DNA of 64,000 nucleotides from a virus. The DNA is taken from the IMG/VR virus record IMGVR_UViG_3300045125_000085, positions 80,007-144,006 of that record. The stretch is one strand, 5' to 3'. This document shows positions 1 to 64,000 of the stretch, in pieces; the stretch's first letter is position 1; each line of letters begins with the position of its first letter. The notes under the pieces were generated by a model. The model searched no databases, had not been told where the DNA came from, and saw only the letters and a program-made list of their open reading frames with translations. The translations under genes were made by a program, and so were the position numbers.

Positions 1-905
1 GGTCCAGGCGGTATTTGAAAGTTACCAATAAACTGCTGGCTGACATTCGGTGCATTACTACTGACATAAGGGTGACCAGCATCACTATTCGCTATTTCCA
101 TCATGCCGTTGACACTACCGTTCCTAGAGGCAGCATTAGCTAAAGCTCCACCGAGCTGATAGCGCTGACCAGGATTCTCTACCTGACTACTGACGGACTG
201 ATAGACATTAGGTAAATTAGCTCGCATGCCTAGATTACCCATAGAGTATAAGGCTCGTTGTTGATTAGCAGGACTGTAGACTTTCCTAGGACTATCGCTA
301 TTATCGCCGCCTGTGAAACTATCGAGCAGACTAGAGACATCACTGCCGCCCATCATACTACCAGCTACACTAGCTAGCTCTTTACCTTGGCTGATGAGGT
401 TACTGATACCTTCTTTACCACCGAAGCTATCGAGTAATCCGCCACCACCAGCACCTTCTAAGAAGTCGAGCTTGACAGCGCCGGAGAGTTCTTTAAAAGC
501 ACCTATGTCGAAGTTCCCACTCATTAAGCTAGAGCCGATCTTATCTAAGTTGAGATCAGACAGCTTATCGAAATCAATCACACTAGAGAGCTGATCCTTA
601 GCGCCACGGATCATCTCACCGACACTGCCTAAGCTATCTAAGCTAAAGCCGCCTTCACCGCCCAACATGCCTTTGACGCTATCCATGATCCCAGTAGACT
701 CAGCGAGACTCACTGAGGCTACCCATGATATCGCCGCCATTCATTATAGATGAGACGGCTTCACCTAGACCACCTAAAGCACCGGAGTGCGCCACCACCC
801 ATGGCTTGGCTAAACACACCGGAGTCAGCGGCGGCTCAGAAAGTCCATACTCGGTATATTAGTCTCTTTGTCTAAAAACTCAAAACGATTCGCTGCTATA
901 GCCAT
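1..905 (-). CDS. Gly/Ser-rich putative virion structural protein (frameshifted, runs off window start)
   Basis: ATG at about 905 behind GAGG (MAIAANRFEFLDKETNIP...). The minus-strand reading is S/G/L/D-rich; the + strand ORF 313-594 is its shadow. Confidence 0.45.
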
Positions 906-929
906 AGCTACCTCGATAAAAAAAAACAT

Positions 930-990
930 CACAGCATTAAGCAAAAAATAATCCACATCCTAGAGGAGCCCGTAAGCCCCTCCAAGATGC
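930..990 (-). terminator. intrinsic terminator of early gene
   Basis: GAGGGGC-TTACG-GGCTCCTC hairpin on the minus strand followed by T-runs. Similar terminators lie at about 37630, 45200, 50860 and 55585. Confidence 0.6.
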
Positions 991-1050
991 AGACTATTTA
1001 GAGCTTACTTATCAGCGAGATCGCCGTAAAAGCTCTAGTTGTCTCGGCCG

Positions 1051-1460
1051 TCAAGGCCGTAAAATCCTCCACATATTTCTCGTCAAATATGTGGTAACGT
1101 CTTCCTTACGACTTAAGCCATCCTTGGCCATACGGCGATCCAGCTTCCATGCCAGACGGAAGATTTTCATCCATGAGGTCAAACCGCTCTGCAGTTTGCT
1201 AAAGAAACGGTAGCAAGATTCATGGTGCCAAACCATGAATTTGATATACCGATTCACCGCATGTACTACAGATGACTTGATGCTGTCTGCTGCGGCATCT
1301 ATCTCACGGCATTTTGCCAGTACTTTCATACCTTCTACGGTACTGGTCAAGCTGTCCTTTTTGCCGGTTTTCCATCCAAGCATGAATGCATCCCGCATTG
1401 CTTTACAACCATGATTACGAAAATGAAGACCTTGCGAACGAAAGCGAAGAAACTGTTCAT
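1051..1460 (-). CDS. early hypothetical protein (frameshift near N-terminus)
   Basis: GGAGG-N6-ATG at 1460 behind the conserved early leader; ORF 1051-1467 supplies the body. Confidence 0.55.
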
Positions 1461-1590
1461 AGCACACCTCCTAAGGTATGGTAATAAGTCCATACAGCTG
1501 AACGACCGTATAGACTGGAAAGGGTGAATGATCTAGCCACCAGTAGGCTAAGATCATCTTTAATATATGGGATTATGTTTTTCTGCACTT
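1461..1590 (-). promoter_or_regulatory. early promoter plus two-hairpin leader
   Basis: GTGCA...CATATATTA, then TGATCTTAGCCTACTGGTGGCTAGATCA (1529-1556), a second hairpin (about 1487-1516) and GGAGG. Confidence 0.75.
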
Positions 1591-2130
1591 TAAACTAGAG
1601 CTTTAGCTAGTTTACTCCACATAAATGCCTTTACCGATATCGATAAACTGCAGCAACTCTCGCATCTGGTCATACGTAGCAGTCAGGTTAAATAGCGTCT
1701 CATCCATAGTCTCGTCTAGGACTAGTACGCGTATCCACATAGATCATCCATGCTGATGCGGTATAAGTCTTTACTATCAGGAAACCGAAATAGCTTAAAG
1801 CCATGATACTGCTTAGCGACACATTCTTTTAAACAACTACTTAAAGCCGCCATGATCGTCCACGGCAATGACCAGACTGCATACTGCGTACCAGTCTGTT
1901 TTACTTTAAACTCTACGCCATGACTGATCTATACGTAGAGTATGCTGACGGTGCTTAATAATCGTTTTCATAGGTAAAGGCTCCGGATGGTCTATAAATA
2001 AAAAAGTGGCATAGCAGAGAGTGCTATCACAGCACTCTCTGCATCTCATTTTAAGGTGCTACTTCAGCACCGTGATCTCAACTCATCCTGATAACGCATC
2101 CTAGCAGAGCTCGATCAGCTCTGCTCCTCA

Positions 2131-2693
2131 TTATCCTGCAGACTGACAGCCTAGCTTAGGTTTAGGAAACTTTAAGCAATCAAGTATGCTCAGATTCAGC
2201 CTATTCTTGAGGAACTCAAAACTAGGTAAGCGATCCTCACGTAATGCTTTCCTGATTTCATCAAAGCCTAGTATTAACCAAGGCCCGCAGTCTGGACGTA
2301 TCCGTACGCCATCTTCACGCTTATAGATGTAGTAACATTCTAGCTTTGAGCTCACAGTCCTTAAGAGCCTCAGCCCATTGCGGATACTGCTGGAGCTTTT
2401 GCCAGTTTGCATCCATGATGATTTCTCTGAAGTTAAATACTTCAGCTCTAGTCAGCTTACGTTCAAAGTTACGTAAGCGTCTGCCCACTAGACAGACTCC
2501 TTATCTCATCACAGCGTTCTGCTGATAAGACGTATTTCCAAAAGGTCTCGATAGAGCAGAATCTACCTAAGACATTATGGACAAACGGAGCTTGTGTACG
2601 CTGATCCAGAAACTGGCCGAGATCAGTACTACCGCGGTTCCAAATATTCAAGTGATCGACGCCGTCTTCACCCAAGGTCATCGGTGACGGCAT
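2131..2693 (-). CDS. NADAR/gp30.3-like phage protein (frameshifted)
   Basis: DGVDHLNIWNRGSTDLGQFL...PFVHNVLGRFCSIETFWKYV resembles the DGxxHINI..G.T.LG..L...PF..G.F.S.E.FW pattern; it probably continues in ORF 2131-2412. Confidence 0.45.
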
Positions 2694-2829
2694 CGGTGTC
2701 CTTATAAGGGTTATGGCGTCGAGTACGACGCTGTCCAGACCCTCTAAAGTCTGCTATTTGCCCCAGACCCTTGAAGTCTGGAGTATAAAGTTCATTTCGC
2801 ATAATTAAGCTCCAGGTAAGTCACACGAT

Positions 2830-3379
2830 ATCCCTTATGGCTCAGGCATTTCTTGCTGGTAAGTATATGCGTCAGAGAGGTGAAAGAACAGATAGATCAT
2901 TACCAATACTAGCAACCAGTGATTTTGTTTCAGCAAGGCGTCGCAGTATTCGTACTCTACTCGTAATTGCTCCTGGATAGGCTGAGGTATCAAGCAGGTG
3001 TCGGTGTCCTTATTGTCCTCGGGTTCAAAATACAGCCCGCCGGGCTAATACGCCACGTAACTGTATCATCATGCCATTCCAATTAGGACAGATTGATCTG
3101 TACCTGCTTAGTGAGATTCAGCACAAAGTCTCTCAATATCTCATCTTGGAAGATCTGCTCAGTCGTCCTTAATAAACTATCCGGCATGAGCAGCTGGTAT
3201 AGTCTATTACCGTAATACCACTGATAGAGAAAATCCATGACGTGTTCTTTATCATCTCTACCGCTAGGGAGTACACGCATGAGCTCTCTATCTAGTAACG
3301 CGATGATCAACTCACCGGCTTCAGCGAAACTAGGAGCCTGGGTAGTGACGCTATAGATGTAATTATTTTTCTCAGTCAT
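2830..3379 (-). CDS. conserved jumbo-phage hypothetical protein (frameshifted)
   Basis: ORF 3083-3379 with an apparent continuation in another frame. Confidence 0.45.
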
Positions 3380-3399
3380 GATGGTGCTCCCTCATCGGT

Positions 3400-3821
3400 C
3401 GTATCAGTGGTGTCGGGTGTAGAGCATCTCTTCATCGCTCATGATGTCTAAAGCGACGACGATATCATGCTCCGTGATAGTCTTTGTTATGGTGGTGGAG
3501 TCGTATCACCAGCTCGAACTTAGGGATATTCAGAAAGCGCATCGCTTTAATAAATACCCGCCAAGTCTATAGTGCTCTTAAACAGTTCCTTCTTTAAATT
3601 CCCTCTAGCTCGTGACCTATCCTTGACATCGCCGATTCTGGCGTTGCGAGGATTCATCAGAAAAGACTCCATCAGCCTATGAAACTGATTTTCTTCTTAT
3701 TCGCAGATCAAACAAGATCTTCTGGAATAAAGCTGCTAAGACACTATCGACACCGCCACTCTGAGGTACGGTACCGATTTGATGTGCCTTATCGCCGTAA
3801 GGTATGTTTATGAAATGACAT
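3400..3821 (-). CDS. conserved phiKZ-like hypothetical protein (frameshifted)
   Basis: Translated by hand: ...ARGNLKKEL...TWRVFIKAMRFLNIPKFELVI; AGGAG precedes ATG at 3821. Confidence 0.5.
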
Positions 3822-3914
3822 ACTTAACTCCTAGGTCGAAGACTACTCTTAAGGTAGTCGGGTCGTGATATGTGCTCTTTAAATAAAGAGCACGGCCAGT
3901 GATAGGTCGTTATA

Positions 3915-4413
3915 TTAGACTGCTTCAAACAGCGCTAATAATGAGACCGTGTTGTTTAATAAGACATCGAGGACTTGCAGCGTATGGGCTTGACGACTAC
4001 CGACGACTGCTTCACAACTACGATACTGCACGATAAAGGCAGTAGCGGCAGTCTGCCATTCTTCTATAGCTCGGACAGGATCGATATACTGACCATATGC
4101 ATCTAAGAAGAACTCCCACAACGCTATAGATTGCAGAGAGTTATTATAGACATGCGGCATGAGTCCGATATCGTCACTGAGCGCCGTCGTCGCTATTTCT
4201 AAATGGAACGTATATGCTTCTATAGTAGTGAATAATACACTTGCATCGCCAGAGCCTATACTCAGGATCATAGATCCGGCTGAAATGATCAGCACGGATA
4301 CTTTCTACACTGTACAGACCTTGATCGGTCAGGTGCGGTAAAGCGAGTAGTGGTGGAGTGGATTTACCCACCCACTGCAGACATCGCTTTAAGAGTCGAT
4401 GAGCCATGCACAT
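3915..4413 (-). CDS. hypothetical protein (frameshifted)
   Basis: Overlapping ORFs 4174-4413 and 3915-4295. Confidence 0.45.
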
Positions 4414-4897
4414 GGCTATATCCTCAAGATTACTATATAAGTTTGATTTTTTTAGGAGCTGTCTTTTTATGACTACTGATACACTCTACGCAGACGATGA
4501 TGCGCTCATCCTGCAGCACACCAAAAACATACGCTTTAAAGATCGTCGATCACTTTACTAGCGAAAATGGCTCATTGCCGCGTAATCAAGGTGAATGGGC
4601 TGCACTGCATCCAAGCCCTAGATGGCTTAGATCGTACTGTGTTTACTAAAGCTAAACTCAAGTCAGACGAACAAAACCAACAACAACGCCAGCAAGTACT
4701 CGACGTAGTCTGCTGTAGCTCCAGCGTACGGAAGTACAGGCATCGTTGCCACCTGTCCGTACGCAGGATTTACCCGATCTACCTACTGACTATACAGTAG
4801 TACCTGTACCGGGTGAGACCGATATCGGCTTACATGACTTAAACTACATGAGCAGTTCATGAGTGCTCAAGAATAAATCTTAGCAGAGGTAGACTCC

Positions 4898-5675
4898 TTA
4901 AGTGGAGTCTCCCTTAGGCGTAGACTCAGGCTGTGGAAAACCATCGGCTTTTTCCATGACCGCCATCGTCTCTTCAAACGCTATTGAGAAATAGCGCACG
5001 GGTAATAATGTCAGCTGAATTAGCGGTCCTGCTATTTGCTCCATCGCTTCAAACGGTGACATCTTTAAAGCCTGTGACTCAGCTACCGCCGTATCACTAG
5101 GGCGGTCCATTAAAGTACAGAGCAGGACCCATCAAAGTCACTTCAGGGCAAGTCGTCTTTTTCCACTGACCATTTAAGCTGTGGTGTTCTAACCACTCTG
5201 GATAACGGTACAGGACTAAGACGCTACATTCTTTTGACCCAAGCGGGATTCAGCTGATCGTAGTCATAGCGAACGATCTGTATATCACAGACTTGCTTGA
5301 CCGCACTAGCGACTGCACGCACTATGATTTCTTGCTCAGTATCCGTCAGCTCGTACGGATACATATTGATCATGATCTTAGGCGTGTATTGATAAGGTCC
5401 TTGTACGCCTTGCTTTAAGGTCTCGTGTACAAACTCTTTACATAACCGTACCATCGGTGTCAGTACACTATTCTTTAAAGTCTGTCTATCCCTAGAGCGA
5501 TAAACTTTCTCAAAGAGCTCTTGATTGACAGGAAACTCATCGGTCCAGCGATCTAAGTAACCTTTGCGTAAGACAGTCTCAGCGGTTTCTGAATCTATCA
5601 GAAATAAAGTCGCTAAACGTGTATCGAGCAGACAATCTAGCTCGATGCATAGTAAAGAAGTAAAGGTGTCAGACA
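4898..5675 (-). CDS. conserved phiKZ-like hypothetical protein (ELDCLLDTR motif; frameshifted)
   Basis: ORFs 5224-5709 and 4898-5110; lies next to the vRNAP subunit as in the family core block. Confidence 0.55.
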
Positions 5676-5754
5676 TATCAGCCTCATGGTAATGACAGTG
5701 ACCCCACACATCACAGGCCCCTGAGCAGTATCGACTGCTCAGGGGCCTTATGCG

Positions 5755-6441
5755 CTACAGGGTGTTAGAGAGATGCATTGCCTTTAAAAAGGTACTGGAC
5801 CGTCCGGGTGGATTCGACTCCTCCGGCATAATGACTTAAAAGTCTTCTAGGTTAGCGCTACCGTGCCGATTGATCATGGCATTGAGCGCACGTCGCCCTT
5901 TTCGTATCACCGCCTCTATACTTAAATAGCTCAGTGACCGATTTGTCCAGACCCATAGCCGTCATTACTTGTAGCTCTGGGAAAGAGATCTTAGCACCAC
6001 GTCTGGCTTCACCTGTGGGTTGGCCTGAGAGTATGTCTGAAGTCTTATCGGACTCTTGTACTGATAACTTCTTGACTAGCATCTGAGAGGCACGTCGTAA
6101 CGGCATGTCGATCACCATGTACTTGACAGGTGTCAGATGGGTAGGGATGCCATCATGCTCACCTATCCATAGCCTCTGAAAGAAATCATGACCTAACTTT
6201 TTAGCGACTGCTATATTCCTCTCTAAAGTCGGTGAAGCTCCGAAGTTAGGCATCGTTAAAGTCAGGCACTTTTACCAGTCGCTAGATCATCGATGAACTG
6301 TTTAAACTCAGCTTCACTGATTTTATCAAAGTAAGCTTTATACAACTCAGTCGTAGGTCCTTTCGGTACCATAGCTTCTAAGCATTGCAGGATAAACTGT
6401 TCAGTCTTTTGTCTAGCAGGAGATTTAGCTATGGTGCTCAT
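5755..6441 (-). CDS. virion RNA polymerase beta subunit, C-terminal part (phiKZ gp149-like; frameshifted)
   Basis: RRASQMLVKKLSV...DILSGQPTGEARRGAKISFPELQV matches the RpoB C-terminal T.QP..G....G....GEME region; N-terminus MSTIAKSPARQKTEQFIL. Confidence 0.8.
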
Positions 6442-6803
6442 GGCCTAAAGCCTTCGGTAAACGATGCAAAGCAGCGAATGGCAGTACCGTATCGCCTACT
6501 AACTTTTGCCAGTCATTGATTTCACCTTGGTAGATCAAGCAATAACGCTCATTGATAGATACAGCAGGACACGCCATCAGTTGCAGGTTCCAAAACTGAT
6601 TCAGCATATGCCAGCTGCACCCGACTGTTCTTATCTCTGGCCTCGATGATGTAATGGCTAGTATCGTAGTTATTGACGACCTCGTCAGCTAGACCTGCCT
6701 CTAGCAATCGGTCTCGCATCCAGCTCACCAGATCGACCTCCTCAGGGGTACGTGGAGCATGGTAGTCCTGTACTCCTTGAATATACTGCGCATTAGAAAG
6801 CAT
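6425..6803 (-). CDS. hypothetical protein (frameshifted)
   Basis: ORFs 6549-6803 and 6425-6607. Confidence 0.45.
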
Positions 6804-6846
6804 AAAGCTAAATCCTCACACTTAAAGAAACATAGAAAGAGCACGC

Positions 6847-8284
6847 CTAGCGCGCTCTCGGTAATTTATCATCGCCAGCCCAGTACGGTGAGTACAGGCC
6901 CTTACGCATACGGAGTAAATCCATAGTGCTTAAAAATGGCACAGGGTGCTGATCATTATTGACAGTCCACCAGCCTCTAGTACTCAAGAGTACGTCCCAG
7001 TCCCAGCCGAGCTTAATCAAATCCTCAAATAATTGCTGAGGTGTGCACAGTATGTCTTCATCTTTTAAGTAGCGCCAGTAGTGATGCATCTGAGCCAGCT
7101 CTGCCGTGATATTCATGGCACGCCTTAATTTAGCATCTTGATTAAGCTTACTGCGGACACTCGGACGTGAGAGCTTGAGTGACGGATAGAGATCCAAACT
7201 ATAATTGGAGTTACTGCCACTGATACCCGAAGCGATCGCACTGATCTTTCAGGTAATGAAACTCACTCAAGCTAGGTAATACGCCTTCAGTCTGACTAAC
7301 GATGAGGTTAAGTACAAAGCCCGTCATACCGGATTTACCACGCAGCTGCCGTAAGCTGACTTGATTTAAATCTAAGTCACCCGGCATCTGGTCGTCAGCA
7401 GTCGAGAGGATACTCAGGGCCTTTAGTGCTTTGATTCAGTAAAGGTGAGGCATTATACGCATGCCAGCAATTACTCATCAAAAAGAAAAACTGATCAGTG
7501 ACGCCTTTGATCTTATCACCATTCTTTAAATGCTGTAACTTCTTAACTGGTGCTTGTGGGATAGGACCGGTAGCGATATTCAGGTCTTTACCCATATGAG
7601 CTGTCAGCAGCACATAATGCTGCGCTCTCGCAGCGTGTAGCAGGGATCTCCATCATGAACCTAGTCTTAGCTAAGCCTTGACGCATGTGGATCACATTGC
7701 CACCACTATCACCTAACAGATTATCTTCTTGGATCTTAGCGATATTCTCAGTTTCAAACAAAGTAAAACTGTCAATGCTAGTATAGGTAGGTACGAGTAT
7801 TTCAAACAGCTTACCATTCTTAGCAAGAAACGGAGTAGGGACTGTGAGCTTCTTAGCGTTATCGCGCTTATCCCTAAGAAATTGTTTTAAGATCTCGTAC
7901 CAAGGATCAGCATAGTATTGCGTCTTATCGCTCAGTAGCCAGGTACCTTCTTCGACTATGTCTTTATCTTTAAAGCTCTCGAACTTCTGTGAGATACGCA
8001 GCCATGCGTGACGGCTGACGATTTAACTCTGTATCGTACGTCGTCCCTGAGGTCTCAGTGCTACAGGCGATCCTATCCATAGCTGATAGCATCATGTAAT
8101 CCATCACAGTAGATTTGAAGTTATTGCCGATACCGACGACTCCCGTCAGTAAGCTGAGTCCGCCATTGATGATGCTTTCACCGTGGATACCGAGGACACT
8201 GTGGCCGGTCGGGATATCGAGTCCTGCGCCGACATTGATCATGACTTTGTATTCAGGGGCGGGATCGAATTTTGGTCGTAACAT
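6847..8284 (-). CDS. uvsX: RecA/UvsX-like recombinase (phiKZ gp152-like; several frameshifts)
   Basis: INVGAGLDIPTG...GGLSLLTGVVGIGNNFKST (Walker A), YDTE, LLTAHMG and the C-terminal FLSTMDLLRM...YSPYW typical of phiKZ-like RecA. Confidence 0.8.
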
Positions 8285-8429
8285 AAATATGCTCCGTCGA
8301 GTGAGTATGGGGGTCACACTATCAGTCTCCACCCAGACTATTTTATATGTGTATGCCTGAGGCGGCGTTTAATGCTATGATTACTCTGGCCGCTTAGGTC
8401 ATCGTCTTTACACGGCACACGAGGTCCGT

Positions 8430-9442
8430 ATGAAACCTACTTTATTTTCGGCCGATTCGGTGTCGGTGTCGCTGGAAACCCAGATGGCACAGCTCGCCTT
8501 AGAGGCACAGTTTATGCAGAATGTGACGGATCTGTTCCGGAACATAGTCCCGTCTTTTAAAGCTAGATTGCAGCAGCTGCATCAGCAGCTCACTGGTTTT
8601 ACTCAGAAAGATGCAGCGCAAGATCTCATAGCTAACTATGACAATAAGATGGCTTATGCCCATCGCTTCGATAAACGTACTCAGACGGCTTTAGATAATG
8701 CCAAGCACTTAGATCTACTGATCTTTGGCGAACACATCATCACTATCCCTGAGAACTTCAAAGGCAGCCTGCCCGTATACACGACTACCTCTGAGACAGA
8801 CTGTTAGAGACTGGCTTACGGCATCAGTCTTTACTCGATACTTTCAATCAGCAACTCTCAGCTTTCATTAACAACCCAGAGCAACGCAGCTCCGTCACTG
8901 GTAATGTGAGCTTCGCTGAATCGAGTAATCAAAGCGCCGTCTTAAAGGAATACCGTGAGCAGTCTACTAAGACTTTAAAGACTTTCTTCGGTAAGGATAC
9001 TGGCATCTCTAAAGCACCTTTGAAAAATGTCCTAGAGCGTTTCGCTGATTTAGAAGCACTCATCGTGCAGATGCAGATGATGGCTCACTTCTTAGATGTG
9101 AAAATACTCCACAGCTATCAAGAAAAGATCCAGCAGATGATCCAGCTACTCGACATCATCATGGATCAGTACCGTAAAGGTACGGTCACTACTGTCTCGC
9201 CTAAAGTCGCTATGACTCTTTCGCAAAATGTCTACGATGTCGCTCAGTATGTAGAGTTCGTAGCACTACTCCAGTATGACGGTAGAGTCTGCTTAAACGT
9301 CGTCGATAGGATCATAGAAGGTCTAGCTAAACCCGATGAATGGAAAGCAGCTAATCCACGACAAGGCTTTGATGAACCTAAGCAATCTAAATGGTTCGTA
9401 GGCTTACAGAATCTCTGGCAGTACGTCCACCAGGGCGCATGA
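8430..9442 (+). CDS. internal head/ejection protein (frameshifted)
   Basis: N-terminal SLE/ALE motifs fit the phiKZ prohead-protease S/A/G-X-E sites; ORFs 8430-8807 and 8906-9442. Confidence 0.6.
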
Positions 9443-9529
9443 TCGTATACTTAGTCGGCATAAAGACACTGTGAGTCTACTCTAGCTTTTGAGCAGACTC
9501 ACAGTGTGATAGGGGCATGTATGCTATCG

Positions 9530-9970
9530 TCTTATCCAGCTAGCGGACTAGCTGTTTTTTGATCTAAGATACTACGATAGAGTACTTGTAGATCACCGGC
9601 TACTTCATCAGTAGATCCATAGACCATGTAGTCAGGCGCGCTCTTAATCAGGTTCCTCGCTAAATTATAAAAGTCAGGCGGACCATCAGTCTGGCTGACA
9701 GTAACAGGCAACCTGCCGCCACATCCATTGGTACTTGACTAAAGGAAACTCAATAGCTGCAGGATCGTGAGCTAAATTGAGTACTTCGTTGACTTGCTCT
9801 AAAGCAGTTTTATCAGGCTCTTTCATCCAATCCAAGACACCTAACGTCGAAGCAATAAAGATCAACCTCTTAAAGCGTTTAGGTAAGTAACTGTGTAAAG
9901 CTTGGCTTAACCATTGCTTCCAACGTGGTAGCGGTTGATTATAATCAATGGGCTCGACTAAGACATTCAT
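9530..9970 (-). CDS. hypothetical protein
   Basis: ORF 9686-9970 plus a frameshifted continuation. Confidence 0.4.
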
Positions 9971-10108
9971 GACTGAGACCTCAGGTAGAAGAAAGACAGC
10001 GATATCGCATAAAGGCTGTAACAGCGACGATACCGGCGTAGGATGAAAGACTGTAGGAGTCCTTTTTTGCTAAGAAAGTATCCGCATAGTCATAAGACAC
10101 TACAGTCT

Positions 10109-11608
10109 TTAAGACTCTTCGGTCGGTAGTATATTACGGTTTGCAAAAAAGTTCGACCAGATGCCGACCCCTGACAGGGTTTCGATAACGCAAGCGTACC
10201 GAAGGCTGTAGGGTGATTCAAACCACGTCAACAGCGTGACCTTCGGTTCGAGCGTTTCCAAGTTCTTAAGATGATTACGCGATGGTAGATCCGCACCTAG
10301 TAATAGAGGGATCTGGATCGAGAGTGACTTTATAGCTGTCTGGATAGCTATGGTCACAGAGACATCACGATGACCGACTGCATAGTCTGATTTTAAAGTC
10401 ATCGTGGCCGGTTTCGATTTCGTCGCAGGGACAGGTGTGTAAAACACCTCAGTCAGATCATGGCATTGTAAGCCGGTCGCAGTCACTGCATCCTGTAGCT
10501 CAGGGTTAGCAGCTATAGCCAAATAACGATCTAACAATTCGTCTAAAGAGCCGAAGTTTTCGATCGCACGCAAGGACAGACCGCCGAGCCTTAGCTCGAT
10601 GGTGAGTGGTTCGTCATCAACGAGTTGATACCGAGAGATCCGCGATTATTATTCAGTAAGGCATATTTGCCATGCTCTTCAATATAGTGATGGACATCGC
10701 GGTTATAGAGTTTATCCAGCCGCATGAGCATGACTGTATTGACGCTTTGCGATACATCGTACTGATACTGGCGTACAGCCTCGATCACGGGATCGAGTAC
10801 TTTCAGTCTTACTATAGAGTAAGCTGCTTCCGGACTCTTACTACCTATGTACTGATCATCTACCTTAACACCGGGTTCAGCTATATAGTAGTGGCCTAAA
10901 GTGTTATGGTTAGGGTTAGAGTTGAAGTAGAGACGCTTGAAGGCTATCATGGGATGACGCGGGATTTCATGCTTTCCAGTAACTCTTCTCAGCTCTGACT
11001 TTACACTTGGAGACATAGTAGGCATCTCTAAGCATAGAGTACGCCTATCACCGAGAGTTTATGTGCGAGCTCGTTACCTAGTATCCCTGCATGCCCTCGT
11101 ATCCATTCTACGTGTAAATGGACTCCATTGTCCTTTAAGGTCGTCATAGCCGCCAAGATAGCTAACCAAGTCTCTTGATTAGAGACAGGACTGCCATCTT
11201 GCTTACGCCAATTAGATCGTATCCAGATCGGCAACCAATCCATTACGCCACGGCGTAAGTACTCGCTGTCGGTATAGACTTTGACGTTGCGGACATTATC
11301 GAAGTTGATATGAGTGAGGGCGTAAAGTAATGCATCGATCTCAGCGGCATTATTAGTGACACTGTGCTCATCGGCACCATAGAGATCGTAGTACCTCTTA
11401 AAGTCTTGACTGGTTTATGGACTTGAGTCAACTTATCCGTAGCGATATATCCGGACTCAGTCGTCACATAGCGTCCTGACAATACTTTACTGCCGTCGTA
11501 GTGAGTCGTATAGCGATATCCATGAGCACCCCAGCCAGTCTTACCTGGATTCGGACGTGCAGCACCATCGGTATAGAGGACTATCCCCTCATATTGCGTC
11601 GTAGACAT
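10109..11608 (-). CDS. rnhA: ribonuclease HI with long C-terminal extension (phiKZ gp155-like; frameshifted)
   Basis: LYTDGAARPNPG, NWRKQDGSPVSNQETW, EWIRGHAGILGNELAH; C-terminal YSLRYACVIE...GIWSNFFAN. Confidence 0.85.
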
Positions 11609-11789
11609 TCTATTCCCCATTCTTGTTGTTACGGCTAGTATCGTGTAATGATCTTTTTTACATGAGCCTATCAGCACAGCATCCGCTCCGTCAATCCAGC
11701 TTGCATCTCTGTAATCTGATAGCAAAAAAAGAATGTTCCCTGTGCACTCCAATTTGCACAACATAATATAAAGCCAAGAACAAATATAG

Positions 11790-12122
11790 GCCGTGTGAGC
11801 ATAGGTTCATTTAACCGATTCTGAAGTAGCTGGTTCGTTGCTGCAGCGATTGACTGTAGTCTCTAACTCGTATATCTTACTTTTGCTGTAAGACTGACTG
11901 GTTTTGTAACAGCTCGTAGTTTTGCTGCAGTTGTACGTACTTATAACTGACATGCAGTAAAGCACGTCCAGTCATGACGAGCACTAGTACTAAGACTACC
12001 GTAATGAAGACCTGGATCCAACGTATAGCGTTAAACTGTGGGCTATAGAAATCGAGCTCTGCCTTTTTATTGATGATCAGCTCGGTGATAAAAGGTATGA
12101 TTAGTTTGATTAACTTAAGCAC
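11790..12122 (-). CDS. membrane protein with one TM helix and coiled coil
   Basis: WIQVFITVVLVLVLVMTG followed by Q/L heptads. Confidence 0.5.
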
Positions 12123-12170
12123 GACACCTCACTAATAGTATCCTACACGATTTCGTAAAAGAGAGCTCTT

Positions 12171-13470
12171 ATGTATATTTTAAAAGGATTCGTGACGATC
12201 CAGGACTTTATCAGCAATGATCCAGGAGTCGTATCCTCAGTAGGCGAGATCAGTACCTGGTCTTTGACTTACACTAAATCGCCTAGTGAGATATATACTC
12301 CCAGGCATACCTGGCTATAGGCTAGTCAGTATGCTCAGTAAGGATACGAGCACTGGTGCTATCCCAGTACCTACTAATATAGTCAATGATGTCTTATCTG
12401 TAGTGCGTAGTATCGTCACCTATGCTCAGACTCACTTTATGCCGTATACGCTGAGTGATTTTAGAGATACGATCATGGCTAACTATAGGACGCAGATATC
12501 TCTCAGTTTAAGATGGGGCCTTTAGTCGATCATGGCGAGATCGCTCTACCTGAGTACATCGAGTGGATCAGCTCTACTGTAGCAGGAGCTAAGATACGGA
12601 TATGGTTAGCGGATACAGCTTTCTACAGCAGTATGATGAGTGCTGAGATAGAAGTCATAGCACCTGTGACTAATTTAGACGATCTGTTCGCTAATCCAGC
12701 TACTGCGTATAAAGCCTTAGCTGAATGGCCTATAGATGCACTGATTAAGAAAGCTCAAGTCGTCAAAGCGAGTCATCCAGAGACATTGACGCGTATACTC
12801 TCCTCATCCGTACATCTTTACGGATATAGATACGCCGCTCTATGACTATCCACTGGCCGTTATTGATTTACGGTCAGGCGGGTGATACTATCGACGCTAT
12901 GAAAGAAGCCGTCAATCAGTATGCATTAAATCACTCCACTCATACTCACGATCAGCGGGCACTACGCTCGCCTGAGCTATTTAAGCGGACTGAGTTCATG
13001 ATTTTGCCTAGATGGGATAAGTACAGTATCCCTGATCTAGCCGTAGAGACGGGACTCCATAGCAGCTTAGCTGATCCTTTTGAAGCCGTCAACTTCGCTC
13101 AGCGTGAACTGACCTTCTATCCTAGAGAGTGGATACCTCAGCATCTGACATTTGCACCGCACTTCTATAAGTCATTGATGCTAGTAATAGTCGATGGTCC
13201 TGATAACTTAGCCACTAAAGAACGCTTTAGTGCTTTGTTTCCGACTATCTGCCTATCGCTACTACATCTTTAGACTTTAATCGCATGCAGAAAAATACTA
13301 GGGACTGGTCATTAAAGCTACACGAGATGATCCTCATCTGTAGAAACTATAGACGAGTATACCGTAGTGCCTGAGCAGTATCGTAAACTCCATCGTGATA
13401 ATAAACTTTACCTGGCTTACCTCTATCAGGGTGTCAACTACCTGGTCGCTGCGAAGTCGAACTACCGATA
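12171..13470 (+). CDS. conserved phiKZ-like virion structural protein (frameshifted)
   Basis: Starts MYILKGFVTIQDFISNDPGVVSSVGEISTWSLTY; pieces 12286-13273 include PELFKRTEFMILPRWD. Confidence 0.6.
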
Positions 13471-13481
13471 AGAGGGCGTCA

Positions 13482-14226
13482 GTGGCCGAGTACATCATCC
13501 CCACGATCGGGAGTCAAGGGTATTACCAGATCGCTACTCCATTCGATCGTCTCGTAGCACCTAGTATCAGGTATACCTGTCAAGCAGTACGTACACTCAA
13601 GCATTATCTAGCTGAAGGTCAAGATCCGTTTACCTTGTTCTATAGCCCTAATGGCTTAACCCGAGCTGATTTCGATGCTGACTTCTTAGAGAACATGAGC
13701 ATCGTCGGCTTACAAGCAGAGACGGGTCCTCTGATCTACGTACCGGCACGCTACATCCTGACGTATCCATTACTGGATGGAGTAGCCTATAGGGAGATGA
13801 TGCTCGGTGTCGCATTAGGCAGCGTCCCTGAGGCTTTAGATCTATCTGCTATCAGTACCCGTATCAGTAATGTAGTCCAAGAGAGTCTAGGCATAGCTCC
13901 AGTCATCACGCCAGTACAGATATCAGCTACGGCTATCGTCAGTACTGAGACCGATGCTAGATTAGTAGCTGCTAGACAGGCTCTGATCAGTATGCAGATG
14001 TCAGATAGCACTAGGAGTGACATGTCTACAGTCTATCATCGATCAGCAAGCCCAAGTCATAGCTGAGTTAGAAAAGTACATCATCAGGCACTATGTGAGA
14101 GATACTACCTTTAATGCGGAAGGTGGTTATTACTATGGTAGTAAACCTAAGAGCCGGTATATGAAACAAATGCCTGAAGCTTTACCACCTGAAGTCATGT
14201 TTAAGCTCAGACTTAAACACTCTTAA
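13482..14226 (+). CDS. conserved phiKZ-like hypothetical/structural protein (frameshifted)
   Basis: IIPTIGSQGYYQIATPFD...YTCQAVRTL...IYVPARYI. Confidence 0.55.
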
Positions 14227-14250
14227 TAACGCCATCACTAATAGAGAGAT

Positions 14251-14604
14251 ATGGTAATGATCGCTGATGAGTTTATCGCTAAAATGGCCCATGAGGTCAA
14301 TCGTACGTATTGTGCGATGCTAGGAGACGATAGCCAAGTCAGCTGGGAAGATGCACCTGAATGGCAGAGGACTAGTGCTATCAACGGTGTGACTTTTCAT
14401 AGAGCGAATCCAGATGCTAGAGCTGAAGATAGCCATGCGAATTGGTTGAAAGAGAAGTTAGCGGATGGCTGGCAGTACGGGCCTGTCAAGGACGTAGAGA
14501 AGAAAGAACATCCGTGCTGTGTAGAGTATCATGAGTTACCTGTTGAACAGCAGATCAAGGATAGTCTGTTTAAATCAGTCGTCACGGCTTTGCTAACGCA
14601 CTGA
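14251..14604 (+). CDS. RyR-domain protein
   Basis: HANWLKEKLADGWQYGPVKDVEKKEHPCCVEYHELPVEQQIKD is the RyR repeat signature. Confidence 0.85.
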   Translation: MVMIADEFIAKMAHEVNRTYCAMLGDDSQVSWEDAPEWQRTSAINGVTFHRANPDARAEDSHANWLKEKLADGWQYGPVKDVEKKEHPCCVEYHELPVEQQIKDSLFKSVVTALLTH

Positions 14605-14608
14605 GCGT

Positions 14609-14648
14609 CATAGTGCCCTGAGAGCTCTATAGCTCTCAGGGCACTATG
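14609..14648. repeat. CATA...TATG 40-bp intergenic palindrome (family member)
   Basis: catagtgccctgagagc-tctata-gctctcagggcactatg, between convergent genes. Confidence 0.9.
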
Positions 14649-14724
14649 CTGGGTAAAAAAAAAGGGCACGTACCTGTGCCCAAGAGAGGAGATTACACAC
14701 TAACAAAATCAGTGGAGTTGCTTA

Positions 14725-14905
14725 GATCTAGCGATCGTTAGAGCATTCCATCTTCTCTAAGCAGCTTGAGGTAATAGCAGACCGAACTAGGTGATAAGTT
14801 CATCTGCTTAAGCTATCTCAGGCGGTGAAACCGCGCTGGTACAGAGAGTACACCTGCTGACGCTTACTTTGAAAGTAAGCAGTCGGATTATCTACGATGC
14901 CATCC
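14725..14905 (-). CDS. small HTH protein or domain (frameshifted)
   Basis: Hand translation ...SKRQQVYSLYQRG...EIA.QMNLSPSSVCYYLKLLREDGML. Confidence 0.45.
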
Positions 14906-15316
14906 AGCTCATCCCAACCAGCAGTAATGTCAATAGGGGCAGTCTCTATGTCACCCTACCTTTATAGCCAAGGATGATACGATCACCTATCTGACGGCTA
15001 TACTCAGCACGCTTCTGATGTGCTTCGAATACTCTGTAGAGATCTCTTCGCGCAGGTTTTCGGTCTAGGGTGAAGATGACGTCTTCACCTTTCTGCACAA
15101 TTATCGTACCATCAGGCCAGTTGACGATGTAATGACCGTCACCGCATTCTCAAACGACCGGCTCATTAGAGATAATATCAGCATCGAGATCGAGCCTTAG
15201 TCCAGCTTTTCCTGAAGGACTTGCTTGAGCTTAGGGCACTATGTCGGTGATCTCTAAGCGTGTATCGTCATCGGCTATCCAAACTTTGCCATGCTAACAG
15301 TAGATGCATTACTGCT

Positions 15317-15694
15317 CTAACTGACAAAATACCTCCTGAGATGAATAGGCGAAATAGACTCGACATAGCTGAGTACTTTATGGACTTCCTTGTAGCTCAG
15401 CATGAAGCGTCCACCATTCGGTGGCAGGATGTCTATACCTATAGGCTTTACAATAAGTAAGCCATTGTTTTCTTCCATCATAGGCGCAGAGATCTTTTTG
15501 TTGAATAGTTCTTGCTGTTTGCTATGGTTCATCAGCCTTTCCTTCTTAAGATAATAAGTGATAGTAGGCCCAGTGACGCCGAGCCTCTTGGCGATCTCAG
15601 TCATGCTGTATCCAGAGTTATAAAGCTGGACTATGACTTTGCTGCGAGATTCAGCATAGTTGTTAGCATCAAACTTATTGGTATTGTGGCTCAT
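15317..15694 (-). CDS. HTH DNA-binding protein, early gene (likely extends to about 14950)
   Basis: LYNSGYSMTEIAKRLGVTGPTITYYLKK; early promoter and hairpin upstream. Confidence 0.7.
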   Translation of the reverse strand: MSHNTNKFDANNYAESRSKVIVQLYNSGYSMTEIAKRLGVTGPTITYYLKKERLMNHSKQQELFNKKISAPMMEENNGLLIVKPIGIDILPPNGGRFMLSYKEVHKVLSYVESISPIHLRRYFVS

Positions 15695-15780
15695 GAGGTA
15701 TCCCCTATTATTGATTGAAAATAGTGAGTAGTACGGTATACTCAGTGTAAGTATATATCGCTCTATTCACTTTGAATCTA
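15695..15780 (-). promoter_or_regulatory. early promoter plus 5' hairpin variant
   Basis: ATATATACTTAC then TGAGTA-TACCGTAC-TACTCA (15725-15744). Confidence 0.6.
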
Positions 15781-15811
15781 TACTGCTGTTAGACTCAAGC
15801 AGCTGTTGACC

Positions 15812-18307
15812 TTAAACAGGTTTCAGCTTCAAGCAGCTGTTAAAACTAGCTCCAGGTGCTAACTCCACATTAGCACTACAAAGTATGGTAATATCGCTAT
15901 GTTTCATACTGCCATAAGTCTCGTAGTGATGGCTAACTATGAAGATCTGTGAGAACTGGCTATCGTCGATTAGCTCCTGAATGACTTGATAAGCGGACCG
16001 ACGATGCGCTGGATCCATTCTAGTAGAGAACTCATCCAGCACGAGTGGATAATCGCTCAGACCTAAGTACTGCATCGCTACGACTTTAAACGCTAGATCG
16101 ATGATCTCCTGCATACCAGAGCTAGTCTTAGCGATATCAGGTATGCTGATACTCTCATTGATCTGTACTTGAAACTTATAGTCTAGCTCTAAGCTATCTT
16201 CATCTTCCGGTAAAGTAGCGAGTAGTCGCATAGGGTAGAGCCAGCCTCTAGCGATAAAATGATTCATCTGCTCTACGTAATGACTGATGAATCCCATTAA
16301 GCTTTGAGCAATGAGGCCGCTAGTCGGTGAGAGTTCTTGGGTGAGTTGTTTTAAGGCTTGGCTTTCATGAGTGAGGGTCTCGACTTGTTGTTGGAGGTTA
16401 GCGGCTAAGGCTCTTTGAATGTGGACTTGTGAGAGCGTGCGTTCAGCATTACTGAGTTCTAGGCGTAGAGTCTGGATAGCCTCGTTGAGATGATCGCGGA
16501 TGAGGAGTTGGTTCCAGGCTTCTAGCTGTTGATTACGTTGGCTGAGTAGTCGTGTGAGCGTCTCCTCAATCGACAATAAACGCTGAGCGCTAGTCTTGTA
16601 TTGCTGATAGCGTTTTAAGCGCTGCTGGGCGTTCTGCAGGCTGTTACTGTAGTGCTGATAATCAGCCTGGAGTTGATTATACTCAGTTTGTAAGCGTTGT
16701 AGGAATCCAGCTTCTTGATTTTGCGTGAGTTGCTGTAAAGCAGTTAGTCGAATTATCTCTTGCTCTAAATGTTGGATCTCACAGAGTGCTAGTAGATCTT
16801 GCTCTACGAGTTGCAGTTTACTAGCTATCAGTAAAGGCTGAGATCTTAACCAAGCTTCTTGCTTGATCCATTGCCAGAGTGGAGCTAGTACAGGCCAGCG
16901 AGTGACATAAGTTTGATAAGTCTGACTGCATTGCAGATAAGTCGCTAAGATCTCTAGTTCAGCTTGGAGTGTAGTGAGTTCTTTCGTATAGTTAAAGTGT
17001 TGCTGATTCAGTGACTGGATGTTAGCCTCTAGTCTAGCTACCTTAGCGGGCTGATAGCCTATAGACCATTGATGATTGCATTGCGGGCATTGAGTTTTAC
17101 CGTGGTCTTTATAGTGGAGTTGTTCTTTTAGTAAGAGAGATTGTTTTTGGGTAGACTGCTCTATCTCAGCTAGATACTGCTGGAGTGTGGTTAAATGTTG
17201 TTGTTTAGCCTGATGTTGCTCACGGTTATACGGTACATCGAGTACTGGGATACTGCTACAGAGTTCGATTAAAGGGGTAGTGATAGTCTGTAGGGCTTGT
17301 AGTGCCGAGTCAGGTGAAGGCCAGACTAAAGTAGTCTGACACTGTTGACGGAGTCTCTGCTGTCTAGTCTTAAGCTCCTGTAGCCGCTGTTGTACATCTT
17401 TACTATCCGTGACCGTATTACTCTGAGCTGTATCGACTGCGATCTGAGTCGTCTCTAATTGTAAAGCGAGTTTCTCTAGCAGGATTTGTTGACTGCGACT
17501 CGTGACTTCGGCTTCTTGTATGGCTTGATCGATAGCAGTAAGATCAGTGAATCCTTCTAAGTTAAGAAACTGCTTACGTAAGCTAGGATATTCTTTCAAA
17601 CATTGCTTGAGTTGTAGATCTAGTTGACTGAGTTGCTGCGTATAACTCTGGGTAGTGCCAGTGATATTAGGCTTTCTAGCTAGCAGAGTATCTAAGGCAT
17701 ATCTGAGTACATCGACTTCACTTTGCAGTAGTAATTCTTGCTCTTCAGTCAAGCATTTACTAGCTTCTTGTACGGCCTGAGTCTGAGCTATCTTTAAAGC
17801 ACCTTGCACATCTCTGGCTTGCTCTTTCAGTTTCTGAAACACATTAAGTGCATACGTGTAGCTAATATCAGACAACTTAGTAAACCATTGCCGTCTGTCA
17901 TTAGGACTCATGCTGGTAAAGCGAGTCGTACCGAGTAATAAGCTATGGACTTCTTGGCTTAAGCCAAATAACTGCTTGACTAATTCTTTTTGTTCAGCCA
18001 ACGTACTACTTTGATTTAGCTCTTCACCATCATCCTTAATCAAGCTATGGACTGCGGGTTGGGTAAACTGATTCAGTAAGGTATAGCGTGATTTACCATG
18101 ACTGATTACGACACGCTTATAGCCATCTTTGTAAAAGTCCTGTGATAAAGCTGGCCACGGTGAGAGCTCTTGCAGTAAAGACGATTTACCGCTACCATTC
18201 GTACCGAGTATCTGGTGCACTTTCTTATCAAAGTCAATTTTCAAATAAGCGATTTCACGTAAAGCAAAGCGCTTATAGCCGACGAGTTCGATGCTGTGTA
18301 TTTTCAT
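15812..18307 (-). CDS. sbcC: SbcC/Rad50-like SMC ATPase
   Basis: Walker A GTNGSGKS, long coiled coil, CPQC zinc hook, SSGMQ signature, LVLDEF Walker B, IVSHH. Confidence 0.95.
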   Translation of the reverse strand: MKIHSIELVGYKRFALREIAYLKIDFDKKVHQILGTNGSGKSSLLQELSPWPALSQDFYKDGYKRVVISHGKSRYTLLNQFTQPAVHSLIKDDGEELNQSSTLAEQKELVKQLFGLSQEVHSLLLGTTRFTSMSPNDRRQWFTKLSDISYTYALNVFQKLKEQARDVQGALKIAQTQAVQEASKCLTEEQELLLQSEVDVLRYALDTLLARKPNITGTTQSYTQQLSQLDLQLKQCLKEYPSLRKQFLNLEGFTDLTAIDQAIQEAEVTSRSQQILLEKLALQLETTQIAVDTAQSNTVTDSKDVQQRLQELKTRQQRLRQQCQTTLVWPSPDSALQALQTITTPLIELCSSIPVLDVPYNREQHQAKQQHLTTLQQYLAEIEQSTQKQSLLLKEQLHYKDHGKTQCPQCNHQWSIGYQPAKVARLEANIQSLNQQHFNYTKELTTLQAELEILATYLQCSQTYQTYVTRWPVLAPLWQWIKQEAWLRSQPLLIASKLQLVEQDLLALCEIQHLEQEIIRLTALQQLTQNQEAGFLQRLQTEYNQLQADYQHYSNSLQNAQQRLKRYQQYKTSAQRLLSIEETLTRLLSQRNQQLEAWNQLLIRDHLNEAIQTLRLELSNAERTLSQVHIQRALAANLQQQVETLTHESQALKQLTQELSPTSGLIAQSLMGFISHYVEQMNHFIARGWLYPMRLLATLPEDEDSLELDYKFQVQINESISIPDIAKTSSGMQEIIDLAFKVVAMQYLGLSDYPLVLDEFSTRMDPAHRRSAYQVIQELIDDSQFSQIFIVSHHYETYGSMKHSDITILCSANVELAPGASFNSCLKLKPV

Positions 18308-18374
18308 GATGCTTGCTCTAATACAATAGACCTACAGCATAGCCTTCTTTCCTTGTTTTTTATGAGCCGTCAAT

Positions 18375-19181
18375 ATGAGCGATCAATTAGAAAGTCAACT
18401 CCGCCTTTATTCCTTAGGTATCGTCGTAGCCGATAAAGCCCGTGATAGTGAAGATATACAAGTACACCCTACTGAGATATTGCCTTTAGTCCACGGCCCA
18501 TTGACTGATAAAAAGACTGATGTCAAAAGCGAAGTACCGGATGCTAGTGCCGTACCGCGTAAGAGTGAAACTAAAGTAGCTGACGTACTCACAGCTAAAT
18601 GGCTACCAGGTGATAGTACTAACCGCATGACCGCACCCGATGTCATGGCCGGTGAGACTGTCTTGATCTTTAGGTTCGCGGACAGTGACGAGTATTACTG
18701 GCGTACCGTGTTTCGTGAACCCACTATCCGTAGGCTAGAGACAGTCTATTATGTCTACGGCAATGTCACTGAGCCTTTAAAGGAAATAGGCAAAGAAAAC
18801 TCCTATTGGTTTCAGGTCAGTACGCATGATAAAATCATCAAGCTGCATACGACTAAATGTGATAAAGACCCTAAGGAGCCTTACACGTATGACATAGAGC
18901 TCGATACGGGTAGAGGTATATTGACGATTACAGATGATGTCAAAAACACCATAGTGCTCACCAGTAAAGATGGAGAGCTCAAGATCACGACTAATAAGAA
19001 AGTAGTAGTGAAGAGCAAAGATATCGAGATAGAAGGCAAAGTCTCTATCAAAGGTGATACTAGCATCAAAGGTAATGTCAAACTAGATGGTGCAGTAGAG
19101 ACTACGTCTAACGTAGAGATCAAAGGCAAGATGAACGCCAAAGTAGTCTCCTTTGGTGGTACGACCATGATAGTCCCGTAA
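18375..19181 (+). CDS. baseplate central spike (gp5/GpV-like, phiKZ gp164-like)
   Basis: AKWLPGDSTNRMTAPDVMAGETV; C-terminal beta-helix hexapeptide repeats IEGKVSIKGDTSIKGNV. Confidence 0.8.
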   Translation: MSDQLESQLRLYSLGIVVADKARDSEDIQVHPTEILPLVHGPLTDKKTDVKSEVPDASAVPRKSETKVADVLTAKWLPGDSTNRMTAPDVMAGETVLIFRFADSDEYYWRTVFREPTIRRLETVYYVYGNVTEPLKEIGKENSYWFQVSTHDKIIKLHTTKCDKDPKEPYTYDIELDTGRGILTITDDVKNTIVLTSKDGELKITTNKKVVVKSKDIEIEGKVSIKGDTSIKGNVKLDGAVETTSNVEIKGKMNAKVVSFGGTTMIVP

Positions 19182-19191
19182 AGCGAGTCAG

Positions 19192-19231
19192 CATAGCGCC
19201 CTGAGAGCACTATGGCTCTCAGGGCGCTATG
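19192..19231. repeat. CATA...TATG 40-bp palindrome
   Basis: catagcgccctgagagc-actatg-gctctcagggcgctatg. Confidence 0.9.
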
Positions 19232-19264
19232 ATTGCTACAGACTATCTCGATAAGCTCCGATTT

Positions 19265-20506
19265 CTAGTAGCCATCCCTAGAGTGATCGAACGTATGCAT
19301 AGGTGTCATGCCGCTAGTCACAGTCGTCAAAGCTGGATCAGCTACTGTGTTAAAGACATGATGCTTGTAGAAACTATCCTGTACAGTCAATGACCATTGT
19401 CCATCTTCTAAGCTAGACCAATATTCACCGAGCTTACCTTGACCTATGATCAGGGGATAGATAGGCTTTTGATAGCTGATAAACATACCTGGTAAAGCTG
19501 GGGTCATGAGTCCTCTACGTACCGTAAATAAATGCGGCGTATCGACCACGATCCAAAACGACTGTGGTAAAGTCAAATACTGCTTGACTACCGTATCGGA
19601 ATAGAGTTCAGTCACACTGACGCGCTCAGGATGGAGTACGCTATTTGACAGACTTAAGCTACTGAGATCTAAGTTGACTATAGACTCAAAATAGCGCTCT
19701 ACGTAAGGTAAGTGCTCTAATGACAAAGCATAGCTCGTATCACTGATTTGCCAAAACACCTGAGGATCCGGTAAGACTAGATAGCCGCCTATAGACAGCA
19801 ACACCGTCTGATTAGGCGTAGTAGTCGGTATCGTTAAATACGCTTTGCTATGTAAAGATACATCAGGATTACTAGCGGTAATCTGACTCTCAGTAATAGG
19901 CAGCATAGTCAGCTTACCTATATTAGCGAAACTATATAAGCCGAGTTGATTATTTCTACTTTGTCTAAAGCTCCTACCGCCTTCTTTGACATAGAGTCCA
20001 TCATCGTCATAGTCAGTAGGATGCAGGTAGCCGTTGACGGATACTAAGCAATATGAGTAGAGTTGCTCATAGACTACTGGTGTGCCAGGTCTGATGATAC
20101 GGATATCGTTACGAGCTTCCTGCTCAGCGATCGTGCTATCGGGTCTACCGATGATGGTCAGATCGGCTAGATAGCCTGCTTGAAAGGCGTCTCTGTACTG
20201 CACATAATCGACTCTAGTAGTCGGTAGAGCCGGGATAGTAGGTAGTGCTCTAGTCCCTAGGTCTATGAACCAATTCGCTAAAGTACCTAGATAACCATTA
20301 TACTCAGTGCGTAAGGGTTCTAGGTCTACGTAGACAGTGGCCGCTAAAGCGGTATTACTGAGGGTCAGGATGATGCGTCTATAGGTACTAAAGATAGTAC
20401 TGAGACTCTGGGTCGAGAGGTCGGCATTAGACCACTGTGCCTGTAGGCTGCGATCGAGCACTAAAGCGGAAAGATACTGGTACATAATAGCCTCTGGACT
20501 AGACAT
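19265..20506 (-). CDS. conserved phiKZ-like virion structural protein
   Basis: Near-intact 413 aa ORF with CLVSVNGYLH and LLSIGGYL motifs, in the tail/baseplate block. Confidence 0.65.
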   Translation of the reverse strand: MSSPEAIMYQYLSALVLDRSLQAQWSNADLSTQSLSTIFSTYRRIILTLSNTALAATVYVDLEPLRTEYNGYLGTLANWFIDLGTRALPTIPALPTTRVDYVQYRDAFQAGYLADLTIIGRPDSTIAEQEARNDIRIIRPGTPVVYEQLYSYCLVSVNGYLHPTDYDDDGLYVKEGGRSFRQSRNNQLGLYSFANIGKLTMLPITESQITASNPDVSLHSKAYLTIPTTTPNQTVLLSIGGYLVLPDPQVFWQISDTSYALSLEHLPYVERYFESIVNLDLSSLSLSNSVLHPERVSVTELYSDTVVKQYLTLPQSFWIVVDTPHLFTVRRGLMTPALPGMFISYQKPIYPLIIGQGKLGEYWSSLEDGQWSLTVQDSFYKHHVFNTVADPALTTVTSGMTPMHTFDHSRDGY

Positions 20507-20597
20507 AATGATAAATCAGATGACACATTCACGCTGGCATTTATGCCAGCTTTCCAGGCATTTTTTGCCCCTATACCATTAAATTCGGGAGCCGAAT

Positions 20598-23500
20598 ATG
20601 GCAGTGCTGTATCCATTCGACCCCACGGGGATGGCGGCGGACAACCTCGTGTTCGAGGAGCCGCACGCTGTTACGGAAGCCCATTACCGTGACTACCATT
20701 TCATTATTCCAGATGTCGCACCGTTCTACGCAGAAGGGCTAGTGATTACCTTAGCAGGCAGTGAGCCTACTCCAGGTACTCACAGCTGGCGTCGACTATT
20801 TTGAAGTACTGCCTTATGAAGCGGCTACCCGATCGATCGGGAAGCCGATTTATGGCGCGATCGCTTTGAACAGTCGATGGACGAGTGGCGTACTCTTACT
20901 GACGTACCAGACCTTAGGTGGTCAATGGGTAGCCGATCGCAGCTATGTGTATAAAGCCTTAGCTGAGAAAGCCTATAACCCACGGACCACGGTATGGGAC
21001 GTATTGACGGAATGTCGCTGAGATCTTTCCGCCAATTAACCACACGCAGAACTTTAGCGATTATTACGACGAAGGTCAGCTGATCCAAGCTATCACTCGT
21101 CTAGGTACGGATATCGCTAGAGAAGCCGATAGTCTGCCTATAGTAAGACATCTTAGGAATTTCGACAATCCGCATAAGACCACGAAAGCACAAGTCGGTC
21201 TGCCATTAGTAGAAAACTACCCGATGGCTACGACCGAGCAAGCGCTATCAGGTCAGATACCAAGAAGCCTATATTAGTCCTAAGACATTAGGTGATGTAA
21301 GGACTGCGATTAAGACTGAGTTTAGTACTGGAATCAATGGCGCTATGCGCTGGATCTCTAGTCTGCTCGATCAGCTGAATCGTCATAAAGCTGATCTAAG
21401 CAATCCTCACCAAGTCACTAAAGACCAACTCGGCTTAGATCTGGTCGGTAATTGGCGGATGGCTGAGTCAACTGAAGTCAAAGTCAGTACGTCTGATCCT
21501 GACTTTATGCCGGCGACTGACATTATCGTCAATCCGCAAACTTTAGAACTAGTCCGTCTGTCAGTGCTAGATAACTTAGCCACGGCAGTGACTAATTTAA
21601 ATACTACTATCCGGGTGCTGACTGACCATGTCGATGCCCATAAAGCTAATGAGAATAATCCGCATAAAGTCACCGCTACTCAACTCGGCTTATCAAAGCT
21701 CGGTAACTGGGGCATGGCTACGACTGAAGAAGCGATCACAGGTACGGCTACTGATAGTCTGATTAATCCTAGCACACTAAGGTCAGTACGTAACGAGATC
21801 ACTAAGGATATCGATGCTGCGGGCGATACTATTTATAACCATATTACTGAGACTGTGACCACCATCACGAAGTACATTAATGAAGGTGGTACTGCACTCG
21901 ATACGCATACTGTAGATTATACTAACCCACACCGAGTCACTGCTACGCAAGTTGGATTAGGCAATGTCGCTAATCTACCTTTAGCTACTGATCTCGAAGT
22001 AGCCAATGGTGAATCGCTAGATAAGTACGTCACCCTTAGACAGATCACTACGTATCTGACGGCCAGAGCTGGCTTACTTTACAGCATTGCTATTGCTACT
22101 GAAGTCGTAGAAGGTGAGTCGATAGAAGCTACATTGACTACAGCTAGAGTAGTCTCAGGGACGCAGTACTATTGGAGTATCGTGCATGGGACGACTACTA
22201 CTGCTAACTTTACTGAGAATAGTGGGGTAGTGTACGTTACAGATAATACTGTTGTCTGGAGTATTACAGCTACCTTACAGTCTGAATTTAACCCAGATCG
22301 TAGCTTTAGCCTAATGGTGCGAGAAGATAGCATTGATGGTAGAGTAGTAGCTATCTCAGATCCAGTCACGTTGATCAACGTGACACGCTTACCGGATTAT
22401 CAGTTTAATATAGCACATACGGATGTAATGCTGAGTAAGTCTTGCAGCATGCCGATCTCGCTGACCGTATCGAATACGCCTATTGGTACGACACTGTATT
22501 GGGAAGTAGCACCATTGACGGCTATAGCTGCCAACTTTAAGCAAAAAGCTGGTGAAGTCATAGTCAGCGGTAACGTAGTCAACTGGACGATAGAAGCCTA
22601 TTCGACGATGGCTAACCGCTATCTATCTACCTTTAAGATTAAGCTACGGCGTGGTGCTGCTGACGGTGAAATCGTCGCTATGTCAGAACTACTGACATTC
22701 GTAGGTACTTTATCAGCGGCGCAGGTGGTGACGGCGACGAGTCTATTCGCACCGGGCGTCTCACTGAACGCGGATAACTATTATAAAGTCACGACCTTCC
22801 CACGTGCCGTCAGTAATAATTACGATACGCGTCAAGTGGCGCCGTATAAAGGACGCGCACTGCGTAGACAAACAGGTAGTATGGCTACCTTTAGCTTAGT
22901 ACCATCAGTCAAAATACTGAACGAAGGTGACGGCTTAAGAGTCAACGTAACGACTAGTCGCGATGTAGGCTATCAGACAGTATACTGGAAAGTAATCCAT
23001 ACAGGTACGACGGCGGGTGACTTCGTCCATGATAGCGGTATCTTAGAGATCATCGGTACTAATGGTCATATAGACCTGACGACTATCTTTAAGACGACCG
23101 ATGTAGGTGAGCGTAGCTTTAAAATAGGACTGATGGCATCTAGCTATACAGAAGCACCTTTTGCTACGACTATACCGATCACACTGCTGAATATAGATAC
23201 AGCTACGTTATACCGCATCAGTACTACGAACTGGTCTATCGCTACTAAGCTGACTAAGACATTAAACTTTATAGCTTCTACGAGTAAGTTAGTCAACGGT
23301 ACGAATCTGCGCTGGAAGATCAACCACATCAATACACTCAGTACTGACTTTACGTCAGATGTCGGTGTAGCTATAGTGCAGAATGATGCGACTAGCTTTA
23401 TAGTCAACGTATCTGATCTGATCAAGCGCTTATCAGTCGCTCAGTTTAGAGTCCAGCTATATGAAGGCATTAACCTGTTAGTGACTTCAGCTCTAGTGAC

Positions 23501-23681
23501 CGTCTACTCTGATCTGCAAGCTGCTGGTATCATGCAACTAGAAACACTGTATGATCCGTATGTGACCGCTACCGCACGTAACTACTACTGGGTGAATAAT
23601 GTCGGTAGACGTAGTCTAGTCGATCAGCCCATAGTGCCGCATGACTATCCAGCTCAGTGTGACGAGTGCTACAGTCAGTGA
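20598..23681 (+). CDS. tail fibre/baseplate protein with NPHxVT repeats and Calx-beta/Ig-like domains (frameshifted)
   Basis: YPFDPTG...APFY N-terminus; four H..NPH.(V/T)T..Q.GL repeats; EG.S....TT...YYWSI.H...TT..F...SG repeats. Confidence 0.8.
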
Positions 23682-24780
23682 AGGTAGTAGTCTGACAGCT
23701 AGTCTGACTGCTATCAATATCACTGATCCTACTAACTTCTACTGGAGCATAGAGCACGGTACGACGACTGCGAGTGACTTTACCGCTACGAGTGGTACGG
23801 TCGTAATGACAGCCGGTAGAGCAGACTGGACGATCTCTACTATTTATAGTAGTGTGAATAGTGCTGATAAGACTTACTCGATCGTAGTACGGCCTTTACC
23901 AGAGCACTACAGTCACACCTATCGCATGTAAGGATAATCTGACTATAGGTAATATTTATTATTACGAGCCTACGTATGCTATCAGTAGCAGTCAGTCTAC
24001 ATATGACAGCATGACGGTCACTAGCATCCCAGTCACAGTGACTACGACACATCTGTCGGATACGACGCTGTACTGGAAAGTGATACCGATTACGAGTGGC
24101 TTAGGTAATGGTAGCTTTACTCTGATCCAAGGTAGTGTAGCTGTAAATTCAGGTACAGGTAGTATTGCGGTAGGGATAAAGAGTACGATACAGGCGATTA
24201 ATCCTGCTCAGTTTATCGTGAAGCTATTTAGTGATAGCAGTTACACGACGCAGGTCGCTGTGACAGCTACGATCATAGTGAAGGATCTGACCGTCTACCC
24301 GACTTATAGTTTGACGGTTGGAGTGAGTACGTTAGCTGAAGGCCAATCCTGGCCTCTGAGCCTAGCCACGACGAGCGTCAATAACGACACGACTCTGTAC
24401 TGGACGATACTGCTAGATACAGCTTTAGCTACACAGTTTAAAGCAGTCAGCGGTACTATCCGTACGACGGGTGATACGACGAGCTGGACGATCGCTACTA
24501 ATGCTAGCTTACTCAAAGATATGGTTAGGACCTTTAGAGTCCAGATCCATACAGGTAGTACTAGTGGTACGGTAGTCGCTACGTCCGCTAGCTTAACGAT
24601 CAGTGATATCGTCGGGATAGTGCTCGACATCCATCACGTCATGCCGTGTTGTCTCTACGAGGCGACTAAGCCGATAGATGCTGCCGATTACTATGTGATC
24701 GGTGTCCATACCCCTTACGTCGCTAATCGAGGAGACTCTCCGTGTCTAAAAATCAAGCGTATTTTCATCGCGTCAATCGA
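23641..24780 (+). CDS. Calx-beta/Ig-like repeat tail-fibre accessory protein (frameshifted)
   Basis: SVTSATVSEGSSL...FYWSIEHGTTTASDF; three repeats. Confidence 0.7.
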
Positions 24781-25143
24781 CTGCCTGCGCAGTGTGAACC
24801 TTCAGCTATATATTTCCTGAAAGGTGAGCATGAGCACGACATGGACATGTATGCTGCAGGTAGTGATCCGAATGAGCTACTGCGAGTCATGACGGCGAAG
24901 GACGTCTTAGCCGCTATCATCCAGCGCTTCTCCAGCATCATGCAGATCGTAGTGGTGATCCCGACTCAAAAAGCTGAGATCTCTTACTACAAGTCGTTAT
25001 ATATGAAACGTGTCCATATCGACGCTCGTAGCTACTATTGGGTCAATAACCTAGGTAAGCGTAGACTGCGGTATGGCGGTACTGCTATCATGTATGGCAT
25101 ACGCGTACCGTCTGCCAACGAGATGGAAAATGCTAACTGGTAG
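24742..25143 (+). CDS. small tail-associated protein
   Basis: RVNRLP...AIYF N-terminus; C-terminal DARSYYWVNNLGKRRL motif shared with the upstream fibre proteins. Confidence 0.55.
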   Translation: MSKNQAYFHRVNRLPAQCEPSAIYFLKGEHEHDMDMYAAGSDPNELLRVMTAKDVLAAIIQRFSSIMQIVVVIPTQKAEISYYKSLYMKRVHIDARSYYWVNNLGKRRLRYGGTAIMYGIRVPSANEMENANW

Positions 25144-25272
25144 TAGCTAGGATGTAAGGCGATCTGACTAATCAGATGGAAGATGAGCGAGGGACTGCGT
25201 CGACGCAGCATATAGCCCGGTAGTAGCTACCGGGCTTTTTCTTTGTCTTTTATACTCATGAGGTAATTTACC

Positions 25273-25680
25273 ATGGCTCAATTTGGCACTTTTGGCACTG
25301 TGATGACTACTGCCAACACCTATGTACTGGCTGGTGCTGTTAATACTGGTATAGCGTATGCCACTATTTCTGTCAATCTGGTCAATACTAGTGCTACGGC
25401 TGATACTACTGTAAGAATCGCTATCGTACCTACTGGCGTCACTGTGACCCAGCTGACTACTGATTTAGCGTCTTATAAGAAGTACCATATTGAATTTGGT
25501 GCTAATCTGACTGCTAATGGCGGTGTACTGGAACGTACCTGCATCCCAGTCTCTCCGGGTGAGCAGGTATTTGTGTGGGCTGCAAGTGGTGATGTCGCTG
25601 CTACGCGTATTCGGTCTGGAACAAGCATCTGCCTAACAAGCACCAGCTATATAGCTCTGGCTTTTAATTTAACTCAATAA
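25273..25680 (+). CDS. small beta-rich virion protein
   Basis: GAGG RBS; SVNLVN...VRIAI...IEFG...GGVLERT pattern common in large-phage tail regions. Confidence 0.6.
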   Translation: MAQFGTFGTVMTTANTYVLAGAVNTGIAYATISVNLVNTSATADTTVRIAIVPTGVTVTQLTTDLASYKKYHIEFGANLTANGGVLERTCIPVSPGEQVFVWAASGDVAATRIRSGTSICLTSTSYIALAFNLTQ

Positions 25681-25695
25681 CAAAGATGACCTCCT

Positions 25696-26040
25696 ATGGC
25701 ACGTTTCACGTATTTTCCCGGCAGTTCGGGTGTTTCACATAGCGGCATATACACGATCAGTGAGGGCGGTACGGGTGTGACTACACTAGCTAGCGCAATT
25801 ACGACCTTAGGGGTATCGCCAAGTCTACGATAGGCAACCCAGGCGGACCTGTCAAAATGAGCCCAACTGCGGCAGTAGTAGATCCGGCCCATTATCCTAC
25901 TGGTGCAGGTACTAGCTATACGCTGAATGGCGTCACTAGCTTAACAGGTGGTACGAGTGATAATGCGACTAAAAGGTATTTATTTGGGTGGATGATATCC
26001 TAGTAGTCACACGTGCCTTTGGTTTAGAACGAGGCTAAAA
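25696..26040 (+). CDS. tail-fibre fragment (MARFTYFPG..., GGTG motif; frameshifted)
   Basis: Hand translation MARFTYFPGSSGVSHSGIYTISEGGTGVTTLASAITTLG. Confidence 0.45.
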
Positions 26041-26111
26041 TAAGCGTCATATAGCCCGGCTAAATAGCCTGGCTATTTTTTTTTCATTACCACAATAAAT
26101 GGTGATCACTA

Positions 26112-27711
26112 ATGGCACGTTATTATTATAGTCCAGGGATGGAATTAATCACACAGAAATCACTAGACGATGTCAAAATCGTGTCAGTGAAAATTAATCC
26201 TTCCATCATAGATAAGGATATCACGCTAGCTAGCGGGCATAATGGTAACTCAGTCGGCCCTATCGCTATTAAAAAGACACTACCGTCAAAATAGAAAAGG
26301 GTGCTTATTGGCTAATTGCTGGTACATCTAATACAGGTACTGCCGATACAGCAATCGGTACTTCTACTGATGCAGCTCACGCTGACCATGTGTGCATCCG
26401 GTACAGACTAGTGTATCTGGTAATGCCGGTACGGCTACTAAGCTGGCTACTGGTCGCTCGATCAGCGCATGACTGGTGATGTCGCTTGGTTGTTACTGGC
26501 TTCGATGGTAGTGGTGATGCCGCTGCAGGAACGGCTACTTTAGCTAGCGTCGTGAACGGACTTTCTGACTACTAATACCGGTACTAAGACTTACCTTTAA
26601 TGCTAAGGGCTTAGTGACTGGTAGTGCTTGGCTTTGGCTGCTAGCCGATATCCCTGATCTGGATTGGTCTAAGATCACTACCGGTGTGCCGACGATCATC
26701 ACCAGTTACTAGTAGCGATAGTAGTCCTTTACCGGCGTGCAGCTGATACGGCTAGCTAGTCAGGTACCTCGGCTGATGCCAGCTCGCGCCGATCACGTGC
26801 ACCCATTACCGGCTATTACGACTAATCCTTCCATCATAGATAAGGATATCACGCTAGCTAGCGGGCATAATGGTAACTCAGTCGGCCCTATCGCTATTAA
26901 AAAAGGCACTACCGTCAAAATAGAAAAGGGTGCTTATTGGCTAATTGCTGGTACATCTAATACAGGTACTGCCGATACAGCAACCAGTGCAGATCATTGC
27001 TTATCAGGTATACGACCAGCCGACGATCTCGCCTCTCACTAGCAGCGTGATTCCTAAAGCATTAGGATCAGCTGCCGTCGGTACTTCTACTGATGCAGCT
27101 CGCGCTGATCACGTGCATCCGATGCAGAAGCAGTATCGGCACGACGGTGATGAGAGTAGCTTTAGCTGTATCAACACTATGCGTTCAGGTAGCTTATGCT
27201 AATAATCAATTAGCTTTAGTGGATACTTTAGGCTTATTCGGATTTGATACGGCTAATACATTACCGGACGATGGCGAAACATGTATAGTGCTGACAGCTG
27301 GTGGTGGTGGCTGGGTATTAGAGTGCCCGCATTGGGAGTTTATCAATTCTAACCTTCTGTTAGAGGATTGGTCTAAAGATATAGAAACTCGCTTCACTAA
27401 TTTTTCTAATAGAATTTTTGAATGGGTATTTCGATATATACCTAGCGCCACTACCACTTTAGACGCGCTAATGGTTATACAACTTTCGATGTAATCTTAG
27501 TTGGCGCGGTGCTAATGATTTTAAGTATTTGTATCGCGAGCTCCTGGACTTAAAAGTATATCCGCACATTAACATAACGGCACATATTACTGCTACTGAT
27601 ACTGTAACCGTTACATTATTTAACCATTATACTGCTTCTTCAGCCAGTGTTCCTAGTGTGCGTTTATTACTGCAAGTTATTAAATTAGATGCTTCATTTG
27701 GCTTCTATTAA
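26112..27711 (+). CDS. tail fibre protein with ARADHVHP motifs (heavily frameshifted)
   Basis: MARYYYSPG start, SGNAGTATKLATGR, FNAKGLVTG, DIPDLDWSKI, three A(R/H)ADHVHP motifs. Confidence 0.65.
26195..26983 (+). repeat. about 160-bp near-identical direct repeat (26195-26354 and 26823-26983)
   Basis: taatccttccatcatagataagg...gccgatacagcaa is present twice. Confidence 0.95.
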
Positions 27712-27780
27712 TAATTATTATTATTGGTTGTTTTAGTCACCGTCTCGATCCTCTTTTAAAAGCACTGTTAGGAGTTTTTT

Positions 27781-29360
27781 ATGCCTGATTTATACACCGT
27801 GCGTTTAATTAAACGCCTAGTAAAGGGAGTGAGCGGAGTCTCTACCCTTGACACATCTTCGACACCATTATATCGTCTACGACAGATAAAGCGACTTTTA
27901 AATCTTTGATCGAAGATAAAAAAGGGATGTTGCTTTTAGCTAAGACAGCTAATCAGGCTGTCTTTACAGCGATTACTAAGTCGGCTACGGCTATGGGTTA
28001 TATTGCCAATAGTCCATCTGCTTTAGATTTTTTTACTAATAATACTACCCTTAATAATTTACTTTATGACGGCGTAGGTAGTGTGGGCATAGTCGCTAAT
28101 TACAATATAACTAAATATGGAAGAGTAGGCGATAATGCTACGTTAAAGGCACTACCTACCTTTAATGACGTGGTAAATAATTCGCCAGTAATGGCAGCTA
28201 TTACAGCTAGTACTACTGGGATGATCGCTATATCGAACAGCTCGATTGCTCTGAATAAGTTTCTATCATCATCTACGTCTGATTTGCTTTATAGTGCCGC
28301 TAGTAATGTAGGCAGCATTTTGAATAAATCGTTAATAAATAACGGCGGTGTAGGAAATAGCACTTTGGCCGGTTTAGCTACTTTTCAAGACGTGGTAAAT
28401 AACGCGACTGCTTTTTCTGCTTTAATAAATGACAAAACTACTATTTCGACAATATTAGGAAGCACTGCAGCTATAAATAAAATAACGAGTTATCCAAATT
28501 GGATGAATAGTGCTGCAATGCTACTAGTAACGCTGGTTATATGCTGAATGTAATTAATGTGGCTAACGGTGGAGTTAGAGACGATATGTTAGCTGCTAAA
28601 GCTACTGCTGCCTTAGTTGTTAATGATTTAACCACATTCACTGCTATATCTGCTACAAAGGCAATAACTACGATAGTATATTAAATTCGTCTACTTTAAT
28701 GAATGTTCTTGAAGAAAATAAAAGCATTCTAAAAACTGTAATATGGAATAGTGAAAGTTTGCTAACAGACACTAAAAAATAACACAACAGCTAAAAATTC
28801 ATTAGCCAGTTCTTCATTAGTTGTTACTATATCTAATATAGTTAAAAGCAAGACGCAGTCTGTATCTGTAAAAACTGGTTTTTCTATTTTACTACAGATG
28901 TCTCAATCAGTCAATACCGTCGATGTTGAGCTACTGTTAAATTCTCACGGCTATTCAAGTTGGTATGTCAGAGGTACTATTATTATCGGCCTAGCTGAAC
29001 AGTAGTTACGGTCTAGCCGTAATAACCTGGGCTGGATGATGGATATCTATGGGTGGGGCGTCACAAAATTATACGATGAAAATAGATTTACTAGAAAGTA
29101 AATATAGTCCAGTTTTTCAAGTGCACGATGTAGAATATAAAGATAAATCTATAACTAACAGTGATCCCATTTATTTAATAGGGAGAAGTATAAGATGGTA
29201 TTGATATAGGTATTAATACAGTAGTAATGTGTAAATATGTTTCTAATATACCGGCAGCTACCGACTGTTATCAATCTTACTATGGTTTGAAAGTAGACGC
29301 AGCTGGTTATAATTGGAGTAGTAATGGCGTACTTACATTTAAGCTTTTAAATCTTGTCTA
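27781..29360 (+). CDS. AT-rich helical-repeat tail-associated protein (frameshifted)
   Basis: GGAG RBS at 27771; ORF 27906-28547 with two roughly 57-aa repeats ending TFxDVVNN. Confidence 0.5.
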
Positions 29361-29373
29361 ATAGGTGACATTC

Positions 29374-29829
29374 ATGCAAACATACACTCACGTTGTAGTA
29401 TTGTCTGATGATAAAATCATTGGTTTTTCTACAGTAGCTGCTTCAGAATATTCTGATCGTAACCATGTTGCGTTGGATAAAGCAATAACACCTTTTATCG
29501 ACGATCATCTTCATTATCAATATAAGAATGGTGAGGTAGTTTATTCACCAAATAGTGATATTAATGACTCACTAGACATCTACTCTTACGCGGCAGTGGA
29601 GACTGGAGTGGAGACTGGTGATAGTTTGATATCTGGATTAGTTAGGCGTTCAGATAGCGCAGAGTTTTTCGACACACCGGTAACAATAGTGCCGCTGACT
29701 ACTACTATCAATACTAATTACGACGATATAACTAATTTTGTCTATGTCGATGGCGTGGTTAAGTATGATGTAGAGGCAGCAAGATTAGCACTTCAAGCTA
29801 AGTTAGCTCAAGAAGATCAAGCGATATAA
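29374..29829 (+). CDS. putative tail-fibre assembly/chaperone protein
   Basis: Ends the fibre cluster; two Y.Y..G.V.Y repeats. Confidence 0.45.
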   Translation: MQTYTHVVVLSDDKIIGFSTVAASEYSDRNHVALDKAITPFIDDHLHYQYKNGEVVYSPNSDINDSLDIYSYAAVETGVETGDSLISGLVRRSDSAEFFDTPVTIVPLTTTINTNYDDITNFVYVDGVVKYDVEAARLALQAKLAQEDQAI

Positions 29830-29831
29830 GT

Positions 29832-29886
29832 ATAGCCTATACGGCATAAGGGGGGGTTTTAGCCCCCCTTATGCCGTATAGGCTAT
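29832..29886. terminator. long bidirectional hairpin between convergent genes
   Basis: atagcctatacggcataagggggg...ccccccttatgccgtataggctat. Confidence 0.8.
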
Positions 29887-29894
29887 TTATCTCA

Positions 29895-30128
29895 TTAGCT
29901 AGTGACGATCAATTTAGCTAATTCCACTACATCTCCCACCATATCACCTACTAGTCCTTCAGGCAACTCCACACCCATCACTATCATCACTAGTATAGCC
30001 GCGATCATTAAAGTCCCAGTCACTACTGCATATTTAAAAAACCAAGCACGTAAATGAATCAATGCTAATCGGTTTTTCACCTCTACATGCACTAATGTAG
30101 GACAGTCCATATCCTTACAATCCCGCAT
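29895..30128 (-). CDS. small membrane protein
   Basis: TM helix YAVVTGTLMIAAILVMIVMGV. Confidence 0.5.
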   Translation of the reverse strand: MRDCKDMDCPTLVHVEVKNRLALIHLRAWFFKYAVVTGTLMIAAILVMIVMGVELPEGLVGDMVGDVVELAKLIVTS

Positions 30129-30205
30129 ATCGCATACGTCTTTACCACACTGCTCCTTAGGATCTACGTAGATAGGAAAGTGTTTACGCCCTCCACCAGC
30201 TCAGC

Positions 30206-30439
30206 TTAGCCTTTACCTTCATACAGTTCAGACTCTACTGCATCTAATGCTAGCAGTATCAGCCGTGTCCGCACAGGTGCAGGTAGCTCACCAAACATAT
30301 CCAGTATCTTCCAAAACTCACTATCGTGCGCATTGATCAAATCACTAAAGCTACTGATGATATCGGTATTCTTAATATGCAATAGCTTCTTTACTTCTTT
30401 ATGATACTCTTTAAGAGCATCTTCTTCTCTGACTGCCAT
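30206..30439 (-). CDS. hypothetical protein
   Basis: GAGG RBS, intact 77-aa ORF. Confidence 0.55.
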   Translation of the reverse strand: MAVREEDALKEYHKEVKKLLHIKNTDIISSFSDLINAHDSEFWKILDMFGELPAPVRTRLILLALDAVESELYEGKG

Positions 30440-30467
30440 TTTAGCTACCTCGCTCTTGTTAAAATGC

Positions 30468-31053
30468 TCACGTCACTACTAGTCTCCTTAATTTAAGTAG
30501 ATGTGTATAAGCGACTGCGATACTATCCACACCGTGCTCATCATACCCGCTCAGTACCTCTGCATCTAGCACGCTCATTAGCTCACTCACACTCCCCACT
30601 GCAGTCTTGACCGCTACTTTATTACCATGCGCTGTAGCCCCCACCAATTTCTTCACTATAGCGGGTTCATAGGTGATGAACTTCACATTAGCGTCATACG
30701 CTTTCACTGCTAATCGCATCGCATACACACATTCGACTAAAGCTGCATAAGCACTCGGCCTGAACCGATTTGTAAAACGGAGACTCGCAGCAGACTATCC
30801 AGGGCTGATAGACTTCTAATAAATGCAGTACGGCATCGTGCTGATAGCCTATCCGCCCCCATCTATCTAGCTCCTCCCTACATCTACCACGCCTGTATGC
30901 GCAGGTGCTTTGATCGTCCTAGCCTCCACACTTACCACACTGTAATCCTCCCACCGTATCGTCAGCATACATATCCCTAAGTGCTGTGAGCCAGGGTCTA
31001 TCCCACAGATCACTCCTGTCTCTACTCCACCCTCTGGCTCGACGCAGTGCCAT
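30468..31053 (-). CDS. ruvC: RuvC-like Holliday junction resolvase (frameshifted)
   Basis: ICGIDPGSQHLG; ESP; YEPAIVKKLVGA...K; DEHGVDSIAVAY. Confidence 0.85.
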
Positions 31054-31065
31054 AGCTCTACTCCT

Positions 31066-31913
31066 TTATACACTCGTGACGAGGTAAAAGGCTCGACTGC
31101 CCCTATGTCCATGATCATGTCGATACCAGTGCTATTAAACTGCGTAGTATAAAAGTCCTGGATAAAGTGCGTCACCTGCACAGCTACTGCATCGGTATAA
31201 TTGACCACCGTACCGTTAAAGTTACCGGGTACTGCTCTGTCGATACCGCTACAGACGGCTGGTTCACTGATGATCATACCGGCATTAGGGTCGTCATACA
31301 AGATAGCTGCTACATTAGTCGGTTCTTGCATATCGGGTTCAGTCATAGTGAAACGTACCTGAGCTGTCACTGATAGATAATCACCGGTAGTGCTCAGTAC
31401 TCCAGTACTACTCAAAGCAGGAGCTGTAGGATTTAAATCCGCTACTGTCGGTGCGAACGGCATACTCGTCACTGCCCCACTACGTTCCGTCATATAGGTC
31501 ATTTGCGGTACGGTCTCATCCAGCTTAAGCATCTTCAGATAGTAAGCGATATAGGTCACACCGTGATGCGTCTCTAGTACTCTTAACCTATAGTTAATAC
31601 GCTCGGCAGCCGTCAGGTCATTCTCAGGTGTACGCAGTATGAAAGGTACCTGGTGATATAAAGCAGCATGTCGTGGTAAGTGCGGTACTGCTACGATCTG
31701 CGTGATACCGTCAGCGCCGACCTGCGCTTTATGACCGCCATTACCTATACCCATGTAGCTGACTTTAGGGGTCTCAGCTACACCTAAGATCACACCGCGG
31801 TTGACATTATACTTTTCGTTTAAAGTGCTGTTCTCAGCTAATGCGACCGGCATGTTGAGAAACTGACACGATTGCAAATAAGCACCGTAGATAGTACGGA
31901 CATTGTTCTTCAT
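31066..31913 (-). CDS. conserved phiKZ-like virion structural protein
   Basis: RTIYGAYLQ...NSTLNEKY...IGNGGH...LYHQVPFILR...DL...ER..YRLR; fused to RuvC in the ORF track by an indel. Confidence 0.7.
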
Positions 31914-31929
31914 AGCGTTTTACTCTGCT

Positions 31930-34090
31930 TTAAATGGTAGAAGGATGACGGAGCCAAAAGTTTATTTGCTCTTTAGGTACCTGACTATTACGCATATCGT
32001 CCAGATTCAAATGTAGATCGTAGGTAATAGCAGTACGTGTTGACGATTGATCGAGTACATAGCTTTGATAGTCTGCTCATTACTTAGCTGGACTTTAGCT
32101 AGCTTACGATTACGACTCAACGTCAGTGGTGGTAACTCATGCTTTAGACGTACGACTGCACTATTAAGACTACTGATAGTCAAAGGGTGAGTGCCATACT
32201 TTAATCCTAGCATGCTATCGATGTGCGTACTGATATCGCCTACACGTAAACTAGCCCATTCGAGCTAGGCGTACTGGTTTTTCATTGACCTGAGCGATCG
32301 TTTGGATGCTGTAGCTGAGTCAGTTGACTCATGACGGCTAGCATAGCACTGCTGGATATTAGCAGCTGATTTAGTCAGGATCGAAGCGATAGCCCGTACC
32401 TGCTGTAAACACAGTCTGAATTAATAGCTGTAGTTCAGTACTAGTATAGGTACTCTCAGGTAAATGCTGCGAGCGTAGCCATTCCTGATAGTCCATGCCG
32501 AGTCTCAGGTAACTCTATTAAAGGATCGCAATGTAATTGCTCAAAGATCCTCGCATAGAAAGCTCGTAGCTGCTGATCCTCTATCCGTGATACAGTATAC
32601 CAATACTGCTGCTCTAGCCCAAATGCCGCTACGCCCCATTGATAGAACGCAGTCTTAGCATATAAAGCTCCGTAGTCTAGGCACAGTACGCAGTATAGTC
32701 CGTACTACATCCACATGTAATCGCTTACTATCTATGCCACTCATGACTTCCTCTAAGCTAGGACACGGCCATCTAAAGACATGGTTTAGCCTGTAGCTTA
32801 GGGATAGTGAGGCATAGGTGTGCCGTACTGCTGATAGGTCAGATAGACTAGATAGATGTACGCAGCCCGACTACTCAGACTACGCTGTTCGCCAGTGATA
32901 GGATCTCTAAAGTTGACGATCACCGGATAGCGGTCCTGGCTGATAAAATACAGCCAATGGTTTAATAACACATCAGTCAGCTTATACGGTACAGCATCAG
33001 TATAGTCTATCAGTGATGACTCTAAGTCTTTAGTCTGCACTACACCTGAGATAGACGTCTTAAATGCTAGATCTATCTCACTATATTCTTCTACACTGAC
33101 GACGGCATTAGCGGGTGCTAGTTTAGCTTCACGCTTCAATATCTCCGCTAAAGTAAACGTATCTTTCCTAGGCATGTTATACATGCCATTGATAGAACGT
33201 TTCCTAAAATGGTAGTCAGGATATAAGCTTTGATCAAAAACAGTGAGCTGGTTCATGGTATAGTCGGCTATCGGAATATAGCGACGCGACAATAAATGCT
33301 CGATCAATTCTAGTAAAGTCGTCTGCTGACCTACATTATGCTTTAAGCTATCGACATTACGATACAGATACAGAGCTTGCTCTAGCGTATAGTAATCCCA
33401 GTACTTATCTAAACGACCTCTACACGCTAAAAACTGTTTGATATGAAAGCTATGGGCTTCAGCTGTCTTACAGCGTTTTAGCCATAGATTCATGATCGTA
33501 GGTACGAGCTGTGAGACCATACTCGCCCACTGACTCGCTGCGTACAGCGTATCTGAATGGATGAAAGCGCGTACATGCCACCTAGCAAAAATAGCGCTGG
33601 ATCCATCCCTCTAGCTCGTGTACTAATGTCGCTTCTTGTGGCTCTATTAGCTCACTCGGATAGCTCAAAATAGCGCCATTCTTCGCATTGACGGCATAAT
33701 GTAAATCGGCGGGGTACAGGATGCCCAGGATCAGATTTTCTTGATCTGGATATGCCTGCACCAACGCCTGGTAATATCAGAACTGCCGTACTGATATGCG
33801 ATAGCTGTAGCCGTATGACTACTCAGATTCTCCTTAGTAAAGCCTATGGTCTCTAGCGTATCTAAGCTAGTCACCACCATAGCACTATCGAGCGAATGGT
33901 ATTCACCAGCTAGGTTTAAGTAATACTTCCAGCTGTAAGGATTATTGTTATCGACATAGCTAGCGCCATACTGCTCCATGATGCCGGTATTCATTAAGGT
34001 CGCGGCATCTTCAGACTTAATGATTAAAGTCTTGGCTAAGAGTAGCGTCATATCTAAATAGATACGGTACTCGTCTAATGGGGTGGCCAT
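31930..34090 (-). CDS. large virion structural protein (phiKZ gp128-like; frameshifted)
   Basis: WKYYLNLAGEYH, SLDTLE.I.F, EAHSFHI..FL, QALYLYRN; divergent from the portal gene. Confidence 0.7.
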
Positions 34091-34140
34091 ACTCAGTTTA
34101 CCCTTGTTTCTACTATACTTTAAATAGGATACATTGCACC

Positions 34141-36906
34141 ATGAAAAAACCTAATGATACCCCGCACAGCAATCAGCGCGGGTCTACTGTACGTCAGCTC
34201 ATAGATCTCGTCAATAGCCGTAAGTCATATCCCGCTTTACGAGTCATAGGCGATGCCCCTGAGATGGCAGCACTCGTATCGAAACTAGTCCGCACCCCGC
34301 TCCAGCATCGGACTAGTCCTGAACTAGGTCCGACGGGGCGGGGGTTGACACAGACCCGTATGCAGCAGATTTCTCAAGGCGTCAAAGAGCGCATTGGGGA
34401 TGCAGAAAACATGATGCAACTGTTTCCGGATTTGGAACTTTCGGCCCAAATCCTGGTCAGCTCAGTGCTTTCTCCAAAGGATATGGTGAACTACGACCTT
34501 ATTTTCTCGAACCAAGATGCTCGATTTCCAGCTGAATTAAGTATGAAAATGCTAGATGCTATCAAGGAAGATTTGGATAAGGAATACGACCTCAAAGCTC
34601 AGCTTCCACTTATTTTAAGACAAGTCTTATTCGAGACTGGTAGCTATGTCAGAGCCGTCATCCCTGAGTCTGCAGTCGATGATCTTATCAATAGAGGTAA
34701 GCTCGTCGGTATGGAACATCTATCAGAACTCTTCGATAAGCAAGAACAACCTAAGTCACTCGGTATCCTCGGTAGACCTAAGATCGCTACAGCTAAGACG
34801 GCGCCGCGTACTGCATTAGAGTCCTTTAAGTTTCAGCGTATCCCTTACCAGACGTACGATGCTACTAATGTAGCAGTAGAGTCACCGCAGTCTAGCTACT
34901 TACCTGAAGTCACTGATAACTTCACTGCTACTGAAGCTACCGCGTATCCAGCAGGCTAATAACCGTGCTAAGATCCGTGGTGTCATCAATGGCCTTAAGC
35001 AATCTGCCTTTAGACCTGCTACTGAAGCTACTGCTAATAAAGGTAGTAAGACAGTACTCAATCATCAAGAGCTAGAAGCATTAGTCTATAAAGGTCATGC
35101 GACTAAAGCCGTACCTTTCGTCTCTATCCCTAATGCTACTCAGACGAGTCGTAAATCCGTAGGTAAGCCACTCGTCATGAAGCTCCCTTCTGAATCTATC
35201 ATACCGGTACACGTACCAGGTGATGAGCGTGATCATATCGGCTACTTCGTACTCATAGATGAGGACGGCAATCCAGTCACCCGTCATAGTCAAGCTGCTT
35301 ATACTGATACACTCAACACCCAGCTGAGTAATCCGAGTCACTCCATGACCAGCTTCCTCTTAGAGAAAGCTAGGCATAACCTCAGTAATGACTTTAGGAA
35401 TAACCTCACTCTCGATCAAGCCGCTAAGATCTATACCGATCTCGTCGAAAACGATCTAATCGAGCGACTCCGTAACGGTATCTATGGTAGTAACTTCGCA
35501 CTCGCACGTACTAATGAAGTCTATCGCGTCATGCTAGCTCGTACTTTCATGAACCAATATACGCGACTCGTCTATATCCCAGCTGAACTCGTCACGTATT
35601 TTGCTCATGATTACCATGCGAACGGTATCGGTAAGTCATTACTCGATGATCTGAATATGCTCATCAGTCTCAGAGGTATCTTACTCTTCGCCCAAGTCAT
35701 GGCTTTGACTAAATCAGCCATAGCTCTGACTCATGTCAATATGACATTAGATCCTAATGACGCTGATCCACAAAAGACGATCGAGATGGCGGTACATGAC
35801 ATCATTAGATGCGTCAGCAGTACTTCCATTAGGTGTCAATACGCCTATCGATCTAGTCGATTGGGTGCAACGTGCAGGCTTTGAGTTTACCTTTGAAGGC
35901 CATCCGGGTTTACCACAAACCAAGTTTGACTTTGAGACTAAGAACCTCCAGCATACTGTACCAGATACAGACTTTATGGAGCAGCTACGTAAGCAGACCA
36001 TCATGGCACATAGCCTGTCACCAGAAGTCGTAGACTCAGGATTTAGTGCTGAGTTCGCTACGACTGTCGTAGCGAATAACATCCTGCTATCTAAGCGCGT
36101 CCTGCAGATCCAGGAGAAGTTTACCCCACAGCTGACGGATTTCGCCCGTAAGCTGCTCCAGCATGATGAGGAATCTACGTAGTAAGCTCCTAGCGATCAT
36201 AGACGAGCATAAAGGACTACTCGGTGCCCATATACCGGATGATGAGAAAACACGCCTTACAGAGCATCCTGGAGGCGTATTTCTCGTCGAACTCCTTAAC
36301 GGCTTTATTGAATCCCTAGCGATAGACCTACCACGTCCCGATATCACTACGCTAGAGAACCAATCACAAGCCTTCCAACACTACTCAGAAAGCTTAGATG
36401 CCGCACTAGAAGCTTGGATCAATAGTGACATTTTAAACGATGTGACTTCAGGTGAACTAGGCAGTCATACCGACATGCTCAAAGCTACGTATAAGTCATA
36501 CTTCTTACGTAAGTGGATGGCTGAGAACGGCTATATGACTGAGCTGACTGATATAGTAATGGCTGATGAGGATGGCAACGCCATGATCGACTTAGCAGCT
36601 ATTATGAAAGACCATATCGAAGGACTGACTCGCTCAGGTGTAGAGTATATCGCTGCTTTGAAACCAATGATAGATGCAGCTAATATGGACTTAAATAACC
36701 TGAACGTAGAGGAAGGTAGCTCTAGTCCTAGTGATAGTGGTAGCAGTGATGATAGCGGCGGTGGTGATGATGGTGGCTTTGATTTCGGCGGAGGGGACGA
36801 CATGGGGGGTGATGAAGCAGGTGGTGAAGAGGCTGGTGGCGATACTGGCGGAGAAGAAAAGGGTGCAGGCGATGATGGTGGTTTAAGGTTTTTAAGCTAC
36901 GCTTAA
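34141..36906 (+). CDS. portal protein (phiKZ gp129-like; frameshifted)
   Basis: MQLFPDLELSAQILVSSVLSPKD, KLPSESIIPVHVPG...HIGYFVLIDEDGNP, GIGKSLL; acidic Gly-rich tail. Confidence 0.8.
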
Positions 36907-36933
36907 GTGTTAAGCTACGCTTAAGTGTTAAGC
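36892..36933. repeat. 18-bp tandem repeat x2.3 (ttaagctacgcttaagtg)
   Basis: Directly visible at the portal stop; each unit contains ttaagc-tac-gcttaa. Confidence 0.85.
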
Positions 36934-37093
36934 AATAAAAGGTACTAAGTAATGAAAGACAATGATAAATGGCATGGCTTAAATAGTGGACTCTTCGCTA
37001 TCACCTTTGGCTTTGGCGTCATGCTGATGGCCGATGCTCTCTGGAGTTTGTTTAAAATGGTCTATGAGCATGTGAAGTAAAAAAAAGAGTGAG

Positions 37094-37134
37094 CATATAG
37101 CCCAGAAGAGCCATAGTGCTCTCTGGGCTATATG
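37094..37134. repeat. CATA...TATG palindrome
   Basis: catatagcccagaagagc-catagt-gctctctgggctatatg. Confidence 0.9.
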
Positions 37135-37141
37135 TCGATCT

Positions 37142-37475
37142 TTACCAGTAGCTCTCTGAGCTGGCTGGTATCGACATGGCTTCAATGCGGGCGTCCTCCA
37201 GTCCTTTATAGACGCATAATACACCTTCCCAGTTGATTCTTTTGAAAGGGCTTCGAAAGACGATGTTGCCATCGTCTCTGACTTCTATGACAGCCTCACC
37301 ATCCTCGCGTTTCTCCACGATGACTTCTACGCCATCCTTGGCATAGACGACGCGAGTAGGAATTACAGCATTGCCAGACGCCAGCCGAGCTAACTCAACG
37401 ATGGTAGTTTTGGGAACAGCCATAATGTTCCAGTCGTCCAAAAAGAGATCAGTGGTCAATGTCACTTTTGCTCAT
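37142..37475 (-). CDS. early hypothetical protein, paralog of 62926-63257
   Basis: LFLDDWNIMAVP...ASGNAVIPTRVVYAKDG...KRINWE; conserved leader upstream. Confidence 0.7.
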
Positions 37476-37600
37476 GATACACCTCCAAAGATGTTACATT
37501 ACTCTAACAACCGAGCAGATTGTTAGAGCAGAAAGGAGGTTTATGATCTCAGCAGTAGGCTAAGATCATTCTAAGTATATGGGACTGTAAAAACTGCACT
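37476..37600 (-). promoter_or_regulatory. early promoter plus two-hairpin leader
   Basis: CATATACTTA; hairpin 1 at 37544-37568; hairpin 2 CTCTAACAA-TCTGCTCGG-TTGTTAGAG at 37502-37528; GGAGG. Confidence 0.85.
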
Positions 37601-37684
37601 ATAAAGAAAGCAAAAAAGAAGAGTGGTATAGAGGAGCCCGTAGGCCCCTCAGTGCTACTCTTTCCTATCAAAAGAAAGCGATGC

Positions 37685-38391
37685 TCCTAGCGTCGCTTTC
37701 ACTGAGCCTCCGGCCTTCTTTCTATTAAGCTCCTTCTTACTTCATTCTTCCTTGAAGTGATTTCGCCTTCCGTGGCGTTATATGCGGTTAGCTCATCCAT
37801 GATCTTCCACATCCTTAAATAACTCTACACCCAAGGCGTAGAGCTCTGGATCACCTTCCTTGGTGATCAGCACTTCCCATGCACCACCCGTCCAACCTCC
37901 TTGGTCGGACGAACTGTAGAGTGGCGCCATTCCTTTCAATGGCGCCACCGTATTCATACGACGCTTCCACGTCGTAACGAAGTCTGCCAAACTTCCTTGT
38001 TTTTGGTCCACAGAGAATTCCTTTTCTTTTCAGCGATCCTTGCTTCTTCTTCGCTCATCCTTGCGAATATTTTCATCCTTCATCCTGAACGCTTGCTCCT
38101 CGTCCTTGAAGGGTTTTAACGCTTCCTTGCATAATTCCCTGAAATCCTTTTCAAGAATATCCTTGGCCTCCCTGGCCTTTTTCTTCTCCATGAATTCCTT
38201 TTCCTCTTGCTCCCTCATCGGGAGCGTTACTAAAAGACATCCCTTTCTATTTCACGTCCTTGTTTAAGTGAATAAACCACCCCTTCCATAGGGGTTTTTC
38301 CTCTGTCAAGGACATACATGGTTTCCCATGTATGTCCGGCCACCCAAGCCTTCTTCCGAGAAAGAAAGCTAAAAGACTTCTGAATGCTCAT
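37685..38391 (-). CDS. early charged/coiled-coil hypothetical protein (frameshifted)
   Basis: ATG 38391 behind GGAGG; pieces 38030-38218 and 37793-38011. Confidence 0.5.
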
Positions 38392-38510
38392 AATACACCT
38401 CCTTGGGTGTTGGCTCTAAGCCCGAGCAGACCTAGAGTATTGATGGATAGCCTGCTTATGCAGGCTTTGGTTCATGCTTACTATGTGGGATTATAGCTTT
38501 TTGCATTTCA
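38392..38510 (-). promoter_or_regulatory. early promoter plus leader with hairpin 2
   Basis: CTCTAGG-TCTGCTCGGG-CTTAGAG at 38414-38437; different 5' hairpin (AGCCTGC-ATAA-GCAGGCT). Confidence 0.8.
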
Positions 38511-38526
38511 AAAAGAAAAGTAGAAG

Positions 38527-38566
38527 CATATAGCCCAGATAGCTTTAGTGCTCTCTGGGCTATATG
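38527..38566. repeat. CATA...TATG palindrome
   Basis: catatagcccaga...tctgggctatatg. Confidence 0.85.
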
Positions 38567-38569
38567 TCA

Positions 38570-40808
38570 GCTTAATTTACTATTCGTCATCGCACATAGT
38601 ACACCTCGGTATAAAGGCGCCAGTAGAGCGATTAGGCTCTACTGGCGCTATGCTGATTAGTTTAGCGACTGATGAGATAGCTACCACTCATGAGGTAGCC
38701 TTTATGCAGTCTATAGATCTGATCATCTCTAGTAATGATCAGATTATTCACTGACATATAGGGCCAGGCTTCCATTTGGGTGAACAAGCTACTAGCTAAC
38801 TCATACAGCATCGGTGTTTGCCGCTCATCTATCCTCAGTGGCTCCATATCACCGATCTCTATCGCTAACTCACTGCCGAGTATATCGACATAAGTCAAGC
38901 TATAGTTGATAGGAATAAATGACATATTAGCACTACCATGCATCTCGTCATCACTATCGCTCTCATCATCCTTAATATCAAAGCTTTCCTGATATCAGCT
39001 CGTACGACTTTATCTAGCGGACTGATCATGCGGTTCCCGAGCATTTCCATCTCGAACCTATCGTAAGCAGCTGAGTAATTACCATCATAGTTCTCACGCA
39101 GGTAATCTTTCAGGCTATCGATATCGCTAGTAAAGCTATCGATACTGATACGTCCCAGCGACAAGTTATACGTCAGAAACTGGTTAATGACGCTAGTCAG
39201 CCAGCTATCGATCTCGTTACAATAGAGTACGAGATCAGTCGCATCTTCGCCATCGGTGTCTTTCTGACTGCTGCAGGCTGTACCGATGCTCCTGAGCTTC
39301 TTAGCCATGTCGGTAAATCTACGCATGCTAAAGATCTGATCGTAGACGTTATCATAGCTCTCATCCGTCACGATAGGTTTAGCTATCAGTGACGAAGCTA
39401 CGATACAGACCACAAGCTCCTTTGACACGCTGCTGTCTACGGCACTCCAGCTTGACTCTAAAGATAGCATCTTCCAGGAATGAGCCTACGCTCCACTTCT
39501 TATCAATGTAGGTATTGATGAGGTCGAGGTTTTCGGCTTCGGGTTCAGTACCATCTACCGATATAGCGGCTTCGAGGTTCTCCCTACTGATAGCAGCCAT
39601 ATCTCGACTGGCATTAGTGATCTGCTCATTACGCAGTACGCCATCCAGCGTGTAAGAGTGATCCAAGAAAGTGATAGCGTGTATAGTTACGGTTCATCTG
39701 TGATTTCTCCAATGGTTTAACGACCTCGTAGACGCGATCGTTTCTTTTCTGATAGTAGACGTCGAACGCCGATTTATCGATCAACGTCCGGTAGGGTTGG
39801 CTGCTGCTAGGGATCCAGTCAGCTGCAGTGAGCGCCATTTCTAGCTGAGTGCTGTCCATAATAGGCTCCATGTCAGGGACTACACTAGGTGCAGCATCGG
39901 ACGACATATAGCGCGTATAGCTATTTTCATAATAGCTCGACGCCTGTAGTCCATTACCACCAGGTCTTCCCTAGAGTAGCCGGTCCTGTGGGTGGGGTCG
40001 GTGGTGGTGTAGGCTGCCCATACTGAGCAGGTGGTGGCGGTGCCGCGTTCTGACTAGTGTACTTATTGACGGCACCTTGCGTCTGCGAATAAGGAGGAGG
40101 GTAGCCCATCCCCATCCCCATCGGCGACTGCATCGGTCGTCCCAGAGTAGCACCACCAGGATACTGCGGTGCTCCCATACTCGGCTGCCCGTACGGCTGT
40201 GACCCGTACGGCTGCTGATATCCTTGTTGAGGCGAGTACCCATGTTGAGGATACTGCGGCTGGTACTGTGGAGGATATCCCGGTGACTGAGCAGGGTACT
40301 GTGGCTGATACTGAGGAGGAGCGAATCCTCCCATCCCCATCTGCGCCTTCAGATTAGCGATCTCTTGCCGTCTCGCATTTAAGAAGGCTAAGTTCTCCAT
40401 CGTGCCATTGATCAGCTGCGGCGTCACCATGCCTTTCAGATCAGGAAACTGATGTAGCTTCTCCGAGATCCAAAGTACATAAGTGTTGCTAGCTACTTCA
40501 GCCAGTATCTGACGCGGATCCTGCGCCATGCCTTTACGTAGATCGACTGCGATACTAAACGCAGCAGTCGAGACTACATCAGCAAAATCAGCATTCTGCC
40601 AATTGTTAGCAGCCAACAAGTTGAAGCAGAACATCCTTAACGGTGACTGACCTGAACGAGCCGATGCTTCGTTCGCAATTACCGTAGCAATGTCTGCTAG
40701 AAATGGATAGACCTCAGGTGGGACTTGCACCTGAGGGATAGTGGGAGGCGATCCAGGTGGGTACTGGACCGCTTGATGCTCGTAGGCATCGGCTCTGTGA
40801 GGCAGCAT
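38570..40808 (-). CDS. conserved phiKZ-like protein downstream of the nvRNAP subunit, with P/Q/Y/G low-complexity region (frameshifted)
   Basis: Consecutive ORFs 39954-40808, 39629-39907, 39379-39666, 38895-39470 and 38662-38943. Confidence 0.6.
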
Positions 40809-40819
40809 AGATTATACTC

Positions 40820-42450
40820 CTATTTGATGCCCTTTAACATACCTTCCGTATGCTCCACAAAGACTGGAACTTCGGATTACCGACGATCTCGCCGTTCGCT
40901 AAGTTCACGTGCATGTACGGATTCGCACGGATCATAGGTGTCGGATTGCTCTTGGGTAAGAACAATATCGAACCAGCTTCGATCATGCTGCTATGCAGTC
41001 GTTTACTAGCGTCTACCGTAGTACGAGTACGGCGACCACGTCTAGCTCCGACTACACTCTGCTGCTGCCCGATGACGCTCGTTAGTTTGAAGTACTTATT
41101 ATCACCCGAATAGCTGACGCTACCCGCAGCGATATTAGCTCTCGTCAAACCAAAGATACTACCAGGCTTCAGCAGCTTATTAAACACACCCATGACATCA
41201 TCCGCTGTTAGCGTCATACCTTTCTCTTGCTTCTTAGTATTTTGCTTAGCTAGTTGAAAAAGCTGTCTTAAATATACTAGTCTTAATATCGAACAGAGCA
41301 TAGTACAAGACTTCTAAGTTCTTACCGTAGACGGACTGGGTGACGTCCGATGAAGCTAATGTCCATTGGTTAAACTCCTTTAAGATGTAAGCCATCAGCT
41401 CGTAAAAGTCTGAGACTTCACAGCCGATTTCAGCGAGCTTTCTAGCGATGATGGGGTCGACATACTCATTTAAACTACCGAAGTGCTCTTGGATCTTCGT
41501 GTAGTTGACACCCATGCGGCTATTACCGAGAAGATGACTTCACCTAGCAGTATGATCCATAGCCTAGCATCCGTAATCGTCTCGATCGCTATACGCTGAG
41601 GAAAGTGATCGATGACGTAGAAAGCAACCTGCCATCAATGCCTGCGTCATCGCATTCCAATCTGACTTAGGCACCGCTACGAATAACTTGCTAGGGAAGT
41701 ATATGGGATCCATATACGTCTTGGGTTTAATCTGCAAAGACGTACAGACGACCCAATCGCTCGCTGGATAATCGCGCTCCGTATGCTCACCATACTCTCC
41801 GACTATAGGTGTCGTATTAGCGAACTTCTGGAAATGTCTCCATAAAGCCATACCGAGCAAACAAGTAATGCGCTACACAACTCTTCGCTTTAGTCGTAGG
41901 CGGTACTTTCTTCATTTCGGTGCTCTTTCTGAAGATTTCGCTCCAGACTACATACGTCTGCTCTCTACCTTGATTCGTTACGAACGAGACAGGCAAGCGA
42001 TAGAAGTTGACCTTATCGCGTTCGAGCCGTACGAATACGGATTGTCCTGTCGCCGATACACACTTATCCGTCAGTACGGGATGGATGTGATAGCAGGTGC
42101 CGCCTAGATGAATGATCCCCGCATCATCTACGAACGGCAAATACAAATACCTATCGAACTTACGGCCTTGATACTGGAACCAGAAGCGGACTTGATAGAT
42201 GTCGCTCCTAGCTAGATTAAGGATACGTCTGCCATTCCTGGCTTTTGTGACTTCTTCAAACTCTTCCTTAGGTGTACAGCGTTGATATCCTAGATACTCT
42301 AGCTCAGGTACTGAGCGTATCGCACCACCTAAATAGCTCGTCGATATATCGCTCTGCTAGAGGGATATACGTAGTAGCTAGTCCGTCACACACTGCCCGG
42401 TTCGGATACGGGACGTGCTTGTCTATCAGCTCCCTAAATGCTTTCTCCAT
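40820..42450 (-). CDS. non-virion RNA polymerase beta subunit, N-terminal part (phiKZ gp123-like; frameshifted)
   Basis: YLGYQRCTPKEEF, SDIYQVRFWF, YLYLPFV...G..YHIHPVLTD, RLERDK, YSGDNKYFKLTS, LHSSMIEAGS, RANPY. Confidence 0.8.
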
Positions 42451-42523
42451 CTTAGACTCCTATTGTAGTTAGTTTATGGATATCCTAGCCTTTTAAGGCC
42501 AGGACATCCTATATTTGCCATGA

Positions 42524-43662
42524 TTATTTTTTCATGACGACAGCGGCCACCCTAGCCCTGCGACTAGCGCCCCCGTAATGAACTTAAACCAGTCGTGGTT
42601 GTCCTTACAGATCGTAGAGAGCGTTGCTCGTAGTACGATTCACGCTCTAACTTCTGAGAATCAAACTTAGCTTTGAGTCTCTGGGCTTCGGCTTCCATGT
42701 CGAACTTCTCCTTCGCTAACTCCGCTTCCCGTTCTTTCATCTTCGCTTCCCGTGCATGTTGCTCAGCACGGATGCGTTCAGCTTCTTCTCTGAGCTTTTG
42801 TTCTAGCTGCTTGATCTTCTAGCTGCTTGATACTGAAGCGATGATTCATCTCAGCGACTTGCTCTTGCCTTAACGTCTTAACATCCCCACCCGAGATAGC
42901 TTCTTCACGTGTCTTAAATAGACCGAGCTTTTCTTCTGCTTCCTCTAGCTCGAACCTACCGACATTGATGATAGGCTTGCCGTACTGATCTTGATCCGTG
43001 ATACCGACATAGACTCCACTAGCACGTAAAGGATCTACCCGTGGCTTCAGCTGCAGTAGCTGCTTAGCTAGATAGATAAATCGCTCACCGATCTGATGCT
43101 CATTATCTATTAACTCTATAGAAAACGTCAAGCCATGTATCGTCTTCGCCATCTCCTGATAGCGCTCCTGTAAGAGCACTGAGTAAGAGTGCGGATGATC
43201 CGGTGCCTGGCTCGGATGATCGAGCGTGACGACGATATCACGATTCGCTATGTATAAAGAACGATGCTCCTCTAAACGCTCTTCCTTGACTACGCAGTCC
43301 AAGATGACTTGAATCGGTGTAAAGCGATGATCCTCATATTGGCGAAAGAACGATTCCTTAAAGATGCGAAAGTCAGCATAATCATTATCTTCCGAACGCT
43401 CTAAGAACAAACGCTGTAAATCCGAAATGCACTTACAGGCACCATGTACTCATCCCTGATAATAAACTCCTGCGAGTATGTGTCAGGAGTACTATCGATA
43501 CGATGCTTGGATATTGCTCCTATCTACTACCGTGATTTGATAGCGTGTGTGGTTGATATACACGGTACGTCGTTGTATACCACTCACGTGCTGATTAGGC
43601 ATCTCATACGGGCCATGGATCTTAGCGCGTACGAGACCGATTAAATGCTCAATGTCTAGCAT
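42524..43662 (-). CDS. conserved phiKZ gp122-like protein with C-terminal coiled coil (frameshifted)
   Basis: ORF 42778-43410 plus flanking frames; GGAGG-ATG at 43662; early-like CATATACTA upstream. Confidence 0.6.
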
Positions 43663-43720
43663 AGATACCTCCTATTGCTGCATTATTAGTATATGGGGAC
43701 ATACTGCATTCGACTAGACG

Positions 43721-43759
43721 GCATAGACAGAGGAGCTACTGTAGCTCCTCTGTCTATGC
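43721..43759. repeat. CATA...TATG palindrome with different arm sequence
   Basis: gcatagacagaggagcta-ctg-tagctcctctgtctatgc. Confidence 0.85.
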
Positions 43760-44227
43760 TGGCTTATGCATGGATGATTCCTAAATTGTAAGCTTCTTGT
43801 AGTCTAGCCTCAATCTCAATCATCAAGTAATGACCGAAAGCGTTCAGTATCGGAGTAGGCTGCTCTTCATTGACATACTGTCTAATAAACAATACGTTAC
43901 GACAATCCAGCTTGTGTAAATGATAGCCTAAATCCTACTACTGTCTGCAGCTCTTCAGGTACAGGCTGTACTCTCATACGGGTGCAGTAGCTGTAAATCA
44001 TCAGCTACATCCCCGCCTAGATAACCATCGAGGTAGATCTTAGCGATCTTAGTATCTGCTTGCAATATACCTTTCTGCTGAGTACCGTCGTATTCGACTA
44101 AGTGTAACTTAAGGTAGCGTTTCGCATACAGTGCTGAGTGGTATAGGTCTACGTGCAGCAGCAGTAGTCATGGTATACTCGGTAAAATACGAGCACCTAT
44201 CGCTAGATGCTCGTAGAGTGCTGTTAA

Positions 44228-45070
44228 TTATCTATGGAGTTCTCTGAGATAACTACAGAATGCCATCCCTGCAGCTGTCTCGTAATCCATATCGTCCGTC
44301 TTAGCGATACGGATCACCATGTCAGGATGGTCTAGGCGCTTGATGCCGAACATCCAGGCATTTTCTTCTTTCTTAAAGCAGCTTAACATCAGCCACAGAT
44401 TAAAGCGCTTAAACACTTTATTCATAGCCTTGTTATTCCAAGCTCTAATGAAAGGTGCTACGGGTTGGTCTTTGAAGATAGGCGACATCATCATCGCCTG
44501 AAAGCCTTCTTCAGTCACTAAGAAGCTCTTAGCCATTGCATCCATGAGTGTCTGACTGACATCGTAGCGATTCAACCAAGCTTTGACGTTCTTACGTGAA
44601 ACGACCTGCTCATTATCTATCGGGTTTTGCAGGTTCTCGTAGTTCTTCAGCGTTTCATCGAGGTTGCCTTCACCGCTAGTGTTTTCAGCGAGCTTCTGAG
44701 CTGAGAGACTGTTCAGGAAGTCTATGAGGACTTGATTAGTCAGCGTATCGCCTTCAGTAGATTCCAGCAAAGCAGCCGCTACGTCTGCTGGCAACTGCAT
44801 CTGACCTGGCATCTGCGGTGGCATCTGCGGTGGCATCTCCATGCCTTCAGGTATTTCTTGAGCTATACCTTCGGCCACAATCTCAGGTACTTCCAGTACG
44901 TCAGACTCGCTAGCAGTAGACTCGGCTTTCTCCATAGGTACTTCGACAAATTCAGCATCAATGATTTCTTCATCAGGGCGGTAGGACATTATAGTAGACT
45001 CCTCTAGGGTCGTATGGTCGGTGTCGACAGATGGTCGTTTAGGGGTGAGACGGATGCGGTTAGGCTCCAT
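44228..45070 (-). CDS. hypothetical protein with acidic/PQM-rich N-terminus
   Basis: Intact 280-aa ORF; MPPQMPPQMP repeat. Confidence 0.7.
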   Translation of the reverse strand: MEPNRIRLTPKRPSVDTDHTTLEESTIMSYRPDEEIIDAEFVEVPMEKAESTASESDVLEVPEIVAEGIAQEIPEGMEMPPQMPPQMPGQMQLPADVAAALLESTEGDTLTNQVLIDFLNSLSAQKLAENTSGEGNLDETLKNYENLQNPIDNEQVVSRKNVKAWLNRYDVSQTLMDAMAKSFLVTEEGFQAMMMSPIFKDQPVAPFIRAWNNKAMNKVFKRFNLWLMLSCFKKEENAWMFGIKRLDHPDMVIRIAKTDDMDYETAAGMAFCSYLRELHR

Positions 45071-45289
45071 TAGGACTCCTTAGTTTAAAAGCACTCATTA
45101 GCATATACAGCTTACCTAAAAATAAGGCAGCATAATACGCATCAACGCTGAGCCGACACTCAGTGCTATGCGTAAGTAATTCCAGCGTGGAAAAAAGGAG
45201 GCACCACGTAGGCACCTCCTTAAGATTTCCCTTTTCTCAGAAGAAGGTAATAGCAGTAAACGTGAGCACATCTACCACTATACGATACC

Positions 45290-45929
45290 TTAGATAAAAG
45301 TAGCCATATCAAAGCCGACGATAGTGCCGCCTTCAAACGGTATCTCGGCTCCATCAGCAGCGATCGCATGGACGCCATTGATCTCTAGCTTAAAGGTATC
45401 GTCATTATAGTTAATGACGCCTGAGATATCTAAGCTCAGTTCGATATACCACATGTTCTCATGATACTGGAGTGGGCCAGGTATCTCTTCTTCTAAGAAG
45501 ACTTGATCGCCTTCCACGGTCATACTAGCTTGACTGATAGTAGTACGTACTGAGAGATCATAGCGATACTCCCAGCTCTCTGGCTGATCATTATCGACCG
45601 AGTCATGCCAGTGATCTGGTGCAGAGAAACTGTTGCTGACCCTGATGACATAGGTATTCCCTTTATCAGTCTGTACCTGCAGATAGAGAGCTGAGTAGGA
45701 GATCAGCATCTTTCTGAGTGCATCAGGATCCAGCTCGACGATCTTCTCGATCGGTATATCTAAGTTGACTTTCAGCGGACTGGTATAAGGTGCATCTTCC
45801 GGGATACTGCCTCGCCTGCAGCGGTCGTGGTTCCAACACCATGCTATCTACGAAATAATCCGCCATGTCTTCCTGGAATACAGGGTAGCAGAAAGTCAAA
45901 GCAGAAGTCTTGTAAGCGATTGTTCTCAT
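45290..45929 (-). CDS. early hypothetical protein (frameshifted)
   Basis: ORFs 45723-45980 and 45290-45709; promoter upstream. Confidence 0.55.
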
Positions 45930-46012
45930 GAGTATTACTCTCTTGTGGATTAAAAGGAATGAGCAGTAGGGTATGCTCATAAGTAATATATGCGTCCCTG
46001 TTTTATTTCAAT
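45930..46012 (-). promoter_or_regulatory. early promoter with exact TATATTAC plus 5' hairpin
   Basis: TATATTAC at 45983-45990 followed by ATGAGCA-TACCCTAC-TGCTCAT (45959-45980). Confidence 0.75.
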
Positions 46013-46109
46013 ATAGCACTATTTTTAAGTCAGGAACTAATGGTGTGCGACCTCATTAGTGAGGCATATTACTCATTTGTTTTCATCACGATCACATTAG
46101 GCTACACCC

Positions 46110-48956
46110 ATGTCGACACCTACTGCATACGTCATTCGCCGCAACCACACTATCGCTGAATTCGATAGTAATAAAATCTACACCGCCATAATGAAAGCCT
46201 TCTTAGCCGTAGAAGGTGATCACGCTAACGATAGCAGTCGTATCCATGACACAGTCACACGACTGACTGTAGCGATTACTGATAATCTCTTTATAGCAGC
46301 TAAAGCTTCAGTCATCACGCATAACAACCTGCCTCTCTTCGCTATCGAAGATATCCAAAACCACGTAGAACGCCAACTGATGCATAGTGACTACTACACA
46401 GTCGCTAAAGCTTATATCCTTTACCGTGAAGCCAGACATCAAGAAAGACAAGACCAACCCACATCACGCTCTTTACCGATCATACTACATACAGGTGAGC
46501 ATGCTATCTGGACTGAGCAAGATCTACATAGTAAGTTCGATAGCTTAGCAGCTGATCTTAATGACGTAGATGCTGACTGGCTGCATGAACATACTCTAGC
46601 GACTACGTTCGAGTGGATCACTGAGAAAGAACTCTACACGGCTATCATCATGCTAGCGCGTTCACGTATAGAAGTAGAACCTCAATATAGCTACGTAGCT
46701 GCGCGTGTACTCTTACTCCTGCTCCAACAAGAAGCAGTCGAGCGTGTAGTCTCAATAGAAGCTGCATCATTTTTTACAAGCCTACCTACGGCGGCTTTAC
46801 ATTATACGGCTTACTTTAGAGCGTATATTAAGCAAGCTGTAGAAAAACAACTCTTGCATCCTCGCATGCTAGAAGTCTATGGTAGTGAACTCACTAGACT
46901 AGGCGACGCTTTAAACCCTAAACGCGATCTATCCTTTACTTACCTAGGCTTACAGACACTGTACGATCGCTACTTCATCCACGATGGTGATACTCGCATA
47001 GAGTTACCACAAGCCTTCTTCATGCGTGTAGCTATGGGTCTATCGCTCAATGAGCAAGAACCAGTAGAACGTGCTATTGAGTTTTATCACTTACTCTCAC
47101 AGTTCGACTACATGACCTCTACACCCACACTCTTTAATAGTGGGACATTACGCCCTCAGCTCTCTTCATGCTTTCTTTCTACAGTACCAGATGACTTAGA
47201 TAGCATCTATGAAGCCATCAAAGATAATGCACTCTTATCTAAATATGCTGGAGGTCTCGGTAATGACTGGACATCTGTCAGAGCACTAGGTTCACATATC
47301 GTCGGTACTAATGGTAAATCGCAAGGCGTAGTACCTTTCCTTAAAGTCGTCAACGATAGTGCTATCGCTGTCAATCAAGGTGGTAAACGTCTAGGTGCGG
47401 CATGTGTCTATTTAGAAAGTTGGCACTTAGATATAGAAGAGTTCTTAGAACTCAAGAAGAATACTGGTGATGAGCGTAGACGTACTCATGACATCAATAC
47501 TGCGAATTGGATCCCCGACCTACTGATGCAGCGTGTCATGGAAGAAGGCATGTGGACATTATTTAGTCCTAGTGACGTACCTGATCTGCATGATCTCTAC
47601 GGTGCTGCTTTTAAAGCTCGCTATGAGGAGTACGAAGCTTTAGCTGAGTCAGGTCAACTCCATCATAAGCGCCTACCTGCCTTACAGTTATGGCGTAAGA
47701 TGCTGACCATGCTGTATGAAACAGGCCATCCGTGGATCACGTTTAAAGATCCTTGCAACATACGCTACACGAATCAACATGTAGGTGTAGTACATAGTAG
47801 CAACTTATGTACCGAAATTTGCTTGCATACTAATGCCGAAGAGATACGCAGTCTGCAACTTAGGTTCAGTCAATCTAGCACGTCATATACTTGAAGACGG
47901 CGGTATAGACTATAAGAAGCTAGCTAATACCGTCAAGCTCGCTATACGTATGCTGGATAATGTCATCGACCTGAACTACTACAGCGTCGATAAAGCTAGA
48001 CATTCCAATATGCAGCATAGACCTATAGGTCTAGGTATCATGGGCTTTCAAGATGCACTGTATCTAGAAAGACTTCTTATAGTTCACAAGCCGCAGTAGA
48101 CTTCAGCGATGAGATCATGTCGTACATCAGCTACTGTGCGATAGAAGCCTCCTGTAATCTCGCTCGTGAACGTGGTCCGTACAGTACCTTCGATGGCTCA
48201 CTCTGGAGCCAAGGTATCTTACCGATCCACAGCCAGCGTTTACTCATGGAGGATCGTCAGCTGACAGCAGGTGCTGACAACTGTCGTTTCAATGACGACA
48301 TCACTGACGCGAAAGCTTATGCACAGCTACTTAAATTAAGGAGACTGCCAGTGGACTGGGAGCACTTAGCGAGTAAAGTACTCCAGTACGGTATGCGTAA
48401 TAGCAATGTCATGGCTATAGCACCTACCGCTACGATCTCTAATATCTGCGGTGTCTCGCAATCCATCGAGCCTACTTATCAGAACTTGTTCGTTAAGTCG
48501 AATCTGTCTGGTGAGTTCACTATTATCAACCCGTACTTAGTAGCGGATCTAAAAGCAGTAGGTCTGTGGGATGAAGTCATGCTAAATGACCTCAAGCATT
48601 ATGATGGCAGTGTGCAATCTATAGAGCGCATTCCTGCTGATCTTAAAGCTATCTACATGACGGCATTTGAGCATGATCAGTTCTGGCTCATCAGTGCAGC
48701 ATCAGCACGCCAGAAGTGGATAGATCAAGCCCAGTCACTCAACCTCTATTTAGTGAATCCTACAGGCGTCAAGTTAGATGCACTGTATAGATTTGCGTGG
48801 CTGTGTGGTCTTAAGACTACTTACTACTTAAGGACTATGGGTGCTACACATGTGGAGAAGTCTACAGCTATGCAGCATTCTATCACTACAGTAGAGACAG
48901 AAGAGCCAGTCAAGATGTGTCTGATTAACGACCCTACGTGTGAAGCATGTCAATAA
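46110..48956 (+). CDS. nrdA: class Ia ribonucleotide reductase alpha subunit with ATP-cone N-terminus (2 frameshifts)
   Basis: TPTLFNSGT..QLSSCF, SNLCTEI, AVCNLGS, RPIGLGIMG, APTATIS, KTTYYLR, C-terminal CEACQ. Confidence 0.97.
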
Positions 48957-48985
48957 ATTAAAATAGACTACTCGGCATAAAGCAG

Positions 48986-49024
48986 CATAGTGCCCTGAGA
49001 GCCTAGAGCTCTCAGGGCACTATG
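48986..49024. repeat. CATA...TATG palindrome
   Basis: catagtgccctgagagc-ctaga-gctctcagggcactatg; arms identical to 14609. Confidence 0.9.
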
Positions 49025-49177
49025 TCGACTGCTTTCATGCGGCCTTCTTTCTCGCTCTATTGATGCGATCGATAAGATCCAAGACGTTGGCTTCGATCTT
49101 ATCTAACAGTTTCCATGCTTCTTTAATAAGACGCTTGCGAGTGATCTCGTCCATTGCCTAGACCTCTATAAGAGTGA

Positions 49178-49265
49178 TGGTACCCTCAGGCCGGACTCGA
49201 ACCGGCACGCTCGTAAAAGCAAGGGATTTTAAGTCCCTGATGTCTACCAATTTCATCACTGAGGC
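49178..49265 (-). tRNA. trnL: tRNA-Leu(UAA), CCA encoded
   Basis: gcctcag...ttggtagac...gggacTTAAAAtccc, long variable arm, GGTTCGAGTCC, ctgagggtACCA. Confidence 0.93.
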
Positions 49266-49372
49266 AGAAATAATGGGGCTACAAAATAAGTAGCCCCGAC
49301 TGACCGGGAGTGCTAATGCAGTAGTGGTGTGGCCGACTGACGTATTAGTTAAAAATACCCGCGTCTATACTA

Positions 49373-49999
49373 TTATGCACTGACATGATCTTTAGCAGAC
49401 TCACGTGCTACGGCGTTCAGCATCATCGCTACCATGCGATCTTTAGTAAACCACAGTAAGTCAGCAGGCAGAGTCTCAGCTGTCCAGGTGCTACACCAGC
49501 CGTGACGATCATACAGGCTGATGACATTACCGGCTTTACGTACATAGACTCTTACGATGCCGTCATCGTCCGTATGCCATGACCATAGATACTGCTCTGT
49601 GACGTGGTCTAAGATATGCTCACGACAGATAGCAAAGACTTTAGTCATAAGGTCTTCTTCTTTACTGACGCCGTGGTTGACGGCGTTATTGGTGCCTTGA
49701 TTATAGTTACTAAATAAATCAGGCTTATGAAAGACGCCGCAGTAATAATCAGTCGGACGGATATAGCGGGGCTGTGCCCATTTTTCTAAGTATGGAGTCA
49801 TGGTCGTATACGGTGCAAAAGTAATGGTGGTGTAATGCGTAGGTACTTTTTCTACTTTAGAGCGAGTGAGGACTTCTTCTAACATAAAGCGTTTCCTGAT
49901 TTCTAGGAGCTTGAGTCCTAAGGTAGTCTTAGGCTTATAGTCAGCTAGTTTACCGTACAGGGCATAACCAGTTTGGTAGAGTAGGTTAGGGTATCTCAT
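49373..49999 (-). CDS. hypothetical protein
   Basis: Intact 208-aa ORF. Confidence 0.65.
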   Translation of the reverse strand: MRYPNLLYQTGYALYGKLADYKPKTTLGLKLLEIRKRFMLEEVLTRSKVEKVPTHYTTITFAPYTTMTPYLEKWAQPRYIRPTDYYCGVFHKPDLFSNYNQGTNNAVNHGVSKEEDLMTKVFAICREHILDHVTEQYLWSWHTDDDGIVRVYVRKAGNVISLYDRHGWCSTWTAETLPADLLWFTKDRMVAMMLNAVARESAKDHVSA

Positions 50000-50202
50000 A
50001 ACGAGACACCTGTACCACAGAGTCTGCTTAGTGAAGCGATTACATACGGCATAAGTATTGGCTTCAGTATGAAGAGATAAACATAGATGCCGAATACACT
50101 AGCAGTTATAGCCAATGTGACAGCTTGCATAAATAAACAGGCAGTGTGTTGAAGTGGTCGATGTGTTTGTTATGGGTGGGTGGCATTATGTATCTCTGAG
50201 AA

Positions 50203-50577
50203 TTAAAAGACTAAGGAAAGCTGTAGCTGGTTAGCATCAGCGAGCATCCGTCGCTGTTCCATGATAAGGTAAGAGATGGCAGGAAAGTATTCTTGATTAG
50301 CATCGATTAAATTTGCCAGACTCCGCCCTTTAAATACAGGTGCATGGAGTAATTTTAGCGGTTCTACGATATTAGCGTCTTTGAAACGTATGGTTGCCAT
50401 ATGGAACGCCTCGATGCGCCAATAGATCTTTAGACATGGTAAAGATTTACCGTCACGCCAGCGATGCATAGCTTGACGCGATATACCTAGTAGGACAGCT
50501 AGTTGAGAGATGTTAAGGTTAAAGTAGCTACGAATTTCATCGAGCTTAATATTGATGATCCGTGTCGTGTACGCCAT
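50203..50577 (-). CDS. XRE-type HTH protein, antitoxin-like architecture
   Basis: IRSYFNLNISQLAVLLGISRQAMHRWRDG; C-terminal PVFKGRSLANLI. Confidence 0.7.
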   Translation of the reverse strand: MAYTTRIINIKLDEIRSYFNLNISQLAVLLGISRQAMHRWRDGKSLPCLKIYWRIEAFHMATIRFKDANIVEPLKLLHAPVFKGRSLANLIDANQEYFPAISYLIMEQRRMLADANQLQLSLVF

Positions 50578-50679
50578 AGGGATACTCTACGGTAAGTAAA
50601 GGTGGAAAGGAAAAGGCCCCATATGGTATCCGTATGCATGGAGATAAAAAAAGAGCACTCATAGTGAGTGATCTATAGT

Positions 50680-50826
50680 TCAGTGATCGCACACTAGGCG
50701 CAAAGCGTGCTCTTCATCGCAGTACTTCATAACGACCTTCCCGTGACGAAAGTCGACTGCTTCTTTTTGCCAGATCAAGCCTGTGTTGTTATCGAGGACA
50801 CCTTGCTCGGTTTCTACATAACGCAT
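50680..50826 (-). CDS. 48-aa internally deleted DUF1566/Lcl-like protein (not in ORF track)
   Basis: MRYVETEQGVLDNNTGLIWQKEAVDFRHGKVVMKYCDEEHALRLVCDH. Confidence 0.55.
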   Translation of the reverse strand: MRYVETEQGVLDNNTGLIWQKEAVDFRHGKVVMKYCDEEHALRLVCDH

Positions 50827-52425
50827 AATTAAACCCATGCTGAAAAGAAAAAAAGACCGCCCCTAAGGAGCGGTCTCTGTGACTAGCTTAGATACGCCAG
50901 TGATTTACCTCCACAGTCACTGTATCTATTAGACTAGTCAGACCTAGAGTATTGAGCAACATCTGACATAGTTGCTGGACTGCTTCCAGTAGTTCAGCTG
51001 ACTCATACTCGACATACTCACGATCGCCGTAGTAAGGATCCTCTACCAGTTCACGCAAAGACACTAAATTATCCGGCATGATCCTAACGTGAATGAAGCG
51101 AGAATCCTCTAGGCTCACTAACTCCTTTACTCGCTTATATGCACGGACGATAGTCTCGTCTCTATACCACTGCGGATTTGAACCCATCCATGCCCTCACA
51201 TCCAGCATGAGATTATTTAAAGGAGTAGGTGAGTGGCCAGTATACCACACGGGTGACAGTCCTTACACACTTGTCAAACACTGGCAAGCGTGCCGGCATA
51301 TCGGCGATCGTCCGCACTATCCACCGTGACACGATGATCACGTCAGCTATCTCACCCATAGCCACCAGTTTATCCAGACTGGACTGCTGAAAGACATATC
51401 CTTTCTTAATTACTGAGCGGTTTCCTATGACTCGGTCTACGGTGACGGGCTCACGGTCTATAATATGAACCACGGATCCACCGCCATTTCACTAGACATA
51501 TCGAGAGTGGCTACAGTCCCGTCTGAAAAGACAAAGATTCAAGTTAGCCCTTGCATTCGTAAGCTGTAATTCGGTACGGGCCAAGCACATCACACGAGTG
51601 CCGTCTCTCAAAGTGATGACGGGGGCAGTTTTACCAGACATGGTATTACCTCTTCCTGCGATTAAAAGAGAGAGCTCGGTTAAGAACTCCCGTTAAGAAC
51701 TCTCGATGATTCACCAGCTGCAATTACACGCTACAGCAGTGAGATGACTCAGGCAGCGAGTGCTGCCTTCAAGTCCGCCAAGCTGACAGTTTTCCCTTTA
51801 CCGAGCACGGCCTTGGCTGCCGATACTTCGTTGAGCCGACTCCTTGGCTTCACTGTTCCGCTGCCTCAGCAGCTTCGCGTGCCTGGATTTCCTTTTCCAG
51901 GCTGACCTTTACAGCGGCTTCTTCTTCCTGAATCGCAGCCAATTCCTTTTGCGCCGCGAACAATTGAGCCAGCGTATCCTCGCTAGCTGAGAACTTAGAC
52001 TCCTCGGCATCCAGCCGAGATGCCGTGTCCTTGAACTCCGCCCTTGATCCAGGTAACTATCATGCTCATCCGTGATCTGGTCGATCAATTCCTTTGGCTG
52101 GATACGCCGCCTTACTTCCTGTAAGGTGGCCTCCCATGTCTGGGTGGGGAACCATTTGCCGTTACCCCAGTCCTGACTCCATGTCAGGACGTCATAACCT
52201 GGAGCCAGCTCCACCGTCCAGGTGGTGTGGCTCCATTTGCCTCTCTTGCTATAGCTCTCATCCAACACCCGCAATACTGGCGGTATGGATACCCTGATGA
52301 ACGGGAGTATGCCCTGCCCTGGGCACAGTATGTAATTCCGATGGTGTCGGCCACGGTGGCCCATTTGGTTGTTCAGGCGGTGGTCTTTACTTCGCTCATG
52401 ATACACCTCTTTAGTGTAAGAAATA

Positions 52426-52453
52426 CCCTACGCATCGAGCTAGATACGTAGGG
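52426..52453 (-). promoter_or_regulatory. pre-RBS hairpin 2 variant
   Basis: CCCTACGTAT-CTAGCTCG-ATGCGTAGGG upstream of GAGG. Confidence 0.55.
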
Positions 52454-52702
52454 CGGGAGGTGGTCAGTGGCTGCGTAGAATCATCGAAGATGATGTGCCG
52501 CAGTCGGGATGGCCGCTGCCACCACAGTAGCCTCCGACCTGGAGGCAGGTCGGGCAGCCGTCTTCCGTGACCAGTGCCATCCTTGGCTTTACCATCGGCC
52601 TTCTGGCCAGGGCAGCGACACTGCCCTTGATGGGGTTGAGATGTCGATATTTCGACGCGTGCGGTGATAGCGCTCATGATTACCTCCAAAGGTAAGAGTG
52701 GA

Positions 52703-52726
52703 CTCTAGGCCCGAGCAGACCTAGAG
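52703..52726 (-). promoter_or_regulatory. pre-RBS hairpin 2 (no own promoter)
   Basis: CTCTAGG-TCTGCTCGGG-CCTAGAG upstream of GGAGG. Confidence 0.8.
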
Positions 52727-53052
52727 CCAAGAAAAGTTTAATCCCGTTGTTCCTTACGGTAGCTAGGCATCCAGCCATTTGTTTACTTCCGTATATACTT
52801 CTCCTTCTGTCATGTGGGCTTCCATGCACGGTCTCCAGTTTTGCTGGAGGTTGGGGGAGAACATCTTCTCCTCGTTATGCAGAGGTACCTCTGTACCTCT
52901 TCATTCAGCTCGAATGTCCATAACTCAATGCCTCCTCCGAGGCGTTTCTCATTACTCCGTCTATTAAATACCCATATGTCAATAGACGTAGGTGCATCTA
53001 CGTCTGAAGAGGAAGAGAATGAAGTATATTGGCCGATGATTGCGTAGCACAT

Positions 53053-53180
53053 GGTAACCTCCTAGGGTTAAATGAGTATAGATAGCTGTGTGACTTTCTA
53101 TACTAGAAAAAGTGAGTAATCTAGCCACCAGTAGGCTAAGATCATAGTAAGTATGTATAGCTATATATCTTTTCAATCCA
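53053..53180 (-). promoter_or_regulatory. early promoter plus two-hairpin leader
   Basis: TACATACTTAC; hairpin 1 at 53118-53144 nearly identical to 1529-1556; second hairpin at 53075-53104. Confidence 0.8.
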
Positions 53181-53281
53181 AGTTAAGTCGAGCATATAGG
53201 CTAGTGCTTTCACACTCAGCCTATTGCTAAGTTATTCTAGTAGACCCCTAGGCCGTACATTAGTAGGCCCGGTAGAGTGCC

Positions 53282-53671
53282 TTAATAGGCCCAATTATGG
53301 ATATCTATGACCTTCTGATCAGCAGGAGCACGCACCGTCTCACGGGTCACAGTAAAGGCTACACAGTTTACAAAATCATCCCGTACACCTTGCTCTCTCA
53401 ATGCCGTCAGTATAGGAAACGGCAAGATCACTATGTCGGCACTATCGGCCAGTTCTTGCAGAAAAGCGATCTGATCATCCGACATCTGCATACGAGTCTC
53501 ATTGATATGCATGCCATTGACTACAGCTACTTTTCTAAACTTACGATATAGCGTCAACTTCTCTAGGACTTCTTTATCCTGGCCCTCAGACACCGTACCG
53601 TCGTTAAAGCGTAACGGCTGAGTCGTCAAAGTAATGACACGGCTACCATTATTCAGCAAATGAATTTTCAT
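53282..53671 (-). CDS. hypothetical protein
   Basis: Intact ORF. Confidence 0.6.
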   Translation of the reverse strand: MKIHLLNNGSRVITLTTQPLRFNDGTVSEGQDKEVLEKLTLYRKFRKVAVVNGMHINETRMQMSDDQIAFLQELADSADIVILPFPILTALREQGVRDDFVNCVAFTVTRETVRAPADQKVIDIHNWAY

Positions 53672-53879
53672 GCGATACACACTCGTTTTATTAAAAAGAA
53701 AAAAGGACTGGAGCGCTAGCTAGGACTCCATACGAGTATCGCTTTATTTTCTTTATTTATAGTATGGATTTTCGTACGATGTGCTCAGCATGGTAGCAGT
53801 ACTTATAACAGACTGCTGCATGGTTAGCTGCAATGGTTGATGTATGAGCACTCGTAATGAAGTCTTCCAAAAGCAAAGG

Positions 53880-53919
53880 CATAGCCCCCTAGGCGCAATA
53901 GCTCGCCTAGGGGGCTATG
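53880..53919. repeat. CATA...TATG 40-bp palindrome with different arms
   Basis: catagccccctaggcg...cgcctagggggctatg. Confidence 0.85.
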
Positions 53920-53923
53920 TCGC

Positions 53924-54148
53924 CTATGCATTCGTTACAGTACCGAGACTGACTGTAGTCGGAGCCATCAGGTCATTACTAGAGATATTGAGACTATCAG
54001 TATTACTAGCAGTACCTACAGCAGTATTATCATTACCTGTCACGAACAGATTAAAGTGCACACCATCCGGAGATGCTACGAAGTACATCGTATCAGGATC
54101 GAGCTGATCCGGGAGTTGGTTAACGCGTTCCATTTTTAAGAAGCTCAT
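53924..54148 (-). CDS. small protein similar to the N-terminus of 24742-25143
   Basis: ERVNQLPDQLDPDTMYFV versus HRVNRLPAQCEPSAIYFL. Confidence 0.6.
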   Translation of the reverse strand: MSFLKMERVNQLPDQLDPDTMYFVASPDGVHFNLFVTGNDNTAVGTASNTDSLNISSNDLMAPTTVSLGTVTNA

Positions 54149-54161
54149 AGTAGCTTAGACC

Positions 54162-54353
54162 TCATTTGAAAAAACAATGATACCAGAATAGCCAGAGTCG
54201 CTCAAAGCCATCTTCACAGTACCAGATATAGATTTGATAGTAGATATACCGACCGATGATACAGCTGATTATAGCCAGCACTATCAGAAGTAAAAACTCT
54301 ATGCCCTCTAACCAAATAGGCAGTGAGTCTTTATGATCGTGGATATTAGGCAT
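54162..54353 (-). CDS. small membrane protein
   Basis: TM IEFLLLIVLAIISCIIG. Confidence 0.5.
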   Translation of the reverse strand: MPNIHDHKDSLPIWLEGIEFLLLIVLAIISCIIGRYIYYQIYIWYCEDGFERLWLFWYHCFFK

Positions 54354-54354
54354 C

Positions 54355-55522
54355 TTAACTCACCACAGCTTCACTGAAGCTGATCGTGGCGTCTACGATA
54401 TCGCGGTAGAGTTTAAAGATGATTTTGAAATAAACAAAGCCTGCTGTCTGTGTAGCTAGATAGAGCAACCAGCTAAAGCGAGGCATAGTCTGGTATAGCT
54501 TAGGCATGTAGCGCAAATAATGTTCCATGCTATTCAAATACTCACCCATGGTGCGTAATATAGTCTCTATGTCGCTTTTCAATATACGCTCAAATACTAA
54601 TGGCGATTTATCAAAACTAGTGAGCTTAGTGTCAGTGATCTCGATTGCAGTTATTATCCAGATACAGCTTATCTCTAATAGAAGATTCAGGCAGGTTGAA
54701 GTTAAAGATAATGCCTTGGCCAGTAGGATAATAGACTGACTCTATCGTAATAGCGACTTTATCTTTCTTTACAGTTTTGCTAAACTCCCAGTTACCCGGC
54801 GTAAAAGGGTTACTGTGCTTATCAGCGTTGCTTTCGATCTCATCCACGATCTCAGCTAAGATCTTATCAAACCGATCATCAGACTCAGCTGTACTGATAG
54901 TCAAGAAATAATTAAGCATACCGCCACAGTTCGTACTAATGTCTTCATTAGCTCTCATGATAGCGCTGATGAAGTCTTTAATAGTGTCTACTCGGTTCTT
55001 AGTCGTAATGCCTTTGTAGCTAGTGTGGAATAATACCGGATCAGCTACCTTGATATTATCGAAACTATCCACTGGTGATGATCGCAGTTGTTTTAAAATA
55101 GCATCTATTTGCTTTTAGAAACCTTGGATGCCGCCATTGACTTCATTTTGCCAGCTTAGAAACTCCTCATGTAGTTTACCGAAGGCTTTTTTAAAGTCGG
55201 CTTCATTCTTACCTATTTGAATACCGAGCTTCATCAGCATGGAGTCGATGCCTTCTAAACTCGGTACGACTGAATCAGGTCGACAGGCGGTACCGGCGAC
55301 AGCCATGTTCGCTGCTATCCGGCATAATGTGCGGACTTCTGGGTTGTTTAAGCTTTCCTGACTGATAGATGCCTGTATCGCTTTCTGTTGTTCGATGATG
55401 AAGCCAGATCGCTTAATATCGGCTGTTAAATTTTCAATACGTTGCTCAGCCTCTAATGCAGCTACCCAGTGTGAGAGTGGGCTAGCTATCTGTAAGGCTG
55501 GCGTACGACGTGCTCGACGCAT
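54355..55522 (-). CDS. internal head protein, phiKZ inner-body-like family (frameshifted)
   Basis: MRRARR...ALEAE...SQES...IAANMAVAGT...VVPSLEG propeptide pattern; ORFs 55115-, 54632- and 54355-. Confidence 0.55.
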
Positions 55523-55604
55523 AGGTGTATCCTCAAAGGTGGGTAGATGTATCAAAAGCATTTGAAAAAAAAAGCAAGCGATCCAGAGCCCCGAAGGACT
55601 CTGA

Positions 55605-56397
55605 AGGCTCACTCTCTGGAGTGCTAGATCTCGGGTTGGGCACTCAATAGGGCTTCCTTGTCCAGGCCCGTGGACCTGCAGATGTTCCGACTTGTCGCAG
55701 CGAGCACCCTGCCCAGTTTCCGCACACATCCAGATTACCTTCCAGATAACCTTACCACAAAACCCGGCCAAGGAATTTCACCTTAGCCATATCGAGACAG
55801 ACCTTTTCCAGCTTCTAACACGCGGACGTTGCTCCTGCCAGACACCTCCAAGGATGCCGGTTGATCTCCGAAAACCCACCGAGCGAAGATAGGTAGAGCT
55901 GAGAAAATACCGATAAATTAGCTAGGGCGTCCGTGCCCCCTGAAAGCTCCGCCAGCCCCTATCTCTTTATCCAAAGCAGGCTGATTCCCTCAATCCCTTT
56001 CTGGGAAGGGGTCCTCGGGGGTGCCAATCTTGCAAGGCTCTTTACTCTCCGATACTGCTTCCCCACATACTTTCCATCCTTGCTGCACCGTATAGGCAGC
56101 TTTCTCCATATTCCCTCGTTTATCCAGCCGTACTCCGGCAGGATTTCTTCGGGTGCGGCTAATCGCCACTCCGAGGACTCCAAACCTTCTACCGGAGTAT
56201 CAAAATCCACAGGTCCTACCTTCCCTGTTATCTAAAGCATCCTTGTCCTTCCTTCGTCTAGCCATTTTAACGAGCCGTACCACTTAGGCTCGTACTTTGG
56301 CCTGCAGCCGTAGCCGCTGCCATCGACTAGCCCATACTCCCATCCTTGGAATCTGGTGGTATTCAATATTTCCTCTAATGTTAAAACTGTGCGTCAT
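55605..56397 (-). CDS. early hypothetical protein(s) (frameshifted)
   Basis: GGAGG-ATG (MTHSFNIRG) near 56397; terminator with UUCG loop at about 55585-55603. Confidence 0.45.
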
Positions 56398-56423
56398 AGT
56401 CACCTCCTATTTAGGTGCTGACC

Positions 56424-57001
56424 TCATGCCCGAGCAGCAGCGGTATTGAAAAGTTGATTGATATACACCCTACAACCGCCTTCCATGTAGTACGGCTTAC
56501 TGGCCTTCCTTGACGCATAAGCATCCGATACCGGATTACCCCCAAACCAACTAACCGTGACTTCTCTGTAAAGCAGTTGGAATATCCTTGGCCATAACTG
56601 AAAATATACGTTCAGCACGACAGTCGGCCATAACTCCACAGGTTGTCTAATGGCCGACCCCCACCAACACCTGAGTATCGCCGTGATCGCATCCTTGGTC
56701 GATACCCCGTTCTCAACAGAGTATAGATCTGCCATACATTCCCTTACCGACGGCAGTAATCTCTCCAATCCCTGCGGCTTCTCTCCATGGTGACCGAGCA
56801 ACTTATGCCCGATCTCGTGGAGAATAACGAATCTAAACTGCTCTTCCGTGAGTCTTTCTAAAGCCTCGCGTGAATTGTCACGCTGCCGTCTGAATTAAGG
56901 GCACCCCCTCCGCTTTCCTTAATGAAATCAATATCGTCCGTGACCGTAACATTGAGGTTAAGCATATTTACCAGTGATGCCAATACTTGAACATTGCTCA
57001 T
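56424..57001 (-). CDS. early M48-like zinc metallopeptidase (frameshifted)
   Basis: LTEEQFRFVILHEIGHKLLGH...RECMADLYS gives HExxH plus a downstream E..AD. Confidence 0.7.
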
Positions 57002-57130
57002 AATACACCTCCAAAGGGCATATGTTAACTCTACCAACTTGAGCAGTCTGGTAGAATAGAAAAAGGTTTACGATCTCAGCAGTAGGCTAAGATCATAAGT
57101 AGTATGTAGTGCTGTAAAAAACTCCAATGT
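57002..57130 (-). promoter_or_regulatory. early promoter plus two-hairpin leader
   Basis: TACATACTAC; hairpin 1 at 57071-57095; hairpin 2 TTCTACCAG-ACTGCTCAAG-TTGGTAGAG at 57029-57056. Confidence 0.85.
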
Positions 57131-57140
57131 AAGCAAAAAG

Positions 57141-57181
57141 CATAAGAGCCCAGAGAGCACGATGGCTCTCTGGGCTATATG
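57141..57181. repeat. CATA...TATG palindrome
   Basis: cataagagcccagagagc-acgatg-gctctctgggctatatg. Confidence 0.85.
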
Positions 57182-57219
57182 ATCGATTAGCTTATGCTGC
57201 CATCTCCAGCTCAAAGTGA

Positions 57220-57694
57220 TCAGACTGGTTCGTTTTCTTTACGTGCATTCCTTCGCTGTCTACGTAGCTGGTTCATGTACGTAGTGATCCTTTTCATGGG
57301 CGACTTTAGACTGCGATCCTGCAGTACTTCCCTAGGGATAATACCCCAGTGAGTGTAGTCTGGCTCACCATCGATCTCCCTGACTTGGATCGATACGCCG
57401 ATATCACTGACCTCCGCCACGACATCATTGTCGTAAAACGCGGAAGTACATAGTACCTATCTCCACTAGCAGATGACTGCTGTCATAGAGTCTTCTTTTA
57501 TTGAGCTGAAATCTTTGGTAGATTAGTCTACCGATAGGGATCAGCACATCCCACTTAAAGTGATATTGAAAGAAGTTCCTTTCTACTACGAGCCCTTCAG
57601 GACTCAGATGAAAGTGCATTCCGTCGCAATCGAACTCTAAGTCCCTGAGTATAAACTCCTTAGTTTCTACTGCATTGATTTCTTGGTTTGACAT
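57220..57694 (-). CDS. hypothetical protein (frameshifted)
   Basis: ORFs 57425-57694 and 57220-57420. Confidence 0.5.
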
Positions 57695-58067
57695 GACTGC
57701 TATGCTCCGCTATTATTACGGTTTAAGGAAAAGCTAGATACTTACAAAGGAAAGCTGTGAGTATCTAATACGTTACCATGAGCATCCAGCCTTTGGATGA
57801 TCAGACTATTTGCACTATACTCATTCCGCCATCTAGCATCTCTAATGAGATCAGTGATGACGTCACGATTGCGCTCGAAGCAGGCTTTATACTTCAGTCG
57901 TTCTTTAACGACGTTGGCGACTAAAGCACTGTCTTCTCTGCTTTAAAGAGTATCTGGACATAAACTACCTCATGGTAAAAAGGTGCTACGCTCATTCGGT
58001 AGCATTAAAAGTATATGCACTTGTAATTAAATGCATTCCATACTAACATAGCGTAAAAAATATCCAG

Positions 58068-58105
58068 CATATAGCCCTGAGAGCACGATGGCTCTCAGGG
58101 CTATG
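58068..58105. repeat. CATA...TATG palindrome after the capsid gene
   Basis: catatagccctgagagc-acgatg-gctctcagggctatg. Confidence 0.85.
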
Positions 58106-58159
58106 TGGCGGCTAGCCTAGATTACTAGTAGTCTTACGGCACTACGTGGTAGACGTGGC

Positions 58160-60344
58160 TTAAGGTACCACGTGGTTATTCACAGACAGCGGTACCTTGT
58201 TGAGTACATCAGGTACATTTTCTACCGTCAGTACAGCCATGATAGGCAGATGACTCACGTGCAGGAAGCGCGGACTGACCGCGATTTCACGAGAGATCTG
58301 ACCGTCACGTGAGATCGGCAGTACCAGAGTCAGTTCAGGACTCCACGCCATGTTACCGAAGTTCAACGGATTCGGCTCTACGTTACGGTTTTCATCGAAT
58401 ACGCCAAAGGTAATGAAGATCTTACCTGAGACGCGATGATCCAGCGTAGATACGATACGTACGTCGAACTGACCACCCAGCGTACGCAGATCGCCAGTCA
58501 CCGTCAGGTAACGAGCCAGTACCGGATCAGTACCGATGATGACGGTGGGTACCGGAGAGATACCGCCATTCAGAGCATCAGCTGCCGCTTTGTATTCAGA
58601 ATCCCGATACAGGCGATAGGCATGGTCACGGATCTTATTGATGATAGCGTTCTGCAGATCTTCTACACGGCTGGTCGAAGTCAATGAATCGACGATGGCA
58701 GACATGTCCAAGAGTTTCTTCAGAGAACTTAGGCAGCACGTAGAAGCGACCTACACCGAGTACGTCCGGCGGAGTGTTGTTGCCATCTCTAGCGTCGATA
58801 TAAGTACGCAGGATGTTAGCGGTATTGATCAGAGCGCCTACAGCCATATTCGAGGTACGAATACGAGTAGCGGTAATCAAGCTAGCCAGATCACCAGCAT
58901 CCGACTGACCGTCCATAGTCATGGGGTGGATAGCCGTAATCGGCGAACGCATCTGCACGTTGTACAACTGAGTGTAGTACGTGGTGTCGATCAGCTGACC
59001 GCGTTGACGACGGTTGATGTTGGTACGATAGGCTTGGAGTTCATAACCTATCACTTTACCACCGTTAGCAAACAGATCAGCCAGAGTCTTGCCTACGCCA
59101 GACTTCAGATCCAACTGGTTGCCAGCAGCATCAGAGACGCTGTGGATAGATACGTCATTGCCATAGACTGCGCAATCACCGAGTTCGATGTTGACTTGGC
59201 CAGACAGTACCAGCTTCAGACGTACGATCAGGTCGCCAGACTTGACGCCACCCAGAGCAGCCAGAGCACTACCGTCGAAGTTCTTAGTATCTTTGTTCAC
59301 CAGCACCGAAGTGGTAGAGAAGTTCAGATACATAATGCGATAGTTGTTTTGCTGTGCGTAAGCAAAAGTAGCCAGCGGCAGTTCATTCGTCATGAACTTC
59401 AGCACGTCAGTATGACCAGCGCCATCATCGACAGATACATACACGGTCGACAGGCGGATAGCCGGATCGATCGAGTCAGTAATGTCCATCAGACCTGAGG
59501 CCAGCAGAGTATCAGTCTGGCTGATACCCAGCAGTGACAGCGACTTACCTACTGCCAGAGGAGCAGTCGGAATGGTTTCGCCTTCCAGGTTCAGGTTATA
59601 AGGAGCTACCAGAGCGCTGTCTACAAACATCGCTTCAGATTCCGGACGATGTACCGGGATCAAGCGAGTCATTTCGTTCTTCAACAGAGTGTAGTCTGCG
59701 ATAGCACGAATGATGTTTTTCTTGTTGTAGTTATCCAGCGCACCAGAGATCTGACGATGCAGACCATTGTACACCATCATTAAACGGACAGTCACGCCGA
59801 AGCCGACGTTATCCGGAGTCACTACGATGGTGGGGAAGAAGGTTTCGCCAAATTCGTCCTGACGAGCCGCTTGCATGTTGTAAGCGATCGAGTAGACGGC
59901 AGCGTTACGGTTTTCCCGTTCGTCATAAGCTTCAAATGAAGGACGGACACCGACTACGTCATCCATGCCTAATCCAGTCATATTGACGATAGACATGTTT
60001 TCAGCAGCGATAGCAGGCATCTTCAGCCTTATGTGACAGGAACTGACGTACGTCACCTGCTAACAGACCTGCTGCAGTAGCTGCATCTTTCTGAGCCTGA
60101 GTCATTTCACCGCGCATACCGAGTTGGTCTGCGATTTGTTCTACGGCGATAGACAGACCTTCAGCTGCAGTGTTCAGCATATCTACTTGGTCGCTACGGA
60201 TAGATTCCATCGCCAGCGCAGCTGCTGGTTACAGCCGGGTTAGCATACTGATGGGTATCCAGGGATCTGACGCAGTGACTGCACTACCGTCTGCAACGGA
60301 GTCGGTGCACTGTGTCCTTGCAATTTCTTTTGGAAAAAAGACAT
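58160..60344 (-). CDS. major capsid protein (phiKZ gp120-like; frameshifted)
   Basis: SFEAYDE...SIAYN..AARQDEFGETFFPTIVVTPD, AYRTNINRRQRGQL, VIIGTDP, PRFLH..HLP; adjacent to DnaB as in phiKZ. Confidence 0.9.
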
Positions 60345-60379
60345 GTGTAGTCCTCGTAAGTTATAAAAGAGAAGAGTAG

Positions 60380-61048
60380 TGTGCTACATAGAGTATGAAC
60401 ACATATGGCCGTGAGTGGGTCGTGATGGATACCCTGCAGGCTATTTAAAGCTAATGTCAGGTAATCTATAAATACCGGCGTATGACAGACGTCACCCACT
60501 GGTACGAAGCCGTAGAGCGCTTTCAGGTAATCCGAGACGAAGCGGAGTGCGTACGTCCTATCCTGAAGCGCGTTCAGTATGCCCGGTTTAATATGAAGAT
60601 AGTATTGACGCGTAGGCGCCAATTCAAAATGGTAGTATTCTTCGCCATCGTCGATGTCAGCTAGTACTTTAGCACTGCCGTCACCGCTGTTAGTGCTCAT
60701 GAGTTGAGCACGCGCTTCATTCTTAATAGCTTCAGTCATAGCCGCAGGACTGATGACGGTGCAGTATTCTACATCTTTATAGGCTTCACTACCGCCGACC
60801 TGACCAGCCATGCCCCAGCCATCACTCATACGCTGCGTATTCGCTAAGTATGGGCCGAAGAAGTTAATGCGTTGAAGAGCAGTCAACATGATTAAGTCAT
60901 TGACCGATAGGATTTTGCGTAAAGCCTTGTAATCACTAATGGTGTTCGTAGGGACTTTAGCTAAACGAAATGCCTCTCTTAACCAGCTAGGTATGACATA
61001 GCCGCGCGGCATAAAGCTCGCCTGCATACATCTCCATGTAAGTAGCAT
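60380..61048 (-). CDS. phiKZ gp119-like protein upstream of the capsid gene
   Basis: Position and ORF 60284-61048; the C-terminus is probably extended by an indel. Confidence 0.55.
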
Positions 61049-61328
61049 ACGGTGCTTTTAAGAAAGGGTTGTAAATCTGCATACGCCCCGACGGACCTTT
61101 ATCGAGATACGTCGCCTGTGAGTCATGATAGGCCATAAGTGGCGACCTCCATAGGGTCGTTCCGGTGAAAATGAGGAAAAGATAGAGTATGAGTCTATAC
61201 GATACATCCTCTGTAGAGCCTCAATCTACCGCACTCTCAGTACGATAGATAAGAAAAATTCAGGCTACTCGTTACATGGAATGACCCTTTACTCCACGAC
61301 CTTTATTATCGATTTAGAGATTCGCCCG

Positions 61329-62864
61329 ATGGACAACCGACTCCTCCTCGTCAAAAGCATCACGCTCCTGTATCGCGAAAGCCAACTCATCCATAAGACG
61401 GCTAATAGTGCTGACTTAGTCCGCACTGTGTTAGAAGCCGTCACTATCCCAGGATGCAGGCATCGGTATCAGTGGTGAGCGTGAAATACTCCTCGGCCTA
61501 GGGATACGGCGATCGAGATGTGTAATAACTCACTCGATCATGAATACGCCATGGATGACTTATTACAGCGTGTCCGCTTAAATTGCGGTGATGATGAACG
61601 CTTGTATCAAGTCATTAGCGATGGCTTAAAGGACCTGAAGTCTGAAGGTCATTTAAAAGCGTGCTATCATTAACGCACAAAAGTCTTCGCATAACTTCTT
61701 CCGTGAGCAGAAGATCAATGAGATACTGAATAAAGCCAGCTATCAGTTTAAGTACCATCGTGATAAAATCACCGATGTCAATGGCTTTATTAGCGAACTC
61801 GTAAACCAGTTAGAACCTTTACAAATCGCTAATGGCGGCACTGATCCTGCTATCACTAGCGATATCGATATCGGCGATGTATCGTCATTGTCACGAGTGT
61901 TTAATAACATCCAAGATCAGTCTAGCGATATAGGTATATTGAAGACTGGTTGCAGCGCGTCAATGAGATGCTGAATGGTGGTTTTCGTAGAGGTGAGTTC
62001 GTTTGCGTACCGGCTTTACAGCATAAGTACAAGACGGGCTTTAGTCTATCATTGTTTAAGCAGTTCGCTATCTACAATAAACCACACATGCTAGACTCGT
62101 GGCAGAAGCCTTTGATCCTGCGTATCTCGTTTGAAGACGATATAGAGCTGAATATAAAGTTCATGTACCAATCGCTGATGATGGAAGAGTCGTATGAAAA
62201 AGCACTCGACCTGAAAGTCTCTACGGACGTCATGAGCAGCTATATCAAAGAACGACTGCAAGTCAATCGGCGGCCAGTGTCAAGATGATACGCGTCGATC
62301 CGTCGTTATGGACGTATAAGCACATTTGTAATAAAGTCTTAGAACTCGAAGCTCAAGGCTATGAAGTCCATGTACTGATGGTAGACTACTTGTCTAAGCT
62401 GCCGCGTACCGGCTGTAACAATAGCGGGCCTACGGGTACTGATTTGAGAGACATGTACTCTAGGATGCGTAACTTCTGTGCGCCTAGGAAGACGTTGTTT
62501 ATTACACCGCATCAGTTGTCGACGGAGTCTAAGCAGTTATTACGCTCAGGTATGCCTGAGGATCGCTTTCTGAAAGAGATGGCGTGGAAAGGTTACTTCG
62601 AGTCGAGCCGTCAGTTAGATCAAGAGTACGACGTAGGTCTGTATATGTGCATGTGTTTAAGCATAATAAGGAGAGCTGGCTTTCCGTACTGAAAGAAAAG
62701 CATAGAGGTCAAGATCACTGGTGAGGATGAGCAGTTTGCTTTGTATCAGTTTCCCTAAGGTGAAGCTGCCTATAGCTGATGATCTGTTGGGTGAGAATAC
62801 CGCCTATCTGAAACTACCGAGTGCGAGTAGTAATACGGATAGTGATCTGTTTAGCTTTAAGTAA
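61329..62864 (+). CDS. dnaB: DnaB-like replicative helicase (phiKZ gp118-like; frameshifted)
   Basis: MDNRLLLVKSITLLYRES, GGFRRGE...ALQHKYKTG, ISFEDD, VDYL, TPHQLS, KHRG. Confidence 0.9.
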
Positions 62865-62880
62865 AAAAAAAGAGAGTGAG

Positions 62881-62920
62881 CATACAGCCCAGAGAGCACT
62901 ATGGCTCTCTGGGCTATATG
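62881..62920. repeat. CATA...TATG 40-bp palindrome
   Basis: catacagcccagagagc-actatg-gctctctgggctatatg. Confidence 0.9.
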
Positions 62921-62925
62921 ACGTC

Positions 62926-63257
62926 TCTCTACCAGTCTATCTCTGACTGGTTTATTGACATGGCTTTCATGTGTAAATCGTTTAGTCCTCTACATACGGT
63001 AGAGGACTTTCTCCCAGTTAATCCGCTTAAGTGGGTGATGGAGAACGACTATGCCCTTTTCCCTAACCTCTACGACGGCCGTGTCATAAATCGATGTTCA
63101 CACTCACTTCTATGCCATCCTTGGCATAGATGACGCGCGAAGGCACCACGGCATCGCCTGATGCCAATCCGACTAATTCAACAATGATGTTTTCAGGAAC
63201 GCTCATTACGTTCCAGTCGTCCAGAAATAGATGGCCTGTCGTCAATGTCACTTTCAT
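62926..63257 (-). CDS. early hypothetical protein, paralog of 37142-37475 (frameshifted, missed by ORF track)
   Basis: MKVTLTTGHLFLDDWNVMSVPENIIVELVGLASGDAVVPSRVIYAKDG...KRINWE. Confidence 0.75.
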
Positions 63258-63279
63258 AAACACCTCCTAAAAAGTATAT

Positions 63280-63304
63280 GCTAGCGACCGAGCAGATCGC
63301 TAGC
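63280..63304 (-). promoter_or_regulatory. pre-RBS hairpin 2 (no own promoter)
   Basis: GCTAGCGA-TCTGCTCGG-TCGCTAGC upstream of GGAGG. Confidence 0.85.
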
Positions 63305-63324
63305 GGTGTGAAGATCAGATAAGG

Positions 63325-63726
63325 CTATTGCCGTTTCGTATCATAAAGATGCGGGAACAACTCCTTGTCGTCTACGTCCTTAGCAATACTGGATTAATCC
63401 CTCTATGGTGTCCCAGCCTGTTTCTTTCACATCCTTTCCGACGGGACGTAATCCTCATCTTCTTCCTCAAAGAAACCAGGAAGCAAGATCTTGGCTGTAT
63501 TCCAGCCATAGCGCACGATCGCTATGGCCTTCGTAGCACTCGTCTGAGTATACATTCCGTCCGCTCCTTCCTCTCCTCCGTGTAGGTATGAGGCCAGCGC
63601 CGCCACGAGACCAGGGTCTACCCAGTCTTCCTTCAACCCAGCAGCCGCTTTCACGACGAGTTTTTGCACGGCGCATCCTGGCTCCCAGTTCATCCCTGTT
63701 TCTGCCCAATCGAGTATATGGCTCAT
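63325..63726 (-). CDS. early hypothetical protein
   Basis: ORF 63427-63726 behind the conserved leader; probably extends via an indel. Confidence 0.6.
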
Positions 63727-63856
63727 AGTACACCTCCGAAAATAGGAGTGGGCTCTATTAGTCTGAGCAGTCTAGTAGAGCATAAAAAGAATGAAACAAT
63801 CTCAGCAGTAGGCTAAGATCATAAGTAATATGTATAGCCATATTTAGCTGGAATCC
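63727..63856 (-). promoter_or_regulatory. early promoter plus two-hairpin leader
   Basis: TACATATTAC; hairpin 1 at 63798-63821; hairpin 2 GCTCTACTAG-ACTGCTCAGA-CTAATAGAGC at 63752-63781. Confidence 0.85.
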
Positions 63857-63864
63857 ATGTCCGT

Positions 63865-63905
63865 CATAGAGCCTAGAGAGCGTTTAGGTTCTCTGGGCTC
63901 TTATG
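63865..63905. repeat. CATA...TATG palindrome
   Basis: catagagcctagagag...ttctctgggctcttatg. Confidence 0.75.
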
Positions 63906-64000
63906 CTCATTACACTAAGTAACTCAAGCTATCTTCCATTCTATTCAAATCATGCTCAAACTGCACCATCTCACTTTTCAACACGTCCATATCCGACCAG

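What the first reader, a model, noticed from the sequence alone, without database searches (positions are those of the whole stretch)
37502..63781. Covarying pre-RBS RNA hairpin with conserved CUGCUC(G/A)(G/A) loop in front of early genes: candidate new cis-regulatory RNA motif
Seen: on the minus strand, about 12-17 nt upstream of a GGAGG/GAGG RBS, the same loop sits on largely different stems. Instances are CUCUAACAA-UCUGCUCGG-UUGUUAGAG (37502-37528), CUCUAGG-UCUGCUCGGG-CUUAGAG (38414-38437), CUCUAGG-UCUGCUCGGG-CCUAGAG (52703-52726), UUCUACCAG-ACUGCUCAAG-UUGGUAGAG (57029-57056), GCUAGCGA-UCUGCUCGG-UCGCUAGC (63280-63304) and GCUCUACUAG-ACUGCUCAGA-CUAAUAGAGC (63752-63781). Variants lie at 52426-52453 (loop CUAGCUCG), and CUGCUCGGG occurs at about 56430 before another RBS. 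Most imperfect pairs are G-U on the minus strand, which points to RNA. At 52703, 52426 and 63280 the hairpin precedes internal operon genes with no promoter, so it is tied to translation starts. Inference: a protein- or sRNA-recognised tag coordinating early mRNAs. Possible roles are a translational enhancer or shut-off switch, a processing site, or an export/handling signal for transcripts made inside the early vesicle or phage nucleus. I know of no described motif like this.
Basis: partly seen in the sequence, partly recalled or inferred. Interest (0 to 1): 0.88.

Follow-up and report, generated by a model that had tools for sequence, protein, structure and literature searches.

The report
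Start-codon-pairing hairpin in phage early leaders
A small RNA hairpin found 14 times in front of early genes of an uncultured nucleus-forming giant phage is real: it keeps its pairing while its sequence changes, and its loop is complementary to the start codon region of the gene behind it, so it probably folds onto the start site to control translation, a leader design I could not find described anywhere.

Summary
All six listed hairpins and the 52426 variant are on the minus strand at the stated coordinates. They end 21-28 nt before an ATG, with the Shine-Dalgarno (SD) 11-16 nt after the hairpin. The contig (144 kb, about half a chimallin-encoding phage genome) holds 14 copies with 13 different stems: 110 Watson-Crick and 10 G-U pairs out of 124. 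A covariance model built from seven copies recovered two held-out copies as its next-best hits. Rfam has no match.

The hairpin (hp2) is the middle part of a modular early leader:
- an AT-rich early promoter, also found upstream of the chimallin gene (chmA) here and in a 53%-identical relative;
- a 5'-terminal hairpin and a pyrimidine-rich spacer;
- hp2;
- a weak hairpin holding the SD;
- AUG.

The new point is that the loop is complementary, in one register, to nt +2 to +5/8 (the UG of AUG plus codon 2) in 13 of 14 copies. It also changes with codon 2:
- GCUC(G/A) with AUGAGC;
- GUUCA with AUGAAC;
- CACA with AUGUGC.

So the conserved loop is best read as an anti-start sequence forming a pseudoknot, not as a tag for a trans-acting factor. 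Support for this is moderate: two or three independent changes and marginal energies. I found no relatives carrying the element and no RNA data. Another first-stage note of this scan also described this layout in the same genome.

The parts
37502..37528 (-). hp2 copy: 9-bp stem, loop UCUGCUCGG, 26 nt before ATG 37475
   Evidence: (46.4 bits)
38414..38437 (-). hp2 copy: 7-bp stem, loop UCUGCUCGGG, 22 nt before ATG 38391
   Evidence: (held-out hit, E 0.015)
52703..52726 (-). hp2 copy, operon-internal with no promoter, 25 nt before ATG 52677
   Evidence: (held-out hit, E 0.009)
52426..52453 (-). hp2 copy with loop UCUAGCUCGA, operon-internal, 26 nt before ATG 52399
57029..57056 (-). hp2 copy: loop ACUGCUCAAG, 27 nt before ATG 57001
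63280..63304 (-). hp2 copy with the standard loop but start AUGAAA; the only copy without loop-start pairing; its promoter looks decayed
63752..63781 (-). hp2 copy: loop ACUGCUCAGA, 25 nt before ATG 63726
37564..37583 (-). Early-type promoter motif (CAYATA-N-TA..ATGATC) of the 37502 cassette. Equivalent motifs lie at 1552-1571, 38470-38489, 53140-53159, 57091-57110 and 63817-63836.
37545..37567 (-). hp1, a hairpin at the predicted 5' end of the transcript. Equivalents lie at 1530-1555, 38449-38466, 53118-53143, 57072-57094 and 63798-63820.
37474..37499 (-). hp3 region: a weak hairpin with GGA of the SD in the loop and the rest of the SD in the 3' arm. Equivalents lie at 1463-1480, 38395-38410, 52402-52418, 52680-52695, 53055-53070, 56999-57024, 63260-63277 and 63734-63748.
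37469..37475 (-). Start codon plus codon 2 (AUGAGCA). Nt +2..+7 are complementary to the hp2 loop. The same register holds in 13 of 14 copies.
55863..55901 (-). Decayed cassette remnant: spacer, broken hp2 and SD, but no ATG
37079..37136 (-). Terminator-like hairpin plus U-run. A near-identical copy lies at 38512-38568. Together they bracket the two cassettes at 37502 and 38414.

Best explanation
The hairpin (hp2) is the central module of a standard leader of about 82-102 nt, used for small accessory early genes of an uncultured chimallin-encoding (phiKZ-like) phage.

Order of parts:
- an AT-rich early promoter, presumably read by the virion RNA polymerase;
- hp1 at the 5' end of the transcript;
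- a single-stranded pyrimidine-rich spacer;
- hp2;
- a short linker;
- hp3, which holds GGA of the SD in its loop and the rest of the SD in its stem;
- 3-5 nt, then AUG.

The 3' part of the hp2 loop is an anti-start sequence. It can pair with the UG of AUG and with codon 2, making an H-type pseudoknot whose long connecting loop carries the SD. Together with hp3 this closes the translation initiation region.

The likely function is cis control of translation initiation: setting, delaying or allowing shut-off of early protein synthesis. The spacer may serve as a ribosome standby site.

Shown: the repeated architecture, hp2 covariation, the fixed distance to the ATG, and loop-start complementarity with changes on both sides.
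Inferred: the transcription start, that the pseudoknot actually forms, and its effect on translation.

The units also look like portable promoter-leader-ORF-terminator cassettes.
For: hp2 structure:
- 14 copies, all on the minus strand, with 13 distinct 5' arms; 120 of 124 positions pair.
- Covariation is 0/500 in shuffles, and held-out copies were recovered by the model.

Link to the start codon:
- The hairpin-to-ATG distance is 21-28 nt, including three promoterless copies.

Loop-start pairing:
- 13 of 14 copies have a 4-7 bp helix between the loop and +2..+5/8, always in the same register.
- Loop class follows codon 2: nine AUGAGC copies carry a GCUC loop; three AUGAAC copies carry GUUCA; one AUGUGC copy carries CACA.
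- Summed helix length is 74, against 45 when the loops are paired with other genes' starts (P < 5e-5). A within-family permutation gives P = 0.0011.
- In the column test 83.8% of cells pair, against 22-44% when slid. Two pairs change on both sides. The covariation score is reached by 7 of 500 shuffles.
- Hairpins before other genes rarely show this pairing: 2 of 48 reach 5 bp. There is no genome-wide signal outside the family.

Other points:
- hp3 is predicted in 14 of 14 copies.
- The promoter motif recurs about 20 times, essentially only on the minus strand, including upstream of chmA. The same matrix finds 6 sites on the coding strand of a relative's contig, against 0 in shuffles.
- The downstream proteins are unrelated to each other, so gene duplication alone does not explain the shared leader.
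Against: - The independent events are few: one or two changes for GUUCA/AAC and one for CACA/UGC. The copies are paralogous, so the shuffle statistics overstate significance.
- The energies are marginal. The loop-start duplex averages -6.4 kcal/mol. Forming it means opening loop-internal pairs that cost 0-6 kcal/mol, before any pseudoknot penalty.
- In one copy the loop is only the five pairing nucleotides, which is sterically awkward.
- One copy (63280) keeps the loop but has lost the AGC codon.
- hp3 covariation is not significant on the MAFFT alignment (77/500), and its z-scores are modest (mean about -1.2).
- AUGAGC also starts a few genes that lack hp2.
- No related genome carrying the element was found, and there are no RNA data.
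- The assembly has indel errors.
Confidence: 0.55

Rival explanations
1. The loop is a recognition tag for a trans-acting phage or host protein, or for an sRNA. Such a factor would be a translational repressor or activator that binds the hairpin at a fixed distance from the SD. The match to the start codon would then be incidental, or part of a protein-stabilised switch.
For: Ten copies keep the loop core, including flanking nucleotides (UC..GG) that the start pairing does not need. The stem base CUCUA/UAGAG recurs in 7 of 14 copies. The distance to the SD is fixed. Hairpin operators with conserved loops are common in phages, for example T4 gene 43 (PMC3014915).
Against: Four copies with the same architecture have different loops, and each of these matches its own codon 2. 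A sequence-specific reader would not tolerate that. No candidate binding protein was identified. Shared flanking nucleotides may simply reflect common descent.
Confidence: 0.18
2. The hairpins mainly act on mRNA fate. They would be barriers against 5'-end-dependent decay or RNase E, a processing site between cistrons, or, for hp3, a presentation of GGA for a RegB-like endoribonuclease that shuts off early mRNAs.
For: hp1 sits at the predicted 5' end, and hp2 and hp3 leave little single-stranded RNA near the start. Promoterless copies lie between cistrons. [quoted passage not shown] That is the geometry predicted for hp3.
Against: A stability role needs neither a conserved loop nor loop-codon-2 covariation. 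The stems (7-12 bp) are too short for RNase III (my own knowledge). No RegB family match was found in the 144 kb held, though this is only about half the genome.
Confidence: 0.14
3. hp2 is a conditional premature terminator or attenuator in the 5' UTR for the phage RNA polymerase. It would yield short leader RNAs, as reported for many phiKZ 5' UTRs.
For: phiKZ has many termination sites inside 5' UTRs that give short RNAs of about 70 nt, and its terminators are hairpins followed by TTAT (PMC10914365). hp2 ends roughly 60-75 nt from the predicted start, and it is often followed by UUAA- or UAAU-like sequence.
Against: There is no U-run after hp2. The terminator-like hairpins seen after cassette genes in this genome do have long U-runs. 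hp2 also occurs at promoterless internal sites at a fixed distance from the ATG. An attenuator does not explain the loop-start covariation.
Confidence: 0.06
4. The repeats matter mainly at the DNA level. They would be conserved linkers for recombination that shuffle ORFan cassettes, like PeSLs, with the RNA folds a by-product.
For: The units are complete: promoter, leader, ORF and terminator. Two cassettes are bracketed by near-identical terminator repeats. The cargo is unrelated ORFans plus a STIV B116-like protein and an M48-like fragment. PeSLs behave this way (PMC2839356).
Against: Recombination linkers should keep their sequence. Here the stems differ in 13 of 14 copies while pairing is kept, with a G-U bias that points to RNA. 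This role does not exclude the RNA function.
Confidence: 0.05

Closest known systems
PeSL cassettes of T4-type phages (promoter-early stem-loops; PMC2839356)
   Same: These are repeated composite elements of about 100 bp in front of small ORFan early genes. Each combines an early promoter, a stem-loop, an SD and an ATG. Their stems contain G-T pairs. The units are modular and self-contained, with their own terminators.
   Different: PeSL promoters are sigma70-like, and the stem-loop sits in or beside the promoter and acts as a terminator. Here the promoter is the AT-rich phage type. hp2 lies inside the 5' UTR at a fixed distance from the ATG, has no U-run, and its loop matches the start codon region.
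Pseudoknot translational operators (E. coli rpsO/S15 leader, my own knowledge; T4 gene 32 leader pseudoknot, PMC3014915)
   Same: In these, a hairpin loop pairs with downstream leader sequence at or near the initiation region, and the fold governs ribosome access.
   Different: Those are single-gene autoregulatory sites bound by the encoded protein, and the T4 gene 32 pseudoknot lies well upstream of the start. Here one design is reused on 14 unrelated genes, the pairing covers the AUG and codon 2 itself, and no binding protein is known.
Early promoters and 5' UTRs of phiKZ-like phages (PMC7598289, PMC8244752, PMC10914365)
   Same: A conserved AT-rich motif of about 10 nt lies upstream of early operons, located near -10. 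Some phiKZ 5' UTRs carry regulatory structure or short RNAs.
   Different: phiKZ 5' UTRs are mostly 31-40 nt. These leaders are about 82-102 nt with three hairpins. The papers I read describe no repeated leader hairpin or start-pairing loop.
Lambda nut boxB / HK022 put RNAs (my own knowledge)
   Same: These are small hairpins with a conserved loop in early transcripts just downstream of early promoters.
   Different: They act on the polymerase and are positioned relative to the promoter and terminators. hp2 is positioned relative to the ATG, occurs without a promoter, and its loop varies with codon 2.
SD-sequestering hairpins and the ompA-type two-hairpin 5' UTR (my own knowledge; mobE example cited in PMC3014915)
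   Same: They combine a 5'-terminal protective hairpin, a single-stranded segment, and a second hairpin next to or covering the ribosome binding site.
   Different: Those need no conserved loop and show no loop-start complementarity.

Membership tests
Any Rfam family | Match to a curated covariance model | tested here: not met
   cmscan of window 37000-64000 at E <= 1 gave only a tRNA and chance-level hits. None fell on a hairpin.
PeSL (T4-type promoter-early stem-loop) | Strong sigma70-like -35/-10 early promoter | tested here: not met
   The shared upstream motif is CAYATA-N-TA..ATGA(T/G)C, with no -35/-10 layout. It fits the AT-rich early motif class of RNAP-encoding jumbo phages (PMC7598289).
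PeSL (T4-type promoter-early stem-loop) | Stem-loop within or beside the promoter, acting as a terminator | tested here: not met
   hp2 lies about 35-45 nt downstream of the predicted start inside the leader and has no U-run. Separate hairpin-plus-U-run terminators follow the cassette genes.
PeSL (T4-type promoter-early stem-loop) | SD and ATG at the 3' end; association with ORFans in variable regions | tested here: met
   A strong SD and an ATG follow every copy. The cargo is mostly small proteins with no Pfam family.
PeSL (T4-type promoter-early stem-loop) | Recombination between copies (mini-circles, cassette exchange) | not testable with these tools
   No close relative or read data were available. 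Only flanking terminator repeats were seen.
H-type pseudoknot translational operator | Hairpin loop pairs with downstream sequence overlapping the initiation region | tested here: inconclusive
   Complementarity is present in 13 of 14 copies in one register. Two pairs change on both sides, and 7 of 500 shuffles reach the score. But the energies are marginal and there is no probing.
H-type pseudoknot translational operator | Loop lengths compatible with a pseudoknot | tested here: met
   The loop leaves 1-3 nt 5' of the pairing and 0-2 nt 3' of it. The connecting strand is 21-28 nt across a 7-10 bp stem. This is judged against standard pseudoknot geometry from my own knowledge. The exception is the 5-nt loop copy at contig 42222.
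H-type pseudoknot translational operator | Bound by a regulatory protein | not testable with these tools
   No candidate was identified.
Early (virion RNAP) promoter of RNAP-encoding jumbo phages | Conserved AT-rich motif of about 10 nt upstream of early operons | tested here: met
   About 20 strong matrix hits, all on the gene strand, including upstream of chmA. There are 6 hits on the coding strand of relative L041, against 0 in shuffles.
Early (virion RNAP) promoter of RNAP-encoding jumbo phages | Mapped transcription start about 10 nt downstream of the motif centre; early timing | not testable with these tools
   No sequencing run holding this DNA was listed.
RegB-type cleavage site | GGA unpaired with the fourth G constrained, plus a RegB nuclease in the phage | tested here: inconclusive
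   The hp3 geometry fits. No PF10715 match was found in the 144 kb held, which is about half the genome.

The most novel reading that the evidence does not exclude
The leader is a phage-wide translational gate. The anti-start pseudoknot and the SD hairpin would keep a whole set of accessory early mRNAs closed until a dedicated factor opens or re-closes them. Candidates for that factor are an injected or ribosome-associated phage protein, a helicase, or the 30S subunit docked on the pyrimidine spacer. This would give a nucleus-forming phage selective or timed translation of plug-in cargo genes (one cargo is STIV B116-like, the family that includes AcrIII-1). The anti-start loop would be re-tuned each time a cassette acquires a gene with a new second codon.
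Probability: 0.2. Interest if true: 0.85.

Novelty: new variant of a known kind. Interest (0 to 1): 0.62.

Why it matters
Early gene expression of nucleus-forming jumbo phages is known mainly at the level of promoters. Post-transcriptional control of their early mRNAs is almost unexplored.

This element is a compact, reusable leader that puts 14 unrelated genes under one RNA design. Its loop appears to be matched to each gene's start codon region. If that pairing is functional, it would mean three things:
- it is a simple, testable rule for cis control of translation start sites;
- it shows how portable expression cassettes adapt to new cargo;
- it could serve as a building block for phage engineering.

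It also yields a promoter matrix and a covariance model for finding early genes in this uncultured lineage.

Tried and rejected
Searches for relatives that carry the element all failed.
- Exact-pattern scans of viral contigs returned only unrelated single hits or none.
- The two genome-contig scans returned nothing or about the chance number of coding-sequence hits.
- My metagenome contigs pattern was badly chosen.
- The search for related loci with the SbcC-like protein found nothing.
- Homologues of the STIV B116-like cargo protein are at most 52% identical.
- The nearest chimallins are 53-57% identical, on short contigs that carry the promoter motif and a 5' hairpin but no hp2.
- The nearest isolates, Burkholderia phage FLC9 and Xanthomonas phage RTH11 (about 30% identity), have neither the hp2 model hit nor the promoter pattern.

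Sequencing runs: none was listed, and no RNA holder was listed.

Readings considered and rejected:
- tRNA anticodon-loop mimicry. GCU would read AGC, but the Cys-codon copy has CACA rather than GCA. The only tRNA on the contig is Leu-UAA.
- A general habit of this genome. Genes outside the family show no upstream complement to their start region.
- A DNA palindrome operator. The G-U bias and the compensatory stem changes argue for RNA.
- An RNase III site. The stems are too short.

Weak result: column-based covariation for hp3 was not significant.

I did not scan whole genomes of distant chimalliviruses for analogous anti-start loops.

Full report
**Context.** The window is the last 64 kb of a single 144,006-base IMG/VR virus record that CheckV rates 49% complete. 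The record encodes a chimallin (PF25677) and an SbcC-like protein about 30% identical to those of Burkholderia phage FLC9 and Xanthomonas phage RTH11. It is therefore a deep-branching, uncultured nucleus-forming (phiKZ-like) phage. The nearest chimallins in public data are 53-57% identical and sit on short metagenomic contigs. The assembly carries indel errors: the chimallin gene aligns to a relative in three successive frames.

**Observation.** The hairpin's 3' end lies 21-28 nt before an ATG, and the SD begins 11-16 nt after the hairpin. On seven copies, 95% of cells pair, five of nine pairs change on both sides, and no shuffle in 500 reaches the observed covariation. Slid controls pair in 25-43% of cells. 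A covariance model built from those seven scored the two copies I had held out as its next-best hits (E 0.009 and 0.015), and all nine good hits are on the minus strand. Rfam has nothing here. The CUGCUCGGG near 56430 is not a convincing member.

**More copies and the full leader.** Reading upstream showed that the hairpin belongs to a larger repeated unit. A position matrix for the shared upstream motif, CAYATA-N-TA..ATGA(T/G)C, finds about 20 strong sites, essentially all on the minus strand, including one upstream of chmA. It also led to further cassettes. In all there are 14 copies, nine in the window and five upstream of it. They have 13 different 5' arms and 110 Watson-Crick, 10 G-U, 2 C-A and 2 A-A positions.

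Folding the leaders from the predicted start gives the same picture each time:
- a hairpin at the very 5' end (hp1);
- a pyrimidine-rich single-stranded spacer;
- hp2;
- a weak hairpin (hp3, -3.2 to -7.4 kcal/mol) with GGA of the SD in its loop.

The same promoter matrix finds six sites on the coding strand of a relative's 25-kb contig, upstream of chmA and of an RNA polymerase subunit among others, against none in shuffles. The literature states that RNAP-encoding jumbo phages have a conserved AT-rich motif of about 10 nt near -10 of early operons (PMC7598289). This supports reading the motif as the early promoter. Three copies (52703, 52426, 63280) have no promoter hit. The module is therefore tied to the start codon, not to the promoter.

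**The loop.** In 13 of 14 copies the loop can form a 4-7 bp helix with nt +2 to +5/8 of the gene behind it, always in the same register. The loop's C(G/A) faces the UG of AUG, and the nucleotides before it face codon 2.
- Nine copies start AUGAGC and carry a GCUC loop.
- Three start AUGAAC and carry GUUCA.
- One starts AUGUGC and carries CACA.

These are two positions of the helix changed on both sides.
- The summed helix length is 74, against a mean of 45 when the loops meet other genes' starts (P < 5e-5). Permuting starts within the family gives P = 0.0011.
- On a MAFFT alignment the six pairs are 83.8% paired, against 22-44% when slid, and the covariation score is reached by 7 of 500 shuffles.
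- Hairpins in the same position before other genes seldom reach 5 bp (2 of 48). Outside the family there is no genome-wide signal.
- The exception, 63280, starts AUGAAA where its paralogues read AUGAGCAAA, and its promoter looks decayed.

**Limits.** The copies are paralogues, so there are only two or three independent events. The loop-start duplex averages -6.4 kcal/mol, while opening pairs inside the loop costs 0-6 kcal/mol. Any pseudoknot would therefore be marginal or would need help. hp3 is predicted everywhere, but its covariation is not significant and its z-scores average about -1.2.

**Mechanism.** The most economical reading is a cis-acting translational gate. The loop of hp2 folds onto the start codon and codon 2 as an H-type pseudoknot whose connecting strand carries the SD, and hp3 half-buries the SD. 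The open pyrimidine spacer could act as a standby site for the 30S subunit. This explains three things: why the loop is conserved (most genes start AUGAGC), why it changes with codon 2, and why the distance to the ATG is fixed even without a promoter.

Rivals are:
- a trans-acting reader of the loop;
- mRNA protection or processing, which includes a RegB-like cut at the exposed GGA; the T4 review notes that RegB prefers exactly that geometry, but I found no RegB homologue in the half genome held;
- premature termination of the kind seen in phiKZ 5' UTRs;
- a recombination-linker role.

**Comparison with known systems.** The cassette logic resembles the PeSLs of T4-type phages, but the promoter type and the stem-loop's position and role differ. 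The pairing resembles pseudoknot operators such as rpsO or T4 gene 32, but here it is reused on 14 unrelated genes and covers the AUG itself. phiKZ leaders are mostly 31-40 nt. I found no description of a comparable leader.

**Verdict.** This is a real, previously undescribed leader motif. There is moderate evidence for a start-codon-pairing loop. It is known so far from a single incomplete genome.

Noticed in passing
contig 23075-24966 (locus L002:3275-5166), minus strand: The chimallin gene aligns to a 629-aa relative in three successive reading frames, with frame changes near 23835 and 23321. This suggests indel errors in the assembly, which warns against trusting short ORFs elsewhere on the contig.
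   Followed up: partly
window 37452-37475, 52376-52399 and 1350-1460, and contig 1863-1883; all minus strand: The ATG behind four cassettes opens only 8, 8, 37 and 7 codons, while a longer ORF continues in another frame. At 37475 an extra A in an A-run separates MSK from a 107-aa ORF that is paralogous to two other genes. These are probably assembly indels rather than leader peptides.
   Followed up: partly
window 63087-63257 and 37142-37465; contig 55459-55758; all minus strand: Three paralogues of a small protein family (N-terminus MSKVTLTT..DDWNV; 62% identity between two of them), each behind an early leader. No Pfam family for the copy tested (63087-63257).
   Followed up: partly
contig about 25000-25030 (upstream of chmA); loci L041 about 7940-7960, L042 about 1560-1580 and L043 about 5100-5120: The chmA leader holds a conserved GCAUGCAUGC-type palindrome preceded by a hairpin, in this phage and in three relatives whose chimallin is only 53-57% identical. 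It may be a separate conserved leader element.
   Followed up: no
window 49182-49265, minus strand: tRNA-Leu (anticodon UAA), the only tRNA found on the contig.
   Followed up: yes
window 37079-37136 and 38512-38568: Near-identical hairpin-plus-U-run terminators, 1432 bp apart, bracket two complete promoter-leader-ORF units. This suggests cassette-wise gain or duplication.
   Followed up: partly
contig 41851-42195 and 31557-32048; window about 56800-57001; all minus strand: The cargo behind the leaders includes a STIV B116-like (DUF1874) protein, which is the family of AcrIII-1 ring nucleases. It also includes an M48-like HExxH fragment, with a second HExxH-bearing stretch that appears broken by a stop after 47 codons.
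   Followed up: partly
contig 55758 leader, minus strand: An AUGAGC gene without hp2 still carries UGCUC about 26 nt upstream of its ATG, just after a long hairpin. This may be a variant of the anti-start arrangement.
   Followed up: no
locus L041:2378-2470: In a relative's contig the gene caller placed a start on the ATGAGC inside the promoter motif. The real start is probably about 70 nt downstream, after a 5' hairpin.
   Followed up: no
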